From Cetorhinus maximus (taxonomy: Eukaryota), in the NCBI RefSeq assembly GCF_964194155.1, contig NC_135887.1, forward strand, positions 95,418,001-95,482,000: 64,000 nucleotides of DNA, written 5' to 3'. Shown here in pieces: positions 1 to 64,000 of the stretch. Position 1 is the first letter of the stretch; the number at the start of each line of letters is the position of its first letter. The notes below the pieces were generated by a model that saw only the letters and a list, made by a program, of their open reading frames with translations, did no database searches and was not told where the DNA came from. A program made the position numbers and the translations under genes.

Positions 1-731
1 GTTCTAGGAAACTGTCCCAAATACACTCTATGAATCCTTGCTCGTGGCTACCTCTGCCAATTTGATTTCCCCATCTACATGAAGTTTAAAGTCACCCATG
101 ATTAATGTACCGACTTTTTTTACATGCCTTTATTATCTCCTGATTTATTCTCTGTCCTACAGTATAGCTACTGTTCGGGGGGCCTACAGACTACTCCCAC
201 CAGTGTCGTCTTCCCCTTGTTATTTCTTACCTCCACCCATATTGATTCTACATCTTCCAATCGAAGATCCTTTCTTGCTATTGTACTTATTTCATCTCAT
301 GCTAACAAAGCTACCCCACCACCCTTTCCTTCCTGCCTGTCCTTTTCGAAAAGTCACATACCTCTGACTATTTGGCTCCCAGCGTTGATCTCCTTGTAAC
401 CACATCTCCGTAATGGCTGTAAGATCGTACCCATTAACCTCTTTTTGTGCCATTAATTCATTTTATTTTGTTCCGAATACTATGTGCATTTAAGTAAAGA
501 GCCATTAGTTTTGCCTTTTTACCATTTTTTCCCCCTTTAACTCTATTTGCTGCTATTTTTTTTAATGTTTATACACTCTGTCCCTTCCTGTCACGCTCTG
601 GGTATCATTACCTAATTAGCTGCCCTGCAGGGCTGCCATATCCTTTTGCTTTGTAAGCCTACGTTTCCCCTTTCCAGAACCCTACCCCCTCCATTTAGTT
701 TAAATCCCTCTCTACAGCCCTGCTTATTTGG

Positions 732-1634
732 TTAACCAGGACACTGGTTCCAGCACAGTTCAAGTGAAGCCCATCCTACCGGACAGCTCCCTTCTACCCC
801 AGTATGCCAGTACCCCATGAACTGAAACCCATTCCTCCCACACCAATCTTTAAGCCATGCATTTAACTCCTTGACTTTATTTACCCTGTGCCAGTTTGCC
901 CATGGCCCAGGTAGTAATCCCAAGATTATCACCTTGGAGGTTCTGGTTTTTAATTTAGCTCCTAACTGTCCAAATTCTTTCAGCAGAACCTCCTTTCTAG
1001 TCCTATCAAGGTTGTAGGTACCAAGGTGGACATTGACAACTGGATCCCTCCCCTCCCACTCCAAGTTCCTCTCCAGCCCTGAGGAGATGTCCTTAACCCA
1101 GGCACCAGGCAGGCAACACAGCCTTTGGGACTCATGCTCACGGCTGCAGAGAACAGTATCTATCCCCCTAATTATGCTGTCCCCAAACACTATTATGCTC
1201 CCATTTCCTCCCCCCACTTGAATGGCTCCCTGTACCATGGTGCCATGGCCAGTGCGCTCATCCTCCCTACAGCCACCGCTCTCGTCCACACAGCTTGCAA
1301 GAATCTCATAACTGTTGAGCAGTTGCAGGGGCTGAGGCTCCTCGAACGTTACCCCCAGGGCCCCCATATCTGCTTCACCTGCAGTCACGCCCTCCTGTCC
1401 CTGATCACAGACCAAATTTGAATGACCTAATCTGGAGCAAAGTGTCCAGGTAACTTCGCCCTCCCTGATGTGGCGCAATGTCTGCAGCTCGGACTCCAGC
1501 TCCTCAACTCTGATCCGAAGTTCCTCAATCTGCAAGCTCCTGGTACAGATGTATTCGCTTTGGATCACCTTGGTACCCAGCAGCTCCCACATGTTGCAGC
1601 AGCAACACATCACCCGTCCTGCCATCGCTTTCAT
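732..1634 (-). pseudogene. CR1 ORF1p (zinc-finger/leucine-zipper + SGNH esterase), defective
   Basis: GDSIIRG and VHLGTYN SGNH blocks are in frame. The DGLHLN catalytic block (reverse complement of gttcaagtgaagcccatc, ~758-775) lies in another frame, so the C-terminus is frameshifted. Confidence 0.85.
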
Positions 1635-1859
1635 ATTTTCAACTTATAATTAATTACTCTAGTATCCCCGCTTTTTACACTTTATTATAATTATTTTTTA
1701 TACACACCAGTATTAACCTTATACTTAATAAGCTATCTATAACAAAAAGAGCAAAAAAGACTAGGGACCTAAACACAAACTAAAGACCTTACTTTTACTT
1801 TAAAGACTAGAAGTACTCACCAATCCTACTCACCAACCAGCTGCTCTCTGCGCTCTTTT

Positions 1860-2056
1860 CCCTCTCGCGCTCTTTAATGAGGTCTCGCTCTTCTCGCACT
1901 CTCACTGTTAAAGGCCACTCTCCTCTCGTGCACACTCACTGTTAAAGGCCACACTCCTCTCTCTCTCATTGTTAATGGCCTCGCTGCTTCTCTCACACTC
2001 TCTCGCTGTAAATGGCCCCGCTGCTTTTCTCAAGCGCTCTGGCTGTAAATGGCCAA
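1860..2056. repeat. Imperfect ~28-30 bp tandem repeats in the CR1 5'UTR
   Basis: Repeated ctcactgttaaaggccactctcctctc / ctcgctgtaaatggcc units, about 6 copies. Confidence 0.75.
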
Positions 2057-2908
2057 ATGTAAACGCACAAACTACTTCATGGAACATTTGCTCTCAACTA
2101 GTCACCACTAAAGATTAACATATTAGGGCTTATTAACCAATACTGTACACATTCAAGAACACAGTCACGCAGCAAAAATGCATTGAGTTATTATAGACCT
2201 TTGAGATCATAATTTCAAGTTGTATGAATTTCTTGTGGTATAAGGCAGATTAGGCCAAGTGTTAGGAAAACGGTGCTGCACCTGATGGGGAAATGCTTTG
2301 TATAATTAATGGATATAAAGATTAAAAATGGTTGCATTTTTGAGAGTTTTGGAGCATTTATAATGACAAAATTTTTGTCTCAAAGTCTGAAATAACACAT
2401 GGATATGTATTTAATGAGACATATTAGTTTTCATCTTGTAAAGTAAGTGTGTGACTGCTTGGACTGAAAATCCAGTTACAAGACAGACGCATGACCACCT
2501 GTTATATTTTAAACCTATTTGAAATGTATGGTGACTTTTATAAATTATTTCAAAGTTGTGTAGGTTTGAAAAACAGTTGGTGTATGGTTGAATTTCAAGA
2601 CTATATATCATGACATTGATTTGTCAATTGTACATGCCAAGAGTGGGTCTCGAACATCTGTACAATGGCAGCCATTCTGTGATACATGCATCCTGATCAT
2701 TTGTTTTGTATAGTGCTTTTAGTTTAAACTGAAATGACTTTTAATTTAGAACTGTTTGCTACTTTAAGTTCATTTTATTTTGAAAAATTGGCATTAAAAT
2801 GTATGTAGAGGTGGTATCTCATTGTGTTGTACCAATAAACGCCCATGCCCTGCTTGTAAGTTTCCAGTTTCAGCTGCTATCTTGTAGGAAAGCATTGAGC
2901 AGAGACCA

Positions 2909-3165
2909 AAGCAAAAAACTGCAGATGCTGGAAATCCAAAACAAAAACAGAAACAGAAATACCTGGAAAAACTCAGCAGGTCTGGCAGCATCGGCGGAGA
3001 AGAGCACAGTTGACGCCTCGAGTCCTCATGACCCCCCCAACAGAACTAAGTAAAAAGGTTCTGTTGGGGGGGGTCATGAGGACTTGAGGCGTCAACTGTG
3101 CTCTTCTCCGCCGATGCTGCCAGACCTGCTGAGTTTTTCCAGGTATTTCTGTTTCTGTTTTTGTT
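2909..3165. mobile_element. Fold-back (inverted-repeat) insertion made of two Penelope-like termini
   Basis: Arms 2937-3046 and 3058-3168 are reverse complements (1 mismatch, 1 G-run indel) around an 11-nt loop. Flanked by direct repeat ttgagcagagacca (2895-2908, 3166-3179). Arm sequence matches the PLE ends at 5607-5740, 23355-23458 and 41695-41800. Confidence 0.92.
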
Positions 3166-3616
3166 TTGAGCAGAGACCAGGTGCTTTCCCCTGTGGAGTG
3201 AATGAGACACCTTTTGTTCCTCTTTCCTTTGTGCATTCAGGAGGGAATTTGGGAATCTTAAATGTGAAGTGAGCCAACCTCTTCAATGGGACAATGTTTC
3301 TTTGGATTGGGTAGTTACAAGATACTTATGAGTAAAGCAGCTTGGTGGTTCTTAATTCATCCACCCAGAACAATCTTTCAAGGACCCTATTAAGCCATTT
3401 AGTTGTTTACTTTAAACTGATTTCATGTTATGATCTCGGCCCTCTACCCTGGTCATTTTCTATCTGATGGATTTCCTGATATCAGTGCTAAAACTATCTT
3501 TTATTAGTTTCATGGGAACCAGAGTAGGCCAGTCCACCCCTGACGCCTATTTGACCATGTCATAAATGATCTGTACTTCAACTCTATTAATCAATTTTTG
3601 ATCCATGTCCCTAACC

Positions 3617-4350
3617 GTCTAACCATCGCTCCTTGACATTCAACAGAATTAGCATTGCTGAACCTCCCCACTATCAATTTCCTGGGGGTTACCATTGACC
3701 AGAAACTGAGCTGGACTAGCCATATAAATAGTGTGGCTACATGAGCAGGTCAGAGGCTAGGAATCCTGTGGTGAATAACTCACCACCTGACTCCCCAAAG
3801 CCTGTCCACCATCTACAAGGCACAAGTCAGGAGTGTGATGGGATACTCCCCACTTGCCTGGATGATTGCAGCTCCAACAACACTCAAGAAACTTGACACC
3901 ATTCAGGACAAAGCAGCCCACTTCATTGGTACCCCTTCCACAAACATTCATCCCTCCACTATCAACGAACAGTGGCAGCAGTATGTACTATATGCAAGAT
4001 GCACTGCAGAAGCTCACCAAGGCTCCTTAGACAGCACCTTCCAAACCTACTACCACTATCATCTAGAAGGGCAAAGACAGCAGATATATGGGAACTCCAC
4101 CACCTGAAACTTCCCCTCCAAGCCACACGCCATCCTGACTTGGAAATATATCGCCGTTCCTTCACTGTTGTAGGGTCAAAATCCTGGAACTCCCTCCCTA
4201 ACAGCACTGTGGGTGTACCGACACCACATGGCCTGCAGTGGTTCAAGAGGGCAGCGCACCACCACCACCTTCTCGTGGGCAATTAGGGATGGACAATAAA
4301 TGCTGGCCTAGCCGGTGCCACCCACATCCCATAAATGAATTTTAAAAAAA
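3617..4350 (+). mobile_element. 3' fragment of second CR1-group LINE family (family B; Zenon/Crack-like, clade uncertain)
   Basis: ORF2 C-terminus YSPLAWM..APTTLKKLDTIQDKAA and SKSWNSLP. 3' end with aataaa and A tail. Many sister copies in the window. Confidence 0.85.
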
Positions 4351-4444
4351 GATACTATTACCTGACAAAATATATCAATCTCAGTCTTAAATTTTAATTG
4401 ACCCAACATCCACACCTTCTTTGGGGAGAATGTTACAGATTTCC

Positions 4445-5606
4445 ACTACTCTTACTTCTGAGTTCACTTTGGCATGATGGTACAGCCTTCCGTCTCATAA
4501 GACAATGGTTTGCGTTGTGGTCAACTATGTTTAGCATCACCTGTGTGGCTCAAGAGCCTAAATCTGGCATTGCAATCTCTGCTGCATCTTCTGCAGAGAA
4601 AGATAGTGGGCTGAGAAGGTTCATGATTCACTGGCCTCTGTTTTCTCAGGGCCCTCTTCTTGACCAGCTGAGCTTTTCTTTTCTGCTTGCCTCTTCCAAT
4701 GCTCTTCTGAGCAGTCAGCCTCCAGAAGTCACAGCTGTCAGTGACTGTCTCCCAGTTGTCAATGTCTGCCATCTTCGTATCTCATTTGCATGTGTTATTG
4801 CAGCGGAGGAATGGATGTCCAAGAAAGAGGTCACGACCAATTCAACATACTTTGGGTCTTTGGCTGTCTTTCATCCAATGATTGTGATTAAGCCAGCGCA
4901 GATATAGTTGGCTTAGCAACAAGAGTAGGCTAATGGAATTAGCATGGTCCGGGACCTCTGAGTTGGCGACCTTGCCCTCAGTACTTTAGCAGGACATGTC
5001 TGAGACGGCAAAGGTGGAAACTGCCCAGCCTTTCCTCCTGCCTTGCATATGTTGTCTTGATCTCATCACAGTAGAGAGTGCATTGAGGACGCAGGCTTGG
5101 TAGACTCAGTTTAGTGTTCTCGGTCGGGCTGCTGTTGTTCCACACTCTCACTCAGCTTGGACATAACAGCTGCAGCTTTTGCGATGTGTGTTTTGATTTT
5201 AGCATCAAGTGACATTGCTGACAATTGCAGAGCCTAGATATGTGAAGCTAACGACAACTCCAGCATCACATTGCCAATGATGATAGATAGTGATATGACC
5301 ATGTCCTGGACCAACGCATTTATCTTTCTGATGCTGATGGTCAAACCAAACTCTTTACAGGCATAAGAGAGTCTGTCCACATGCTGCTGAAGGTGTTTCT
5401 CAATATGGAATGTTAGTGCGCCATCATCAGCATGGAGCAACTCTCTGAGGGCATGGTGCACCTTTTGTATTGGATCTTACATGAGCAAAGTTGAACAGCT
5501 TTCCATCTGTTCTGTTATTGAAGTAGAAACCCACTGACCTGAAGGCATGTGACAGTAAAGAGAAGAATATGCCGGAGTGTTGGTGCCAAAACACAACCCT
5601 GTTTGA
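4445..5606 (-). mobile_element. RTE-clade LINE, degenerate RT and C-terminus
   Basis: Minus strand gives IKQGCVLAPTL (~5575-5607), ELLHADDGAL (YADD box), FGLTISIRK, and C-terminal CRRCSRDC...LLSH zinc finger typical of RTE. Truncated by the adjacent PLE. Confidence 0.85.
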
Positions 5607-7087
5607 TAAAAGCAAAAAACTGCGGATGCTGGAAATCCTAAACCAAAATAAAAATACCTGGAAAAACTCAGCAAGTCTGACAGCATCTGCGGAGAGGAAC
5701 ACAGTTAACGTTTCGAGTCCATATGACTCTTCCACAGAACTAAGGAAAAATAGAAAAGAGGTGAAATATAAGCTGGTTTAAGAGGGGGGCGGTGGGGGGG
5801 GAGTGGGACAGGTAGAGCTGGATAGAGGGCCAGTGATAGGTGGAGACAGCCAAAAGATGTCATAGACAAAAGGACAAAGAGGTGTTGAAGGTGGTGATAT
5901 TATCTAAGGAATGTGCTAATAGGTGACATTAAGCGTAGAAAGCAGGACGAGCAAGGTACAGATAGCCCTAGTGGGGGTGGGGTGGGGGGAAGGGATTGAA
6001 ATAGGCTAAAAGGTAGAGATAAAACAATGGATGGAAATACATTTAAAAATAATGGAAATAGGTGGGAAAAGAAAAATCTATATAAATTATTAGAAAAAAG
6101 GGGGATCGGAAAGGGGGTGGGGACGGAGGAGAGAGTTCATGATCTAAAATTGTTGAACTCAATAATCAGTCCGGAAGGCTGTAAAAGTGCCTAGTCGGAA
6201 GATGAGGTGCTGTTCCTCCAGTTTGCGTTGAGCTTCACTGGAACAATGCAGCAGGCCAAGGACAGACATGTGGGCATGAGAGTAGGTTTTAGTGTTGAAA
6301 TGGCAAGCAACAAGGAGGTCTGGGTAATGCTTGCGGACAAACCGAAGGTGTTCCGCAAAGCAGTCACCCAGTCTGCGTTTGGTCTCTCCAATGTAGAGGA
6401 AACCACATTGGGAGCAGTGAATGCAGTAGACTAAATTGAGGTAAGTGCAAGTGAAATGCTGCTTCACTTGAAAGAAGTGTTTGGGCCCTTGAACGGTGAG
6501 GAGATTGGGAAGTAAAGGGGCAGGTGTTGCACCTTCTGCGGTTGCATGGGAAGGTGCCATGGGAGGGGGTTGAGGTGTAGGGAGTGATGGAGGAGTGGAC
6601 CAGGGTGTCCCGGAGGGAACGATCCCTGCGGAATGCAGCCTGGGGGGGTGAAGGGAAGATGTGTTTGGTGGTGGCATCATGCTGGAGTTGGCGGAAATGG
6701 CGGAGGATGATCCTTTGAATGCGGAGGCTGGAAGGGTGATAAGTGAGGACAAGGGAGACGCTACCACGGTTCTGGGAGGGAGAGGAAGGTGTGAAGGCGG
6801 ATGCGCGGGAGATGGACCGGACGCGGTTGAGGGCCCTGTCAACCACCGTGGGTGGAAAACCTCGGTTAAGGAAGAAGGAAGACATGTCAGAGGAACTGTT
6901 TTTGAAAGTGGCATCATCAGAACAGATGCGACAGAGGTGAAGGAACTGAGAGAATGGGATGGAGTACTTACAGGAAGCGGGGTGTGAGGAGCTGTAGTCG
7001 AGGTAGCTGTGGGAGTTGGTAGGCTTGTAATGAATATTGATGGACAATCTATCATCAGATATTGAGACAGAGAGGTCAAGGAAGGGA
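5607..7087 (-). mobile_element. Penelope-like element (Neptune-like), 5'-truncated, with terminal repeat and tail
   Basis: RT C-terminus PFLDLSV..HYKPTNSHSYLDYSSSHP, Cys linker PCNRRRCNTC, then GIY-YIG endonuclease LVYCIHCSQCGFLYIGETKRRL after a frameshift near 6500. Confidence 0.92.
5703..5741 (-). ncRNA. Minimal hammerhead ribozyme motif (variant core CUGUGGA) in PLE terminus
   Basis: Minus strand reads AGUU-CUGUGGA-A-GAGUC-auaug-GACUC-GAAA-CG-UU-AACU. Stems I and II pair. A6 is replaced by U. Confidence 0.6.
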
Positions 7088-8149
7088 CTTGATTTTAGGG
7101 TGCCAAAACTATGGTTGGAGTGGTAAAGCAAGTCGGATTGTATAGAAATTACGACCATTTTTAAAGATTAAAATGAATCTGCAGTATGTTATTACTTGCT
7201 GGGAATCTGGTGTAACGCTGCCTATAACAAGGAATCCTTCAGCACGTAGGAAATCAGTCTGAGAAATTCAGTCTGTCACATGCAGCATTTCTATTAACCA
7301 CAATTAGAGCAGCATGTTCTTACATACACGCACGCAGCAGGTGCAGACTTAGAGAGCTATTTCTGGGTGTTTGGTGGGAAGTGGTTTCAACTATGTATTT
7401 ATCCTCTGTTTCTTCACACTAAATGATAATAAGACTCTCAATAAAGGCAGATTTATCAATTTTATTCCCTTAAATCTTACTGAAATGATGTTGCACTTTC
7501 ATATTTAATTAGTCACTTTCTGAGAAGATAGCTTTGCTTTTAACACTAAATTTCTGAATTTAATTCCAATAGCCTAAGTATTTCATGTGTCACCTCCTGG
7601 AATTAAAGGAAATTGGGGGAAAAAAATTATTTGTACCAGTCTGTAGATGTGAACATTATGCTGGAGAAGCGTTTAGTCTTTCATATCCTATTTGCTTTAA
7701 GGCAGGCTGATGGGTTAAAATTCTCACCATGTTTTAATCTTGAATAAAATATGTCACATGATAAATCAAACTTGATCAATGAATAGGTGATCTTATAGGA
7801 ATAAGAATACTGCCTTTTTGAGAAATTTCAACAACTTGTATAATATCCTGCAGTGGAGAATAAATTATTTTCAGAATTTCACAAGCCAACTTGAGTATTT
7901 TTGTACTATACCTAGAGAATGTGCTTTTAGGTACAAGTCACCACCAGGGCACAATGTTTGTAGAATTGGTCAGCTGAAAAAGATTTTATAGTTTAGGCCA
8001 CAGTGACTTCAGCAAAATATATGCTTCAGGTTGAATGGCTTAGTTAGCAAATAGTCATTGTATAACTGGGCCATACAGAACAAAGATCCAATAAATAGTG
8101 TTCATACAAAGGTTTACATTGAAAGTATTGGAAGAAATTTCTCCAAATA

Positions 8150-8940
8150 TTGGGAAGATTGAAGCTGTGGTCTTCAGATCCTGCCATGAGCTACATTCCC
8201 CAGCCATCCCTCTCCCTGACAACTGTCTGTGTCTGACCAGATTGTTTGTGACCTCAGTGTCATGTAACCCTGAGATGAGGTGCTTACCACATATGCGCAC
8301 AATCGCTAAGGCTACCTATTTCCACCTCAGTAGGCTTGACTCCATCCTAATTTTAGCTCAGCTACTGAAACCTTCATCTATACTTTTAAAATCTCTAGAC
8401 TTGACTAATCCACACACTCCTGGCCAGCCTCCCATGCTTTACCCTTTGTGAACTTGAGGTCATCCAAAGCTCTGCTGCCTGGGTCCTTACCAGTCCTGTT
8501 CACTCATCACCCTTGTGCTTGCTGACTTACATTGGCTCCCAGTCAAGAAATGCCTCAATGTTAAAATTCTCATTCTTGTTTTTAAATCACTCCATGGCCT
8601 CGTCCTTCCCTATTTCTGTAAAGTTCTCTCATCTTATGATCATCCAAGATATCTGTGCTCCATCAATTCTTGCTGCTTGAGCATTCCCAATTTTAGTTGC
8701 TTCATCATTGGCAACCATGTCTTCAATTGCTACAGGCCTAAGCTCTAGTTTTTGCCCCTTAACTCTTTACCTCCCTCACTTCTCTTTACACATTCCTTAA
8801 AACCTAATTCTGATCAAGCTTTTGGTCGCCTTTCCTCATATCTCCTTATGTGGCTCAGTGTCAACTTTTGTTTGATAATGCTTTTGTGAAGTGCCAAGGC
8901 ACATTTTACTCTGTTAAAGGCAGTATGTAAATAAGTTGGT
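8150..8940 (+). mobile_element. L2 LINE 3' fragment
   Basis: LADLHWLPVKK..KILILVFKSLHGL L2 C-terminal motif. Ends in L2-type tail (tgtgaagtgcc..gttaaaggcagtatgtaaataag). Confidence 0.8.
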
Positions 8941-10909
8941 TATTCTTGTCAGCTAGGGTAACTGTTAATGTTGCCCCAACACCCCCACCTACCCCTTCAA
9001 GTATGCCTATGTTTATTTAGCAATCGTTACAATGTAACTACAATCCATGTTTTCTTCAGTTTGATAGTTTGTCATCATGAGCAACGTGTCGTCATGAACA
9101 GAACTCCCATTTTGGAGCTTGGATATAATAATAAACCATGATTGAAAATTGAGCTCATGTCAACCAATGTCAACATTAAGAATCGACCATGTGGAATGAA
9201 ATTATTCAATGAGTCTATGCCATTCTATACCTCATGTTTAGGTGGGCAAAGGTTTTTTGTGTTTGGACTGAAACAAAATGATTTTTTTTAACAAAAAAAA
9301 ATTTCAAAATAGCCTTAGTTTTAACTAATATGACCTGACCATTTTGGAAGATCATTCCTTGCTTTATAAATATATTTACAACACCTACTTATTAGAAAAT
9401 CACTTCCTTCAGGTTTGGAATTTCCAATTATAGATTAACAGCTGCTCTTGTAGGTTTCTACTTAGATATGAAGTTTGCAGAGGCACTGGGCATTTCCACA
9501 TATCTTTTGCTAACTGACCCATAATCCTGCCCTAATTAGTAGAGCTCACTGTGGCTGTTGCATGATTCTTGGAAAGTCCAGGAAACAGCTTTTGACAATA
9601 AAACTGTCTGCTGGTAATTTTTTTAACAAGCCATTTAAGTAGTAGTTTCAGTTTTGCTTATCAGGGCAATGCTGGAATTTAGAAACCTAGTTCATATTTA
9701 ATGTTGAGCTGTACTCACTGCATTGTTTAGAAGCTAATGAATTCCACTGGCAAACCAGCAGTTAGAAGACTTACTGATCCGGTTCAATAGATTTCCGATA
9801 TCTGTATGTACTGCCTACAAAGTGAACAACAAGAATTATCTTTTTTCAGTTTATTGATTCAGGATGTTGTGGTTAACTGTTTTTCTTTCTAGCTTGACTT
9901 TTCATTTTCACAGAAATCACTACAGTATTATTGTAAATTGTGTGGTGCTGAAGAAGCTAGATGAATTCTTAAGAATTCTTAATTCTTATGAATTCCTAAG
10001 AAGTAATCGGGTGTATTTTGGAATAAAGTTACCATTTAAATGTTTTAGAATTTGATGTTTTGGTTTATTCTGTTGGAAGTTGTTGGAAGGTGAAGACGTT
10101 AGTATCTTGCAGCTAGTGATCTGATGTTCTAGGAGAAGTACACTGTACTTGATTATAGTTCAGGTTGATGTACTGTTATGAAATTGCAAAACGGGCTTGC
10201 AGAATCTGAGCTGATCCAACTATGATGCTTCAAGTATTTCACAAAAAAATGTTGGCTGACCAGTGTTTAATTTGTAATTTTAATGAAGGTTAAATTTATG
10301 ATTAATTATTTAGAATTTCAGTAAGGACTAAGTTTAAATTGCCCAATGGTTTAATGCCATATTGTGAAATGTTTGTTGGTCACAATTACACTCCCAAGGG
10401 CAAACTATTTGTTTTTTCTTCTGTTATGCCTTCTGTGTGATTAAACTGAATCTATAGGAGAACAAATCTCAGTAAGCTGGTGTAATAGCTCAAAGTTAAA
10501 ATTACAAGTGAACTGTTTCTCTGATACAGCATTATATACGTTACAACTGTAATTGTTAGTGGATGTCATAAAAAATGTGAAATACAGGCATAACTTTAAT
10601 TGTTTCAGTAATGATGGTTGTATCTGAAGAAGTTATGGAAATTAATGAGAGTTTAAACAGGAAGTAAAATAACCCAAGATCAATCTGGTAGATTCTACAT
10701 TTCCTTTTCTGGGAGGGGAAGTTGTTTGAAGTAATTTGGTCCTAGTTTCTGCAGTAATTTACTTCTAACAGCAACAATATTGAAAATAATTTATGTAGAG
10801 TCTCTGAGTGGTGGTGGTGGTGGTGGGGGAGGGTGGGTGGGAGAACGGATTCCAAAGTGCTTTACAGAGTACAGTATGTACCTGGGATGTTGGAATTGGT
10901 TCTTGCTCT

Positions 10910-12901
10910 ACTGCAGGGAAAGAGGCTAGCTGTTTGGTGAGTGTCTGGTGAGTGGTTATGGTCTATTCTATTCCTAAGGTTTAAAATAGTATAGAAACTG
11001 GTGGTATGGTTAATAAAATATATAAAAAAGGAAAATAAATGATTGAATGATATAATTAATTAAAACACATTAAAGGTGGCAGGACAGGCAATGTGTCATG
11101 GCTGCAGCATGTGGGAGCTCCTGGATACTAGTAGTAATCCAGCGTAAACATGTCTGCAGTAAGTGTTTCCTGAGCTTCAGCTCAGAGGTCATTGAGCTGG
11201 AGGTTAAGCTGCAGACACTGCGAAACATCAGGGAGGGGGAAAGTTACCTGGGTGCTTTGCACCAGAAGGTGGTCACAACCCTTAGGATAGGGTCTTCTGA
11301 TTTGGTCAGTGGTCAGGGACAGGAGAGTGTGACTGCAAGTGAGGCAGGTATGGGGACCCAGAGGGCAGGAGTGCAGGAGCCTCAGTCTTTGCTTTTGTCC
11401 TATAGGTTTGAGGTCCTCAAGCTGCAGGGTGCATGAGCTAACTGACCATGGAATCGTGGCACAGGAAGCCTTTCAAAAGGAATGTAGCAGTAGTAAGGGA
11501 CAGTACAGTGATGGGGGGGGGGATTGATACTGTTCTCTGAAGCAATAAGTGAGTCCAAATGCCTGGTGCCAGGACTTGGGACATCTGCTCAGGGCTGGAG
11601 AGGAACTTGGAGTGGGAGGGGGAGGACCCAGTCCATTGTGGGTCCATGTAGGTACCAACGACATAGGTAGAACTAGGAAAGACGTTCTGCATAGAGTATG
11701 AGGAGCTAGGCACTAAATTAAAAAGCAGAACCTCAAAGGTAATAATCTTTGGCTTGTTACCTGAGCCATGTGCAAGTTGGCATAGGGCACTTAAATTAGA
11801 GAGATGAATGTGTGGCTCAAAGACTGGTGTGGGAGAAGTGGGAACCGTTTTGTGTGGGACTGGCACTTGTACTGGGGAAAGTGGGGCCTGTACGTTGGGA
11901 TGGTCTACACTTGAATCGTGCTTGGACCGGTGTTCTGGCGAGTCGCATAACTAGGGAGCAGAGAGGGTTTTATACTAAATAGTGGGGCAAGGGATCAAAT
12001 TTAGGAAGATGTGTTAAATCAAAGAGTAGAGACAAGGCAAGAGGGAAATGATAAACAGACCATGACAGAAAGGGGCTGAGAGTACAAATAAGAGTAAATC
12101 AGCAGATAATACTAGAGGTTACAAAAATCATGGTGGATTTTAATCTACATATAGAGCTCTTGAGATGCAGAGGGATCTAGGTGTCCTAGTGCATGAATTG
12201 CAAAAGGCTAGTATGCAGGTACAACAAGTAATTAGGATAGCTAATAGAATGTTATCATTTTATTGAGCAGAATTAAATGCAAAAGTAGGGAATGTAATGC
12301 TTCAGTTATACATGACATGCTGAGACCATACGTGGATTATTGTGTACAGTATTTGTCTCCATATTTAAGGAAGGATGCAAGTGTATTCGAAGCAGTTTAG
12401 AGAAGGTTTACTATACTAATACCTGGAATGGGTGGATTGTCTTGTGAGGAAAAATTTGACAGGCTAGGCTTGTATCTGCCAGAGTTTAGAAGAGTAGGAG
12501 GTGATTTGATTGAAACATATAAGATCGTGAGGGTGGAAGTAGAGAGGATGTATCCTCTTTTGGGAGAATCTAGAACTAGGGGTCACTGTTTTAAAAATGA
12601 GTTACTCGTTTAAGACAGAGATGAAGAGAATTTTTTTTTGAGGGGCGTGAGTCTTTGGAACTCTCTTCCTCAAAAGGCAGTGGAAACATTGTCTTTATAT
12701 ATTTTTAAGGCAGAGGTAGATAGGTTCTTGATAAGTAAGGAGGTGAAAGGTTATCGGGAGTAGGAAAGAATGTGGAGTTGATGTTACAATCAGATCAGCC
12801 ATGATCTTATTGAATGGTGGAGCAGGCTTGAAAGGTTGAGTGGCCTATTGCTCCTAATTTATATGTATGTATGTTCGTATGTATGTATGTATGTATGTAT
12901 A
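10910..12901 (+). mobile_element. CR1 LINE with 5'UTR/ORF1 and 3' end but most of ORF2 deleted
   Basis: ORF1 remnants (KHVCSKC..LEVKLQTLRNIREGESYL; GDS; DGLHLN). A ~30 bp endonuclease scrap at ~12128-12155 is joined to the ORF2 C-terminus (GLSCEEKFDRLGLY..RGDLIETYKI..RTRGH). (TATG)n tail at 12862-12901. Confidence 0.88.
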
Positions 12902-13599
12902 GAGACGTATTCCGACTAAAAAATCTACAAGCTGATAAAGACTATAATTGCCCCAAGACCCTCCTTCAAATCACGGGTTCTACGCACCCTAACAGAGGGT
13001 CAGACAGATTTAGAGAAGTAATTCCAGAGTAGGGAGCTGAAGTGGTGAAGGTACAGTCTCCAATGCTGGAGTAAAGGGAGCAAGGGACAGCAGCAAAAGC
13101 TATATCATATCCTCATCCACATTTCCACAAAAGCAGACATTCACCTGGGGGTTACCTGGTAAGCCAACTGTAGTGTGTCTATCACCTTTCATTGAAATCA
13201 GCAGATTGAGCACTATTTGAGGATCAAGCTTAGAACATGTCTGACCTAACTGCTCACTGGAGCTTCTCACTGAGAATACAGTAGAACTTTCAAAATCGTG
13301 TCAAGAGCTTCTGAGGTTTCTTCTCCCTCTAACCTTTTTCTTTGCTTAAGCACAGGAATTGAAAGGATCAGTTCTATTCCAGGTATTATAATGAAGACAA
13401 ATTCATTAAGGTACAACAGGAACAGAATAGCCTTTTCTAGACTTAGCCATTTCTAAGCTTGATTTGTTTTGAAATATAAAAGCTGCTTCAATGTATTGCA
13501 GGGGGGCCATCCTGACCACCGTCCGCCTGCGCGCCCCCCCCCACCTTTTGCTGTTAAATACTGATCCTTGGCCACATAATCCAAAAACGCAGGCTTAGC

Positions 13600-15060
13600 T
13601 TCTACGTGGATACTGCTAATGCACTATCTTGCTGTCTTTTCTATTTACCTAAGAGTAGTTACCACACTCTCTTAAATTGCTTACCTGATATCAACATGTG
13701 CTCAAGCTGAATTTCAGCAAAATTAAAGCCATCCTCTGAAGCTTCTGTCATTATCGCCTTGCCTCATGTCTCTTGTCTTGAGTCATTCAGCCTTCGAGCT
13801 GCTGCCTCAAGTTGTGTTCGGAAGTCCCAAATCTTGATGTTATTTGACCGAGGGTTTCATGTCCTTCCCTCCCTACAGCTGCTTGGTTGTCAGAAATGAT
13901 TTATTTGCCTCTTCACCATTTCCTTCCTCCTTCCCTATTTTTCACTTTGGCCAGAGAAACCCAAACCTATACTTTATTCAACTGATGATTTTACCCCTCC
14001 GGCTGGTTTCCCTGCATCACCCATCCATAAGTTCCTTGTCACGAAAGTATAATAATTCTCATAATATTATTGTGATTTATTGTAAAAGTAGGTTAATAGT
14101 GGGATTTGGATAGCTTGTGTTTGTGTGTGCGTGTTTTAATTGAATTGGAGACAGTTGGTCTGGAGGCTTTGTCTCATCAAAAGCTAGTTTTGAAATGCTA
14201 AATATGCAAACATGGCTGAAGTCTTAGAATGTGAGGGGAGGAGAATTTGCATTTTTAGATGAATCAGGGTAGTTTGAATTTCAAAGAGATGGCAGGATGT
14301 TACACCTAGCCAGAGAAGCTAGGCCAAGCAGTGTGTTTATTTTTCCCAAAGGTTACTGATAATATTAGCAGCATGAATAGATTTATATTATGAGAAAGGT
14401 AAAATTCCAAAGACATATGGGATCAGTGGGATTTACATTAAAAGGGAGACACATGTATCAAGGAAAAGAGTCTATGTGTCAGTGAAGGCACTATAAGATC
14501 TACCAGAAGTGTGAAAAGCCTCCAGTATTTGTGCATTACACCTGCTGTTTACAGAAACTGAAGCTGGGAAAAGCCACTTTGAATTCCACTGTCCAGGGTA
14601 TTGTGTTTACTTGCCTGGATCTGTTTAAATCTATTTGTTTTTACTGTTGCCTTAATGGGGTTGTAACTGGAAGCCAGATTAATTGGGGTTTTAGGAGTTA
14701 TTATCGTAGTAATTTGTAGACCTATGTATATGCTTGAAATCTTTTCTTTTGTTAATAAATGTTTAATTTAGCTTTCTAAAATATCTCTGAAACCTGGATA
14801 GACTTATTACTACTGAATTCAGTGCACGCATCACGAAATAAATGCAAATTGCAAAACCATTGTGACCCCGTGATCAAGATCCCCTCGTAAATTTGATCCG
14901 CCTGGCACACACTATGTGCCGTGTCATAACATCCTACTCATATGAAATGTTGCAGCCTGCATTAAATCTTACATTCCAACAACCTCATCCTCGCCAGGTT
15001 CCATTGCACACAGTGCCCTAACATGTCCATTTCAAAATTCTCATTCTTGTTTTCCAACCT
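13600..15060 (+). mobile_element. Old L2 fragment split by a solo LTR
   Basis: Degenerate similarity to L2 copies at 8150 and 48800; caaaattctcattcttgttttc at ~15033. Confidence 0.45.
14037..14931 (+). mobile_element. Solo LTR (Gypsy-like, 4-bp TSD)
   Basis: TGTCACGA...TCATAACA termini, tcct on both flanks, aataaa at ~14754, no internal ORF. Confidence 0.85.
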
Positions 15061-17029
15061 CTGAGGGCCAGCACAGGCACATTTGGCCAAATGGCCGCCT
15101 TCTGTGCTGTAATCATTCTATCTGATCCTAACCCCATCTTTCCTTAATGATCTCTTTCTGCCTCATATATATGCCCTCCACTCTGCTTCATGAGGCTTTT
15201 AAGTGCATCAGTGGGCTGTTCAGTCATTCATTGAGATTATGGTGATTGTATCTGAACTCCACCCACTTGCCTTGGGTCCATGTTCCCTTTTCCTCACCCC
15301 TTGCTCTCTCTGCTGCAACATTGGTAGCAGCTCATTTAGAAACTTAGTTTATACTGGATAAACTAAACTCCAAGGCTATGGAATTAATGCATGTGCATAC
15401 ATATGTTTGCTGTTCTTATAGAGACTTAAATGAATTCTCCACTTCTTTTTCAGGTCGGCATTTTGTTTTACTTCTCCCTTTCCTATGAAACATTCAATCT
15501 CTGTTCAGGGTACATCTCATATATTATTTGATTTGATTTTGTTGGCCAAGGCATCTCCTATTATGAACGCATGTGAAGCGTCCTGCCTTCTGGATTGTCT
15601 AAGCAAACACATGCAGTGAGAATGCACTATTTTCAAATTATTCTATCCCTAAAACATATTTTTGTTAAAAGTGCTGTGTAATTTTGATTTGAAACTTAAT
15701 TGGCGTTCTGCAAAATAAGCTGCCGGTGGTCCCAATGGAATGTATAGGAACGTGAAATAGACACGGCAGAACAAATTCATTCGTGCGTGTTGCATCTGAA
15801 CTGTTTCCATAGTTTGACACTTTCTTTTCATGTCATTTATTTTGATATTTTCCTAATGGAGTGCATCTCAGGAGGCTACAGTATGTATTTTAGGGATTTT
15901 TTTTAAGGAGATTTTTGCATTATATGACAGGATCTACTCAAAATGCTTATCACGCAGTGGATTATTTTGAAGTACAGTCACTTATGTTGGCAGAATTTTA
16001 ACTGGAATGCTTTCTTGAATGGTCTGCTGGGGCACGGCATGGTGGATGAGCAAGGATTTCTCTTTTTTGGAAGTTTCTCAAATGGCAAGTTCATAATCTC
16101 AGTTGATGATTTGCAGGGAAATGTTTGTTTTGAGAATGAAGGGTGAATGAGAAGATTTCAAGATGTGAGCACATCACATACCAATTTTTTAAAGATACCC
16201 AATAGCTAAGTACAGTGAAGATATTGAAACCAAACAGGTGTACATTATTCCCCATACCCAACAGAATCAGACAGTATAATACTTTTTGTATGTATTGAAA
16301 CTTGTGCTTTGTCAAGTTTAAAGAATGCTGTAGGAAGGCTTGTAGTTGAGCACTTGGGTGTAAAGTACTCTTCATGTATATTCTTTTAAACTTCTCCTTA
16401 TATCACTGCTTTCATGGCATTTCAGTGGCTTAGGTGCAGAAAAGTCATATTACTTCATAATAACTCTAAGGAGTCAGGGAACAGAGGTCTAGGTGTGTCC
16501 TTATTTCCTTGGCCTAAATATGGATATATGTGTGATTTAAACATAAATATACATTTTATTTTAAGTAGTTTAGAATGAGAGTATAATAGAGCCTTAGCTG
16601 TGGTATGTACTTGACTCCTGACAACATATTAACCCCTACACAACCATTGTTTTCATTTTAAATTAGACTAAGTCCACTTGATAATTTCTGTATATGGCAC
16701 AGTATTGAAGGAGTAAGTTGGAGGAGTAAGTGTACAGAATGTTCTGTTAAAAACACCTGCAACTAATACTAACAAACTTAGACTCCAATCATAAATCACC
16801 CAAGGTCACTGAATAAAACAGAGTTTGTACAACCTTCTGTCTACTGACTGTGGCTCTTAATGGCGATTTAACTCTATATGACGTATTGCTACAAAAATAT
16901 GAAGTTAAAACTTTACCAAGAGATCCAGAAAGCAAACTTCATTGAAACTTCGGTGGTAGTAGTGGTCCAAATATTAAATTGTAGTAATGTTTTGGGCAGA
17001 AGACCAATGGTTTATTTAGCCTATCCTTT

Positions 17030-17710
17030 CAAATTATTAGTTTCCTTACAATAGTTCTAGAGCTAATAACTCTGCGTGCCCATTTCTAAGAGGAATTCAT
17101 TCAGCCCCTTTTAAAGAAAACTACCGTGTCTTTCTGTTGTACCACCCGAGAATCCGTTTCACAATTCTATTGCCTTCTCACTAAAAAGCATTCCCTAAGT
17201 TTCTGTTTTTTTTCTGATAATTTAGCTCAACTTTAAATTGTGTCACTAGTCCTTAAATTCCTGGCCAACAGAAGAACTTTCCCTGATTTAATTTTCTCCA
17301 CACCTGTAAAAATCTTGAGTCTGTTTTCCCCTTCATCCTCTCCTCTCTTTAGAGAGTCAAGTCCTAGCTTTATGTGCTTTCTTCATAACTTTGCCCCAAT
17401 GATTCTACATCTTTTTTTATAAAATGAAGAACAAAACAGTACCAAATACAATTTCAGCATCTCTTCCTTAGACTTATAAGACACAATCTCAGCTCCATAT
17501 CTTAACATCTTTTTTTCACCGCTTGCAAACACTAAACTGATGGTTTTAATTTCCTACCCTCCAAATGCCACCCTTTGATGTCTTGCCCTGTCCCTTACCA
17601 AGGTCTCAAACAGCCATATCTTAGAAGAAACTAATAGAGCTGTAATGGGAATGACCATCCCTAGCTTTCTTTTAAAGATGGGGATTACATTTGGTACTTT
17701 TCAGTACATT
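17030..17710 (-). mobile_element. Old CR1 fragments
   Basis: Degenerate reverse-complement similarity to the CR1 3' end and RT start (ttttaaagatggggattacatttgg). Confidence 0.5.
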
Positions 17711-18294
17711 GTAATATAATTAAATTTGAGTGATCTTTGAAAGTTAACAGTGTGGAATGTGAAATCTTCCCAGTCAACTGCACCAACAATCTTGCTTGGA
17801 AATTATTGGAACTCAGAGTTTTACTTACTTTCTGGTTCCTGAACCCTTTAACCAATGTCCAATATTATGAAACTTGTTTTTCAATCTGTACCGTTCTCTA
17901 TATTTCCCTCTCAGCTCCTCCACTCCTGCCACCCCAATATATTTCCTTCCCAGGTTCCTACCTTGCATCTCATCAGTTCTTGGCCATCCTTCACCCCCAT
18001 CTAATTCCTTCCCTATTCTTCTCAGAATTTTAGAAACTTTGCCAATCTTTTATCTGCATTAGTTTTACCTTCCTCCTTGGTCCTCGACTTCCTTAAGAAA
18101 AAAGAACTACTTAAAACGAGCCCATTTTCCTTTTATGTTTGTTTCCTTCAAACAACATTTTATTCCTTCGAAGCACTCTCTCTTCTGAAATTAGATTTAA
18201 GATTTTACTGCCATTATTTCAACCTTAAAATGAATGACCTAGTTTTCCGATAGTAACATCAACAGTAAACCATTCGTTTTAATGATTACCATTT

Positions 18295-19032
18295 TAAATT
18301 CATTAATTGGATGTGGATGTTGCTGGTAAGGCCAGCATTTATTGCCCCTCCTTAATTGCCCAGAAGAAGTTGGCAGTGAAGAGTCCATGTGATGAGGTAC
18401 TCCCACTGTACTGTTGGATGGGGAGTTCCAGGACACTGGCCCAACAATGATGAAGAAATGGCTATATTTCCAAGTCAGGATGGTGATTGACTTGGAGGTG
18501 ATGGTATTCCCATGCACCACCTCCTTGGCGGTAGAGGAGGTTCTGTTACAGAAGTTTTATCAAATTGCTGCAGTGCATCTTGTCGATGGTACACAATGCT
18601 GATATGGTTTACAGGTGGAGAATGGGGTGCTAATTAAATGAACAGCTTTTGCCTGGATGGTGTTGAGCTCGTGTGTTGTTGGAGCTGCACCCATCCAGGC
18701 AAGTGGAGAGTATTCCATCACACTCCCAACTCTTACCTGCTAGATTATGCAAAGCCTTCAGGGAGTCAGGAGGTGAGTGACTTACCAGCCTCTCACCTTC
18801 TCTTGTAGGCGCAGCATTTACATGGTTGGCCCATGGTGACCGCAGAATGTTGATGGTAGAGAATTTGGCGATGGTAGTACCATTGATTGTTAAGGGGAGG
18901 TTATGGGAATTAATCTTGTTGGAGATGATTGTTATTTGGCACTTGTGTGACCTGAATGTGGTGTGCCACTTTACTGTCCAAGCTGAGACGTTGTCCAGGC
19001 CTTGATGCATGGGGGCATGGACTGCTTCATTA
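18295..19032 (-). mobile_element. Family B LINE 3' fragment
   Basis: QGLDNVSAWTVKWHTTFRSHKCQ; homologous to 3617-4350 and 31420-33725. Confidence 0.8.
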
Positions 19033-19036
19033 GCTA

Positions 19037-20420
19037 CCCTGGTTCGACCATGCCTGGAGTACTGTGAACAGTTCCGGGCATCATACCTTAGGAAGTGAAG
19101 CAGTACAGCATTAATTTACTAGAACATTACCTGAACTCCAAGGGCTCAGCTGTGTTATGGCAGGCGGATGATAAATGCCAAGCTGCCCAAATCCCAGAGG
19201 GAAACTTGAAGCAGCTGCCACAACTATTTGCAGTTTGTACTTATTTCGTGATGCAGGCTTTGAATTCAGTAAGAAGGAGGCCACCAAGTCTTATAGGTTT
19301 CTTACAAAACTAAGTTAAACCTTTATTAATAGAAGAAATGATTTTAAGCGCATACATAGATTTGCAAATTACTACTATGATAACTTCTAAATCCCCTAAT
19401 TAATCTAAACCCCAGTTACATCCCTGTTAAGGCAACAGTGAGAGACACAGGTTTTTAAAAAATCCAAGCAAATTTACACACAATATCATGAGCAGTCAAA
19501 TTCAAAGTGAGCTTTTCTCAGCTTGAGTTCCTTGTAGACAGCAGCTTGAGGCTTAAATGCTGGAGGCTTTTCACACTTGTTAGATCTTAGAATGCCTGCC
19601 TTGCTACAACCTTCTCTCCTTTATACATTTTCCCCTTTGAATACAAATTCCCATTATATCACTGTCTTTGGACTTTACCTCTCTAATAATAAAAAATCCA
19701 TCTCAGTACCAATTTTACCAGCAATCTTTGGGAAAAATAACCACACTGTTTCTCAACTTCTGGCTCAGTGAAACATTTCACCCCTATCTTTTGAATTCAA
19801 GCTGGACTGATTTATTTTAAAATGCAAATATTCCCTGTACACCTATGTTTACCTACTTAACATTTCAAACCTAGTTTATATTCTGTTACATCAAAGCCTT
19901 CAGATCAGCTGCCTTTAATTTAGTCACATACACATACACATAGACACAGACCCCACTATTATTCTACAATAAATTCCAATAACATTATGAAAATTATTAC
20001 ATCTTCCTGACAGCTGTGAGGAGAGATTAAACAAACTAGGGTTGTATTCTGTTGAATTTAGAAGGGTAAGGGGTGATTTGGACAAGGTTTTTCAGGATTT
20101 TAAGGGAAACAGGGTAGATAAGGAAAAAACTATTTCTGCTGATTGGGTTGTATAGGCTAGGGAGCTTGGTCTAAAAGTTAATCAGACATTTCAGAAGGGA
20201 AATTAGGAAGCACTTCTCGCAAAGGGTGGGAGAAATTTGGAACTCTTCTCAAGTGACAATTTATGCTAGATCAATTGTTAAATTTAAAACTGATAGAGCT
20301 CTGTTAACCAAAGGTATTAAGGGATATGGAGCAGAGGCGGGTATATGGTGTTAGGCTACAATTAGGTAATTGAATGGTGGAAAAAGCTCGAGGGGCTAAA
20401 TAGCCTACTATTATTCCTCT
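19037..20420 (+). mobile_element. CR1 3' fragment interrupted by a solo LTR
   Basis: ctggttcgaccatgcctggagtactgtg (LVRP.LEYC). Sequence resumes after 20012 with gaggagagatt..ggggtgattt and a CR1 3'UTR. Confidence 0.75.
19153..20012 (-). mobile_element. Solo LTR (4-bp TSD)
   Basis: TGTTATGG...CCTGACA termini, gctg on both flanks, host CR1 continuous across it. Orientation inferred from a minus-strand poly(A)-signal-like motif near 19322-19330. Confidence 0.85.
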
Positions 20421-20434
20421 GTTTCAATGGGGTT

Positions 20435-20785
20435 TTGCAAATGGAACTGAATACTCTGCAATCATCAACGAACATACCCACTTCCAGCCTTATGATGGAG
20501 GGAAGGTCATTGATGTAACAGCTGTCAATGGTTCAGCCTAGGACACTGCCTTAAGGAACTCCTGGAACAATGTTCTCTGGCTGAGATGTTTGGCTTCTAA
20601 TAACCACAACCACCTTCCCTTCTGCTAGGCATATCACCAGGCAGTAGAACGTTTTCCTCGATTTCCAATGACTTCAGTTTTGCTAGGGCTCCTTGATGCC
20701 ACAATTTGTCAAATGCTGCCTTGATGGTAAGGGGAGCCATTCTCAGCTCACCTCTGGTATTCAACTCTGTTGTCCATGTTTTTAT
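20435..20785 (-). mobile_element. Family B LINE RT fragment
   Basis: Colinear with 32260-32590 (DIKAAFD, GVP.GSVLG, MFADDC region). Confidence 0.75.
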
Positions 20786-21989
20786 GACCTCTCTCAGCAG
20801 TGCATGTGCCTCCTTTCTGTTTGGCTGTGGCCTGCAACATTCTGGCCATTAATTTTCTTCCTTTTCTATCTTCCAGATCCAGCTAAAGTGAGACTTTGCC
20901 ATTCCTAGTTCTTCCTCCTCTGCAACATATAAACCTTCCCTAAGAAACGATGTGAACCAACATTTTTAATTAAACCTTCCTGATGCGCATGTAGCCTTGC
21001 AGTTTTGTTGCTTGCTTGTACTCTGTTTAATTAGTTCAGGAACTCAGTGAATCGTAACTTCCAGCATATCCCCATTTCCTCACGATCTTATTTACCTGCT
21101 ATATTAAGCCCTCACCCCAAGCACCCAGAAAAAAAATACCATTATGATTTTAGTTGGATTAGTTCCGACAAATTTCCTTAGGCAAACAGCTGGGCAAAAA
21201 TCTGGTAGCTTTCTATTTCCCACCACTTCTTATTCACCAATTTTATTTTTTTATATCCTGACAATCATGTAAATGCATGTTAATTCATTGCTTGTAGTGT
21301 TCACAGGACATCTTCTTAACGGTTAGGTCTATTCCCCTTCCCCTGCTTCCCTAACTTAAATCTTCCCATCTGTCTTGCTTATCTTGTCGGTCACAATTGT
21401 TGCAACAGTGCAGCCTTGCTTTCCTGAGAAGTGGTTAGGTGGATCAAGCACTTGGACCTTTTCTTCCTATGCCATGTGTTACATTATGCATTGACCAACC
21501 TGATGTGTCTTTCTCTAGTAGGTCCAGTTCATTGCACAGGAAGTAAATCCAAGGCTACTACCGTGTAGACTCTTTACCTAGTTCATGAAATTTCCTTTTC
21601 ACCTAAATTCCACATCCACCTTTGCAGTTGATTTTTCACATTGTAACCGCAAGCTTCTCACCTTCTCTTCACATGATTTTTATCACGCCCTGTATTGCAT
21701 TCTGATCCCTAGCACACAGGAAGCACCATACCATTGATTTCAATTAGATTAGCTACTGCAAGCATTCTTAGTGAAACAGTGGGGTAAAATCTGTTGGAAG
21801 TTATTCTTATTTGAATTAAAAGCCTCATTTTACTGTTTAAGCTATAGAACTGGTGAAAGTTTAGAGTTTGAATTTATGGCAGCTAGTTGTTATCATTGGA
21901 ATTCTGGAACCTGCTCTGTAATATGGAAGAGGTTGATTTCACAGCAGCAGGAGCTTTTGGGCATATATGAGGTAGAAAGCATTACCTTG

Positions 21990-22135
21990 GTATTATTTGT
22001 GTCTTTCCTGACCTCAGGATATTGCAAAGTGCATCAGAGCCAATGAAGTACTTTTGAAATGCAGCCACTATTGAGTAAGAAAATGTTGCAGTTAATTTCT
22101 ATACAACAAGGTCCCATGAATGGGAATGAGGTAAA
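21990..22135 (-). mobile_element. DeuSINE 3' fragment
   Basis: caaagtgcatcagagccaatgaagtacttttgaa..., reverse complement of the tail at 27680-27795 and 62190-62292. Confidence 0.6.
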
Positions 22136-22939
22136 TAGTATGAAATAATATATGAAAATCGATTGAAAACCAGTTGACACTTTGAGCCCCGTTCCCCCAA
22201 AAGTGCATTGCAGTAGGTACCTTATTAGGAAATTATAGGTCTATTGCTCTTTATTAATAATGTTAATGGTTGGAAATTGCTGGTTGGGCATCACAAGCAA
22301 AAGTACCTGTGATTTGCTAATATTTTGCCTGTTGCATATCTTGAGACTTTGAGACCTTGGAAAATTTCACTCGGCGCTTCGAAGGATTTCATTTTTGAGA
22401 GTTATAAAAGTGCAAAACATGAAGCCTAAGGGGCTACATCTAAAGGTTAAAGCTATATTTTATCATTAATTTGCATATATTTCAAGTTGCTTATACTAAT
22501 AGAGCTTGGTAGATTGATGTAGAATTCATCACAATTGTGCTAAAAAAAAATCCTTTTAAACCTGCAGAACAAATAAATTCAAAAGGGATAAAACCAGCAA
22601 GTAAGAAACATGTGAAAATGGGGTTGAATTGCCTGAACTTCGCAGGCAGGCTATTTGGGGTTGAGGGGCCGGATTTGCCTGGGGCAGCAGGTTGGACTTC
22701 TGTATTATAAAATCTCATAGTGTTACTCCATTTGATAACATGGAGTAGAACTGTTCTTGCAAAGTCAAGAAATTCAAGAAACAGTTAGAAGGCTATAGTC
22801 AGAAGAAATTTTGAAATCAGCCCTTTCAAGTTATAGGAACTCTTCAATTTTCAAAATTTATATAAATATGGAGGTTCTTGTACCTCAGCAGGTGGCAGCC
22901 CTGCCTCCAAGCCAGAAGCTCCTGGTTCAAGTCCTGTAC

Positions 22940-23458
22940 TAGGCACTTTACAGCCTTCCGGACTAAATATTGAGTTCAACAATTTCAGATCATGAACTCT
23001 CTCCTCCATCCCCACCCCCTTTCCGAGCCCCCTTTTTTCAATAATTTATAATTTTTTAACAAATATATTTTTATTTTCCCACCTATTTTTAAATTTATTT
23101 CGACCTATTGTTTTATCTCCACCTTTTAGCCCATTTCGATCCCTTCCCCCCACTAGGGTTATCTGCCACTAGCTTGTCCTGCTTGCTCTTAATGCCCCCA
23201 TTAGCACATTCCTTAGATAATATCACCACCGTCAACACCCCTTTGTCCTTTTGTCTATGACATCTTTGGCAATCTCTTCTTTGCCTTCACCTATCGAGCT
23301 CTAACTATCCCACCCCCCTCTACCAGCTTATATTTCACCTCATTTCTCTATTTCCTTAGTTCTGATGAAGGGTCATACGGACTCGAAACGTCAACTATAT
23401 TCCTCTCCGCAGATGCTGTCAGACCTGCTGAGTTTATCCAGGTATTTTTGTTTTTGTT
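22940..23458 (+). mobile_element. Penelope-like element 3' end (end of GIY-YIG ORF and terminal repeat)
   Basis: Colinear with 41265-41800; 6-bp TSD ctgtac (22934-22939, 23459-23464). Confidence 0.9.
23357..23397 (+). ncRNA. Minimal type-I hammerhead ribozyme motif, conserved core intact
   Basis: UAGUU-CUGAUGA-A-GGGUC-auacg-GACUC-GAAA-CG-UC-AACUA. 5-bp stem I, 5-bp stem II, one extra A before stem II, palindromic ACGU in place of stem III, GUC cleavage triplet. Confidence 0.8.
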
Positions 23459-24384
23459 CTGTACCAGGACTTGGTGGCCTTGGAAGGCACATTCATGACA
23501 TGACTAATAAGGTTAATAGTCAACCTGCTAATCTTTCCAACACGACAAACAACATGGTAAAAGCAGGAGAGATTCCTGGTTAGCAATGCATGATACAGAG
23601 TCATGCCCCTCAAGCGATAACTGCTTGTGTCTCCCTCAAACATAGGCACCTTTGATTCCCACGAGGACTAATGGCTAATTACAGACGGATATAAATACAT
23701 TTGAGTGTTTGTTTCTGAAGTGCACAAAAAAGTATAAATAGATTACTTCCACAATAACCGGGGCAAACATACCAATGTCTTGTGACTGCAAGGGATAATT
23801 CTTTGAGTGGGCCATTTGAACCATTATAACAATGATGATGTGTGGGGGGTTAGAGAACATTGATGCATTCTGTACATGTAAATGTTACTAATAGAAGTTC
23901 TCGCCCTGGAATGTGGTATGTTGCAGTGTGAGTGGCTTGCATATCTACATTTGGGGGCAGGCTAATTTTAGAGCCATGTTTCAGCTTTGAAATACCACAC
24001 AACATACTGTACAAAGTATGCAGAAATAGCAATGTCTCCGATGTGATGCACACTTAATGAGCCCACGGGCATGGATAAGAGTAACTAAGGAGTACATCTT
24101 TCAGAACTGAAGATAACTACAGTTCATTGTGTTTCTCTCAAGTGCTTTAAAAGATTAATGGATCACCCTATGTGGGATTTTGAATTCATAGTACGTGATT
24201 TGTTTTAAACAAGAATACATCATACTCCAGGTTTCCGTAGTAATCAGCTAGTTGGCACAGCTGACTTGTTATTTTTCCGAAGAATATTTCCAGTTAATGT
24301 TCCATTCTTGGTGGCATCAATCAGCAATTTTTAAAAATTGTTAAAGTGAAAGATCATGGTCCACAACAGCTATCCTAGTGAACA

Positions 24385-24475
24385 CAAGAAAATGCTGGAA
24401 ATACTCAGCATGCCAGGTAGCACCTGGAGAGAGAGAGCTAACATTTTGGATCTCACACCTTTTATTAGAACTGAT
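24385..24475 (-). mobile_element. Old PLE terminus fragment with decayed hammerhead
   Basis: aaatgctggaaatactcagca...gctaacatttt...ttattagaactg. Confidence 0.5.
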
Positions 24476-24519
24476 GTCCTTTATTCGTAACACAATGCAC
24501 TAAGTCAAAGTTATAAGGT

Positions 24520-25328
24520 TGTGATGTTTTGGGGCTGCCTCTTTAATTAGAGTAAAATGGAGGAATGAAGGCGGTCATGTGACCTTTGAATTCTGCTTGG
24601 TCACAAGCCTGGATCACTTAGTTGCTATGAAGATAAGAGGGGCCTGAGTCAAGCGACTTGCTGAGAAGGTGCAAGATGTTCACGCCTGTGGACCATGGCA
24701 AGAGCATCTGTGCTAATTGTGGGTAGGCTGTCCATCTCCAAGGCGCTCTCAGGTGTTAGGAATGTCAGGTTTTATGAATGATTATACTTCAAACTGTCTG
24801 TGCAATTCCTAGCTAGAATGGAGTTGGGGTTTAAGAGGATAGCCAATTGCCATTTCTACCTGGATACAAGGAGACAGAGTCTGAGTTCATGATGATTTAA
24901 GGAAGCTGTAAGATTTATCTAGCTTGGCATAGAGAGGAGGAATATCCAGTGTAACCCTCACAGTGAAAGTCAGCTCTGGGGCTAGAAGCTAACTGGCTGG
25001 GAAAGGGAAACGGAAGCCGGCCATTGGGAGTGGAGAACAGCTTTGGATTGGTTCCAGAAGAATAACTTTCGACTGGTTCCAGAGGAATAAAGCGTACATT
25101 TAAGGGGCAGTGTAAAGTATAATGGTGGTGGGGAATTTTGGATTGGGGAAACTTTTCTTCAGTTTAAAGTATAATTTGCCTACTTAGTGGTTAATCAATG
25201 GTGCTTTGAATTTGTTTGCTACATTAAAAGTCTTAAAATTTGAAATTTTCTCGCATGATCCTTCTAGACAGTCACTGGAAACTCGAATATCATTTTTTAA
25301 GTTGTTGGTCTCAACGGGGATTGTAACA
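24520..25328 (+). mobile_element. Solo-LTR-like element
   Basis: TGTGATG...GGGATTGTAACA termini; 3' end matches the reverse complement of 59404-59430. No TSD seen. Confidence 0.5.
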
Positions 25329-25418
25329 ATTGCTGAAGCTAGGGTGACACTACTTTTCTAATCTTGTGAATTTATCTGCAGAGAAAATTTAACAGATTTC
25401 AGCTGCAGCTTTATGCTA

Positions 25419-25630
25419 TAAAAGCAAAGTGCTGGAAATACTCAGCAGGTCAGAGTTAACATTTTGAGTCAAATAGACTTCTTCAGAACTGGATTCGACA
25501 ATTCTAAAGAACAGTCACAGTCAACTCGCACGGTAATTGTGTTTCTCTCTCCAGAGATACAGCCAAACCTGCTGAGCATTTCCATTCTACTTTCATTTGT
25601 ATTTCCAGCGTCTGCAATATTTTGCTTTTA
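25419..25630. mobile_element. Old fold-back PLE-terminus insertion
   Basis: Begins taaaagcaaa, ends tttgctttta, with two opposed decayed hammerhead motifs inside. Degenerate TSD ctgcagctttatgct / ttgcagctttttact. Confidence 0.7.
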
Positions 25631-25969
25631 TTGCAGCTTTTTACTGTCATCTGTATCACTGGTGATTTAAGAACGGTTTTTTAAGGGAAGTATTATCCTG
25701 AGGTCCCACTCTTGATTGGTATCCAGTGCCCCTTGCTGAAAAGTGTGCAGGTTGAATGAGAGAGGATCAGGCTCAGCTGTGATGCGCCATGTGGTTGAAA
25801 AACCCTTTTAAGATTTATTGGGCTGACAGTTGAAGAGTGGCTGCTGTTGGTGTTAATTTACTCTGTTAATTTACTTCATTGTTTAAAAAAAAGAAATTGT
25901 GAATGGTTCATGGTGATCATATTGCAGCGATGAGACTTGGATGCTTAAGTAAACAGCACCAAAATGGGC

Positions 25970-26460
25970 ATTTGTCCAAACTTATTCTTCTATTCTTTTC
26001 TCCCTCGCGTGCTTATCTAGCTCGCCCTTAAATGCATTTGTGCTATTCACCTCAGCTACTACTGATTGCTGTGAGTTCCACATTCTAACTGCTCTCTAGG
26101 TAGACATTGCTCCTAATTCTCTATTGGATTAATCGGTGGCCATCTTAGATTCATGATCCCTAGTTTTGGTCCCCTCCACAAGTGCAAATGTCATCTATAC
26201 ACCTATCAAATCTTTTCTAATTGTAAAGACCTCTATCAGATCACACCTCATTTCTTTCCAGGGAAAATGGACCTTAACCTGTTCAGTTTTTCCTGATGTA
26301 TAACCTTCAGTATCATCCTTGCAAAGCTTTCTTGCACCTTCTAGTGCCTCTATCTGCTTTCTCTAATATGGAGACCAGAACTGTACACAGGTACTCCAAC
26401 TGTGGTCTCACCAAGGTTCTATGCAAGTTGAACATAACCTCTTTGCTTTTCAATTCTATC
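25970..26460 (-). mobile_element. CR1 3' fragment
   Basis: ggagaccagaactgtacacag..tgtggtctcaccaaggttctatg = reverse complement of LVRPQLEY.VQFWSP; taaagacctctatcagatca. Confidence 0.75.
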
Positions 26461-27349
26461 TTTGTAGAAAGGCTTTGTTTGCTTAATTTGTTATTTTTTT
26501 ATAACCTAATCCTGTCATGTTTCTTCGCAGATTTTCAACTGCATCAGCTTTGGCTATTTTTTCTAGTTTTCTGGATAAATGTTAAGTCTTCACTTCAGGT
26601 TACTCTTGAAACATTTTTTGACTGTTCTTTTTTTCTGTCATCAGTTGGCAGTAGGATAGAGTTTTGGGAAATCTCTTGCATGCTTGTAATATGTCTGACT
26701 GACCTGTATAACTACAATTTTGATGCTGGTCATATTGGCATGCTGCACCCCTTTGGTGTTTGTCTCTGATGTGCTACTTAATTTTCGTAGGTTGTATATG
26801 ACTTTGGAAGCATTGTTCTATCCCCTTAATGTGCTTGTGTTTAAATGCTTGTGGAAATATTCCCCATCTCCTCCCTTTGCTAACTCAGAGGCCTTGAGGC
26901 CAATTGCCGCATTGCAACCTTTTGCCTTGTATTGGTTAACACTACATCCTGGGAATTAGATTTGTGATCTTCCTGATCTAATCACTCACTTAACCAGCTA
27001 AGCTATCTTGCAGCAGTGAAGTGTTTGTTTTCTTTTTGATCTGACAGGAAAGTTGATTCAACTTTGTTGAAAGTGCAGCTGCTCTTTGCTATAGTTCCTT
27101 CCCGTGTTCCCCTACATCCTACTTCCTGCACTAAGAGGATGGCAGCTGACCTGTTCCTAGGCTTCTGCAACATATGTATAACTTACTTAAGGCCCATCAT
27201 TATAGTTAAGTGCTTTTTTTTTTTACAAATGACCCTCCCTCCATCCATTTCTATAGCTACCAAAAATTTTGCCAACCCTTCACTAATGTAAGGAAAACAG
27301 GACTTGCCAAATCCCTCTTTTCCATGACGATTCTGAGTTGCTAGGTAGG

Positions 27350-27795
27350 GTGAGCGCTGTGCCTTCAGTTCAGCTCAGCTCTCGTCTCCAGAGCTAGAAG
27401 GTTGTGAGTTCAGGTCCCACCCTCAGATCTGAGCTAGGTTTTCACTTCAGAATAGCACTGGAACGCTGCATTGTCAGAGATGCCATCTTTTGTATGAAAC
27501 ATACTTTAATTCTTAAATAAAGAGCTAGCCTGACTTTAGGCAGATATGAAAGATCCCATGGCATTTGTTGAAGAAGAACAGGGAAATCTCTTGGTTTCTT
27601 GGCCAGCATTTGGTCCCCACCCACCTGAAAAATTTAACTGCACATTCACCTCAGAGTTTGAGAGTTGTTGCTGTGCATTCATTGGCTGCCACATTTGCCT
27701 ACAAGCCAAGAGTAGATACATTCAAAATTTACTTCAGCTTTGAAGTTCATTGGGGTGTCATGATGATATGAAAAGCATTTTATAAATGCAAGTTT
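27350..27795 (+). mobile_element. DeuSINE (SacSINE1/AmnSINE-like), near full length
   Basis: tRNA-like head (gaaggttgtgagttcaggtccc), central Deu domain (gctgcattgtcagagatgccatcttt..aaagatcccatggca..gaagaagaacagggaa), tail ending tataaatgcaagtt. Confidence 0.75.
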
Positions 27796-27984
27796 GTTCG
27801 TCCACTCATGCCTTAATATGTGATGCTTAACACATTAGCATTCTGGTGCACAAATGCCCAAGGTTGTGCAGAGTATCCTTAAAGTTTTGCAAATGTCTCT
27901 TTGCTTGCGCCATCTGATGTATTTTATGTTTTTATGTGGTTATAATCCTTGTTCATTCTCTTGCCATAAGTGTGCATTAGACCA

Positions 27985-28115
27985 TCGAAGAAGGGTCATA
28001 CAAACTCAAAACATTAACTCTGTTTTTCTTTCCACAGATGCTGTCAGACCTGCTGAGTTTTTTCAGCATTTTGTTTTTCTTTCAGATTTCCAGCATCCAC
28101 AGTTTTTTGCTTTTA
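27985..28115 (+). mobile_element. Isolated PLE terminus with decayed hammerhead and tail
   Basis: gaagaagggtcatacaaactcaaaacattaactc...gatttccagcatccacagttttttgctttt. Confidence 0.75.
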
Positions 28116-28379
28116 ACTTAGTGCGTTAAACCATGTTCTGTTTCACGCTTAGTAATGCCTTGTTAATCTCACTTTACATTGAGGGCTGACAACAGCATGA
28201 ATGAAAAAATGAGCACTGAATGGCTTTTGAAGCTTTCAAAATATATATACCTGTTTTCTATCATTTGTCCAAAATGATTCTCTTCACATGACTACCACTG
28301 AAAATCTATCCTATACTAGCAAAGTCTATCCATTGATATAATTACAGCGATGAGAAATTTCCGCTTGGTAGATTCCCGA

Positions 28380-28580
28380 CATTTGGATTTTGGAATTCCG
28401 CCATTCTAAATATGTCTCTGACTTCCGCCACCTCTGTAGTCAAAACGAGAATGAACAACTGAAAGCAAAAGTGTCAATAAAAACAGAAAAATAATGTAGA
28501 GTTGTGTTTGGTGGAGAAGTGAGCGTTGGAGAGGTAGCATTTGTGAGGAGCTACTCCTCCAATCCTAGATTCCGTCTCTC
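28380..28580 (+). promoter_or_regulatory. Possible decayed promoter upstream of the SERBP1/HABP4-like exon
   Basis: YY1-like ccgccatt (~28398), ETS-like acttccg (~28421), ccaat (~28559), residual CpGs. Motif-level evidence only. Confidence 0.3.
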
Positions 28581-28678
28581 TCATGCTGCTGCTCCAGCTT
28601 CTCCAGTGATAGTACCCTGCATCCCGCTCTTGCTGCTCCACCAGAGACAGAATCTATGATTGGAGGAGCAGCAAAGAC

Positions 28679-29085
28679 ATGAGAGAGCACCTGCGATTGG
28701 AGGTCGAGGAGCAGTTATTCTGGCCAGTCCCGCTGTTGCCTTGCAGGAGACTTCGGTTGCATCATCACCAATGACTTTGACCAGATGCTTGACAGCCAGT
28801 CTGATCCATTGGATGCCCTCCATAACACCAAAGACAAGAAGCTGAATAAGAAAGAGGGGAGAAGAGACAACCTGAAACCCAGTGCAGTGGCTGTGAGCGA
28901 GGGCCCCCAGCAGCTCCTTGGCCACTGCCGCCGGTAACACGAACAAAGCCGGGAGGAGAGAGTCTCAGCCTGGAAAATTCCTGCCAGTGGTGAGGCCAGG
29001 AGCAAGCCTGGGGGAGCCACTGTACCAAGGGAGCCTTCATGGACAGCAGCCAACAGAGCGAAGGCCCGCGACTCTGCAGTATTGG
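28679..29085 (+). pseudogene. Decayed exon 1 of a SERBP1/HABP4-family RNA/ribosome-binding protein gene
   Basis: ASPAVALQE / frameshift at ~28750 / FGCIITNDFDQMLDSQSDPLDAL, versus family motif [27 protein letters not shown]. After a further frameshift, NKAGRRESQ (HABP4 has GRRESQKERK). TAA at 28935 in the motif frame; GT donor at 29086. Confidence 0.85.
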
Positions 29086-30802
29086 GTATGGGAGGGGTTT
29101 ATATAAGCACCAATTAATGTTTAAAACACCACCCAGGGTTTGAATGTGTGCTCGGTTTCACTCTGCAAACCTGGGGTAGTGGAGAGGAGCAGGCAGGCAG
29201 GGGACTGGTAACTGAAACTTTATTCTGTTTTAAAAGTGTCTTGGTCATATCAAATGTGAATGTGGCTCAGGGTTTAATTTCTATAGAAAAAGAATCAGCA
29301 TCATCCGTGGCGTGTATAAAAATGCAGCATTTAGTGATTGTCCACAGAGTGGGGTTGGGGTGGGTGTCTGTACTGGCTTGAAGGGGTGGGGGGATCCTGT
29401 ACCAGACTGGAGTTAGAACTGGGGGTTTGGGGTAGGGTGGCCTGTACTGGGCTAGGGATGGAGCGACAGCTGGGCTGGGGTTGGAGTGGGGGTCTCACTG
29501 GGCCAGCCACTGCTCTGGATGCGCAAGGCTTTGTTTAAGAGTGGGACCCCAGTCCAAAATTGCCTTGACAACACCTGGGGACCTTTTCTTTGGTTTAAGG
29601 AAATCCCGTGCACCGTCCTTTTTGAGCATGGGACTGTGACCGACCAAAGTTATGCTTAAAATTGTAAGTGAGGAATAATATACTGTTGGGAAAAATGGCT
29701 ATTCTTATACCCCACAGTGTTGCATCAAACTGATACTTGAATGTGTTGATCCTTGGCTGCAGCATAGTTCCACTGAATCAGTCAAGATCAGTCCGTTCAA
29801 CAGAGACAAGTAATTGAAGCTGGGAACTTCCTGAGACTTGAGACTGGTGGATAGGTTGCTAGGCCTTCGGGATCTTCGCTGCTACCTTGAAGTAAATAAA
29901 CCTGTGGTGGTGATGGGTGGGGAGACAATGACAAGTAAGAAGAGAAAGGATCAACCATGTAAAAATTCATTTGACTTGTTACTAGCTTACATAAATTGCT
30001 TCTTATGCCTGTTTGATTTCTGTTCCATTGCGTCAAGTAGCTGGAATTTGAGATGAAGCTGATGTTAGTTTATTATTGTAAATTGGGAATTGCATTTGGA
30101 ATCCAAATTTGAGAGAGAATACTAAGGAAGAATCGTATCCTGAACTCATGTTAACTATTTTGAATGACGGGAACTGAATCACCTTGTCTTCATAGGTGAT
30201 GAACAGAGACTTTTCAGATGGTAACCGTAGCTCATGGGTGGTGACAATGTGCCCCCTGGCTGAAGCTACCTTGCCTATGATGTAGATAACCTAGCAAGGT
30301 CATTTTTTTTTGGTTAATATGGACTTCACCCTGTAGTATATGTACGAACTGCATGAAAAACAGAAATGTTGAAATACTGAGGTCATGGGTGATTTTATAC
30401 AAATACACTGGTCCACGATTTTGACTAATAGAAGCAAAGGGAAAGCTAATGTTTCTACCCACTTGAAGCCTAATAATTTCACCTATTTAAAGTGGCCTAG
30501 AAGCATTTGTATTTTAGTACAGATCAGAAAAAGTACTATGATTTTCAGGCCCCTTGCGCTGCAGTGATTTTGCTGCTTTGTGCTACCATGTGTACATAAT
30601 TGGCTTGTCACAAAAAATTTTCAGACCTTTTTGTCTTCAGCCACTCTCATCCCTGTAGTTATCAGTCCAGAATAATTCATTCACAAGTTGTATATTATAA
30701 ACTGAACAGTGTTTTGTCAGTATGTGGTGTATGATGTAAGATTTTGCTGATAACTTTGTTTTTTTTTGTTTATTCACATTATATTTGAGCATATGCTTGA
30801 TA

Positions 30803-33800
30803 CAGTAAGTCCTCATTTAACATTGGAGTTGCCTTCCTGAAAAATGAAACATTAAGCGAATCAGATTTTCCTATTACAACCAATGTAAAGGCTGTAGTTA
30901 GGTTCCAAAGGACCGTTATGTCAGAAAAAAATTAAAGCATTATATCCTGTAAGTTTAAATACTGTACATTGTTAAATTACTATATTTGTAAACAAATAAT
31001 TTTTAAAATAAAATAAATTAATAATACAAAAGAAATATGTCAACTACTTACTCCCGCTTGCTGCCTCTCCTGCTGGCTGTCTCTTCCACTCCTTGCCCCT
31101 CCCTACTGCTCTGTCACCACCCCTACCGCTCCCCAACCCCCTGGCTCACTCCCAATCATGCTACCTGACCCTCCTGGTCACTGCTGACCCTCAGCATGCC
31201 AACCCTCCCACTTACTGCTTCCCTCTCCCTTGCTGCGATTGAGGGCTTGGGAGATGAGAGTCAGGAAGCAACCAACAGAGCTTTTGAATTGCAGGGTCAT
31301 GGAGGTAAGCTACAGGCAGGAGTGTCAGTGGCGGGAGAGGTTACTCCAAAATGACACAAATCATGTCACGTGACCCTACGTCACAGTTAGCATGAAACAA
31401 CATTAATGCAAATAGTTCCTTATTCTTTCACGGGATGTGGGCATCACTGGCTGGGCCAGCATTTATTGCCCATCCCTAACTGCCCTTGAGAAGGTGGTGG
31501 TGAGCTGCCTTCTTGAACTGCTGCAGTCCATGTGATGTAGGCGCACCCACAGTGCTGATAGGGAGAGAGTTCCAGGATTTTGACCTGGCAACAGTGAAGG
31601 AACGGTGATATATTTCCAAATCTGTATAATGAGTGGCTTGGAGGGGAACTTCCAGGTGGTGGTGTTCCCATGTGCTGGCTGCCCTTGTCCTTCTAGATGG
31701 TAGTGGTCATGGGTTTGGAAGGTGCTGTCTAAGGAGCCTTGGTGAGTTCTTGCGGTGCATCTTGTAGATGATGCACACTGCTACCAGTGTTCGTTGGTGA
31801 AGGGAGTGAATGTTTGTGGATGGGGAGCCAGTCAGTCGAGCTGCTTTGTCCTGGATGGTGTCAAGCTTCTTGAGTCTTGTTGGAGCTGCCTCATCCAGGC
31901 AAGTGGAGAGTAATCCATCACACACCTGACTTGTGCCTTGTAAATGGTGAACAGGCTTTGGGGAGTCAGGAGGTGCGTTACCACAGGATTCCAAGCCCCT
32001 GACTTGCTCTTGTAGCCACAGTATTTATATGGCTAGTCCAGTTCAGTTTCTGGTCAATGGTGACCCCCCAGGATGTTGATAGTGGGGGATTCAGTGATGG
32101 TAATGCCATTGAATGTCAAGTAGCGATGGTTGGATTCTCTCATGTCTGGCACTTGTCTGGCGCAAATGTTACTTGCCACTTGTCAGGCCAAGCCTGGATA
32201 TTGTCCAGGTCTTGCTGCATTTGGACATGGACTGCTTCAGTACCTGAGGAGTTGCGAATGTTGTTGACCATTGTGCAATCATCAGCGAACATTCCCACTT
32301 CTGACCTTATGATAGAAGGAAGGGCATTGATGATGGTTGGGCATAGGACACTACACTGAGGAACTCCTGCAGTGATGTCCTGGAGCTGAGATGACTGACC
32401 TCCAACAACCACAACCATCTTCCTTTGTGCTAGATATGACTCCAACCAGTGGAGAGTTTTACCCCTGATTCCCAATGACTCCAGTTTTTCCAGGTCTCCC
32501 TGATGCCACACTTAGTCAAATGCTGCCTTGATGTCAAGGGCGGTCACTCTCACCTCACCTCTGGAGTTCAGTTCTTTTGCCCATATTTGAACCAAGGCTG
32601 TAATGAGGTCAGGAGCTGAGTGACCCTGGCGGAACCCAAACTGAGCATCAGTGAGCAGGTTATTGCTAAGCAAGTGCTGCTTGACAGCATGGCTGATGAC
32701 CGGGATGACCCCTTCCATCACTATACTGGTGATCAAGAATAGACTGATGGGGCGGTAATTGGCCAGGTAGAATTTGTCCTGCTTTTTGTGTACAGGATAT
32801 ACCTGGGCAATTTTTCACATAGCCGGGTAGATGCCAGTGTTGTAGCTGTACTGGAACAGCTTAGCTAGGGGCGCAGCAAATTTTCAGTACTATTGCCGGA
32901 ATATTACCAGGGCCCATAGCCTTTCCAGTATCCTGTGCCTTCAGCTGTTCCTTGATATCACGTGGAGTGAATCGAATTGGCTGAAGATTCGCATCTGTGA
33001 TGCTGGAGACCTTCAGAGGAGGCCGAGATGGATCATCAGCCAAAAGTGCCGAGTGAAAGATTGTTGCAAATGCTTCAGCCTCATCTTTCGTACTGATGTG
33101 CTGGGCTCCCCCTTCATTGAGGATGGGGATATTTGTAGAGCCGCCTCCTTCAGTGAGTTGTTTAATTGTCCAACACCATTCATGACTAGATGTGGCAGGA
33201 CTGCAGAGCTTAGATCTGATCCTTTGGTTGCGGAATTGCTTTGTTCTTTCTATCGCTTGCTGCTTCTGCTGTTTGGCATGCAAGTAGTCCTGTGTTGTAG
33301 CTTCACCAGGTTGACACCTCATTGTTAGGTATGCCTGGTGCTGCTCCTGGCATGCCCTCCTGCACTCTTCATTGAACCAGGGTTGATCCCCTTGGCTTGG
33401 TGGTAATGATAAAGTGAGGGATATGTCGAGCCATGAGGTTAGAGATTGTGGTTGAATACAACTCTGATGCTGCTGATGGCCCACGATGCTTCATGGTTGC
33501 CCAGTCTTGAGTTACATAATCTGTTCCAAATCAACCTCATTTAGCACGTTCATAGTGTCACACAATATGATGGCGGGTGCTCTCAATGTGAAGACGGGAC
33601 TTCATCTCAAGGACTGGTCACTCCTACGATACTGTCATGGATAGATTCATCTGGAGCAGGCAGGTTTGTGAGGATGAGATCAAGTATGGTTTTCCCTCTT
33701 ATTGGTTCCCTCACCACCTGCCACAAGGCTAAACTCAAATACTGGCCCCATTAAAGATACAATGCTAAATTGAAATGACTTAAAATGGGGCCATTTAAAG

Positions 33801-33813
33801 TGAGGACTTACTG
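30803..33813. mobile_element. Non-autonomous Tc1/mariner-pogo (Tigger-like) DNA element with an internal LINE insertion
   Basis: TA|CAGTAAGTCCTCATTTAA ... TTTAAAGTGAGGACTTACTG|TA: terminal inverted repeats and TA TSD. Confidence 0.85.
31420..33725 (-). mobile_element. Family B LINE, 2.3 kb 5'-truncated ORF2
   Basis: DQPWFNEEC, GKAMGPGNIP, QFGFRQGHS, LDIKAAFD, AGVPQCSVL, MFADDCT, KWQVTFAPDKCQ; stops and frameshifts present. Confidence 0.92.
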
Positions 33814-36109
33814 TAGTTGCAACTGTTTTGGAAGTTAATTCTGAACTTTTTAAACAAGATCCAGACTATTTAACTTTCTCTCATGAGAATTAATGAAATT
33901 ATTTCTTGTTTAATTCCAGTATTTCAAATACACTTTAAAAATAATATGCAGTAAACAAATTATTCAAGCAGCTCTGACTTAACAGTAAATTTTATAGTGA
34001 AAATTAAGATTCGATTAATAGAACAGAAATATGTCCCACAGTGTAATTTACATTAATCTGCAATAGTATATCATCTGGCTACGGGGAACATAATATACTT
34101 AATGTACAGAATTCATCTGTCTAGGGATGTGTAGTTATAGCATGGGTAACACTACCTCTAATCTGGAATGTAAACCCATGATCTCCTAAGAATGATAATC
34201 TCATTAACTGTCCTCTTGATTTTAGTGCAAGATCAAACTAAACAAGAGAATATGTTCAGACAATATGTTCATCAGATGTCTATTCAGTAACTACAAGATG
34301 GGAATTAATTACAGGGATGCTACTAAATATTGCTGATATGTGTCCTCTAGTTTTAAGAAATGAAAGTACCCTCAAGTAAGCACGTGGTATGAAAGTTGCT
34401 TCACGTTGTGAAATCCAATTCTGTGGGTGTCGGTTTCAGTCCTCAGAATGGACATAATATTAAACAGTACAAGAATTCTGATGTTTTGGGAAAAGTCATT
34501 CTGAATGTTATATAATTCATCCAGTTTTTTTCAATAAACTTTTGTTCGTGACTTACTTATACTTCTCCAGGTTTGATTTTAATCACATGCTTTTAAGTAC
34601 TTTTGAGCACTAGAGCAGAATTATTACAACATGTAAAGTTTCAAAGCAGTTCACCATACTTTGGTGATGAAGTGGAATTGTGTTTACGGTTTGTTTTGCT
34701 GAAAATACACATATCGTACTTGCCAACAGTTTTGTGTCACCAGTACGCTAATATATTTGTTGATGCGAGATGTTTCTTAACCCATGACACATTAAGGAAA
34801 AACTCAGTTCAGTGCTTATTTGGTTTGTTGATACCAATATCATTTTGTAAAAAATACACTTAATAGTCTTTAATATTGTCATATTCTTAATGAATCACCA
34901 TGTATTGCTTCCTCTATCGATGATCGACCTGCAACAACTACTCTTAAATCCTAATATTGCATAGATTAATATACTCTCTCGGGAAACAGCTCATCCTTTT
35001 GCAGTGACTGAAAGATTCTCCTGCACATGTATAACGAAGGAAGCCTGTGAGCAAAGGAGGAAACAGCAGGGCTCTTGACTGATCAGTTTGAAGAATCTGC
35101 ACTGAGACATGCAGAATCTAAACCTGGAAGTATATAGCAGGAAACATAAATCAGATTTAAAAAGGATGAAGAGAGAGATGAAAGAGAGGGAAAAAAAAGT
35201 TAGTTTTTTAAAAATTGTCATTTGTTTTCTTTTGTGGCACTGAGACTCCACACTTGTAAAATCAAATTCTTAGGACCAGAGAGATTGTTTAGCAGTAATT
35301 ATCATTTATCACATGTTAAAAAATTCATGCACTTCTGAATATACCTATTCTACCTTTTCCGCAGTTTTTAGCACAGAACTAATAGGCAGGCATAGCAAAT
35401 CCATCCGTTCCAGTGGTGCCAAGTCTATTGCAAGGGCTACACCAGTGCGTCCTATGGAAGAGTGAGGTATCTCTGTCACAACTTTTAATTTTTGTGTTTC
35501 AACTGCATATATTGGATTGTCTCCCTTACAGTGGTGACCGGTGTTAGCCTCTCCATTATTATTATGGAAAAATGTGGTCCATTAACTCACCACTAGGTTG
35601 AATATAAGTGACCAGGGCTAATTCACTCTTGGAAATTGGAACATGCCGTGAGGATACTGGTATCCCATTCTACAGCACAGCATGTCAATGCACCACCAGT
35701 CTGCTATTTAATCTGTACAACCCGAAAATTCATTTGGATAGTGGAAATATTTGCAGCTGTTTCTTAATTACATCAAAAGCACAAATATAAAATCTGCTCA
35801 AGATACAAAGGGTTGAAATTTTGACATTCAGACATATGCAAACATTATTTCCAAAAGGTCTGTTTTCTTCCATTTTGCATAAGTGCCTCTTGGCTCTTTG
35901 CTTGACCAGAAATGCAATGAATACACTTGCAGGTAAATAATATGCAGCTGACTCATATATTAGGATAGTATAGTGTGGGTTACTGATTCATTTCAGTTTT
36001 AGCTGCCTTAGTTAAAACTATAATTACAGGGAAGAAAAAGTTTTGTTAAGTCATGATGTTATTTGCTATTTTTCATACTTGACCCAAGATAAATCTTAGT
36101 TTTATTCCA

Positions 36110-36262
36110 GAACCATATCATCGCAAATGAATTCTTCCTTGGGCTGTGTACTAAGTTTCATTGAAATCTGTTCATTAGTTTTTGAGATATATTGTTTACA
36201 GACAGACTAACAAACAGGAGCAAAAACATTACCTCCAACCAATTTCAGTGGCGGAGATAACT
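36110..36262 (+). mobile_element. Non-autonomous Helentron/Helitron-like end fragment
   Basis: aagtttcattgaaatctgttcattagtttttgagatat, acagacagac microsatellite, terminal hairpin ttacctcc...ggagataa. Architecture resembles fish non-autonomous Helentrons (from recall). Confidence 0.55.
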
Positions 36263-36289
36263 AAAATGGAAGCCAGGATGATGGGCAGT

Positions 36290-36630
36290 TTAGTGGGGCT
36301 AGGGTTGAGGGAACAGGAGGTGGATTCCATATTCAAGGTGAGCTTGGAGTAGGCTTGTTAGGGATAGGAGAGAAACTAATGATGGATATAAGTTCAGGGC
36401 TAAGCTTGTGGAAAACCTTTTGAGATGGTTTGTCCCAGTGGGCTAGGCGAAGGGAGGGCAGAGGGTCCTGATTGGACAGTCTCAAACTCAGTTACAAAGA
36501 AGTCGATGAGCTCCTCGCACTTGCTGTTGGGAGGCGAGGGTGTAGAAGAAAGGGGAGAGTGGTTTAAGTAGACAGCAGTTGGAAAAAAGAAGCTGGGGGG
36601 TTATCTTTGCATTCCAGGCTGATCCTGAAT
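36290..36630 (-). mobile_element. L2 ORF2 internal fragment
   Basis: Reverse-complement match to 47760-48000 (ctcctcgcacttgctgttgg; ttatctttgcattccagg). Confidence 0.6.
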
Positions 36631-39600
36631 GCAAGGGTCAATGCAAAATTTTTACTAAACTTTACATTGAAGGTCTGTATTGAAGAAAACGTAGTTCTTA
36701 CCAGATCTATGATAAATCACTTTTATGACTCAAACTGATGCACTCAAAACCTCTGAACATTTGCTGAAGGGAGGAATTTCCCAGTCAAGATACTAGGATG
36801 GTGAGCAGAGTTCTATGTTTCACTTATTTTCTGACTAGGCAGGGGTGTTTGTTTCCAAGAGATTTAATTATATTGAAGGGTAAGTTAACTTTACATGAAG
36901 CAGTCTTTCAGTATTCAGGATATTCACTGCCTTGTTTTTTTTTCTAATATTGTAATGTTATTCTGAGAGTTCTTTTTACAATTATGTGAATGACATTGGA
37001 ACTTGTAGGGAACATAGAGTAATAAAGTTAACCACCCTAGTACATATCTTTGCGACAATGAAGAAGTTGACAAATACAATGCAATGGTTTGTGACATTTC
37101 GGATGGATATCCTTGGGAGATGGAAGGAATACTACAAAATACATTAAGTTGCACCTATAACATACATAGGGACAGCGTGATTGTACTGAAATAATCTCCG
37201 TGGGTGTCAACATCCTGAAGGTTTCCTCTGTGTAAAAACCCATTAATTTTAACACCATAAAAATAGCAAGTAACCTGTGCCATATATTTTAAAAAATTAA
37301 TGCTGGCCATATTTAAATATAAATAACTTGTAGCGATGTTGCCCTCATCTTGAGGGTCTAGTTTCTTCCTTATTTGAGTAGCTAAATGGAGCAATCAGCG
37401 GTCGCTCTTCTCAGAGGGAAAAAATCAAGATCAATGCAACTCTGCAAAGAAACCTCCTGTAGAGGAGTACTTGGTTTTGACTTCTGTTCTGACTAGAAGT
37501 TAAAATGTTGAAATGAGAAGGAAACATTTTATTTGTAAGAGCGAAAATGCTGAGTTTGTCAGAGACTTACTATCAATTGTCCCCAGCAATAGTATTACTT
37601 GTTCTGTCAAGTGAAACATTTGCTTCAAGCTACAAAAATAAAAGTGGATTTTTCAATCCAAGCAGCGCTTCAGATTGTTAATGAATTTCACAGCAATTGT
37701 CTATATTACAGTTGTAGTTTTCAAGAGCCCTTGTTTTCTTTTAAATGGACAAATCCCCTTGTTTGTGATCATGTGAGTTCACTCCAAGCACAAAACATAA
37801 TAGGGAGGAATTGAAAATGTGATTGTTCGTCTTATGATTCCTTTGTGCTCATTTTCAGTACTTAAATGCAGCAAAATATCAACATCTTGCCTTGATCTCC
37901 TTATTGAATTTGCCCATTTCATCACTAATCGTAAATAACTTAAAAGAGATCACTTCTCCTTCATTCTGTTTTTCCATTGCATGTGTACAAGTCATTTTCA
38001 GCCCAGTAGAGGGCAGTAGATATCTGAAAACATCTTCAGGAGGCATATGAAAATTAATTACACTAAGAATAATTTTAAGGAGAGGATGAGAAAAAGAGCT
38101 CACCACTTAGAACAAATGTGGTTCTATTTTTGACCATTTGGCATTTTTTGACAATTTGAAACCCTGGGAATGGGAATATTCAAAGTATCTGTTGGAGATG
38201 GGTTAGCCTAAGAAATTAACCAGAGCTTTAACTGGGTGATCTTGCTATTCAGTTACTGGAAAGTATATATAATGTCAAAATTGTTTTAATGCAAGCTTAT
38301 TGCTAAATTGTTTTGATTTTCTGTTTTTTTTCAAGCAATATGTTTGAAAACTGGTGATGGTGAAACATTCTTCTGCTTGTTTGAGAATTTGAATATTTTG
38401 TTAACGCTAGTTATTCATCGGACTCAAAAACCTGCAGTTACTGCCTTAATATGGTGCACTGCTGTATGTAACTACTACCTGCTTTCAGTTTTAAGTGCTG
38501 AGTGTTACTGATAGTATCGATTTGGAGGGGCAAGGAGGAAAATTAAGCTTTTAGAAAGTGTGCAAACTAGAATGGGTTTATGTTACTAGTTATATTCAAA
38601 CTTATCATAGAAATGGTGGAAAAGGGGCATGTTTCCAGAAAATAAAAGTCCTCCTTTGAATAAAAGTGACGACTGCAGAACTAGCAGAGGAAACTCTTTT
38701 GGCTGTGTTCACATGAGGGGAATTTGCAGCCACCTGGTAAGCGTAGAAAACCAAACTATGGTGACATGTCTTGTTTAATCATACAAAGCAGTGTTTACTG
38801 AACCCTACAGCACCAGATAAAAATGCACATGGTTGGTTAATGTTTGAAGCTCAGATTCATGTTATACCCAATGTTTCTTGCTGTTGCTATCACTCCCATT
38901 CTTGAGGCTATTAGATATACAGCTAAACTCTACTGCCGATGTTCTGAGATTTGTGTTCTCGAAGGTCATTCAATGAGCAGAGCAGAACCACTTAAAGCAC
39001 TGCTGTCTGACCATACATGGCCACCCAGCTTTTGTGGGACTTTTGCATTCCTAAATCTGTAACGAAGCAGCAATTGTCTGGGAAACAACGGGAATGCTTA
39101 GCTGTAACCACTTGGTTGATTGCACATGATTTTTAAAGGAAATTTAATCAACTTGGGCCCACAGGAACCAAACTTAATATCATTCATAGACAATAATGGG
39201 GAAACAACTCATTTTGTAGATGTTGATTGTAGTTACATTGTAAACTTTGGTGGCCACACATTTTGAGATTTTGTTGGTATGACATTTGCCACATGCAGGT
39301 AACGTGATTGACCTAGTTATGTTCTTGTGGGTTTTAGAAGCATCTTATTAAATTATACCTTTGAGCTCTTAAATTGTTGTTTTACTTTAGAAACTCGGTA
39401 TGGTATTTAAGACAAAATTTGAATGGTTTGTCTGCTCCTGTTCAAAGTATATCTCTGGGCTACAACTTCCATGAGTGGGGCAACTTGTAGCTTGCATAGT
39501 TTGTTAGACCTTATTTTGTATCCTTCAGCTCAAAACATTCTTCCTGCTGCAACTTGCTGGAGTGTGATCTGATAATAACATAGTGAAAGCAATGGAGCAC

Positions 39601-39951
39601 CAGGGACCAACAGTGTATCTCCTTAACCAGTGATTGAAAGATTGAGGAAGATACAGTAACAATAGAGAAGGAGGACGAATTTGTCCAAATCGGGTTCAAT
39701 AACTTGTATTTACATAGCTCCTTTAATAAAGCACTCCAAGGTGCTCCAGAGAAGTTTGATAAAACAAAACATGACACTAAGCCACATAAGGGGATATTAG
39801 GGCAGATGACCAAAAGTTCAGTCAGAGTTAGGTTTTAAGGATAATTTTACAGGAGGAAAATGAGGTCGAGAGGTGGAGAAGTTTAGGAAGGAAATTCCAG
39901 AGCTTAGAACCGAGGCAGCTGAAAGCAGGAGATAATCATGAGGCCAGAATT

Positions 39952-40178
39952 CACCTAGAAGTCACTCACCATCCTGACTTGGAAATATATCGCCATTCCT
40001 TCACTGTCGAATGGTCAAAACCCTGGAAACCCCTCCCTAACAGCGCTGTGGGTGTACCTACAGCACCTAGACTGCAGCGGTTCAAGAAGGGAGCTCACCA
40101 CCACCTTAAGAGCAGCTATGGATGGGCAATAAATGCTGGCCCAGCTAGCGAAGCCTACACCCCGTGAGTGAATAAAAC
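39952..40178 (+). mobile_element. Family B LINE 3' end
   Basis: Matches 4130-4345; agaatt repeated on both sides. Confidence 0.85.
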
Positions 40179-40187
40179 AAGAATTAG

Positions 40188-41800
40188 GGGTATGTGGAAC
40201 ATTCCTTGTTCCAGTCCTACTCCGGCCCCCTCCCACAACTCTTTCTCCGGTACATCGATGATTACTTCGGTGCTGCTTCATGCTCTTGTCGGGACCTGGA
40301 AAAATTTATTAATTTTGCTTCCAATCTCCACCCCTCCATCATTTTCACATGGTCCATCTCTGACACTTCTCTTCCCTTCCTTGCCCTCTCTGTCTCAATT
40401 TCTGATGATAGACTGTCCACCAATATCCATTACAAGCCTACCGACTCCCACAGCTACCTCGACTACAGCTCCTCACACCCCGCTTCCTGTAAGGACTACA
40501 TCCCATTCTCTCAGTTCCTTCGCCTCCGTCGCATCTGTTCTGATGACACTACCTTCAAAAACAGTTCCTCTGACATGTCCTCCTTCTTCTTTAACCGAGG
40601 TTTTCCACCCATGGTCGTTGACAGGGCCCTCAACCGTGTCCGGCCCATCTCCCGCGCATCCGCCCTCACACCTTCTCCTCCCTCCCAGAAACATGATAGG
40701 GTCCCCCTTGTCCTCACTTATCACCCCACCAGCCTCCGCATTCAAAGGATCATCCTCCGCCATTTCCGCCAACTCCAGCATGATGCCACCACCAAACACA
40801 TATTCACTTCACCCCCCCGGCGGCATTCCGTAGGGATCGTTCCCTCCGGGACACCCTGGTCCACTCCTCCATCACCCCCTACTCCTCAACCCCCACCTAT
40901 GGCACCTCCCCATGCCCACGCAGAAGATGCAACACCTGCCCCTTTACTTCCTCTCTCCTCACCGTCCAAAGGCCCAAACACTCCTTTCAAGTGAAGCAGC
41001 ATTTCACTTGCATTTCCCCTAACTTAGTCTACTGCATTCGTTGCTCCCAATGCGGTCTCCTCTACATTGGAGAGACCAAACGCAAACTGGGCGACCGCTT
41101 AGCAGAACACCTGTGGTCTGTCCGCAAGAAAGACCCAAACCTCCCTGTCGCTTGCCATTTTAACACTCCACCCTGTTCTCTTGCCCACGTGTCTGTCTTT
41201 GGCTTGCTGCATTGTTCCAATGAAGCCCAACGCAAACTGGAGGAACAGCACCTCATCTTCCGAATAGGCACTTTACAGCCTTCCGGGCTGAATATTGAAT
41301 TCAACAACTTTAGATCTTAAACTCCCTCCCCCCATCCCCACCCCGTTTCTTCCCCCTCCCTTTTGTTTTTTTCAATAATTTATATAGATTTTTCTTGTCC
41401 CACCTATTTCCATTATTTTTAAATCTACAACTAATACCTTGTCAGTCTTTCCACCCCACCCCCACTAGAGCTGTACCTTGAGTGTCCTGCCATCCATTCT
41501 TAATTAGCACATTCTCTTAGATAATATCACCACCTTCAACACTTCTTTGATCCTTTTGTCTGTGACATCTTTTGATTCTCTGCTCCTATCACTGCTTGCT
41601 TGTCCCTACAACCACCCCACCCTCAACTTCTCTCCCCCCACCCCACCCCCCACCTTAAACCAGCTTATATTTCACCCCTCTCCTTACTACACTCAGTTCT
41701 GTTGAAGGGTCATTGGACTCGAAACGTCAACTCTTCTCTTCTCCACCGATGCTGCCAGACCTGCTGAGTTTTTCCAGGTAATTCTGTTTTTGTTTTTGTT
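40188..41800 (+). mobile_element. Penelope-like element (Neptune-like), 5'-truncated
   Basis: RT FLRYIDDYFG, HYKPTDSHSYLDYSSSHP; frameshift at the poly-C near 40812; Cys linker; GIY-YIG LVYCIRCSQCGLLYIGETKRKL. 9-bp TSD aagaattag (40179-40187, 41801-41809). Confidence 0.93.
41695..41732 (+). ncRNA. Minimal hammerhead ribozyme motif (variant core CUGUUGA)
   Basis: AGUU-CUGUUGA-A-GGGUC-auug-GACUC-GAAA-CG-UC-AACU. Confidence 0.62.
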
Positions 41801-42854
41801 AAGAATTAGAGGAATGCAGGTATCTCAGAGGGTTGTGAGGCTGGAGAAGATTACAGAAATAAGGAGGGACAATACCATGGAGGGATTTTAAAACATGGAT
41901 GAGACTTTCAAAATTGACTCCCAGTTAAGCAAAGATTGAATGTAGATCAGAGAGTACAGGAGTGATGGGTGAACAAGAATTGGTGCGAATCAGGACACAT
42001 GCAGAAGAGTTTTAGCTGACATTGAGTTTCAAGTTTGTGGAGGTGGAACATGGGAGGCTGGCCAGGAATGCATTTGAATAGTTAAGCCTAGAGGTAACAA
42101 AGGTATGATTGAGGGTTTTAGCAACAGATGAGTTGAGACCGAGTGGGTTTGGGCAATGTTATGCAAATAGGAATAGTCTTATTATAGTAATGTGATAGGA
42201 ATGTCAACTTGGGGTCAAGTATGACACCAAAGTTGTGAACAGCCTGGTTCAGCGCCAGATAGTTGCCAGGGAGAAGCATGGAGTTGGTGGCTAGAATATG
42301 GAATTTGTGACAGGGACCAAAGACAGCGGCTTTGGTCTTCCTAATACTTAATTGGAGGAAATTTCTAGTCATTCATTACTGAATATAGGACAAGCAGTCT
42401 GACAATTTAGAGAAAGTGGAGGGGCCAAGAGAGGTAGTGGTGAGGTAGAGCTGGGTGTTGTTAGTGTACACATCAAAACTGATATGTTTCTAGATAATGT
42501 CACCAAAAGGCAGTATGTAGATAAGACGACGGGGACGAGGATTAATCCTTGGGGGAGACCAGAGGTGGTAATGTGTGAATGGGAAGAGAAGCCATTGCAG
42601 GTGATTCTCTGGCTACGATTAGATAGAAGAGAATGAAGCCAGGCGAATGCAGTCTGTTCCAGCTGGACGACATTGGAGAGGCTTTGGAGGAGTATCTTGT
42701 GTCATGTCAAAGGCTGCGGATGAGTTGAGAAGGACAATGAGGGGTAGCTGGTCTGGGGATATGATTCTCATTTAGAGGTTTTAGCTGATTTTAAAATGCG
42801 AGAGATCCCAGATTCATATTCTGGGACAAGCCCTGTTGTGTTGCCATTTGGGTT

Positions 42855-43010
42855 AGATAAAGGAGAAACCAGTGGATGTCATATATTTGGATTTCCAAAA
42901 GGCTTTCGATAAGCTACCATATAAAATATTATTGCACAAGATAAGGACTGAGTTGGGGGTAATATTAGTGTAGATAGAGGATTGGCTAATGGATAGAAAG
43001 AGAGTTGGGA
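42855..43010 (+). mobile_element. CR1 RT fragment
   Basis: DKGETSGC../VDVIYLDFQKAFDKLP (gtggatgtcatatatttggatttccaaaaggctttcgataag). Confidence 0.8.
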
Positions 43011-46000
43011 AACTAGATTCCAACATCTAGGCCTCATTTACACCACGGGTTGAGGTGCCATCAAATCGTTGAAGGTGAGGATGTTAATTGTATATTAATT
43101 GTGTTGGATTATATGCAGGTGGTGGGCATTAACTGGGGATTAATTTGTGCTCCCTACAAATAGACACAGAGTGAAACTGTGATATTTACATTAGGAAGGG
43201 CATGTTTGAAATGCGTATCTCTGTAAATAAATGCTTAGAAATGTGTAAAGATCGACTCAAGTTCTCGCCTTCACTCGCTGGCTTTCTGGAGTATAATAGA
43301 GAAGGCAGGGAGAGGTGCTTAAGAAGACACTTTACAGTAGAGAAAAGAAACTGGGGATTATCTTTGCATTCCAAGATGATCCTTAAATAGCAGTTTTGGC
43401 AGATGAAAGCAGGACCTGGTAGTGCTTTATATTGTCCAGCCAGATGTGGAGGGGAATGTCTAAACCAGTTGCCCACCCTATTTGTTTAAGTCTGCCTTCC
43501 TTGGGCTAATTGTTCCCTTTCCAGGGTGGAAAGGTTGTTTGGCATTACATTAATATCATGTTGTCGAAAGTGTATTTATGTGCTTAAGTAAAAGTCCTAA
43601 CTTCCTGGGTTGAATTTAACTAGAACCATAGAAAAGTTATGGCACAGAAAGAGGCCATTCAGCCCACTGTGTCTTTTGCCGGCCAAGTTTAATGTGCAAA
43701 GCCATTAATTTGTAAATATAGTATGGAGGTTGTGGGTCAGCTACCATTTGTGTGAGGTAAATGGAGTGGCACAAGCCATCCACAAATTTTCAAGACTCAT
43801 GGCTCATGAAATATTAGTTCTTCATCTGAACTTGCTGGCTGATTTGTACATTAAGAAAATGAACTTGCCGTTATTTTTCCAGAATTGTTTGGGCCTCTGT
43901 GTTTCATTTGAACTGCTGACTGATTTAAGTGGTACATGATCAGGAAATGATTATTACAATGCATCACGATTGATGAATATGTCAGTCATACAGTTTTATT
44001 TGTCTAACAGTATGGGTATCAAGCTCACAAAAATGCCTTGCGGTGCATTTGTAATAAATAAACTAGTTGGAGCATTTGATTTTCCTCATGATCAATACTT
44101 AATGTTGTAACCCCTTATTTTAAAAACATTTAAATGCCTCAAATCCAGTTTATAAATAGCCTAAGTTCTTTTAATACATTGTTTTTAAAGTTAAAAATAG
44201 AGTTCTGTTCAGTCATCAAAATATGAAGGTGACGAAAGGCCAAATGCATTGGTTCAGGTGGTTTTGCGGAATGGTTGAAGTAGAAGTTCACTTGAGTTCT
44301 ACCCACATAGAAGGTTCCTAATTCCAGCACGATGATTGGGGTGATAAGAGTTGGGAAGGGAGGTACAAATTTGAGGGAAGTGCTAGTGTCCTGTTTGGGA
44401 CTGGCATCAGAAATGGGTTCTCAGCTTATCCACTGTTGTGAAATATCTATTCTAGATTAATTTGTGGAGGTGGGAGTTTTCTGCTAAATATGGGGCTGGA
44501 AAGATAAACTATCATCAGATGCTACTGCTTGCTGAAAACTGTTACAGCATTTTTGAAATGCTTCCAAAAGCAAAACATATGACTAGACAGTGTAATTAAA
44601 AAAGAAAGGATGTTCAGACATAAAAAGCCATAAATACAGTTAGTGTATTTAATTATTCAGGCTCACCCTTTGAAAGCAGTCTGAGCTGAAAATGGGTATG
44701 CTTCCCTAGTTTTTGAAATTATGGGTTGATTGTTTTGTGCTGCCTTTGCAGAAACCATTGGGAGGTAATATTTGCACAGTTCAGAACATGATTCCTTTCA
44801 GTGGGGGCCATGTCATTGACCTCACTGGTAATAACTCTTAATTCTTTGAGGGCAAATTTTCAAATTAAGATTTGAAAATGTGCATTTCCTGATGTGATAA
44901 ACACATATAATGTTCCTACTCGGACGGAATTCATTCTTGAAGGATTCCCTTGTATTTATTTGCAATTTCTGAATCAGTTCCAGAAAAGTGGTGTAGATGG
45001 TTCTTTACCAGCGTACTGCAGAAGGAATCTGCATAGTTTCTTGTCCAACCTTGTTCTGGACCTTGGATGAAAACTCATTATGATGGGGGAGTGTGTCTAA
45101 TGAAAGCCATATTCTTGAATTCGGGAGAAGAGAAACTTGCTCAACATGCCAGTTGCTCTTGATAACTTCCTGGTGAATGTTTAGAAGCCTGTGAGAAACT
45201 CATCTGCTCATCGAAAACGATGGATGGTGTAAAGGGTTCTAGAACATTCCAATGAAAAAAGGAACAGAAGTTAATAGAAACAAAACAAGTCTTTGTTGAC
45301 TTTAATTTCCCTCTGAGTGGGGTGTGTTTGCAGTACATTACCACATGGTGGTGCTTGAACCCATTAAAAGAAGCACAGCAAGCTTACTTTGCTGCGTCCA
45401 TTTGCTGTCCTCCAAAAACTGTATTAGATATTTGAACGTTTTATATTAAACTCATACATGTTAAACAGAAAATTTGGTGTCTCTGTATAAACTTTAGATA
45501 CTTTTTTTTAATCAAAGCTTTAATCCAATGGTGTAACAGAGGGGTGATGCCCAATGCGGCATGTTCTCAGTTGGGCTATTGAGGATATGTTTTGGAGATG
45601 GTGGTAGCAGGAGGGAGCTGTGTTTTTGCAACCAATGTTGTTGAATCCTGTTCTCAAGAATTTCAGGAAATTTGGGCAGAATTCTGAAGTGTCTTTAAGG
45701 TTATGTTTATTTGATATTAACTCTGGATTAGATGCTGCAGGCCCTGGGGATTTTGGACTTGAAGGAACCTGGATTGCCAACTTGGTGCCTGGTCATGTAG
45801 ACTTGTTTATACTGGAAGAGGAGCTGCTTGAATTGATTTTCCAAAAGGAATGCTGTTTGGTAAATGCTGTTGCTGTTTAACCAGTTAGCCACGCTCCTGC
45901 GCTGCATAAACAGCCCTTCAGTTGTTAACTCTGTCTAGGAGACTGTTGGTGTCAGTTTGTGATTGTGACAAAATGTAAAAATGGGCATGTAATTGGTAAA

Positions 46001-46049
46001 CTAATTTCAATATAATTAAGAAATAAGTGAGCATCCTGGTAGAAAGAAG

Positions 46050-46700
46050 AAGGCCGCATACTCATTGGAATATGAGTCAGATGGGGTAGCGGAGCAGAGT
46101 GATCTAGGGATTGCTGTCACACTTATCACTAATGGTAGCAGTGCAGGTCAATAAAACCATTGAAAAAAAATATCAAAGCACGGTCTTTCATTTCTGGAAA
46201 GACAGAATAGGAAAGCAGAGAAGTTATGTTCAACTTGCATAGAACCTTGGCTGGACTACACTTGGCGTACTGTGCACATTGCAGGTTTCCAGGTTGTAAA
46301 ATGTGTAGAAAGGCACAGGATATTACTAAAACTACCAGGAAAGACTGAATGGATTGAAGCTCTTGTTCCTGGAAAGGAGAAGGCTGAGGGGTAACCTGTT
46401 AGAGATCTTTAAGATTATATAAGAGTTTGATAGGATAGAGGTAGAGACAATGTTCCTAGTTGTCGGAATGAGGGGATTAAAACTGGAAGCCATGAATATA
46501 TGATGGCTTGCCAATAGATACAGTAAGGAATTCCAGGGAAATTTTTTTTCAAACCAGTGTGGTTATAATGTGGAACGTGCTACCACAAGGAATTGTTGAG
46601 GTGAATAGCATTGAGTAATTTAAGGAGAACCTAGATAAGCATATGAAGCAGAAATGAATAGAGGGATATGCAGACATACTTAGGATGGGAGGTGGCTTGG
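46050..46700 (+). mobile_element. CR1 3' fragment
   Basis: gatctaggga..; aggctgaggggtaacctgttagagatctttaagatt; atgtggaacgtgctacca. Confidence 0.7.
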
Positions 46701-46949
46701 TTTTGTTAAAAAAAAATTCTCATTCTTTCATAGGATGTGGGTGTCGCTGGTAAGGCCACTATTTGTTGCCCATCCCTAATTGCCCTTGTGACGAGCATAA
46801 ACACCCACATGGACCTGCATTGAGCAAATTGTCCTGTTTCTGTGCTGTGCATTCTGTGTAATTCAGTGTTAGTTAAAGGACACACGTGAACATTTGTGCC
46901 TGTCAACTACTACAGCCATTCATAGCCAATTATAGCTGGTCCACATAAA

Positions 46950-49525
46950 GCATCACTGTGTTCCGCTCTCCTCAGCCAAAGCTGTTCACTATTTTAGGGT
47001 CATCTGGAATGCACAGGTAATCCTCGGATACTCTTTTTCACTACAGTCAGGCCCAAATTTTCCGGACTGCAGATTATCAGATTCCATGGGAATTGTCTGG
47101 GAAGCTTGAACTTCCTTTGGGTGATTTCCCTGCTTCCCGGTAACCTCTGAAAAAATCTTCAACTCCGAGTTAGAGTCTGAGAGTTCCAACTTACTTACCT
47201 GGATAGTTACCCAGGAAATATTATACATTATGCATTAAAATTGTAGTCTAACTCCTGGGTAGCTATACAACTGACACCCCTCCCCCCACCACCGACTACA
47301 CCCCTTCCCCCGACTCCCCCTCTCTACCCCCCAACTTCCCGCTGACCTGACTGACCTCACTCCGCCCCGCCCCGACCGTACCACCCGATTCCCATCCCGA
47401 CCCCTGACCTCACCACACTGCCCACCTTCCACCCTACCCTCTTACCCACTTACCTTACCCACCCTACCCCTTACCCACCTATACATTCACCTATTCACTC
47501 ACCCATTCAATCAGACACTTGTACAGTAATACACTGAAAAGCTGTTTTAAATGTCCCAGCTTTTCAGTGTGTTAGTGAGCATTCACCAGATTATGGGAAC
47601 TAGTGCTGTTAAAAAGATGTGGCTTGGCTTCCCTCAGTGATCCAGCGCTACGTGGAAGTAATTGGATTGGCTCTGGCGTGGCGCAGCAAAGTAGGTGCAG
47701 AGCGGCAATTCGACAGTGATTGCCGCTTCTTGGAAGATTTGGGCCACAGTCTTCTGAGCTCTCTCTCCATGCCTCTTTTACCTTCACCACTAATAATAAG
47801 TGCGAGGATCTCACTGACTTCTTTATCATTAAGGTTGATGCCATCCATTCAGCTGCCCCCATTGTTTCCCTCCTTTCCTCTCACCCAACAACTGAAACTT
47901 CACCTAAGGTTCTCCCATGCTCTGGCTCTGAAATCACACCTTTCTGTATTCTCTCCTATTTCCATCCGTATCCTCTCCGAGCTCACCTTATCCTGTGGAC
48001 CCACCTCTTGCTCCCTTGACCCTATTCTCACCAAACCATTGACCACTGAGCATCCTTACCTGGCCCAATATTAGTTTACTGTCCTCTTCCTTTCAAATCT
48101 GTCACCAAAACCCTTCTTCAAAAAACCCACCCATGACACATCTGTTGTTGTAAACTACCGCCCCATCACCAACCTCCCTTTCCATTCCAAGTCCTTGCAT
48201 GTGTTATCGCATCCCAAAATCTGAGCCCATCTTTCCCACAAACTTGAATCTCGAACCCTCCAATTGGACTTTCATCCCTGCAACAGCACTGAATCAACCC
48301 ATTTCAAAATCAGAAAAAAAACTCCTCTCTGACTGTGACTTGGTAAACTATCCTTCCTCATCTTTCTTGATCTTTCTGCATCCTTTGAGATGGTTGACCA
48401 CATCATCTTTCTTTTAACGCCTCTCCTCTGTTGAGCAGCTGCTTGAGATCGCCTTCGCCTGGTTCCATTTTTATTTATCTATTGGTAGCCAGACTATTAC
48501 TAGCAATGGCTTCCCCTCCTGCTCCCACAACATTACCTCTGTAGTCCGCTAAAGATTAATCCTTGGTCTCCTTATCTTACTTATCAAACATCTGTCTCTC
48601 AGAGACATCATCTGAAAATACACTGTCAGATTCCACATGTTCTCTGATGATACTGAGTTCTACTTTACCACTACCTCTTTCAACTTCTTCACTGTCCCTG
48701 ATTTTTTTAAACATCTTGTGTGACATCCAGTACGGATTTGGTCCCCATCACCAACTCCATTCCCCAGTCACCGACTCCATCCCTCTCCCTGGCTGTGACT
48801 GTGGCTGAATCAGACCATTGGAAATCCTGATTCTAAGGTGAGCTTCAGACTACATATTGCACCATCACAAGCAAACTCAATTTCCATCTCCGTAACATTA
48901 CCCGACTTTGTCCCTGCCCCAACTGATCTGCTACAGAAACCTCATCCATCCATTTGTTACCTCCAGACTTGACTATTTTAATGCCTCCTGGCTGGCTCCT
49001 ATCTTCCACCCTCCAAAAAGCTTGAACACATCAAACACTTTGCTGCTTGTATCTTAATTTACACCAAATCCCATTCATCCATCACGACTGTGCTCGTTGC
49101 CTTACGTTGGCTCCCGGTTAACCAGCATCTCAATTTTAAAATTCTCATCCTTGTTTTCAAATCGATCTGTGGTATCACCCCTCCCTATCTTTGTAACCTT
49201 CTCCAGCCCTAAACCCTCAATCTCTGCTCCTCTTCCAATTTTGGCTGCTTGTGCATCCATGATTTTAATTGCTCCACTGTTGTCAGCCCTGTCTTCAGTT
49301 ATCTGGGCCCTAAGCTCTGCAATTACTCCCCCGATCTCTCCATTTCTCTTGCTTTCTTACCTCCTTTAAAACGCTCTGAAAAACTACCTCTCTGGCCAAG
49401 CTTTGGTCAGCTGTCCTGATACCTCCTTATGTGGTTTGGTATTAGATTTTGTTTGATAACACTCCTGTGAAACACTTTGGATGTTTTACTATGGTAAAGG
49501 TGCTATATAAATTAAGTTTGTATTG
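46950..49525 (+). mobile_element. L2 ORF2 fragment and 3' end, interrupted by a MITE
   Basis: PTSCSLDPILTK, NYRPITNLP (aactaccgccccatcaccaacctccc), LRWLPVNQHLNFKILILVFK, tail ggtgctatataaatt. Confidence 0.85.
47050..47745. mobile_element. MITE, PIF/Harbinger-like
   Basis: TIRs ggcccaaattttcc / ggaagatttgggcc (13/14). 3-bp flanks tca/aca. C-rich simple-repeat core. Host L2 continuous across it. Confidence 0.7.
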
Positions 49526-50249
49526 TAGCTAAAGTATTATAGCCATTGTTCATGCAAATATTTACATTTGCATTGATATCAGCATTTGAATCCAACTGTG
49601 TAGATTTTTGCCTTTTACTAAATTTGCTTGTCCTAGTTTGTGACTAGCCCACTTATCAACAGAGTCATTTCTAGCATGAAAAAGATTCAAACAAGAATCT
49701 CATTGGCCCAAAATTATTCGATGCTATATGAGCTGTGGCATGCTAAATGAAAGTTAGATGCTACTCTGTTTTGCAAGGTTTAAATTTATTAGCACCTTAT
49801 TACAACATATTGGAAAGGAATTATGGCATTGAAACAGAGCATTCAGCCCAACAGGTTCATGCTGGTGTCTATTGTCCACATGAGCCTCCTCCCATTCCTC
49901 CTTTTCTAATCCCACATATGTTTCCTGTATTTTGTCGCAGTCCTCCACTGTATTAAAATCAATGACTCTGCATTAACTAAAGGTTTGGATACTAAAACCT
50001 AGTTTTCTCTTTTGTCTCTAGTAATCTGTTTACTGAACATCTGTTCTTAAACAGGTATTTTTAGTTAAGTTTCCGATATCGATCCTTCATTCACAACTTG
50101 AGCTGTGAAGTTTGACTGACTAATTTATGTTTTGAACACTAGAATAAACGCTAATTCTTTTCCACTTCATTTCACCACTGCTCCGTAGGACAAGCTCAGG
50201 TGGCATGGGCTTTGAGGCCGCATTAATTAAATATTGGAATCTCCCACTC

Positions 50250-50780
50250 ACAGCTGTAAGCCCTCACGAGTCAGGAGTATGATGAAGTACTCTCCCCTTG
50301 CCTGGGTGAGTACAGCTCCAACAACACTCAAGGAGCTCAACACCATCCAGGCCAAAGCAACCTGCTTGATCAGCACCCCATCAACCACCTTAAACATTGT
50401 CCCCCTCCACCACTGGCACAGTGGCAGCAGTGTTTACCATCTACAAGATTCAGTGCAGCAAATCACTGGGGCTCCTTTGAAAACGCTTTCCAAACCCATG
50501 ACCTCTTCCACCTCGAGGAACAAGCACAGAAGATGCATGGAAACACCATCACTTGCAAGTTTTTCTGAGTCACATACCATCCTGACTTTGAACTATATTC
50601 TCATTCCTTCACTGCCGCTGGGTCAAAATCCTATAACTTACTCCTTAATAGCACTGTAGATGTACCCATATACAGTTGACTACAGTGGTTCAAGAAGGTG
50701 GCTCAACGCCATCTTCTCGAGGGCAGTTTGGGATGAGCAATAAATGCCGGTCTATCCAGCAATGTTCACATTCCAGAAAC
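50250..50780 (+). mobile_element. Family B LINE 3' fragment
   Basis: VRSMMKYSPLAWVSTAPTTLKELNTIQAKA. Confidence 0.85.
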
Positions 50781-51018
50781 CGACATCACACCTGAGCACT
50801 TCAGGTTGAATATTCTTTTCATTTAGATTTGAGAAATGACAAACACACATAAGAGTATACATACAAGCTCCTGGATGATGAGTTCAGCGTCGATTGTTGT
50901 CCTTCCTTGATGAGCTGCAGCCCTGATTCCTCCTCCTCGCTACCCATCAGTAAACAGAAAGGTGTTTTGCTTTCTCTCTTTATAAACGGTCGTATATTTC
51001 CCAACCCCTCAGTTTTGG

Positions 51019-51585
51019 TGTGATCCAATTTCTATTAATAACACTACAGCAGATTTGAGATAGGGTAAACTCAGAGGGCTAGTTTATTTGCGCCCACTCA
51101 AAATGTGGGAGGGGGTGTCACTCTGTAGCCCCCCTGTGCGTTCATACAATAAACAAGGGATAGAGAAAGAAAGATTTACAAGGCAAAGACCACAGAGCAA
51201 AGAATTATTTTTTCACATGAGTCCAGAATCAAAAGTCCAATGGTGAATTCCTTCACAGAGGCAGACAGGCTGAGCTGATGCTGGATAATTCACTTTTCCG
51301 GTAGAGTTGACTTCCACAATGAGAGGGGCACGCAAAAATGGATTAGTCTAGTAGGCAATGGTATAAAAGTTCAGAAGTCCCAGTAGAAACAGTGTAGATA
51401 TGGGCAGGCATTCAAACCTGGACAGAGCCCCTCTTCTGAGCTGCTGCTTGCTGAATGGAAGATGACGGACTACTTTGCAATACAGGAAGGCAGTATGGCT
51501 GGTTCTCCCAGGGTTTTGGCGGGTGGAGGGGGGAGTCTTGTCACATGACTCTACCAACACTCCTTCGGCTTTGACAATCATCACA
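51019..51585 (-). mobile_element. Possible LTR-like element
   Basis: TGTGAT...ATCACA inverted termini, tttatt near 51083. No TSD. Confidence 0.3.
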
Positions 51586-51599
51586 GATCTATGTAAGAA

Positions 51600-54030
51600 A
51601 GGGACTTTTTAAGCGCACTATCAGCGAGGGGAGACATTGGCCTGAGCGAGACAGAGGCCGAGTGAGTATTATTTGGGAATTTGGTTCAAAGTGGGAATTC
51701 GGTGCATAGGGGAAAAGAGGTGCTTTAGGTAAGGTTTACTGCAAGAAGTGTGACTTAGAATAGAGCTGGGTAATTAAGGGAGTTAGGAAAGGAAAGGAGA
51801 GCCTTGCTCTTTTGCTTCCTGCTTTCTAACTTTGTCAGCCTTTGGGAATTGGTTGTACTCTGCTACAGGAGAAGAAGCTAGTTATTTGGTGAGTATCTGG
51901 TAAGTGACTAAGATTTATTCTATCCCTAAGGTTCAAAATAGTCTAGCAACTGATGGGAACATTAATAAAATAAATAAAAACAAAAGTTAAATATATAATT
52001 GAGTAAAATAATTAGGTAGTTAATTAGAACACATTAAGGATGTCAGGACAGGTGATGTGTCACAGCTGCAGCATGTGGGAGCTCCTGGATGCCAGATTGA
52101 TCCAAGGCAAACACGTCTGCAGTAGCCGTTTGAAGTTTGAGCAGCTTCAGCTCAGAGGTTGAGCTGGAGGCTAAACTACAGACACTGTGGCGCATCAGGG
52201 AGGGGGAAAGTTACCAGGGTTCTTTGTACCAGGAGGCAGCCACACCTCTTAGGACAGTGGCTTCTCATTTGGTTAGGGACAGGAGAGTGTGACTGCGAGT
52301 GTGGCAGGCAAGGGGACTCAGAGGGCAGGAGCACAGGAGCCTCAGCCTTTACTGAGCTGAAGCTGTTCAAACTTCAAACAATTACTGCTGACATGTTGGC
52401 TCTGTTAGTTAATGATGGTATTAACACAATAGAGGGGGATGACCTAAGTCCAGGAAACCGGGATGTGGAAACAGTTTGAGTAGAGGTGGGAAATGGTAAA
52501 GGCAAGAAGTCGCTTGTGAGAGTTGTGTACAGACCCCCTAACAATAGCCATGTGGCAGGGTTGAGCATAAAAGAAGGAATAATCGCAGCTTGTCAGAAAG
52601 GCATGGCAATAATCATGGGAGATTTTAATTGACATATAGACTGGAAAAGTCAGATGGACAAAGATAGCCTAGGTGAGGAGTAAATTAAATGTTTTCAGGA
52701 TAGTTTCTTAGAACAGCATGTTCTGGAGCCAACCAGAGAACAGGCTATATTATATTATACCTGGTATTGAGCAATGAGATGGGAGTAATTAATAATCTCA
52801 TAGTGAAGGCACCCCTCGGTAGTAGCGCCAATAATATGATTGAATTTTACATTCATTTTGAAGGAGAGAGTAGTGGGTCTGAGTTTAAGTTTTTAAACTT
52901 AAATAAGGGCAATTATAAAGGCATGAAAGCTGAGCTGGCTAAAGTGAATTGGCAAATTAGTTTAAAGGATAGGTCAATAAAGATGCAGTGGCTAATATTT
53001 AAAGGGATATTTCGGAATGCACAGAATAGATACATTCCAATGAGTAAGAAAACATCCAAGGGATGGACACACCATCCGTGGTTAACTAGGAAGGTTAAAG
53101 ATAGTATCGCACTTAAAGAAAAAGCATATAATTGTGCAAAGGCAGGTGGCATGTCAGAAGATTGGACAGAATATAAGGAACAGCAAAGAATGACTAAAAG
53201 ACTAATAAGGAGGGAAAAATTAGAGTATGAGAGAAAGCTAGCCAGAAATATTAAAACAATAGTATAAGTTTTTATAATATTTAAAAATGAAAAGTTAGCA
53301 AAGTGAGCATTGGCCCTATAGAAAGTGAGCCTAGAGAATTGATAATGGAAAATAAGGAGATGGCAGATGAATTGAACAGGTACTTTGCATTAGTTTTCAC
53401 CATAGAGGATACAAGTAACATCCCATAAGCAGCTATAAACCAGGAAATGGAAGTGGGAAAGAAAGTCAGGAAAATTAGTCACCAGAGAAGTGGTACTGAG
53501 TAAATTGTTGGAACTGCGGGCTGATAAGAGCCCGGGTCCTGATGGACTTCATCCTAGGGTTTTAGAAGAAGTGCCTAGTGAGATAGTTGATGCATTGGTT
53601 TTAATTTTCCAAAACTCCCTAGATTCAGAAAGGTCCCTTAGATTGGAAGATAGCAAATGTAACTCCATTATTCAAAAAGGGATGGAGACAGAAAGCGGGA
53701 AACTACAGGCCAGTTAGCTTAACACCTGTTGTATGGAAAATGTTAGAAGCTATTATTGGTCTTCCGGGCCAGTATTGATCCCTCAATCCCCACCCCACAC
53801 ACTGTGGCACCTGGCTGCCCCCTCATCGGTTGCACAGTTTCCCAATCTGCTGCTGGGTGGATCCCCCCACCCCGATTGCCATAGAAACCCACAAAATTGT
53901 GGACACTGCATTGTTGAGTGTATTCAAGGCTGAGATAGATAGATAGATTTTTGATTTCTGTGAATCAAGGGATATGGGTTGGAAAGTGGAGTTGAGGCAG
54001 AAGATCAGCCATGATTGTATCGACCAAAGG
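51600..54030 (+). mobile_element. CR1 LINE with 5'UTR and two large internal deletions
   Basis: ORF1 start ~52040 (MSGQVMCHSCSMWE). Jump at ~52375 into the endonuclease (ALLVNDGINT, VVYRPP, MGDFN, PLGSSANNMIEF), then KSPGPDGLHPRVL, then jump after ~53757 to the 3'UTR (53905-54030). Confidence 0.88.
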
Positions 54031-54049
54031 CACTCTGTGCCTGATTGAG

Positions 54050-54480
54050 GCACTAGATATTGGGAAGGGGGGCTTGCTGAGAGCCACCTCCCTGCCTTTG
54101 CTGCTGACCCTTGTGCACCCTATCCCTGCAAAACCTCCCCCCCACCCCCCACACTACCACCACCACCACCAACCATTACTTACCTGTGGCCTGGTTTGTT
54201 CAACATTCCTGGGACTCTGGTGTCTTCCCTTCTGGCAGCAGTAACAGTCTCCCCAGAGGCGCTGCTGAGCACAAGAGCTGCTCGCTCTGATTGGCTGGCT
54301 GGCAGCTTTCAGTCGGCGAAACTTCTGTGCCCCCCTACACCTACCGCCCGGGTCTTGATTCCAGGGGAAGACCTGCTGCTGGCCTCACCACTGCCTGATT
54401 GGCATGTGGTTCAGTGGGCCTTCCGAAAAAAGAGAGTGCGGGGTCTCCCTGGCTCTCCAGCCGGCAGGTAAGACCTCCAC
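54050..54480. mobile_element. GC-rich MITE-like internal fragment
   Basis: ggcgctgctgagcacaagagctgc..ctgattggctggc resembles the interior of shark non-autonomous DNA elements (from recall). No clear termini. Confidence 0.35.
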
Positions 54481-54845
54481 TTGGAGGTTAGGTATCTATC
54501 TGAGGGGGAGCAGATCTGATCTGAGCACTATTCTCACTATCTGAGCACCTGGCTAGATGGCTGGCTGCAGACTTACCTGATTAGAGTCTCTGAGATGCTT
54601 TTGTACAAAATGGACACTTGTAGAAGAGATTTTCTATGAAGGGGAGAAAATAAGGATCAAATCCTATAAAATATTAGCTACTGCACTTATGGCATGCCAT
54701 TTCAAAATATGTAGATATTACTTGTACACAACAATCATCCATTTATGAACCAGTTATTCAAGCTGCAACTTTATAATGCTTGTGAATAAATTGAGTACTT
54801 ATTTATAGAAAAATGCTTTCTCAACAGCACACAATGCAAACTTCA

Positions 54846-54914
54846 TTGTGTACTTTAGTAAATGGTCTGCTTATATTTGTGTACTTTAGAAAATGGCCTG
54901 CTTATATTTATGTA
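54846..54914. repeat. 31-bp tandem duplication
   Basis: ttgtgtactttagtaaatggtctgcttatat x2.2, 2 mismatches. Confidence 0.9.
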
Positions 54915-56747
54915 GATCAGTGCTGGTGACCTGTTTCAAGGTACTAGCTTGGAGGAATAGTATTGTAAGGGAGCTAAATCATCCTCTGCAATGGTGGTTA
55001 TTTGCCCCACTGGGCACTTCAAGTTCAATTGTATATGTTTTACCCCTCTCTCTCTCTATTAGATGTAAATCAAGCCCTTGACAATATATCATCGTTCAAA
55101 GAGACTAGAAGGCCCCTTCCAGTACTCTTGCTCCAAGGTAGTACTTTATGTTTGAAATGTTCTTGTATTTTGTAGGAAAACGTTTAGGCTCCGGAGAATT
55201 TTAATAGGCTTTTCTTTTAATTTTCGTAAGATTCTGAAGGTGGAATTTCAGAACATTTAATGGATGTTTTCCTTTCAGGGGAGATATTAGATGCATCTCA
55301 ATGGATTTAAACTTGGACCAATCCCATCCTGTTAAAATACGGTTCTGAAGTTACTTACCAATGTGCTCTATGCTCCCTTTTAGGCAACATAACAAGAATC
55401 TATGGAAATATTTGTTTTAAAAATGAATGAACAGTGATTGTAGATTTACAGTGCTTTGATAGCATTGGTATATATGGTTTTGGTTTGGTGTGTGAAGGAC
55501 AAAGATAACTTCATGTTTTGAGGAATGTTGAATTGCCCATTAAAAACGTTGTTGCAACTTAACAGCTTACATTAGTTCTGCACAGTAATTCTGTGAAGGT
55601 TATGTAGCCAGGGGGACTTGGTCCAAATTCATTATACTGCACATTCTAGAATAGGAACCACTTCCTAGTGTGCTAATTACACAGCAGCAGTTATAAAGAA
55701 TAGCCATTAGGTTGAGATCAATTCATATTGCAGCAGCACATGTTTGTAATAGAGGCGGGTTTCCAGTTAGGAATGAAAGTATTGGAAATGGATACATGTG
55801 GCCACTGATTTGGTTTGTTAAAGATATAATGGCTGGGATTTGGCCATTTTTTGGCCATCTGACCTAATACCTCCTTAAGTGGCTTGATGCCATACTTTGC
55901 TTTATAATGCTCCTGTGAAATGCCTTGGGATGTTTCATTACATCAAAAGCGATAAATAAATATAAGTGTGACGACAGCAAAACAGATGGGAACTTCTTGA
56001 CCGAGTACATGTTAAAAGTGTGGAGAGTATTCCATCATGCTGCTGACTTGTGCCTTGAAGATGGCGAACAGGTTTTGGTCAGAATCCTGGAACTACCTCC
56101 CTACTATCACTGGATGCACCTACACTAGAAGGACTGCAAGGTTCACAAAGGTGACTCACCCCAACCTTCTTAAATGCAATTGGGAGTTGGCAGCAAATGC
56201 TGTCCTTGCCGGTGATGCTCGCATCCCATGAACAAATGGAAAAAAAGCCTTGATAATGAGAATCATTTGACCATGGAATATCTCGCACCCGATGCTGTCC
56301 TTGCTCGTCGTCCAGAAATCCACGATTGTAACTGCAATAGTTGAACTATTTTCCCCTCTTTTTCCTCTGTACCTGTAAAACATCGGGTTGCTGAGACCAA
56401 CTGTAGCGTGCTCTGTCCCCCTGGACACTGGCTGAAATCGCCAGCTCTGCACACATCTGGACCAGTGGGGAAGTGCAAGGAAAGTATTTTTAAACATGTA
56501 CCCTGTCAAGAAATTCCTACAAAAATTAGACCTGTCAAAATTCCACAAACACATCGAATACATGCTCCACAAACAAATCAGAGGAATGGGAAAGTATTTA
56601 CCATCTACGTTTTAACTGGCACATTTTTATAATCTTTACTCCAACAGCAGTATCTGCATTTTTTGACAGTAAATGGTGGGGTTGTTGCTAGAAAGTGAAT
56701 GCTCAGGTTACAATTGCTGCACCTTCAAACAGATTAAATGTAAATTG

Positions 56748-56903
56748 AAAAGCAAAATACTGCAGGTGCTTGAAATCTGAAATAAAAGGTGCTGAAAATG
56801 CTCAACAGGCCTAGAGTTGTCTGCCAGAGTTCATGACCTGAAACGTTAACTCTGCTACTCCACAGATGTTGTCAGACTTGAGTATTTCCAGCATTTTGCT
56901 TTT
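56748..56903. mobile_element. Old fold-back PLE-terminus insertion
   Basis: aaaagcaaaat...attttgctttt ends, internal gacctgaaacgttaact hammerhead half. TSD aaatgtaaattga (56736-56748) / aaatctaaattga (56904-56916). Confidence 0.75.
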
Positions 56904-57479
56904 AAATCTAAATTGAATCTACTGAGTATTTACTTGTTTCAGCTCTAGAATTGAAGAAAAACATATATTTTTAGCAAAGAAGTTTGTTGTGTAGCATTCT
57001 TAAATCATCCAGCCACATAGAGTTGGAAATAATTATATTCCCCTGATGCTTGAGGAAACACTGATGTTGAGCCATGTAGATAAAGGAGATCCCGGGCTTG
57101 GTCAATGATGGGTTAGTTGATCTTGGTTATGGGGTAGGGTGGTGAGGAGGGGGTGGTTGGAGATGAATCTGGTGCACTTGGGCAGCTCCTGCAACTTCCC
57201 TGATATCCTTGGGCTAGGGAAGCAAGAAACATCACGTTCTTGATTACAATCCGCTGACCTACCCTGAAATGTGCACCTGGCGGGACAAGATTAGGCATGG
57301 TTGGGCATATTTCATGATGAATAGCTTAGTGTTATTCAATTTAACTTTGTACAATTTGGGTGAGGTGCCTAAAAAAATGAAGAAAATAGGGAGGGTCATT
57401 GGAGGTGGAAAACATACGTGCTGGCAGCTGAGAAAAGTCCAGTCCAGACCACATATAAGAGGAAGTGAGATGATAGCAT

Positions 57480-57870
57480 GATAGAAAATGCCTTTCCCAT
57501 CACTTCTCTTTTCTGCTGATCCAAGGCTGAATATCCATATTAGCAAAGCTAAGTTCTTTCTTTCTATTATTCTATCTCTTGCCCCCATAACACTTAATAC
57601 CTGTGATTACCAAAAATCTATCAATCTGAGATTTAAAATGAACTGCTATTTGTGGAGAAGAATTCCAAACCTTTACTAGCCTTTGTTTGTAGAAGTGTTT
57701 CCATGATTGTCAGACTATGCACCCTAATGCCAGAGTCCCCAATCAGTGTAAGTAAACAGAGAGAAACTATCTGTTCTCCTGAAGGTGTGGTTTTATCAAG
57801 ATATTAACTTTCTAAATTCCAGGGAATACAGGCCTAGTTTGTGTAATCTCTCCTTGTAATTTAACCTTTG
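57480..57870 (-). mobile_element. CR1 3' fragment
   Basis: Reverse-complement match to 20013-20420 (aaaatctatcaatctgag, ctagtttgtgtaatctctcc). Confidence 0.6.
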
Positions 57871-57911
57871 AAGTCCCGGTATTTTCTTTTTTATTTCTCC
57901 TCTTTAATCTC

Positions 57912-58072
57912 TCCAAGCCTCCTTCGACAGCATCTTTCAACCTGTGACCTCCACCACCTAAAAGAACCAGGGCAGCAGACGCATGGGAACATGACCACCG
58001 CCTTCAAATTCCTCTCCAAGTCACACACCCTCACTTGGAACTATATCACCGTTACTTCACTATTGTGGATCA
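57912..58072 (+). mobile_element. Family B LINE fragment
   Basis: SLLRQHLST; matches 4015-4170. Confidence 0.7.
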
Positions 58073-58394
58073 AATTGACTTTCTGATGATTTAAAAACTC
58101 TGGTATGATTTGAGCTCAATCCAGATATGAGAGATCCTGTGCTGCTTCAAATCAAATCATGAGCTTCTGCACATTGGGATAGCATGTTTTAGGCAACCAT
58201 TTGAGTCGTCTTAGCCATTTTAGGAGTTCATGTCAAACTTTCAATACACCTCACATCACTTCAGAAAACCATTAACATCAACTGTGCCAGACTGTTTCAA
58301 AACAGACTAAGCTATGAAATAAGTTTTATCTACAGGTACTTATTTACAAAAACAGATGGTAACAGTGAAAAGAAAAACTTCTGAAAGTTGCAAA

Positions 58395-59340
58395 AGGGTA
58401 TTGCTAAATTGAGTGAAGGAGCAAAACTGTGACAGATGGAGTTTAATGTGGGTATTAAGACAGGTCAGTATTTTTTAAATGATGAGAAGCTCAAAACTTT
58501 GGAGAAACAGAGATTTAGGGATCAATGTACAGAAATTGCTAAAAGCTGGTGGTAGAAAAGGACTAATTAAAAGGCTAATAGAATGTTCTCCTTTGTCTCA
58601 AGGGGGCAGGGATGTGAAGGGGTTGACGTTATGTTGCAGTTATATAATTTTCTTGTTCAGCCCCATCTGGAGCACTGTGTTCAGTTCTGGGGACTGAACC
58701 TCTGGAAAGATATACAGGGTATTGGCCTTTGACAAGATGCAATGCAGATTCACTCAAATGACAGCAGGGTGAAAAGGGTTAAATTATGAGTTCAGATTGC
58801 ATGGACTATGTTGACATTTCTTGAGTACAGATGATAAAGCGATAATCCAATATAGGATTGTTTGAGATGATTAAAGGATTTAATAGGGTGGACAGAAACT
58901 TTCCTCTGGTGGGAGAGTACAAAGCAAGGAGGCATAACCTTAAAATTGAAGCAAAGCCGTTTTGGGGTGATTTCAGGAAGCACTTCTTCATTCAAAGGGT
59001 AGTGTAAATCTGGAACTCTCCCCCTAACAGCACTGTGGGTGTACCTACACCACATAGACTGCAGCTGTTCAAGAAGACAGCTCACCATCACCTTCTCAAA
59101 AGCAATTGGAGGTAGGCAATAAATGCTGGCCTAGCGATGCCTATATTCTGTGAATGAATTAAAAAAAACCTGCTGAGGCTGGGCCAATTAGATATTTCAA
59201 AACTGAGATTGACAGATTTTTGTAAGGTAAGAGTATTAAGGGTTACAGAACTAAAGTACTTAGATAGAGTTAAGGTATGGATTAGCCATGATCTAATTCT
59301 ATGGCAGAATAGATTCGAGGGACCGATTGGCCCATTCCCG
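58395..59340 (+). mobile_element. CR1 3' fragment containing a family B 3' end (59010-59168)
   Basis: RDLGINVQKLLK, catctggagcactgtgttcagttctgg, CR1 3'UTR. Insert matches 4183-4348. Confidence 0.78.
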
Positions 59341-59403
59341 TTCCTATGATTAAAAGCTTCCTTTGAAAGTTTGGGACAAACCCAAATGGTTTTTCAGTGA
59401 GAA

Positions 59404-60199
59404 TATTATGATCCCTGTAGAGACCAATAACTTTCAAAAAAAGATGAATTTCCCAAACAACCAACGGAAATAACCAAGGACAAGATTTCAAGTTTTGAGA
59501 CTTTTACAGTAATGAGCAAATTAAAATGATCATAAATCAAATATCATTTAACAGGCAACTAATAGATCAAACTAAAGAAAAGGTACTTTTGCATTAACTA
59601 ATCAATGCAATCGAGATATGACTTACAACTCCTTGCGATGTGCACCAGATTACAATATCAAGTCCCAAGTTACTCCCAGCTTTCCTGCAGGCACTCTCTT
59701 TTCTCCCTGGCACGCCAGGTTGAAACTTCTAGTGCCTTTCAAAAATCATTCCACGCAGCCTGAGTATTCCAGAACCAACTTCCTCCAACAAGGCACACCT
59801 CAGCAACTCCTTGTTCCGTAAACTTTCAAAAGTCCATTCTGTTCTGTTGTCGTCTTTTCAAACAGATAACCAATTCCCCCTAGCACCCTGTTTGGTTGCT
59901 AACACAAAGCCATTTATTCCTGCTCTTCATAGCAGTAGCTGTATTGTCTCTCTCTGTCCCTTAATCTATCTGCAAAAAGTGGCTGTTCCTTTTTTCTGTT
60001 GCGGTGTGAAAACTGGCACTTGATTTTCAACTTTTGATTTGGGTTTCTTTCATCATGGCCACCAGATAACATTGGCCTGTCTCAGGGCAGAGGTGTAGTA
60101 TGACCACCACCCTTCCATCCAGAACATTCTGTTTTACCTTAATTAAAGGAGACATTTTAAAATATAACCGTCATGTAAGGTCCCGTAATGATCTTAACA
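59404..60199 (-). mobile_element. Solo-LTR-like element, terminus shared with 24520-25328
   Basis: tattatgatccctgtagagacc start and cttaaca end. No TSD seen. Confidence 0.5.
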
Positions 60200-60483
60200 G
60201 GGTTTGCATAGGTGTATACCAATGGAGTTATATTTTTACCTCTGTTCCATGGAAAGATGAAAGCTGAAGTAACCAAAAATAAACAGTTATAAAGCATTTG
60301 GCCCAAGACCCCTCTTTGATTGAAAAGCAGCTTCCTCCCTTTCCAGTAATTCTCAGATGCCTGCACAGATGAAATTTCTTGTGAAATAGTCAAACAGGTG
60401 ACAAGCTAATATTCAGCCAAACTCAATTAATGGACAACTTAGACAAATGGATGCCAAGAGGTGTTCGACTTTCAGCAACTTAG

Positions 60484-60554
60484 TAATTAAAATGCTGTCA
60501 ATTATGATAATTAAAATGCTGTCAATTATGGTAAATAAAGTGCTGTCAATTATT
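60484..60554. repeat. 24-bp tandem repeat x3
   Basis: taattaaaatgctgtcaattatga repeated three times with few mismatches. Confidence 0.9.
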
Positions 60555-61204
60555 AAGGTTTTTTTGGCTATTTTGATAAAGGAATCAAAATGGAAGTGAC
60601 TTTTTGTTTGAAAGAAGCTTTTTCAAACTAGAGCTGTTTTTTTTAATGAGTCAAATACTTTATTCCTCCAAAAAGACCCTGTGCAGAAATTATGTTTTAA
60701 GTACCTGATCCCAACAAAGGGCCCTTCGTGACTACAAAGGAAAATGCTGAGCAATCCAGGTATTATACATGAACAATGATGATGTACTGTTTGCTACTGC
60801 ATTTAGATGGAGAGACTTTGGTAAATGCATCGAAATAGGATTTAACTTGGTAGATTTTAACATTCCAAATCAATACATCAATGCAGAAAAGATTGAGAAA
60901 AGCTTGTAATTTTCTGTCTTTATCTTTTGTAGTGGACTCCAGTTTTCTGGGTTTCTTTATTAATTTTAAGTGCTGTATGGAAACACTGTTTTACCAAGAA
61001 GATAAGTCTTCAAACAATTCCAGTTTGTTCCATAATGATATTTAAACATTTAATAATAACTACTGTATTATATTTCATATATAAAAAATATGGCATACAG
61101 GCAGTATGTAACTCATTCAAGGTAAATACTTATACTTAGTTTGAAACAAGACACTTCACTGGCAACAGCAAGTGATTGGAAAAAAAAACAGATTGAACAT
61201 ATAC

Positions 61205-61400
61205 ATTCGTGGGATGTGGGTGTCATTGGCTAGACCAGCATTTATTGCCCATCCCTAATTGCCCTTGAGAAGGTGGTGGTGAGCTGCCTTCTTGAACCGC
61301 TGCAGTCCATGTTGTGTAGGTACACCCACAGTGCTGTTAGGGAAGGAGTTCCAGGATTTTGACCCAGTGACAGTGAAGGAATGGCAATATATTTGCAAGT
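61205..61400 (-). mobile_element. Family B LINE 3' end
   Basis: Near-identical to 31430-31620. Confidence 0.88.
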
Positions 61401-61439
61401 TTGGCAAATGCTATTTCAGTAGATGGCATTAAATTTTAC

Positions 61440-61940
61440 TTTTCCCCATTCCAGCACCATCCTCCTCAGAGTAGATGGTAGTTGTGATACAGCTTTTATC
61501 TGCAATGCAATGTCTTCTCTTTCTGTTCCTGTGCTGTTAACCCTGGTATACTCCAAGAATCTATCCTTGGTCCTCCTATTCCACATTTATATGGTGTCCC
61601 TCAGTGATATCACCCAAAAACAAGGTGTCCAGTTTCCCCACACAAGTTGATGACACCCAACTCCTTCTCATGGCAACCTCTCTTGACCTCTCCACTGTCT
61701 CTAAATTGTCAGACTGTGTAAGTTGCCAAGGCCCTAAACTCTGAAAGCTCCCTTCCTCAATCTCTATGCCTTTTTATCTCTTTCTTCCTTTTAGACACTC
61801 CTTAAAACCTACAGTATACCTCTGATCAAACTTTTGGTCATCTTCCCTAATGTGGCTTGGTGTTAAATGTTGTTAATGCTCCTGTGAAGCATTTTTGACC
61901 ATTTTACTACGTTAAAAGTACCATATAAATGGATGTTGTT
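61440..61940 (+). mobile_element. L2 fragments and tail
   Basis: gatgacacccaactc (DDTQL); ctcctgtgaagca..ttttactacgttaaa tail. Confidence 0.65.
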
Positions 61941-62189
61941 ATTTTTGTCAGTCCTCCTAGCTCCATTGTGAAACAGTGGAAAATTATTCCTTGGAGAACA
62001 TGTCTATTGAATAAGCTACATTGTCTGGATATCAAACCTGATGGGCATCTCTCAAGTGGAGCTTTTTGAACAATGGCCAATATCTCAGAAAAATGTCCCA
62101 ATCATTATGTACTGACACAGGTCACTCAAAAGCAATGGTGCAGATTTGGGGTTACAATGATACTAACTCAGGATGTAATTGTGGTGATT

Positions 62190-62292
62190 TCTACATTACA
62201 ACAATGATTACACTTCAAGGGCACTTCATTGGCTGCAAAATGCTTTTGGATATCCTGAGATTGTGAAAGGTGCTATACAAATGGAAGTCTTT
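62190..62292 (+). mobile_element. DeuSINE 3' fragment
   Basis: tacattacaacaatgattacacttcaa..cttcattggctgcaaaatgctttt..tgtgaaaggtgctatacaaat. Confidence 0.7.
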
Positions 62293-62349
62293 TGATGAAC
62301 CTGAAATGATGGTCTGAATGCTCCACTGCCAATTCTTGTCTGAGTCCTG

Positions 62350-62830
62350 GAATAGGGATCTAGGAATAGGAGTAGCTATTCAGCCTCAGGAGCCTCTTCT
62401 GTCATGCAATTAGATTATGGCTCTCACACCTTTGCTCCATATCCCTTGATGCCCTTACTTAAAGATCTATCTCTGTACTCAAATGCCCAGTTGTCGTACC
62501 TACAGCCTTTTTGGGGGATAGGTTCAGATTTCTACTACCTTCTCTGTGGGGAAAAATGTTTATTGATTTTGACCTTGAAGGCCCAGCTTGAATTTTAAGA
62601 TTCTGACCCCCTTCTCCATATCAAATCTGTTTAATGTTTTACTCACTTCGATGAAATCACATTTCAATCTTTAAACTCAAGGGAGCACAACTTAATGCAA
62701 CCTGCCCTCATGATTTAATCTGCTGCGCTTCAGTATAATTCTGATGAATCTATGCTGCATCTCTCAAAAGCCAATACTATCTATCCTTCCAAAGATGTGG
62801 TGCAGAAAACTGAATGCAGTGCTCTACATC
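62350..62830 (-). mobile_element. Old CR1 3' fragment
   Basis: ataggagtagctattcagcct.. 3'UTR reverse complement; tgtggtgcagaaaactgaatgcagtgctct. Confidence 0.6.
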
Positions 62831-64000
62831 AGGGGGTACTGATTTTGTCATAAAACAATAGCAATGCTAAAGCATATGCAGCCTTGTGGCCAAGAAGAAC
62901 CTGAACACACAATGCAATGAGCATCAACTTCTGCCAAAGGTGGCTTGAGCAACTCAAGCACTTCAAAGTGAAATATGAACAGCTTTCACTTTGGAAGACA
63001 GACATCGTCAAAGGACTGAAACATTAAACAAAGATGTGAGAGACAGAAAACAATATTTACTTTCTATATGCAACAAATACTGAGGTAACAGTAAAATAAA
63101 TGCTGTTAATATTTCCAAATGTATTCCAAATGGCCAACGAGTGGCATTAAGTAAGGTTCAATTTTTCAGAAATAAACAACTTTTTCCCTCCTTCCTCCAC
63201 CTCCAATTCAACAGTTAAAGTATAATTAATTATTTTGTTTGTGTACATCTAGGATACACTTTGTCTTATACAGTCATGCGTTGACAAAGAATTCTCGAAG
63301 AGTACATTAATATTTCAAGTGTTCTTTTCAGTAGTTACAATTACTATAAATTTCAGTTATTCCCTGATCTATGCTACACACACTTGTGATTATTCTGCAA
63401 TTACTTCAATTTATTTTATAATTGTGAAAATTATAAGAGTTTTGAATTCCAACATCTTTCAGTCTTATTCAATGCCACTAGCTGAACAAATAAATGATCA
63501 GCAGACTTTGAAAATGTGATAGACTAGTACACATTAATTGACAAATGAACACTGGGAGCTACTGTAATGCTGTATTTCTTGCTAAAACCCAGACTCAAGA
63601 CTGGGAGTTATACATATTCGAACTCATCTTTCCTTGTTGGCTGTGTTTTGGATATTTTCTCCCAGGCTATGATGTGGAATAAATTCCTTCTTGAAGCAGG
63701 CAAAGATTACTCTGACTAGTCCAGACTACAAAAATCTGCTGCTTTTCAACTGACATATGGAGTGACATTGACCTAAATAGTTTTTTTCCTTCCCTGACCC
63801 AGATTGAAAAGGAATGTGTTGGCAGGAACAAAGCTTCTTAAGAGTTGATATAAAGCTTGAATGTTTGTGAAAAATAAGTGAAGATGCTGAAAGAGGAGGT
63901 TTCTTCCCCCCCCCCCCCCCCCTCTAATTGGTGTTTGACTGGTTAGTCTGATGGGGCATTGAGCCAAATTTATGTTCCATTGATGCATAGCCCATAAAAA

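Follow-up and report, generated by a model that had tools for sequence, protein, structure and literature searches.

The window, a 64,000-nucleotide stretch of Cetorhinus maximus DNA (contig NC_135887.1, positions 95,418,001 to 95,482,000), contains three short fold-back hairpins, termed E1, E2, and E3, that consist of opposed termini of a Penelope-like element (PLE). Each has one tailed arm, which starts at a terminus position called site A, and one tail-less arm, which starts at site B. In E1 (2909-3165), the tailed arm (2909-3055, with its PLE sense on the minus strand and a hammerhead-like motif within) is followed by the tail-less arm (3058-3165, plus strand), which is 99% complementary to it over 102 nt. 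Its target-site duplication (TSD) copies (2895-2908 and 3166-3179) are 14 bp long and exact, with a purine at -3 on the left and GGT following on the right. E2 (25418-25631) begins with the tail-less arm (25418-25490, minus strand), which carries an internal deletion and ends at the run-off hotspot described below, and continues with an old, decayed tailed arm (25503-25631, plus strand); its TSD copies (25404-25417, preceded by AGC, and 25632-25645, followed by GTC) match at 12 of 14 positions. E3 (56749-56902) joins a short tailed arm (56749-56814, minus strand) to an opposed tail-less terminus (56831-56902, plus strand) between TSD copies (56735-56748 and 56903-56916) that agree at 13 of 14 positions, with a purine at -3 and a pyrimidine at +3. 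A preliminary description of this DNA had reported opposed PLE termini and TSDs of 13-15 bp, and both are borne out; a 14-bp register fits the three hairpins alike. It had also likened the ends of E2 and E3 to TIRs. The motif pair AAAAGCAAA...TTTGCTTTT is indeed present on both sides of E2 and E3, but these are not true TIRs: the ends of E2 correspond to profile positions 38 and 1 of the PLE terminus and those of E3 to positions 2 and 38, and the resemblance arises because a degenerate direct repeat sits inside the terminus. The ends of E1 are unlike each other. Same-species contigs, possibly the source of the assembly itself, run into E1 from both flanks. A related organism's contig at the E1 locus ends 150 bp before the E1 site.

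The window also holds PLE copies that are not fold-back. Direct tail-less copies lie on the plus strand at 22938-23458 and at 40187-41796 (1.6 kb), with TSDs of 6 and 9 bp, respectively, as had been described. A direct, tailed, 5'-truncated copy of 1.5 kb (5607-7087, minus strand) shows no clear TSD, with an 11-bp repeat 14 bp off its junction, and an old, isolated terminus fragment lies at 24386-24453 (minus strand). A direct tailed stub at 27987-28115 (plus strand), overlooked previously, has a 14-bp TSD (27972-27985 and 28121-28134, 12/14 identical).

The PLE protein is intact in one insertion, L306, where a single ORF encodes 917 aa from the ATG and includes a reverse transcriptase (RT) and a GIY-YIG domain. 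The RT matches PF00078 with an E value of 1.8e-6, just below the curated cut-off; its motif reads YIDD, the DD being invariant in 67/67 copies, and the best 12 fold matches of the protein model (pLDDT 92) are all telomerases. The GIY-YIG domain matches PF01541 at residues 820-855 (E value of 4.9e-4, below the cut-off), VY..YIG is kept in 66/67 copies, and conserved cysteines precede it. Pfam searches with broken ORF pieces missed the nuclease, which was seen only with the intact ORF. A PDB sequence search gave no matches, and none of the 544 homologues found is named to a PLE clade. A dimer prediction for residues 1-260 only, with the alignment not used, scored 0.00 and speaks neither for nor against a dimer. 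Judged from its sequence, the element belongs to the endonuclease-positive PLEs, with a telomerase-like RT, a C-terminal GIY-YIG domain, a partial-tandem pLTR, and a tail at one end.

PLE termini are dense (approximately 100 per Mb), and unrelated insertions might come to lie next to each other by chance. However, the first 100 of 20,991 exact matches to a terminus 40-mer included 14 head-to-head pairs of at most 400 bp and no pairs in the other three orientations, against an expectation of 0.11 per orientation. This excess over random adjacency, and the single TSD that encloses both arms, leave chance adjacency hardly conceivable. In 390 kb of position-picked DNA, a profile scan (the reversed control of which gave no matches) found 40 arms, including 7 short head-to-head pairs and 1 tail-to-tail pair. 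The density of short pairs is 18 per Mb (7-37), or about 72,000 genome-wide (29,000-148,000), which supports the earlier suggestion of a very large genomic class; three short pairs in 64 kb are ordinary at that density (P=0.11).

A census of 170 young insertions, all from one chromosome, was typed automatically, a procedure that mistyped a few complex insertions (e.g., L205 and L232). It comprised 97 head-to-head pairs in which a tailed arm faces a tail-less one (AB), one AA pair, one BB pair, 66 direct copies, one other, and four open insertions. The inverted, two-ended form is thus the majority outcome (99/166 closed insertions). In a subset typed blind to the tail there were 68 AB pairs, one BB pair, and no AA pair. 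Direct copies start at either site (47 at A and 19 at B). Site B lies approximately 35 nt further in than site A; A ends peak at -8 and B ends at 24-29, giving a 30-40-bp tail at one end. Partial tandems of 3.3-kb units are present in L098 and L117, and short direct-tandem templates (L072, L104, and L199) were also inserted in the two-ended way. In older subfamilies, 43 loci included 21 short pairs, 20 of them tailed/tail-less, and a TSD (7-15 bp) was callable in only 10.

The preliminary description had offered two readings of the hairpins, a non-autonomous, retrozyme-like family or a two-ended integration pathway, and had named shared versus unique internal junctions as the means of telling them apart. 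A fold-back master that gave rise to a self-propagating family of the retrozyme or MITE type would be in keeping with the high copy number, with the size mode of pairs near 200-260 bp, and with two junction kinds that were each met twice. Against this, 84 junction kinds were counted among 86 sampled pairs and the repeated kinds coincide with the run-off hotspot; the 40 candidates compared with each of E2 and E3 included no whole-element relative above 76%; and element sizes in a second set extend from 57 bp to 7.6 kb without a break under one TSD rule, with ends that are not true TIRs. Six near-identical pairs on C22 were considered as such a family and rejected as segmental duplicates because they share 98-100% of their flanks. 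Since the junctions are nearly all unique, the hairpins are therefore a product of integration and not a MITE or self-spreading family, a possibility that is now highly improbable. They are almost certainly no transposon family of their own but the shortest version of the insertion that an autonomous PLE produces most often, and in themselves they are ordinary dead copies.

The TSDs of fold-back and direct insertions differ as had been claimed. A TSD of at least 10 bp is present in 91/98 two-ended insertions versus 27/66 direct copies (p=4e-13), the remaining 39/66 direct copies having none of that length; TSDs of 13-15 bp number 75 versus 12, and the medians are 14 and 12, with a mode of 14. 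A mismatched-pair null gave a 10-bp repeat in 9/300 cases and nothing longer. The mode of 14 is common to short pairs (28/65) and long pairs (17/31), and the TSDs are true duplications, as in 13/14 repeat-borne targets another copy of the repeat shows the two flanks overlapping by as many bases as the TSD has. The earlier notion of a distinct pathway with longer TSDs therefore holds for the TSD difference but not for the distinct pathway, since two-ended insertion is what the autonomous element does in most cases.

The target is a dyad-symmetric RRC-N14-GYY with the TSD inside. Among 45 insertions with a 14-bp TSD, a purine is found at -3 in 44, a pyrimidine at +3 in 42, and both in 42. Held-out copies have the purine in 23/23 and the pyrimidine in 23/23, and the youngest subfamily (8/8 and 8/8) and E1, E2, and E3 fit the dyad as well. 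L314 was dropped from the TSD claim for the youngest set (15/16 kept) because its flank is itself inverted. The rows were oriented by the tail; therefore, the symmetry is not an average over two orientations. C is found at -1 in 21/45 and G at +1 in 28/45, both positions being biased by TSD calling, and the motif-derived nick spacing is noisy per locus (14 in 8/38, range 6-18), with only its mean peaking at 14. Direct copies have a purine at 14+3 in 16/21 (p=0.013) versus 11/21 at the TSD start, a weak indication that they, too, begin with a 14-nt cut, one end of which was then trimmed. The fixed 14-base duplication in a mirror-symmetric site points to an enzyme that probably cuts the two strands and makes copies of a single RNA from both cuts. 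Priming at both nicks, which had been raised earlier as an alternative, is supported by the 14-bp mode, the AB pairing, and the dyad target and is considered likely.

The two arms of an insertion carry one haplotype. At diagnostic positions they differ at 26/314 within insertions versus 55% between insertions. Non-diagnostic positions differ in 4.4% within versus 6.1% between; therefore, the arms were not homogenised later. In L072 and L104 a private rearranged junction is repeated in both arms, and the two 2,772-nt ORFs of L306 are identical. Two independent protein-RNA particles, acting with separate RNAs at the two nicks or in succession, would account for the 6/78 informative pairs with discordant arms and for the two exceptional pairs: L038, the AA case, which differs at 4/4 diagnostic positions and is without a TSD, and L224, the BB pair, which has a 14-bp TSD and counts against the two-nick reading. 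Such particles would not readily yield AB in 68/69 tail-blind pairs (p=2e-19 versus one half) when direct copies use both sites, nor haplotypes that agree at 92% of diagnostic positions, and this explanation is decidedly unlikely. Concordant arms would also come from one source locus making two RNAs.

Self-priming (snap-back) is a reading offered in PMC3846280 and PMC8557442: a single cDNA, or an antisense template, bends back to serve as its own primer, and the intermediate is then resolved by the endonuclease, which takes off the tail on one side. It predicts arms of the same haplotype and of equal inner length, and the arms are equal within 10 nt in 35/86 pairs; additionally, 25/56 junctions overlap and some junctions are small palindromes. 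However, the tail-less arm is the longer one by more than 10 nt in 32/86 pairs, by up to 2.4 kb (the tailed arm is longer in 19), and therefore is no copy of the tailed arm, nor the source of that arm's tail. These 32 pairs keep the 14-bp mode (16/32) and concordant arms (6/82 positions differ). Self-priming is thus unlikely.

The preferred reading as a whole, symmetric nicks 14 nt apart with one RNA copied from both, is likely; every step beyond the symmetry of the target is inferred from genomic copies. The element's protein, probably a dimer, would nick both strands of the symmetric target 5' of GYY, leaving 14-nt 3' overhangs, and each overhang would prime reverse transcription at site A or site B. 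That one RNA is held by the dimer is moderately likely. The A copy would displace the B copy or come after it on the same RNA, and the two cDNA 3' ends would be joined via microhomology or filler. Direct copies may, tentatively, be cases where only one of the two primings succeeded and the unused overhang was cut back. Two-ended products are expected to give rise to no further copies.

The 200-260-bp size mode may reflect both copies running off at the 5' end of the RNA, just before the hammerhead-like motif. Inner ends fall at terminus positions 128-135 in 49/230 arms, a hotspot that stands below a TATA-like and an Inr-like sequence; it would also fit a 3' splice site, and a spliced-template test with 39 arms gave no consistent upstream exon past the hotspot. 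Only 5/230 arm ends are at the predicted hammerhead cut. The fold of L306 has stem I, stem II, and the core order of a hammerhead, but its core reads CUGCUGA/CUGUUGA. An Rfam gathering scan of the window gave no matches, and an E-value scan of E1 gave sub-threshold hairpin models only and no hammerhead.

The inverted-plus-tail architecture is already published. Inverted 5'-truncated pLTRs with a 30-40-bp tail at one end are described for Penelope of D. virilis in the available part of PMC2377424, for Adineta Pen2a in that of PMC3846280, and also in the Fig. 2 legend of PMC8557442. As far as these texts extend, endonuclease-positive PLE units resemble those of C. maximus in head-to-head arrangement, one-end tail, single TSD, 5' truncation, and partial tandems, while the Adineta TSD is 8-10 bp versus the 14-bp mode here. 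The same texts either do not settle the cause or suggest self-priming with endonuclease resolution, and PMC8557442 calls it an unsolved point how PLEs acquire their inverted ends and a tail on one side only. Beyond the units as described there, the present data add 170 counted insertions, strict pairing, a dyad target, one template, and a tail-less arm that is often longer; target symmetry and strict tailed/tail-less pairing were not found in the literature searched. The two-nick model would explain this long-known insertion structure.

The closest experimental counterpart is Anolis Poseidon PAc (PMC11167929), which likewise has an RT with a C-terminal GIY-YIG domain, a hammerhead in the terminus (a putative one in C. 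maximus), and two start sites. In vitro its protein, a predicted dimer, cleaves and extends both strands, the start sites bound the tail, and ribozyme cleavage is not needed. Two findings there tell against the model: no strand difference in start site was seen in bulk, and the cut motif is ATT rather than GYY. A further difference is that the start sites are inside the ORF rather than just upstream of it as in C. maximus. The main text makes no connection between these features and inverted copies, the length of the TSD, or the symmetry of the target. The exact numbers obtained here (RRC-N14-GYY, a 14-nt stagger, one A plus one B, and one template) can be tested in that system.

Like the hairpins, non-LTR retrozymes are PLE derived and non-coding; they bear a hammerhead, for which the hairpins have a candidate motif, and in the available part of their description (bioRxiv 10.64898/2026.07.22.740005) they form direct tandem units, in contrast to the opposed arms and unique junctions of the present elements. 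MITEs share with these hairpins their short length, hairpin formation, high copy number, TSD, and symmetric target. Unlike MITEs, the hairpins have ends that map to different terminus positions rather than identical TIRs, no shared interior or uniform length, and a retroelement source. In genome annotation, tens of thousands of them would be mistaken for MITEs or for hairpins of the miRNA kind. The Chompy repeats of crocodilians may be comparable palindromes derived from PLEs, although the literature searched did not bear this out.

In LINE-1 twin priming, the two ends of the cut target each serve as a primer on a single RNA, resulting in an inversion within the TSD, as proposed here. The second priming in LINE-1 is variable and internal, the pieces do not overlap, and the outcome is a minority one, whereas the PLE of C. 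maximus has fixed adjacent starts, with the second end near site B, and overlapping arms that copy the same stretch, as the majority outcome. If true, this would be a retrotransposition geometry that differs from the priming of LINEs and R2, and it would occur in the mobile elements most closely related to telomerase. The data lean slightly toward a two-fold symmetric, transposase-like PLE integration, with a dimer, a palindromic site, a 14-nt stagger, one RNA, and two dedicated adjacent start sites, in which inverted ends and a one-sided tail would be normal and direct copies half-failed. With similarly guarded preference, such a geometry may be without parallel in other target-primed retroelements.

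The hairpins of the window, E1 (2909-3165), E2 (25418-25631) and E3 (56749-56902), all consist of opposed copies of the same repeat terminus, confirming the opposed Penelope-like element (PLE) termini proposed in the preliminary description for 2909-3165, 25419-25630 and 56748-56903. The long target-site duplications (TSDs) claimed there, 13-15 bp for the two older elements, also stand, at 14 bp in each element (identity 14/14, 12/14 and 13/14, respectively). E2 and E3 do carry the letters of their TIR-like ends, but left and right correspond to different positions of the terminus. The terminus contains a pair of similar A-rich blocks with a spacing of about 35 nt; tailed arms start at site A and tail-less arms at site B, about 35 nt further in. 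Direct copies (single non-inverted insertions) with 6-bp and 9-bp TSDs occur in the window as described, and a direct stub at 27987-28115, with a 14-bp TSD and an adjoining GTT, differs from them. The centre of E1 (3006-3099) matches several miRNA hairpin models with scores below their thresholds; young pairs, if transcribed, could yield double-stranded RNA. A second abundant repeat family (3684-4340, 18273-18787, 31397-32068, 39950-40173, 50265-50784, 59000-59163 and 61176-61410), which we take to resemble a CR1-type LINE end, has far greater depth than the PLE in read sets. The window lies at 95.42-95.48 Mb of contig C9 in a 3.99-Gb genome.

The repeat is an endonuclease-positive PLE with a unit length of 3.3 kb, as measured from tandem copies. 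Its youngest subfamily has many uninterrupted open frames of 924 codons, the catalytic motifs are kept across 67 sequences, and a confident structure model (pLDDT 92) finds its best fold matches among telomerases; the nearest named homologue, from Chiloscyllium, is 69% identical. Folding predicts a hammerhead topology with a variant core at the terminus (minimal hammerheads are treated in PMC4209133), and Rfam called no hammerhead in the window or in E1. One 7.3-kb head-to-head insertion (L306, G000:C1:140436700-140445200) has a 14-bp TSD and contains two intact ORFs of identical sequence, and many intact copies scoring equal to it suggest recent PLE activity.

A tail 38-mer has 4,060 exact matches in the genome and a body 40-mer 20,991; the first 100 matches listed per query, all on contig C1, supplied 95 tail and 100 body loci. 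Among the 100 body matches listed, 14 pairs within 400 bp are head-to-head, against 0.11 expected from random adjacency, and none has another orientation. Automatic typing of 170 insertions gave 97 pairs of a tailed and a tail-less arm (AB), one of two tailed arms (AA), one of two tail-less arms (BB), 47 direct tailed and 19 direct tail-less copies, one other and four open; the tail-blind subset held 68 AB, one BB and no AA. Two-ended insertions are mostly under 400 bp (66/98; median 256). A separate youngest-subfamily set, picked via ORF matches (n=16), ranges in size from 57 bp to 7.6 kb; the AB type accounts for 15, whose TSDs measure 12-16 bp (14 bp in eight). In 39 position-picked 10-kb stretches there were 40 arms and seven short pairs, all AB, so that the very large class foreseen from the window is borne out at 18 short pairs per Mb (7-37), or by extrapolation about 72,000 genome-wide. 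An 8-kb PLE palindrome (L314, G000:C1:14985200-14994500) has two tail-less ends and a flank that is also a perfect inverted copy over at least 602 bp, through either an assembly artefact or a later rearrangement.

The hairpins are an integration product and not a family. A self-propagating non-autonomous family is contradicted by the near-unique internal junctions (84 kinds in 86 simple pairs, both repeated kinds sitting at the arm-end hotspot described below) and by E2 and E3, which have no whole-element relatives above 76% identity among the 40 candidates scored for each. Inspection of 56 junctions found 25 overlaps, 9 flush joins and 22 fillers. Six similar copies on contig C22 were rejected as a family, the flanks being common to all; this segmental duplication (L122-L127, C22:3.3-5.4 Mb) has at least six copies, 98-100% identical in their flanks and spaced 0.3-0.6 Mb apart. 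The templates of L072, L104 and L199/L200 consist of direct tandems of a short unit, about 250-630 bp long, in which the ORF start is fused to the terminus, and are retrozyme-like (retrozymes feature in bioRxiv 10.64898/2026.07.22.740005); they inserted two-ended like the others.

Of 314 diagnostic positions compared within insertions, 26 differ between the two arms, versus 55% between insertions (96 of 97 pairs scored). Later homogenisation does not account for this agreement because arms differ by 4.4% within and 6.1% between insertions at non-diagnostic positions. Discordant arms occur in 6 of 78 informative pairs, and in L072 and L104 one private junction is repeated in both arms. The tail-less arm is longer by more than 10 nt in 32 of 86 pairs, the tailed arm in 19, and 35 are equal. 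A longer tail-less arm could not have been copied from the tailed arm, nor a tail from the tail-less arm, which argues that synthesis at each end began on a sense template rather than by snap-back. That pairs are so strictly AB speaks for coupled primings and against two separate particles. In the C1 sample, tailed arms stop at terminus positions 76-81 in 7/86 cases and tail-less arms in 1/86, possibly because the A copy stalls on encountering the B copy. A further 9/230 arm ends cluster at unit positions 533-574, near the ORF 3' end, mostly in direct copies without a TSD.

The main arm-end hotspot (49/230) is at positions 128-135, the 5' edge of the hammerhead, with five ends at the predicted cut. 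Judged by the TATA and Inr consensus, the hotspot itself is Inr-like and is preceded, about 30 nt upstream, by a TATA-like run; the size mode would represent run-off from a transcript start there. The hotspot letters are also compatible with a 3' splice site, but no upstream exon follows the hotspot in 39 arms.

The target is a dyad, RRC-N14-GYY, first noticed in 24 exact 14-bp TSDs and then tried on 23 held-out ones. In the flanks of the held-out TSDs, a purine at -3 and a pyrimidine at +3 are each present in 23/23, A at -7 in 17/23 and G at +1 in 13/23, TSD calling biasing positions -1 and +1. Across 45 insertions with 14-bp TSDs the purine is present in 44, the pyrimidine in 42 and both in 42; the youngest-subfamily set has 8/8 on each side, and E1, E2 and E3 all fit. 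The mean half-site score in the held-out test is maximal at 14 nt, the per-locus spacing being noisy (14 nt in 8/38). Palindromes can be faked by averaging two orientations (noted in PMC10547254); here rows were oriented by the tail and both half-sites are present at single sites, contrary to such an artefact.

Fold-back and direct copies also differ in TSD length, a comparison proposed earlier: at least 10 bp in 91/98 two-ended versus 27/66 direct insertions (p=4e-13), with medians of 14 and 12. TSDs of 13-15 bp number 75 among the former and 12 among the latter. Mismatched flanks reached 10 bp in 9/300 and never more. Of 14 insertions into repeats also present at other loci, 13 have flanks that overlap there by one TSD length, and short and long pairs have the same modal length. 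Direct copies whose TSDs measure 8-12 bp (n=21) hint weakly at a trimmed product of this same cut: counted from the primed end, position 14+3 has the purine in 16 of them, against 11 for the TSD start.

Priming from both nicks, one of two earlier suggestions, is well supported by genomic signatures (coupled AB primings, dyad target and 14-bp TSD). A dimer would nick both strands 5' of GYY, 14 nt apart; each 3' overhang would prime on one RNA, at site A or site B, and the two cDNAs would then be joined head to head. Failure of one priming would leave a direct copy with its TSD trimmed or lost. Among the openly available papers searched, none was found to state a dyad target, fixed stagger or strict pairing for PLEs; the phrase 'palindromic target' occurs in PMC12910113. 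Inverted copies with a one-sided tail and TSD are described in PMC3846280, PMC8557442, PMC2377424 and PMC8969392; the inverted architecture is already known and the insertion geometry is apparently undescribed. The study of the Anolis PLE PAc (PMC11167929) does not discuss inverted copies in its main text and finds no difference between strands in bulk start sites, but it reports cleavage and extension of both strands, two start sites that bound the tail, and a predicted dimer.
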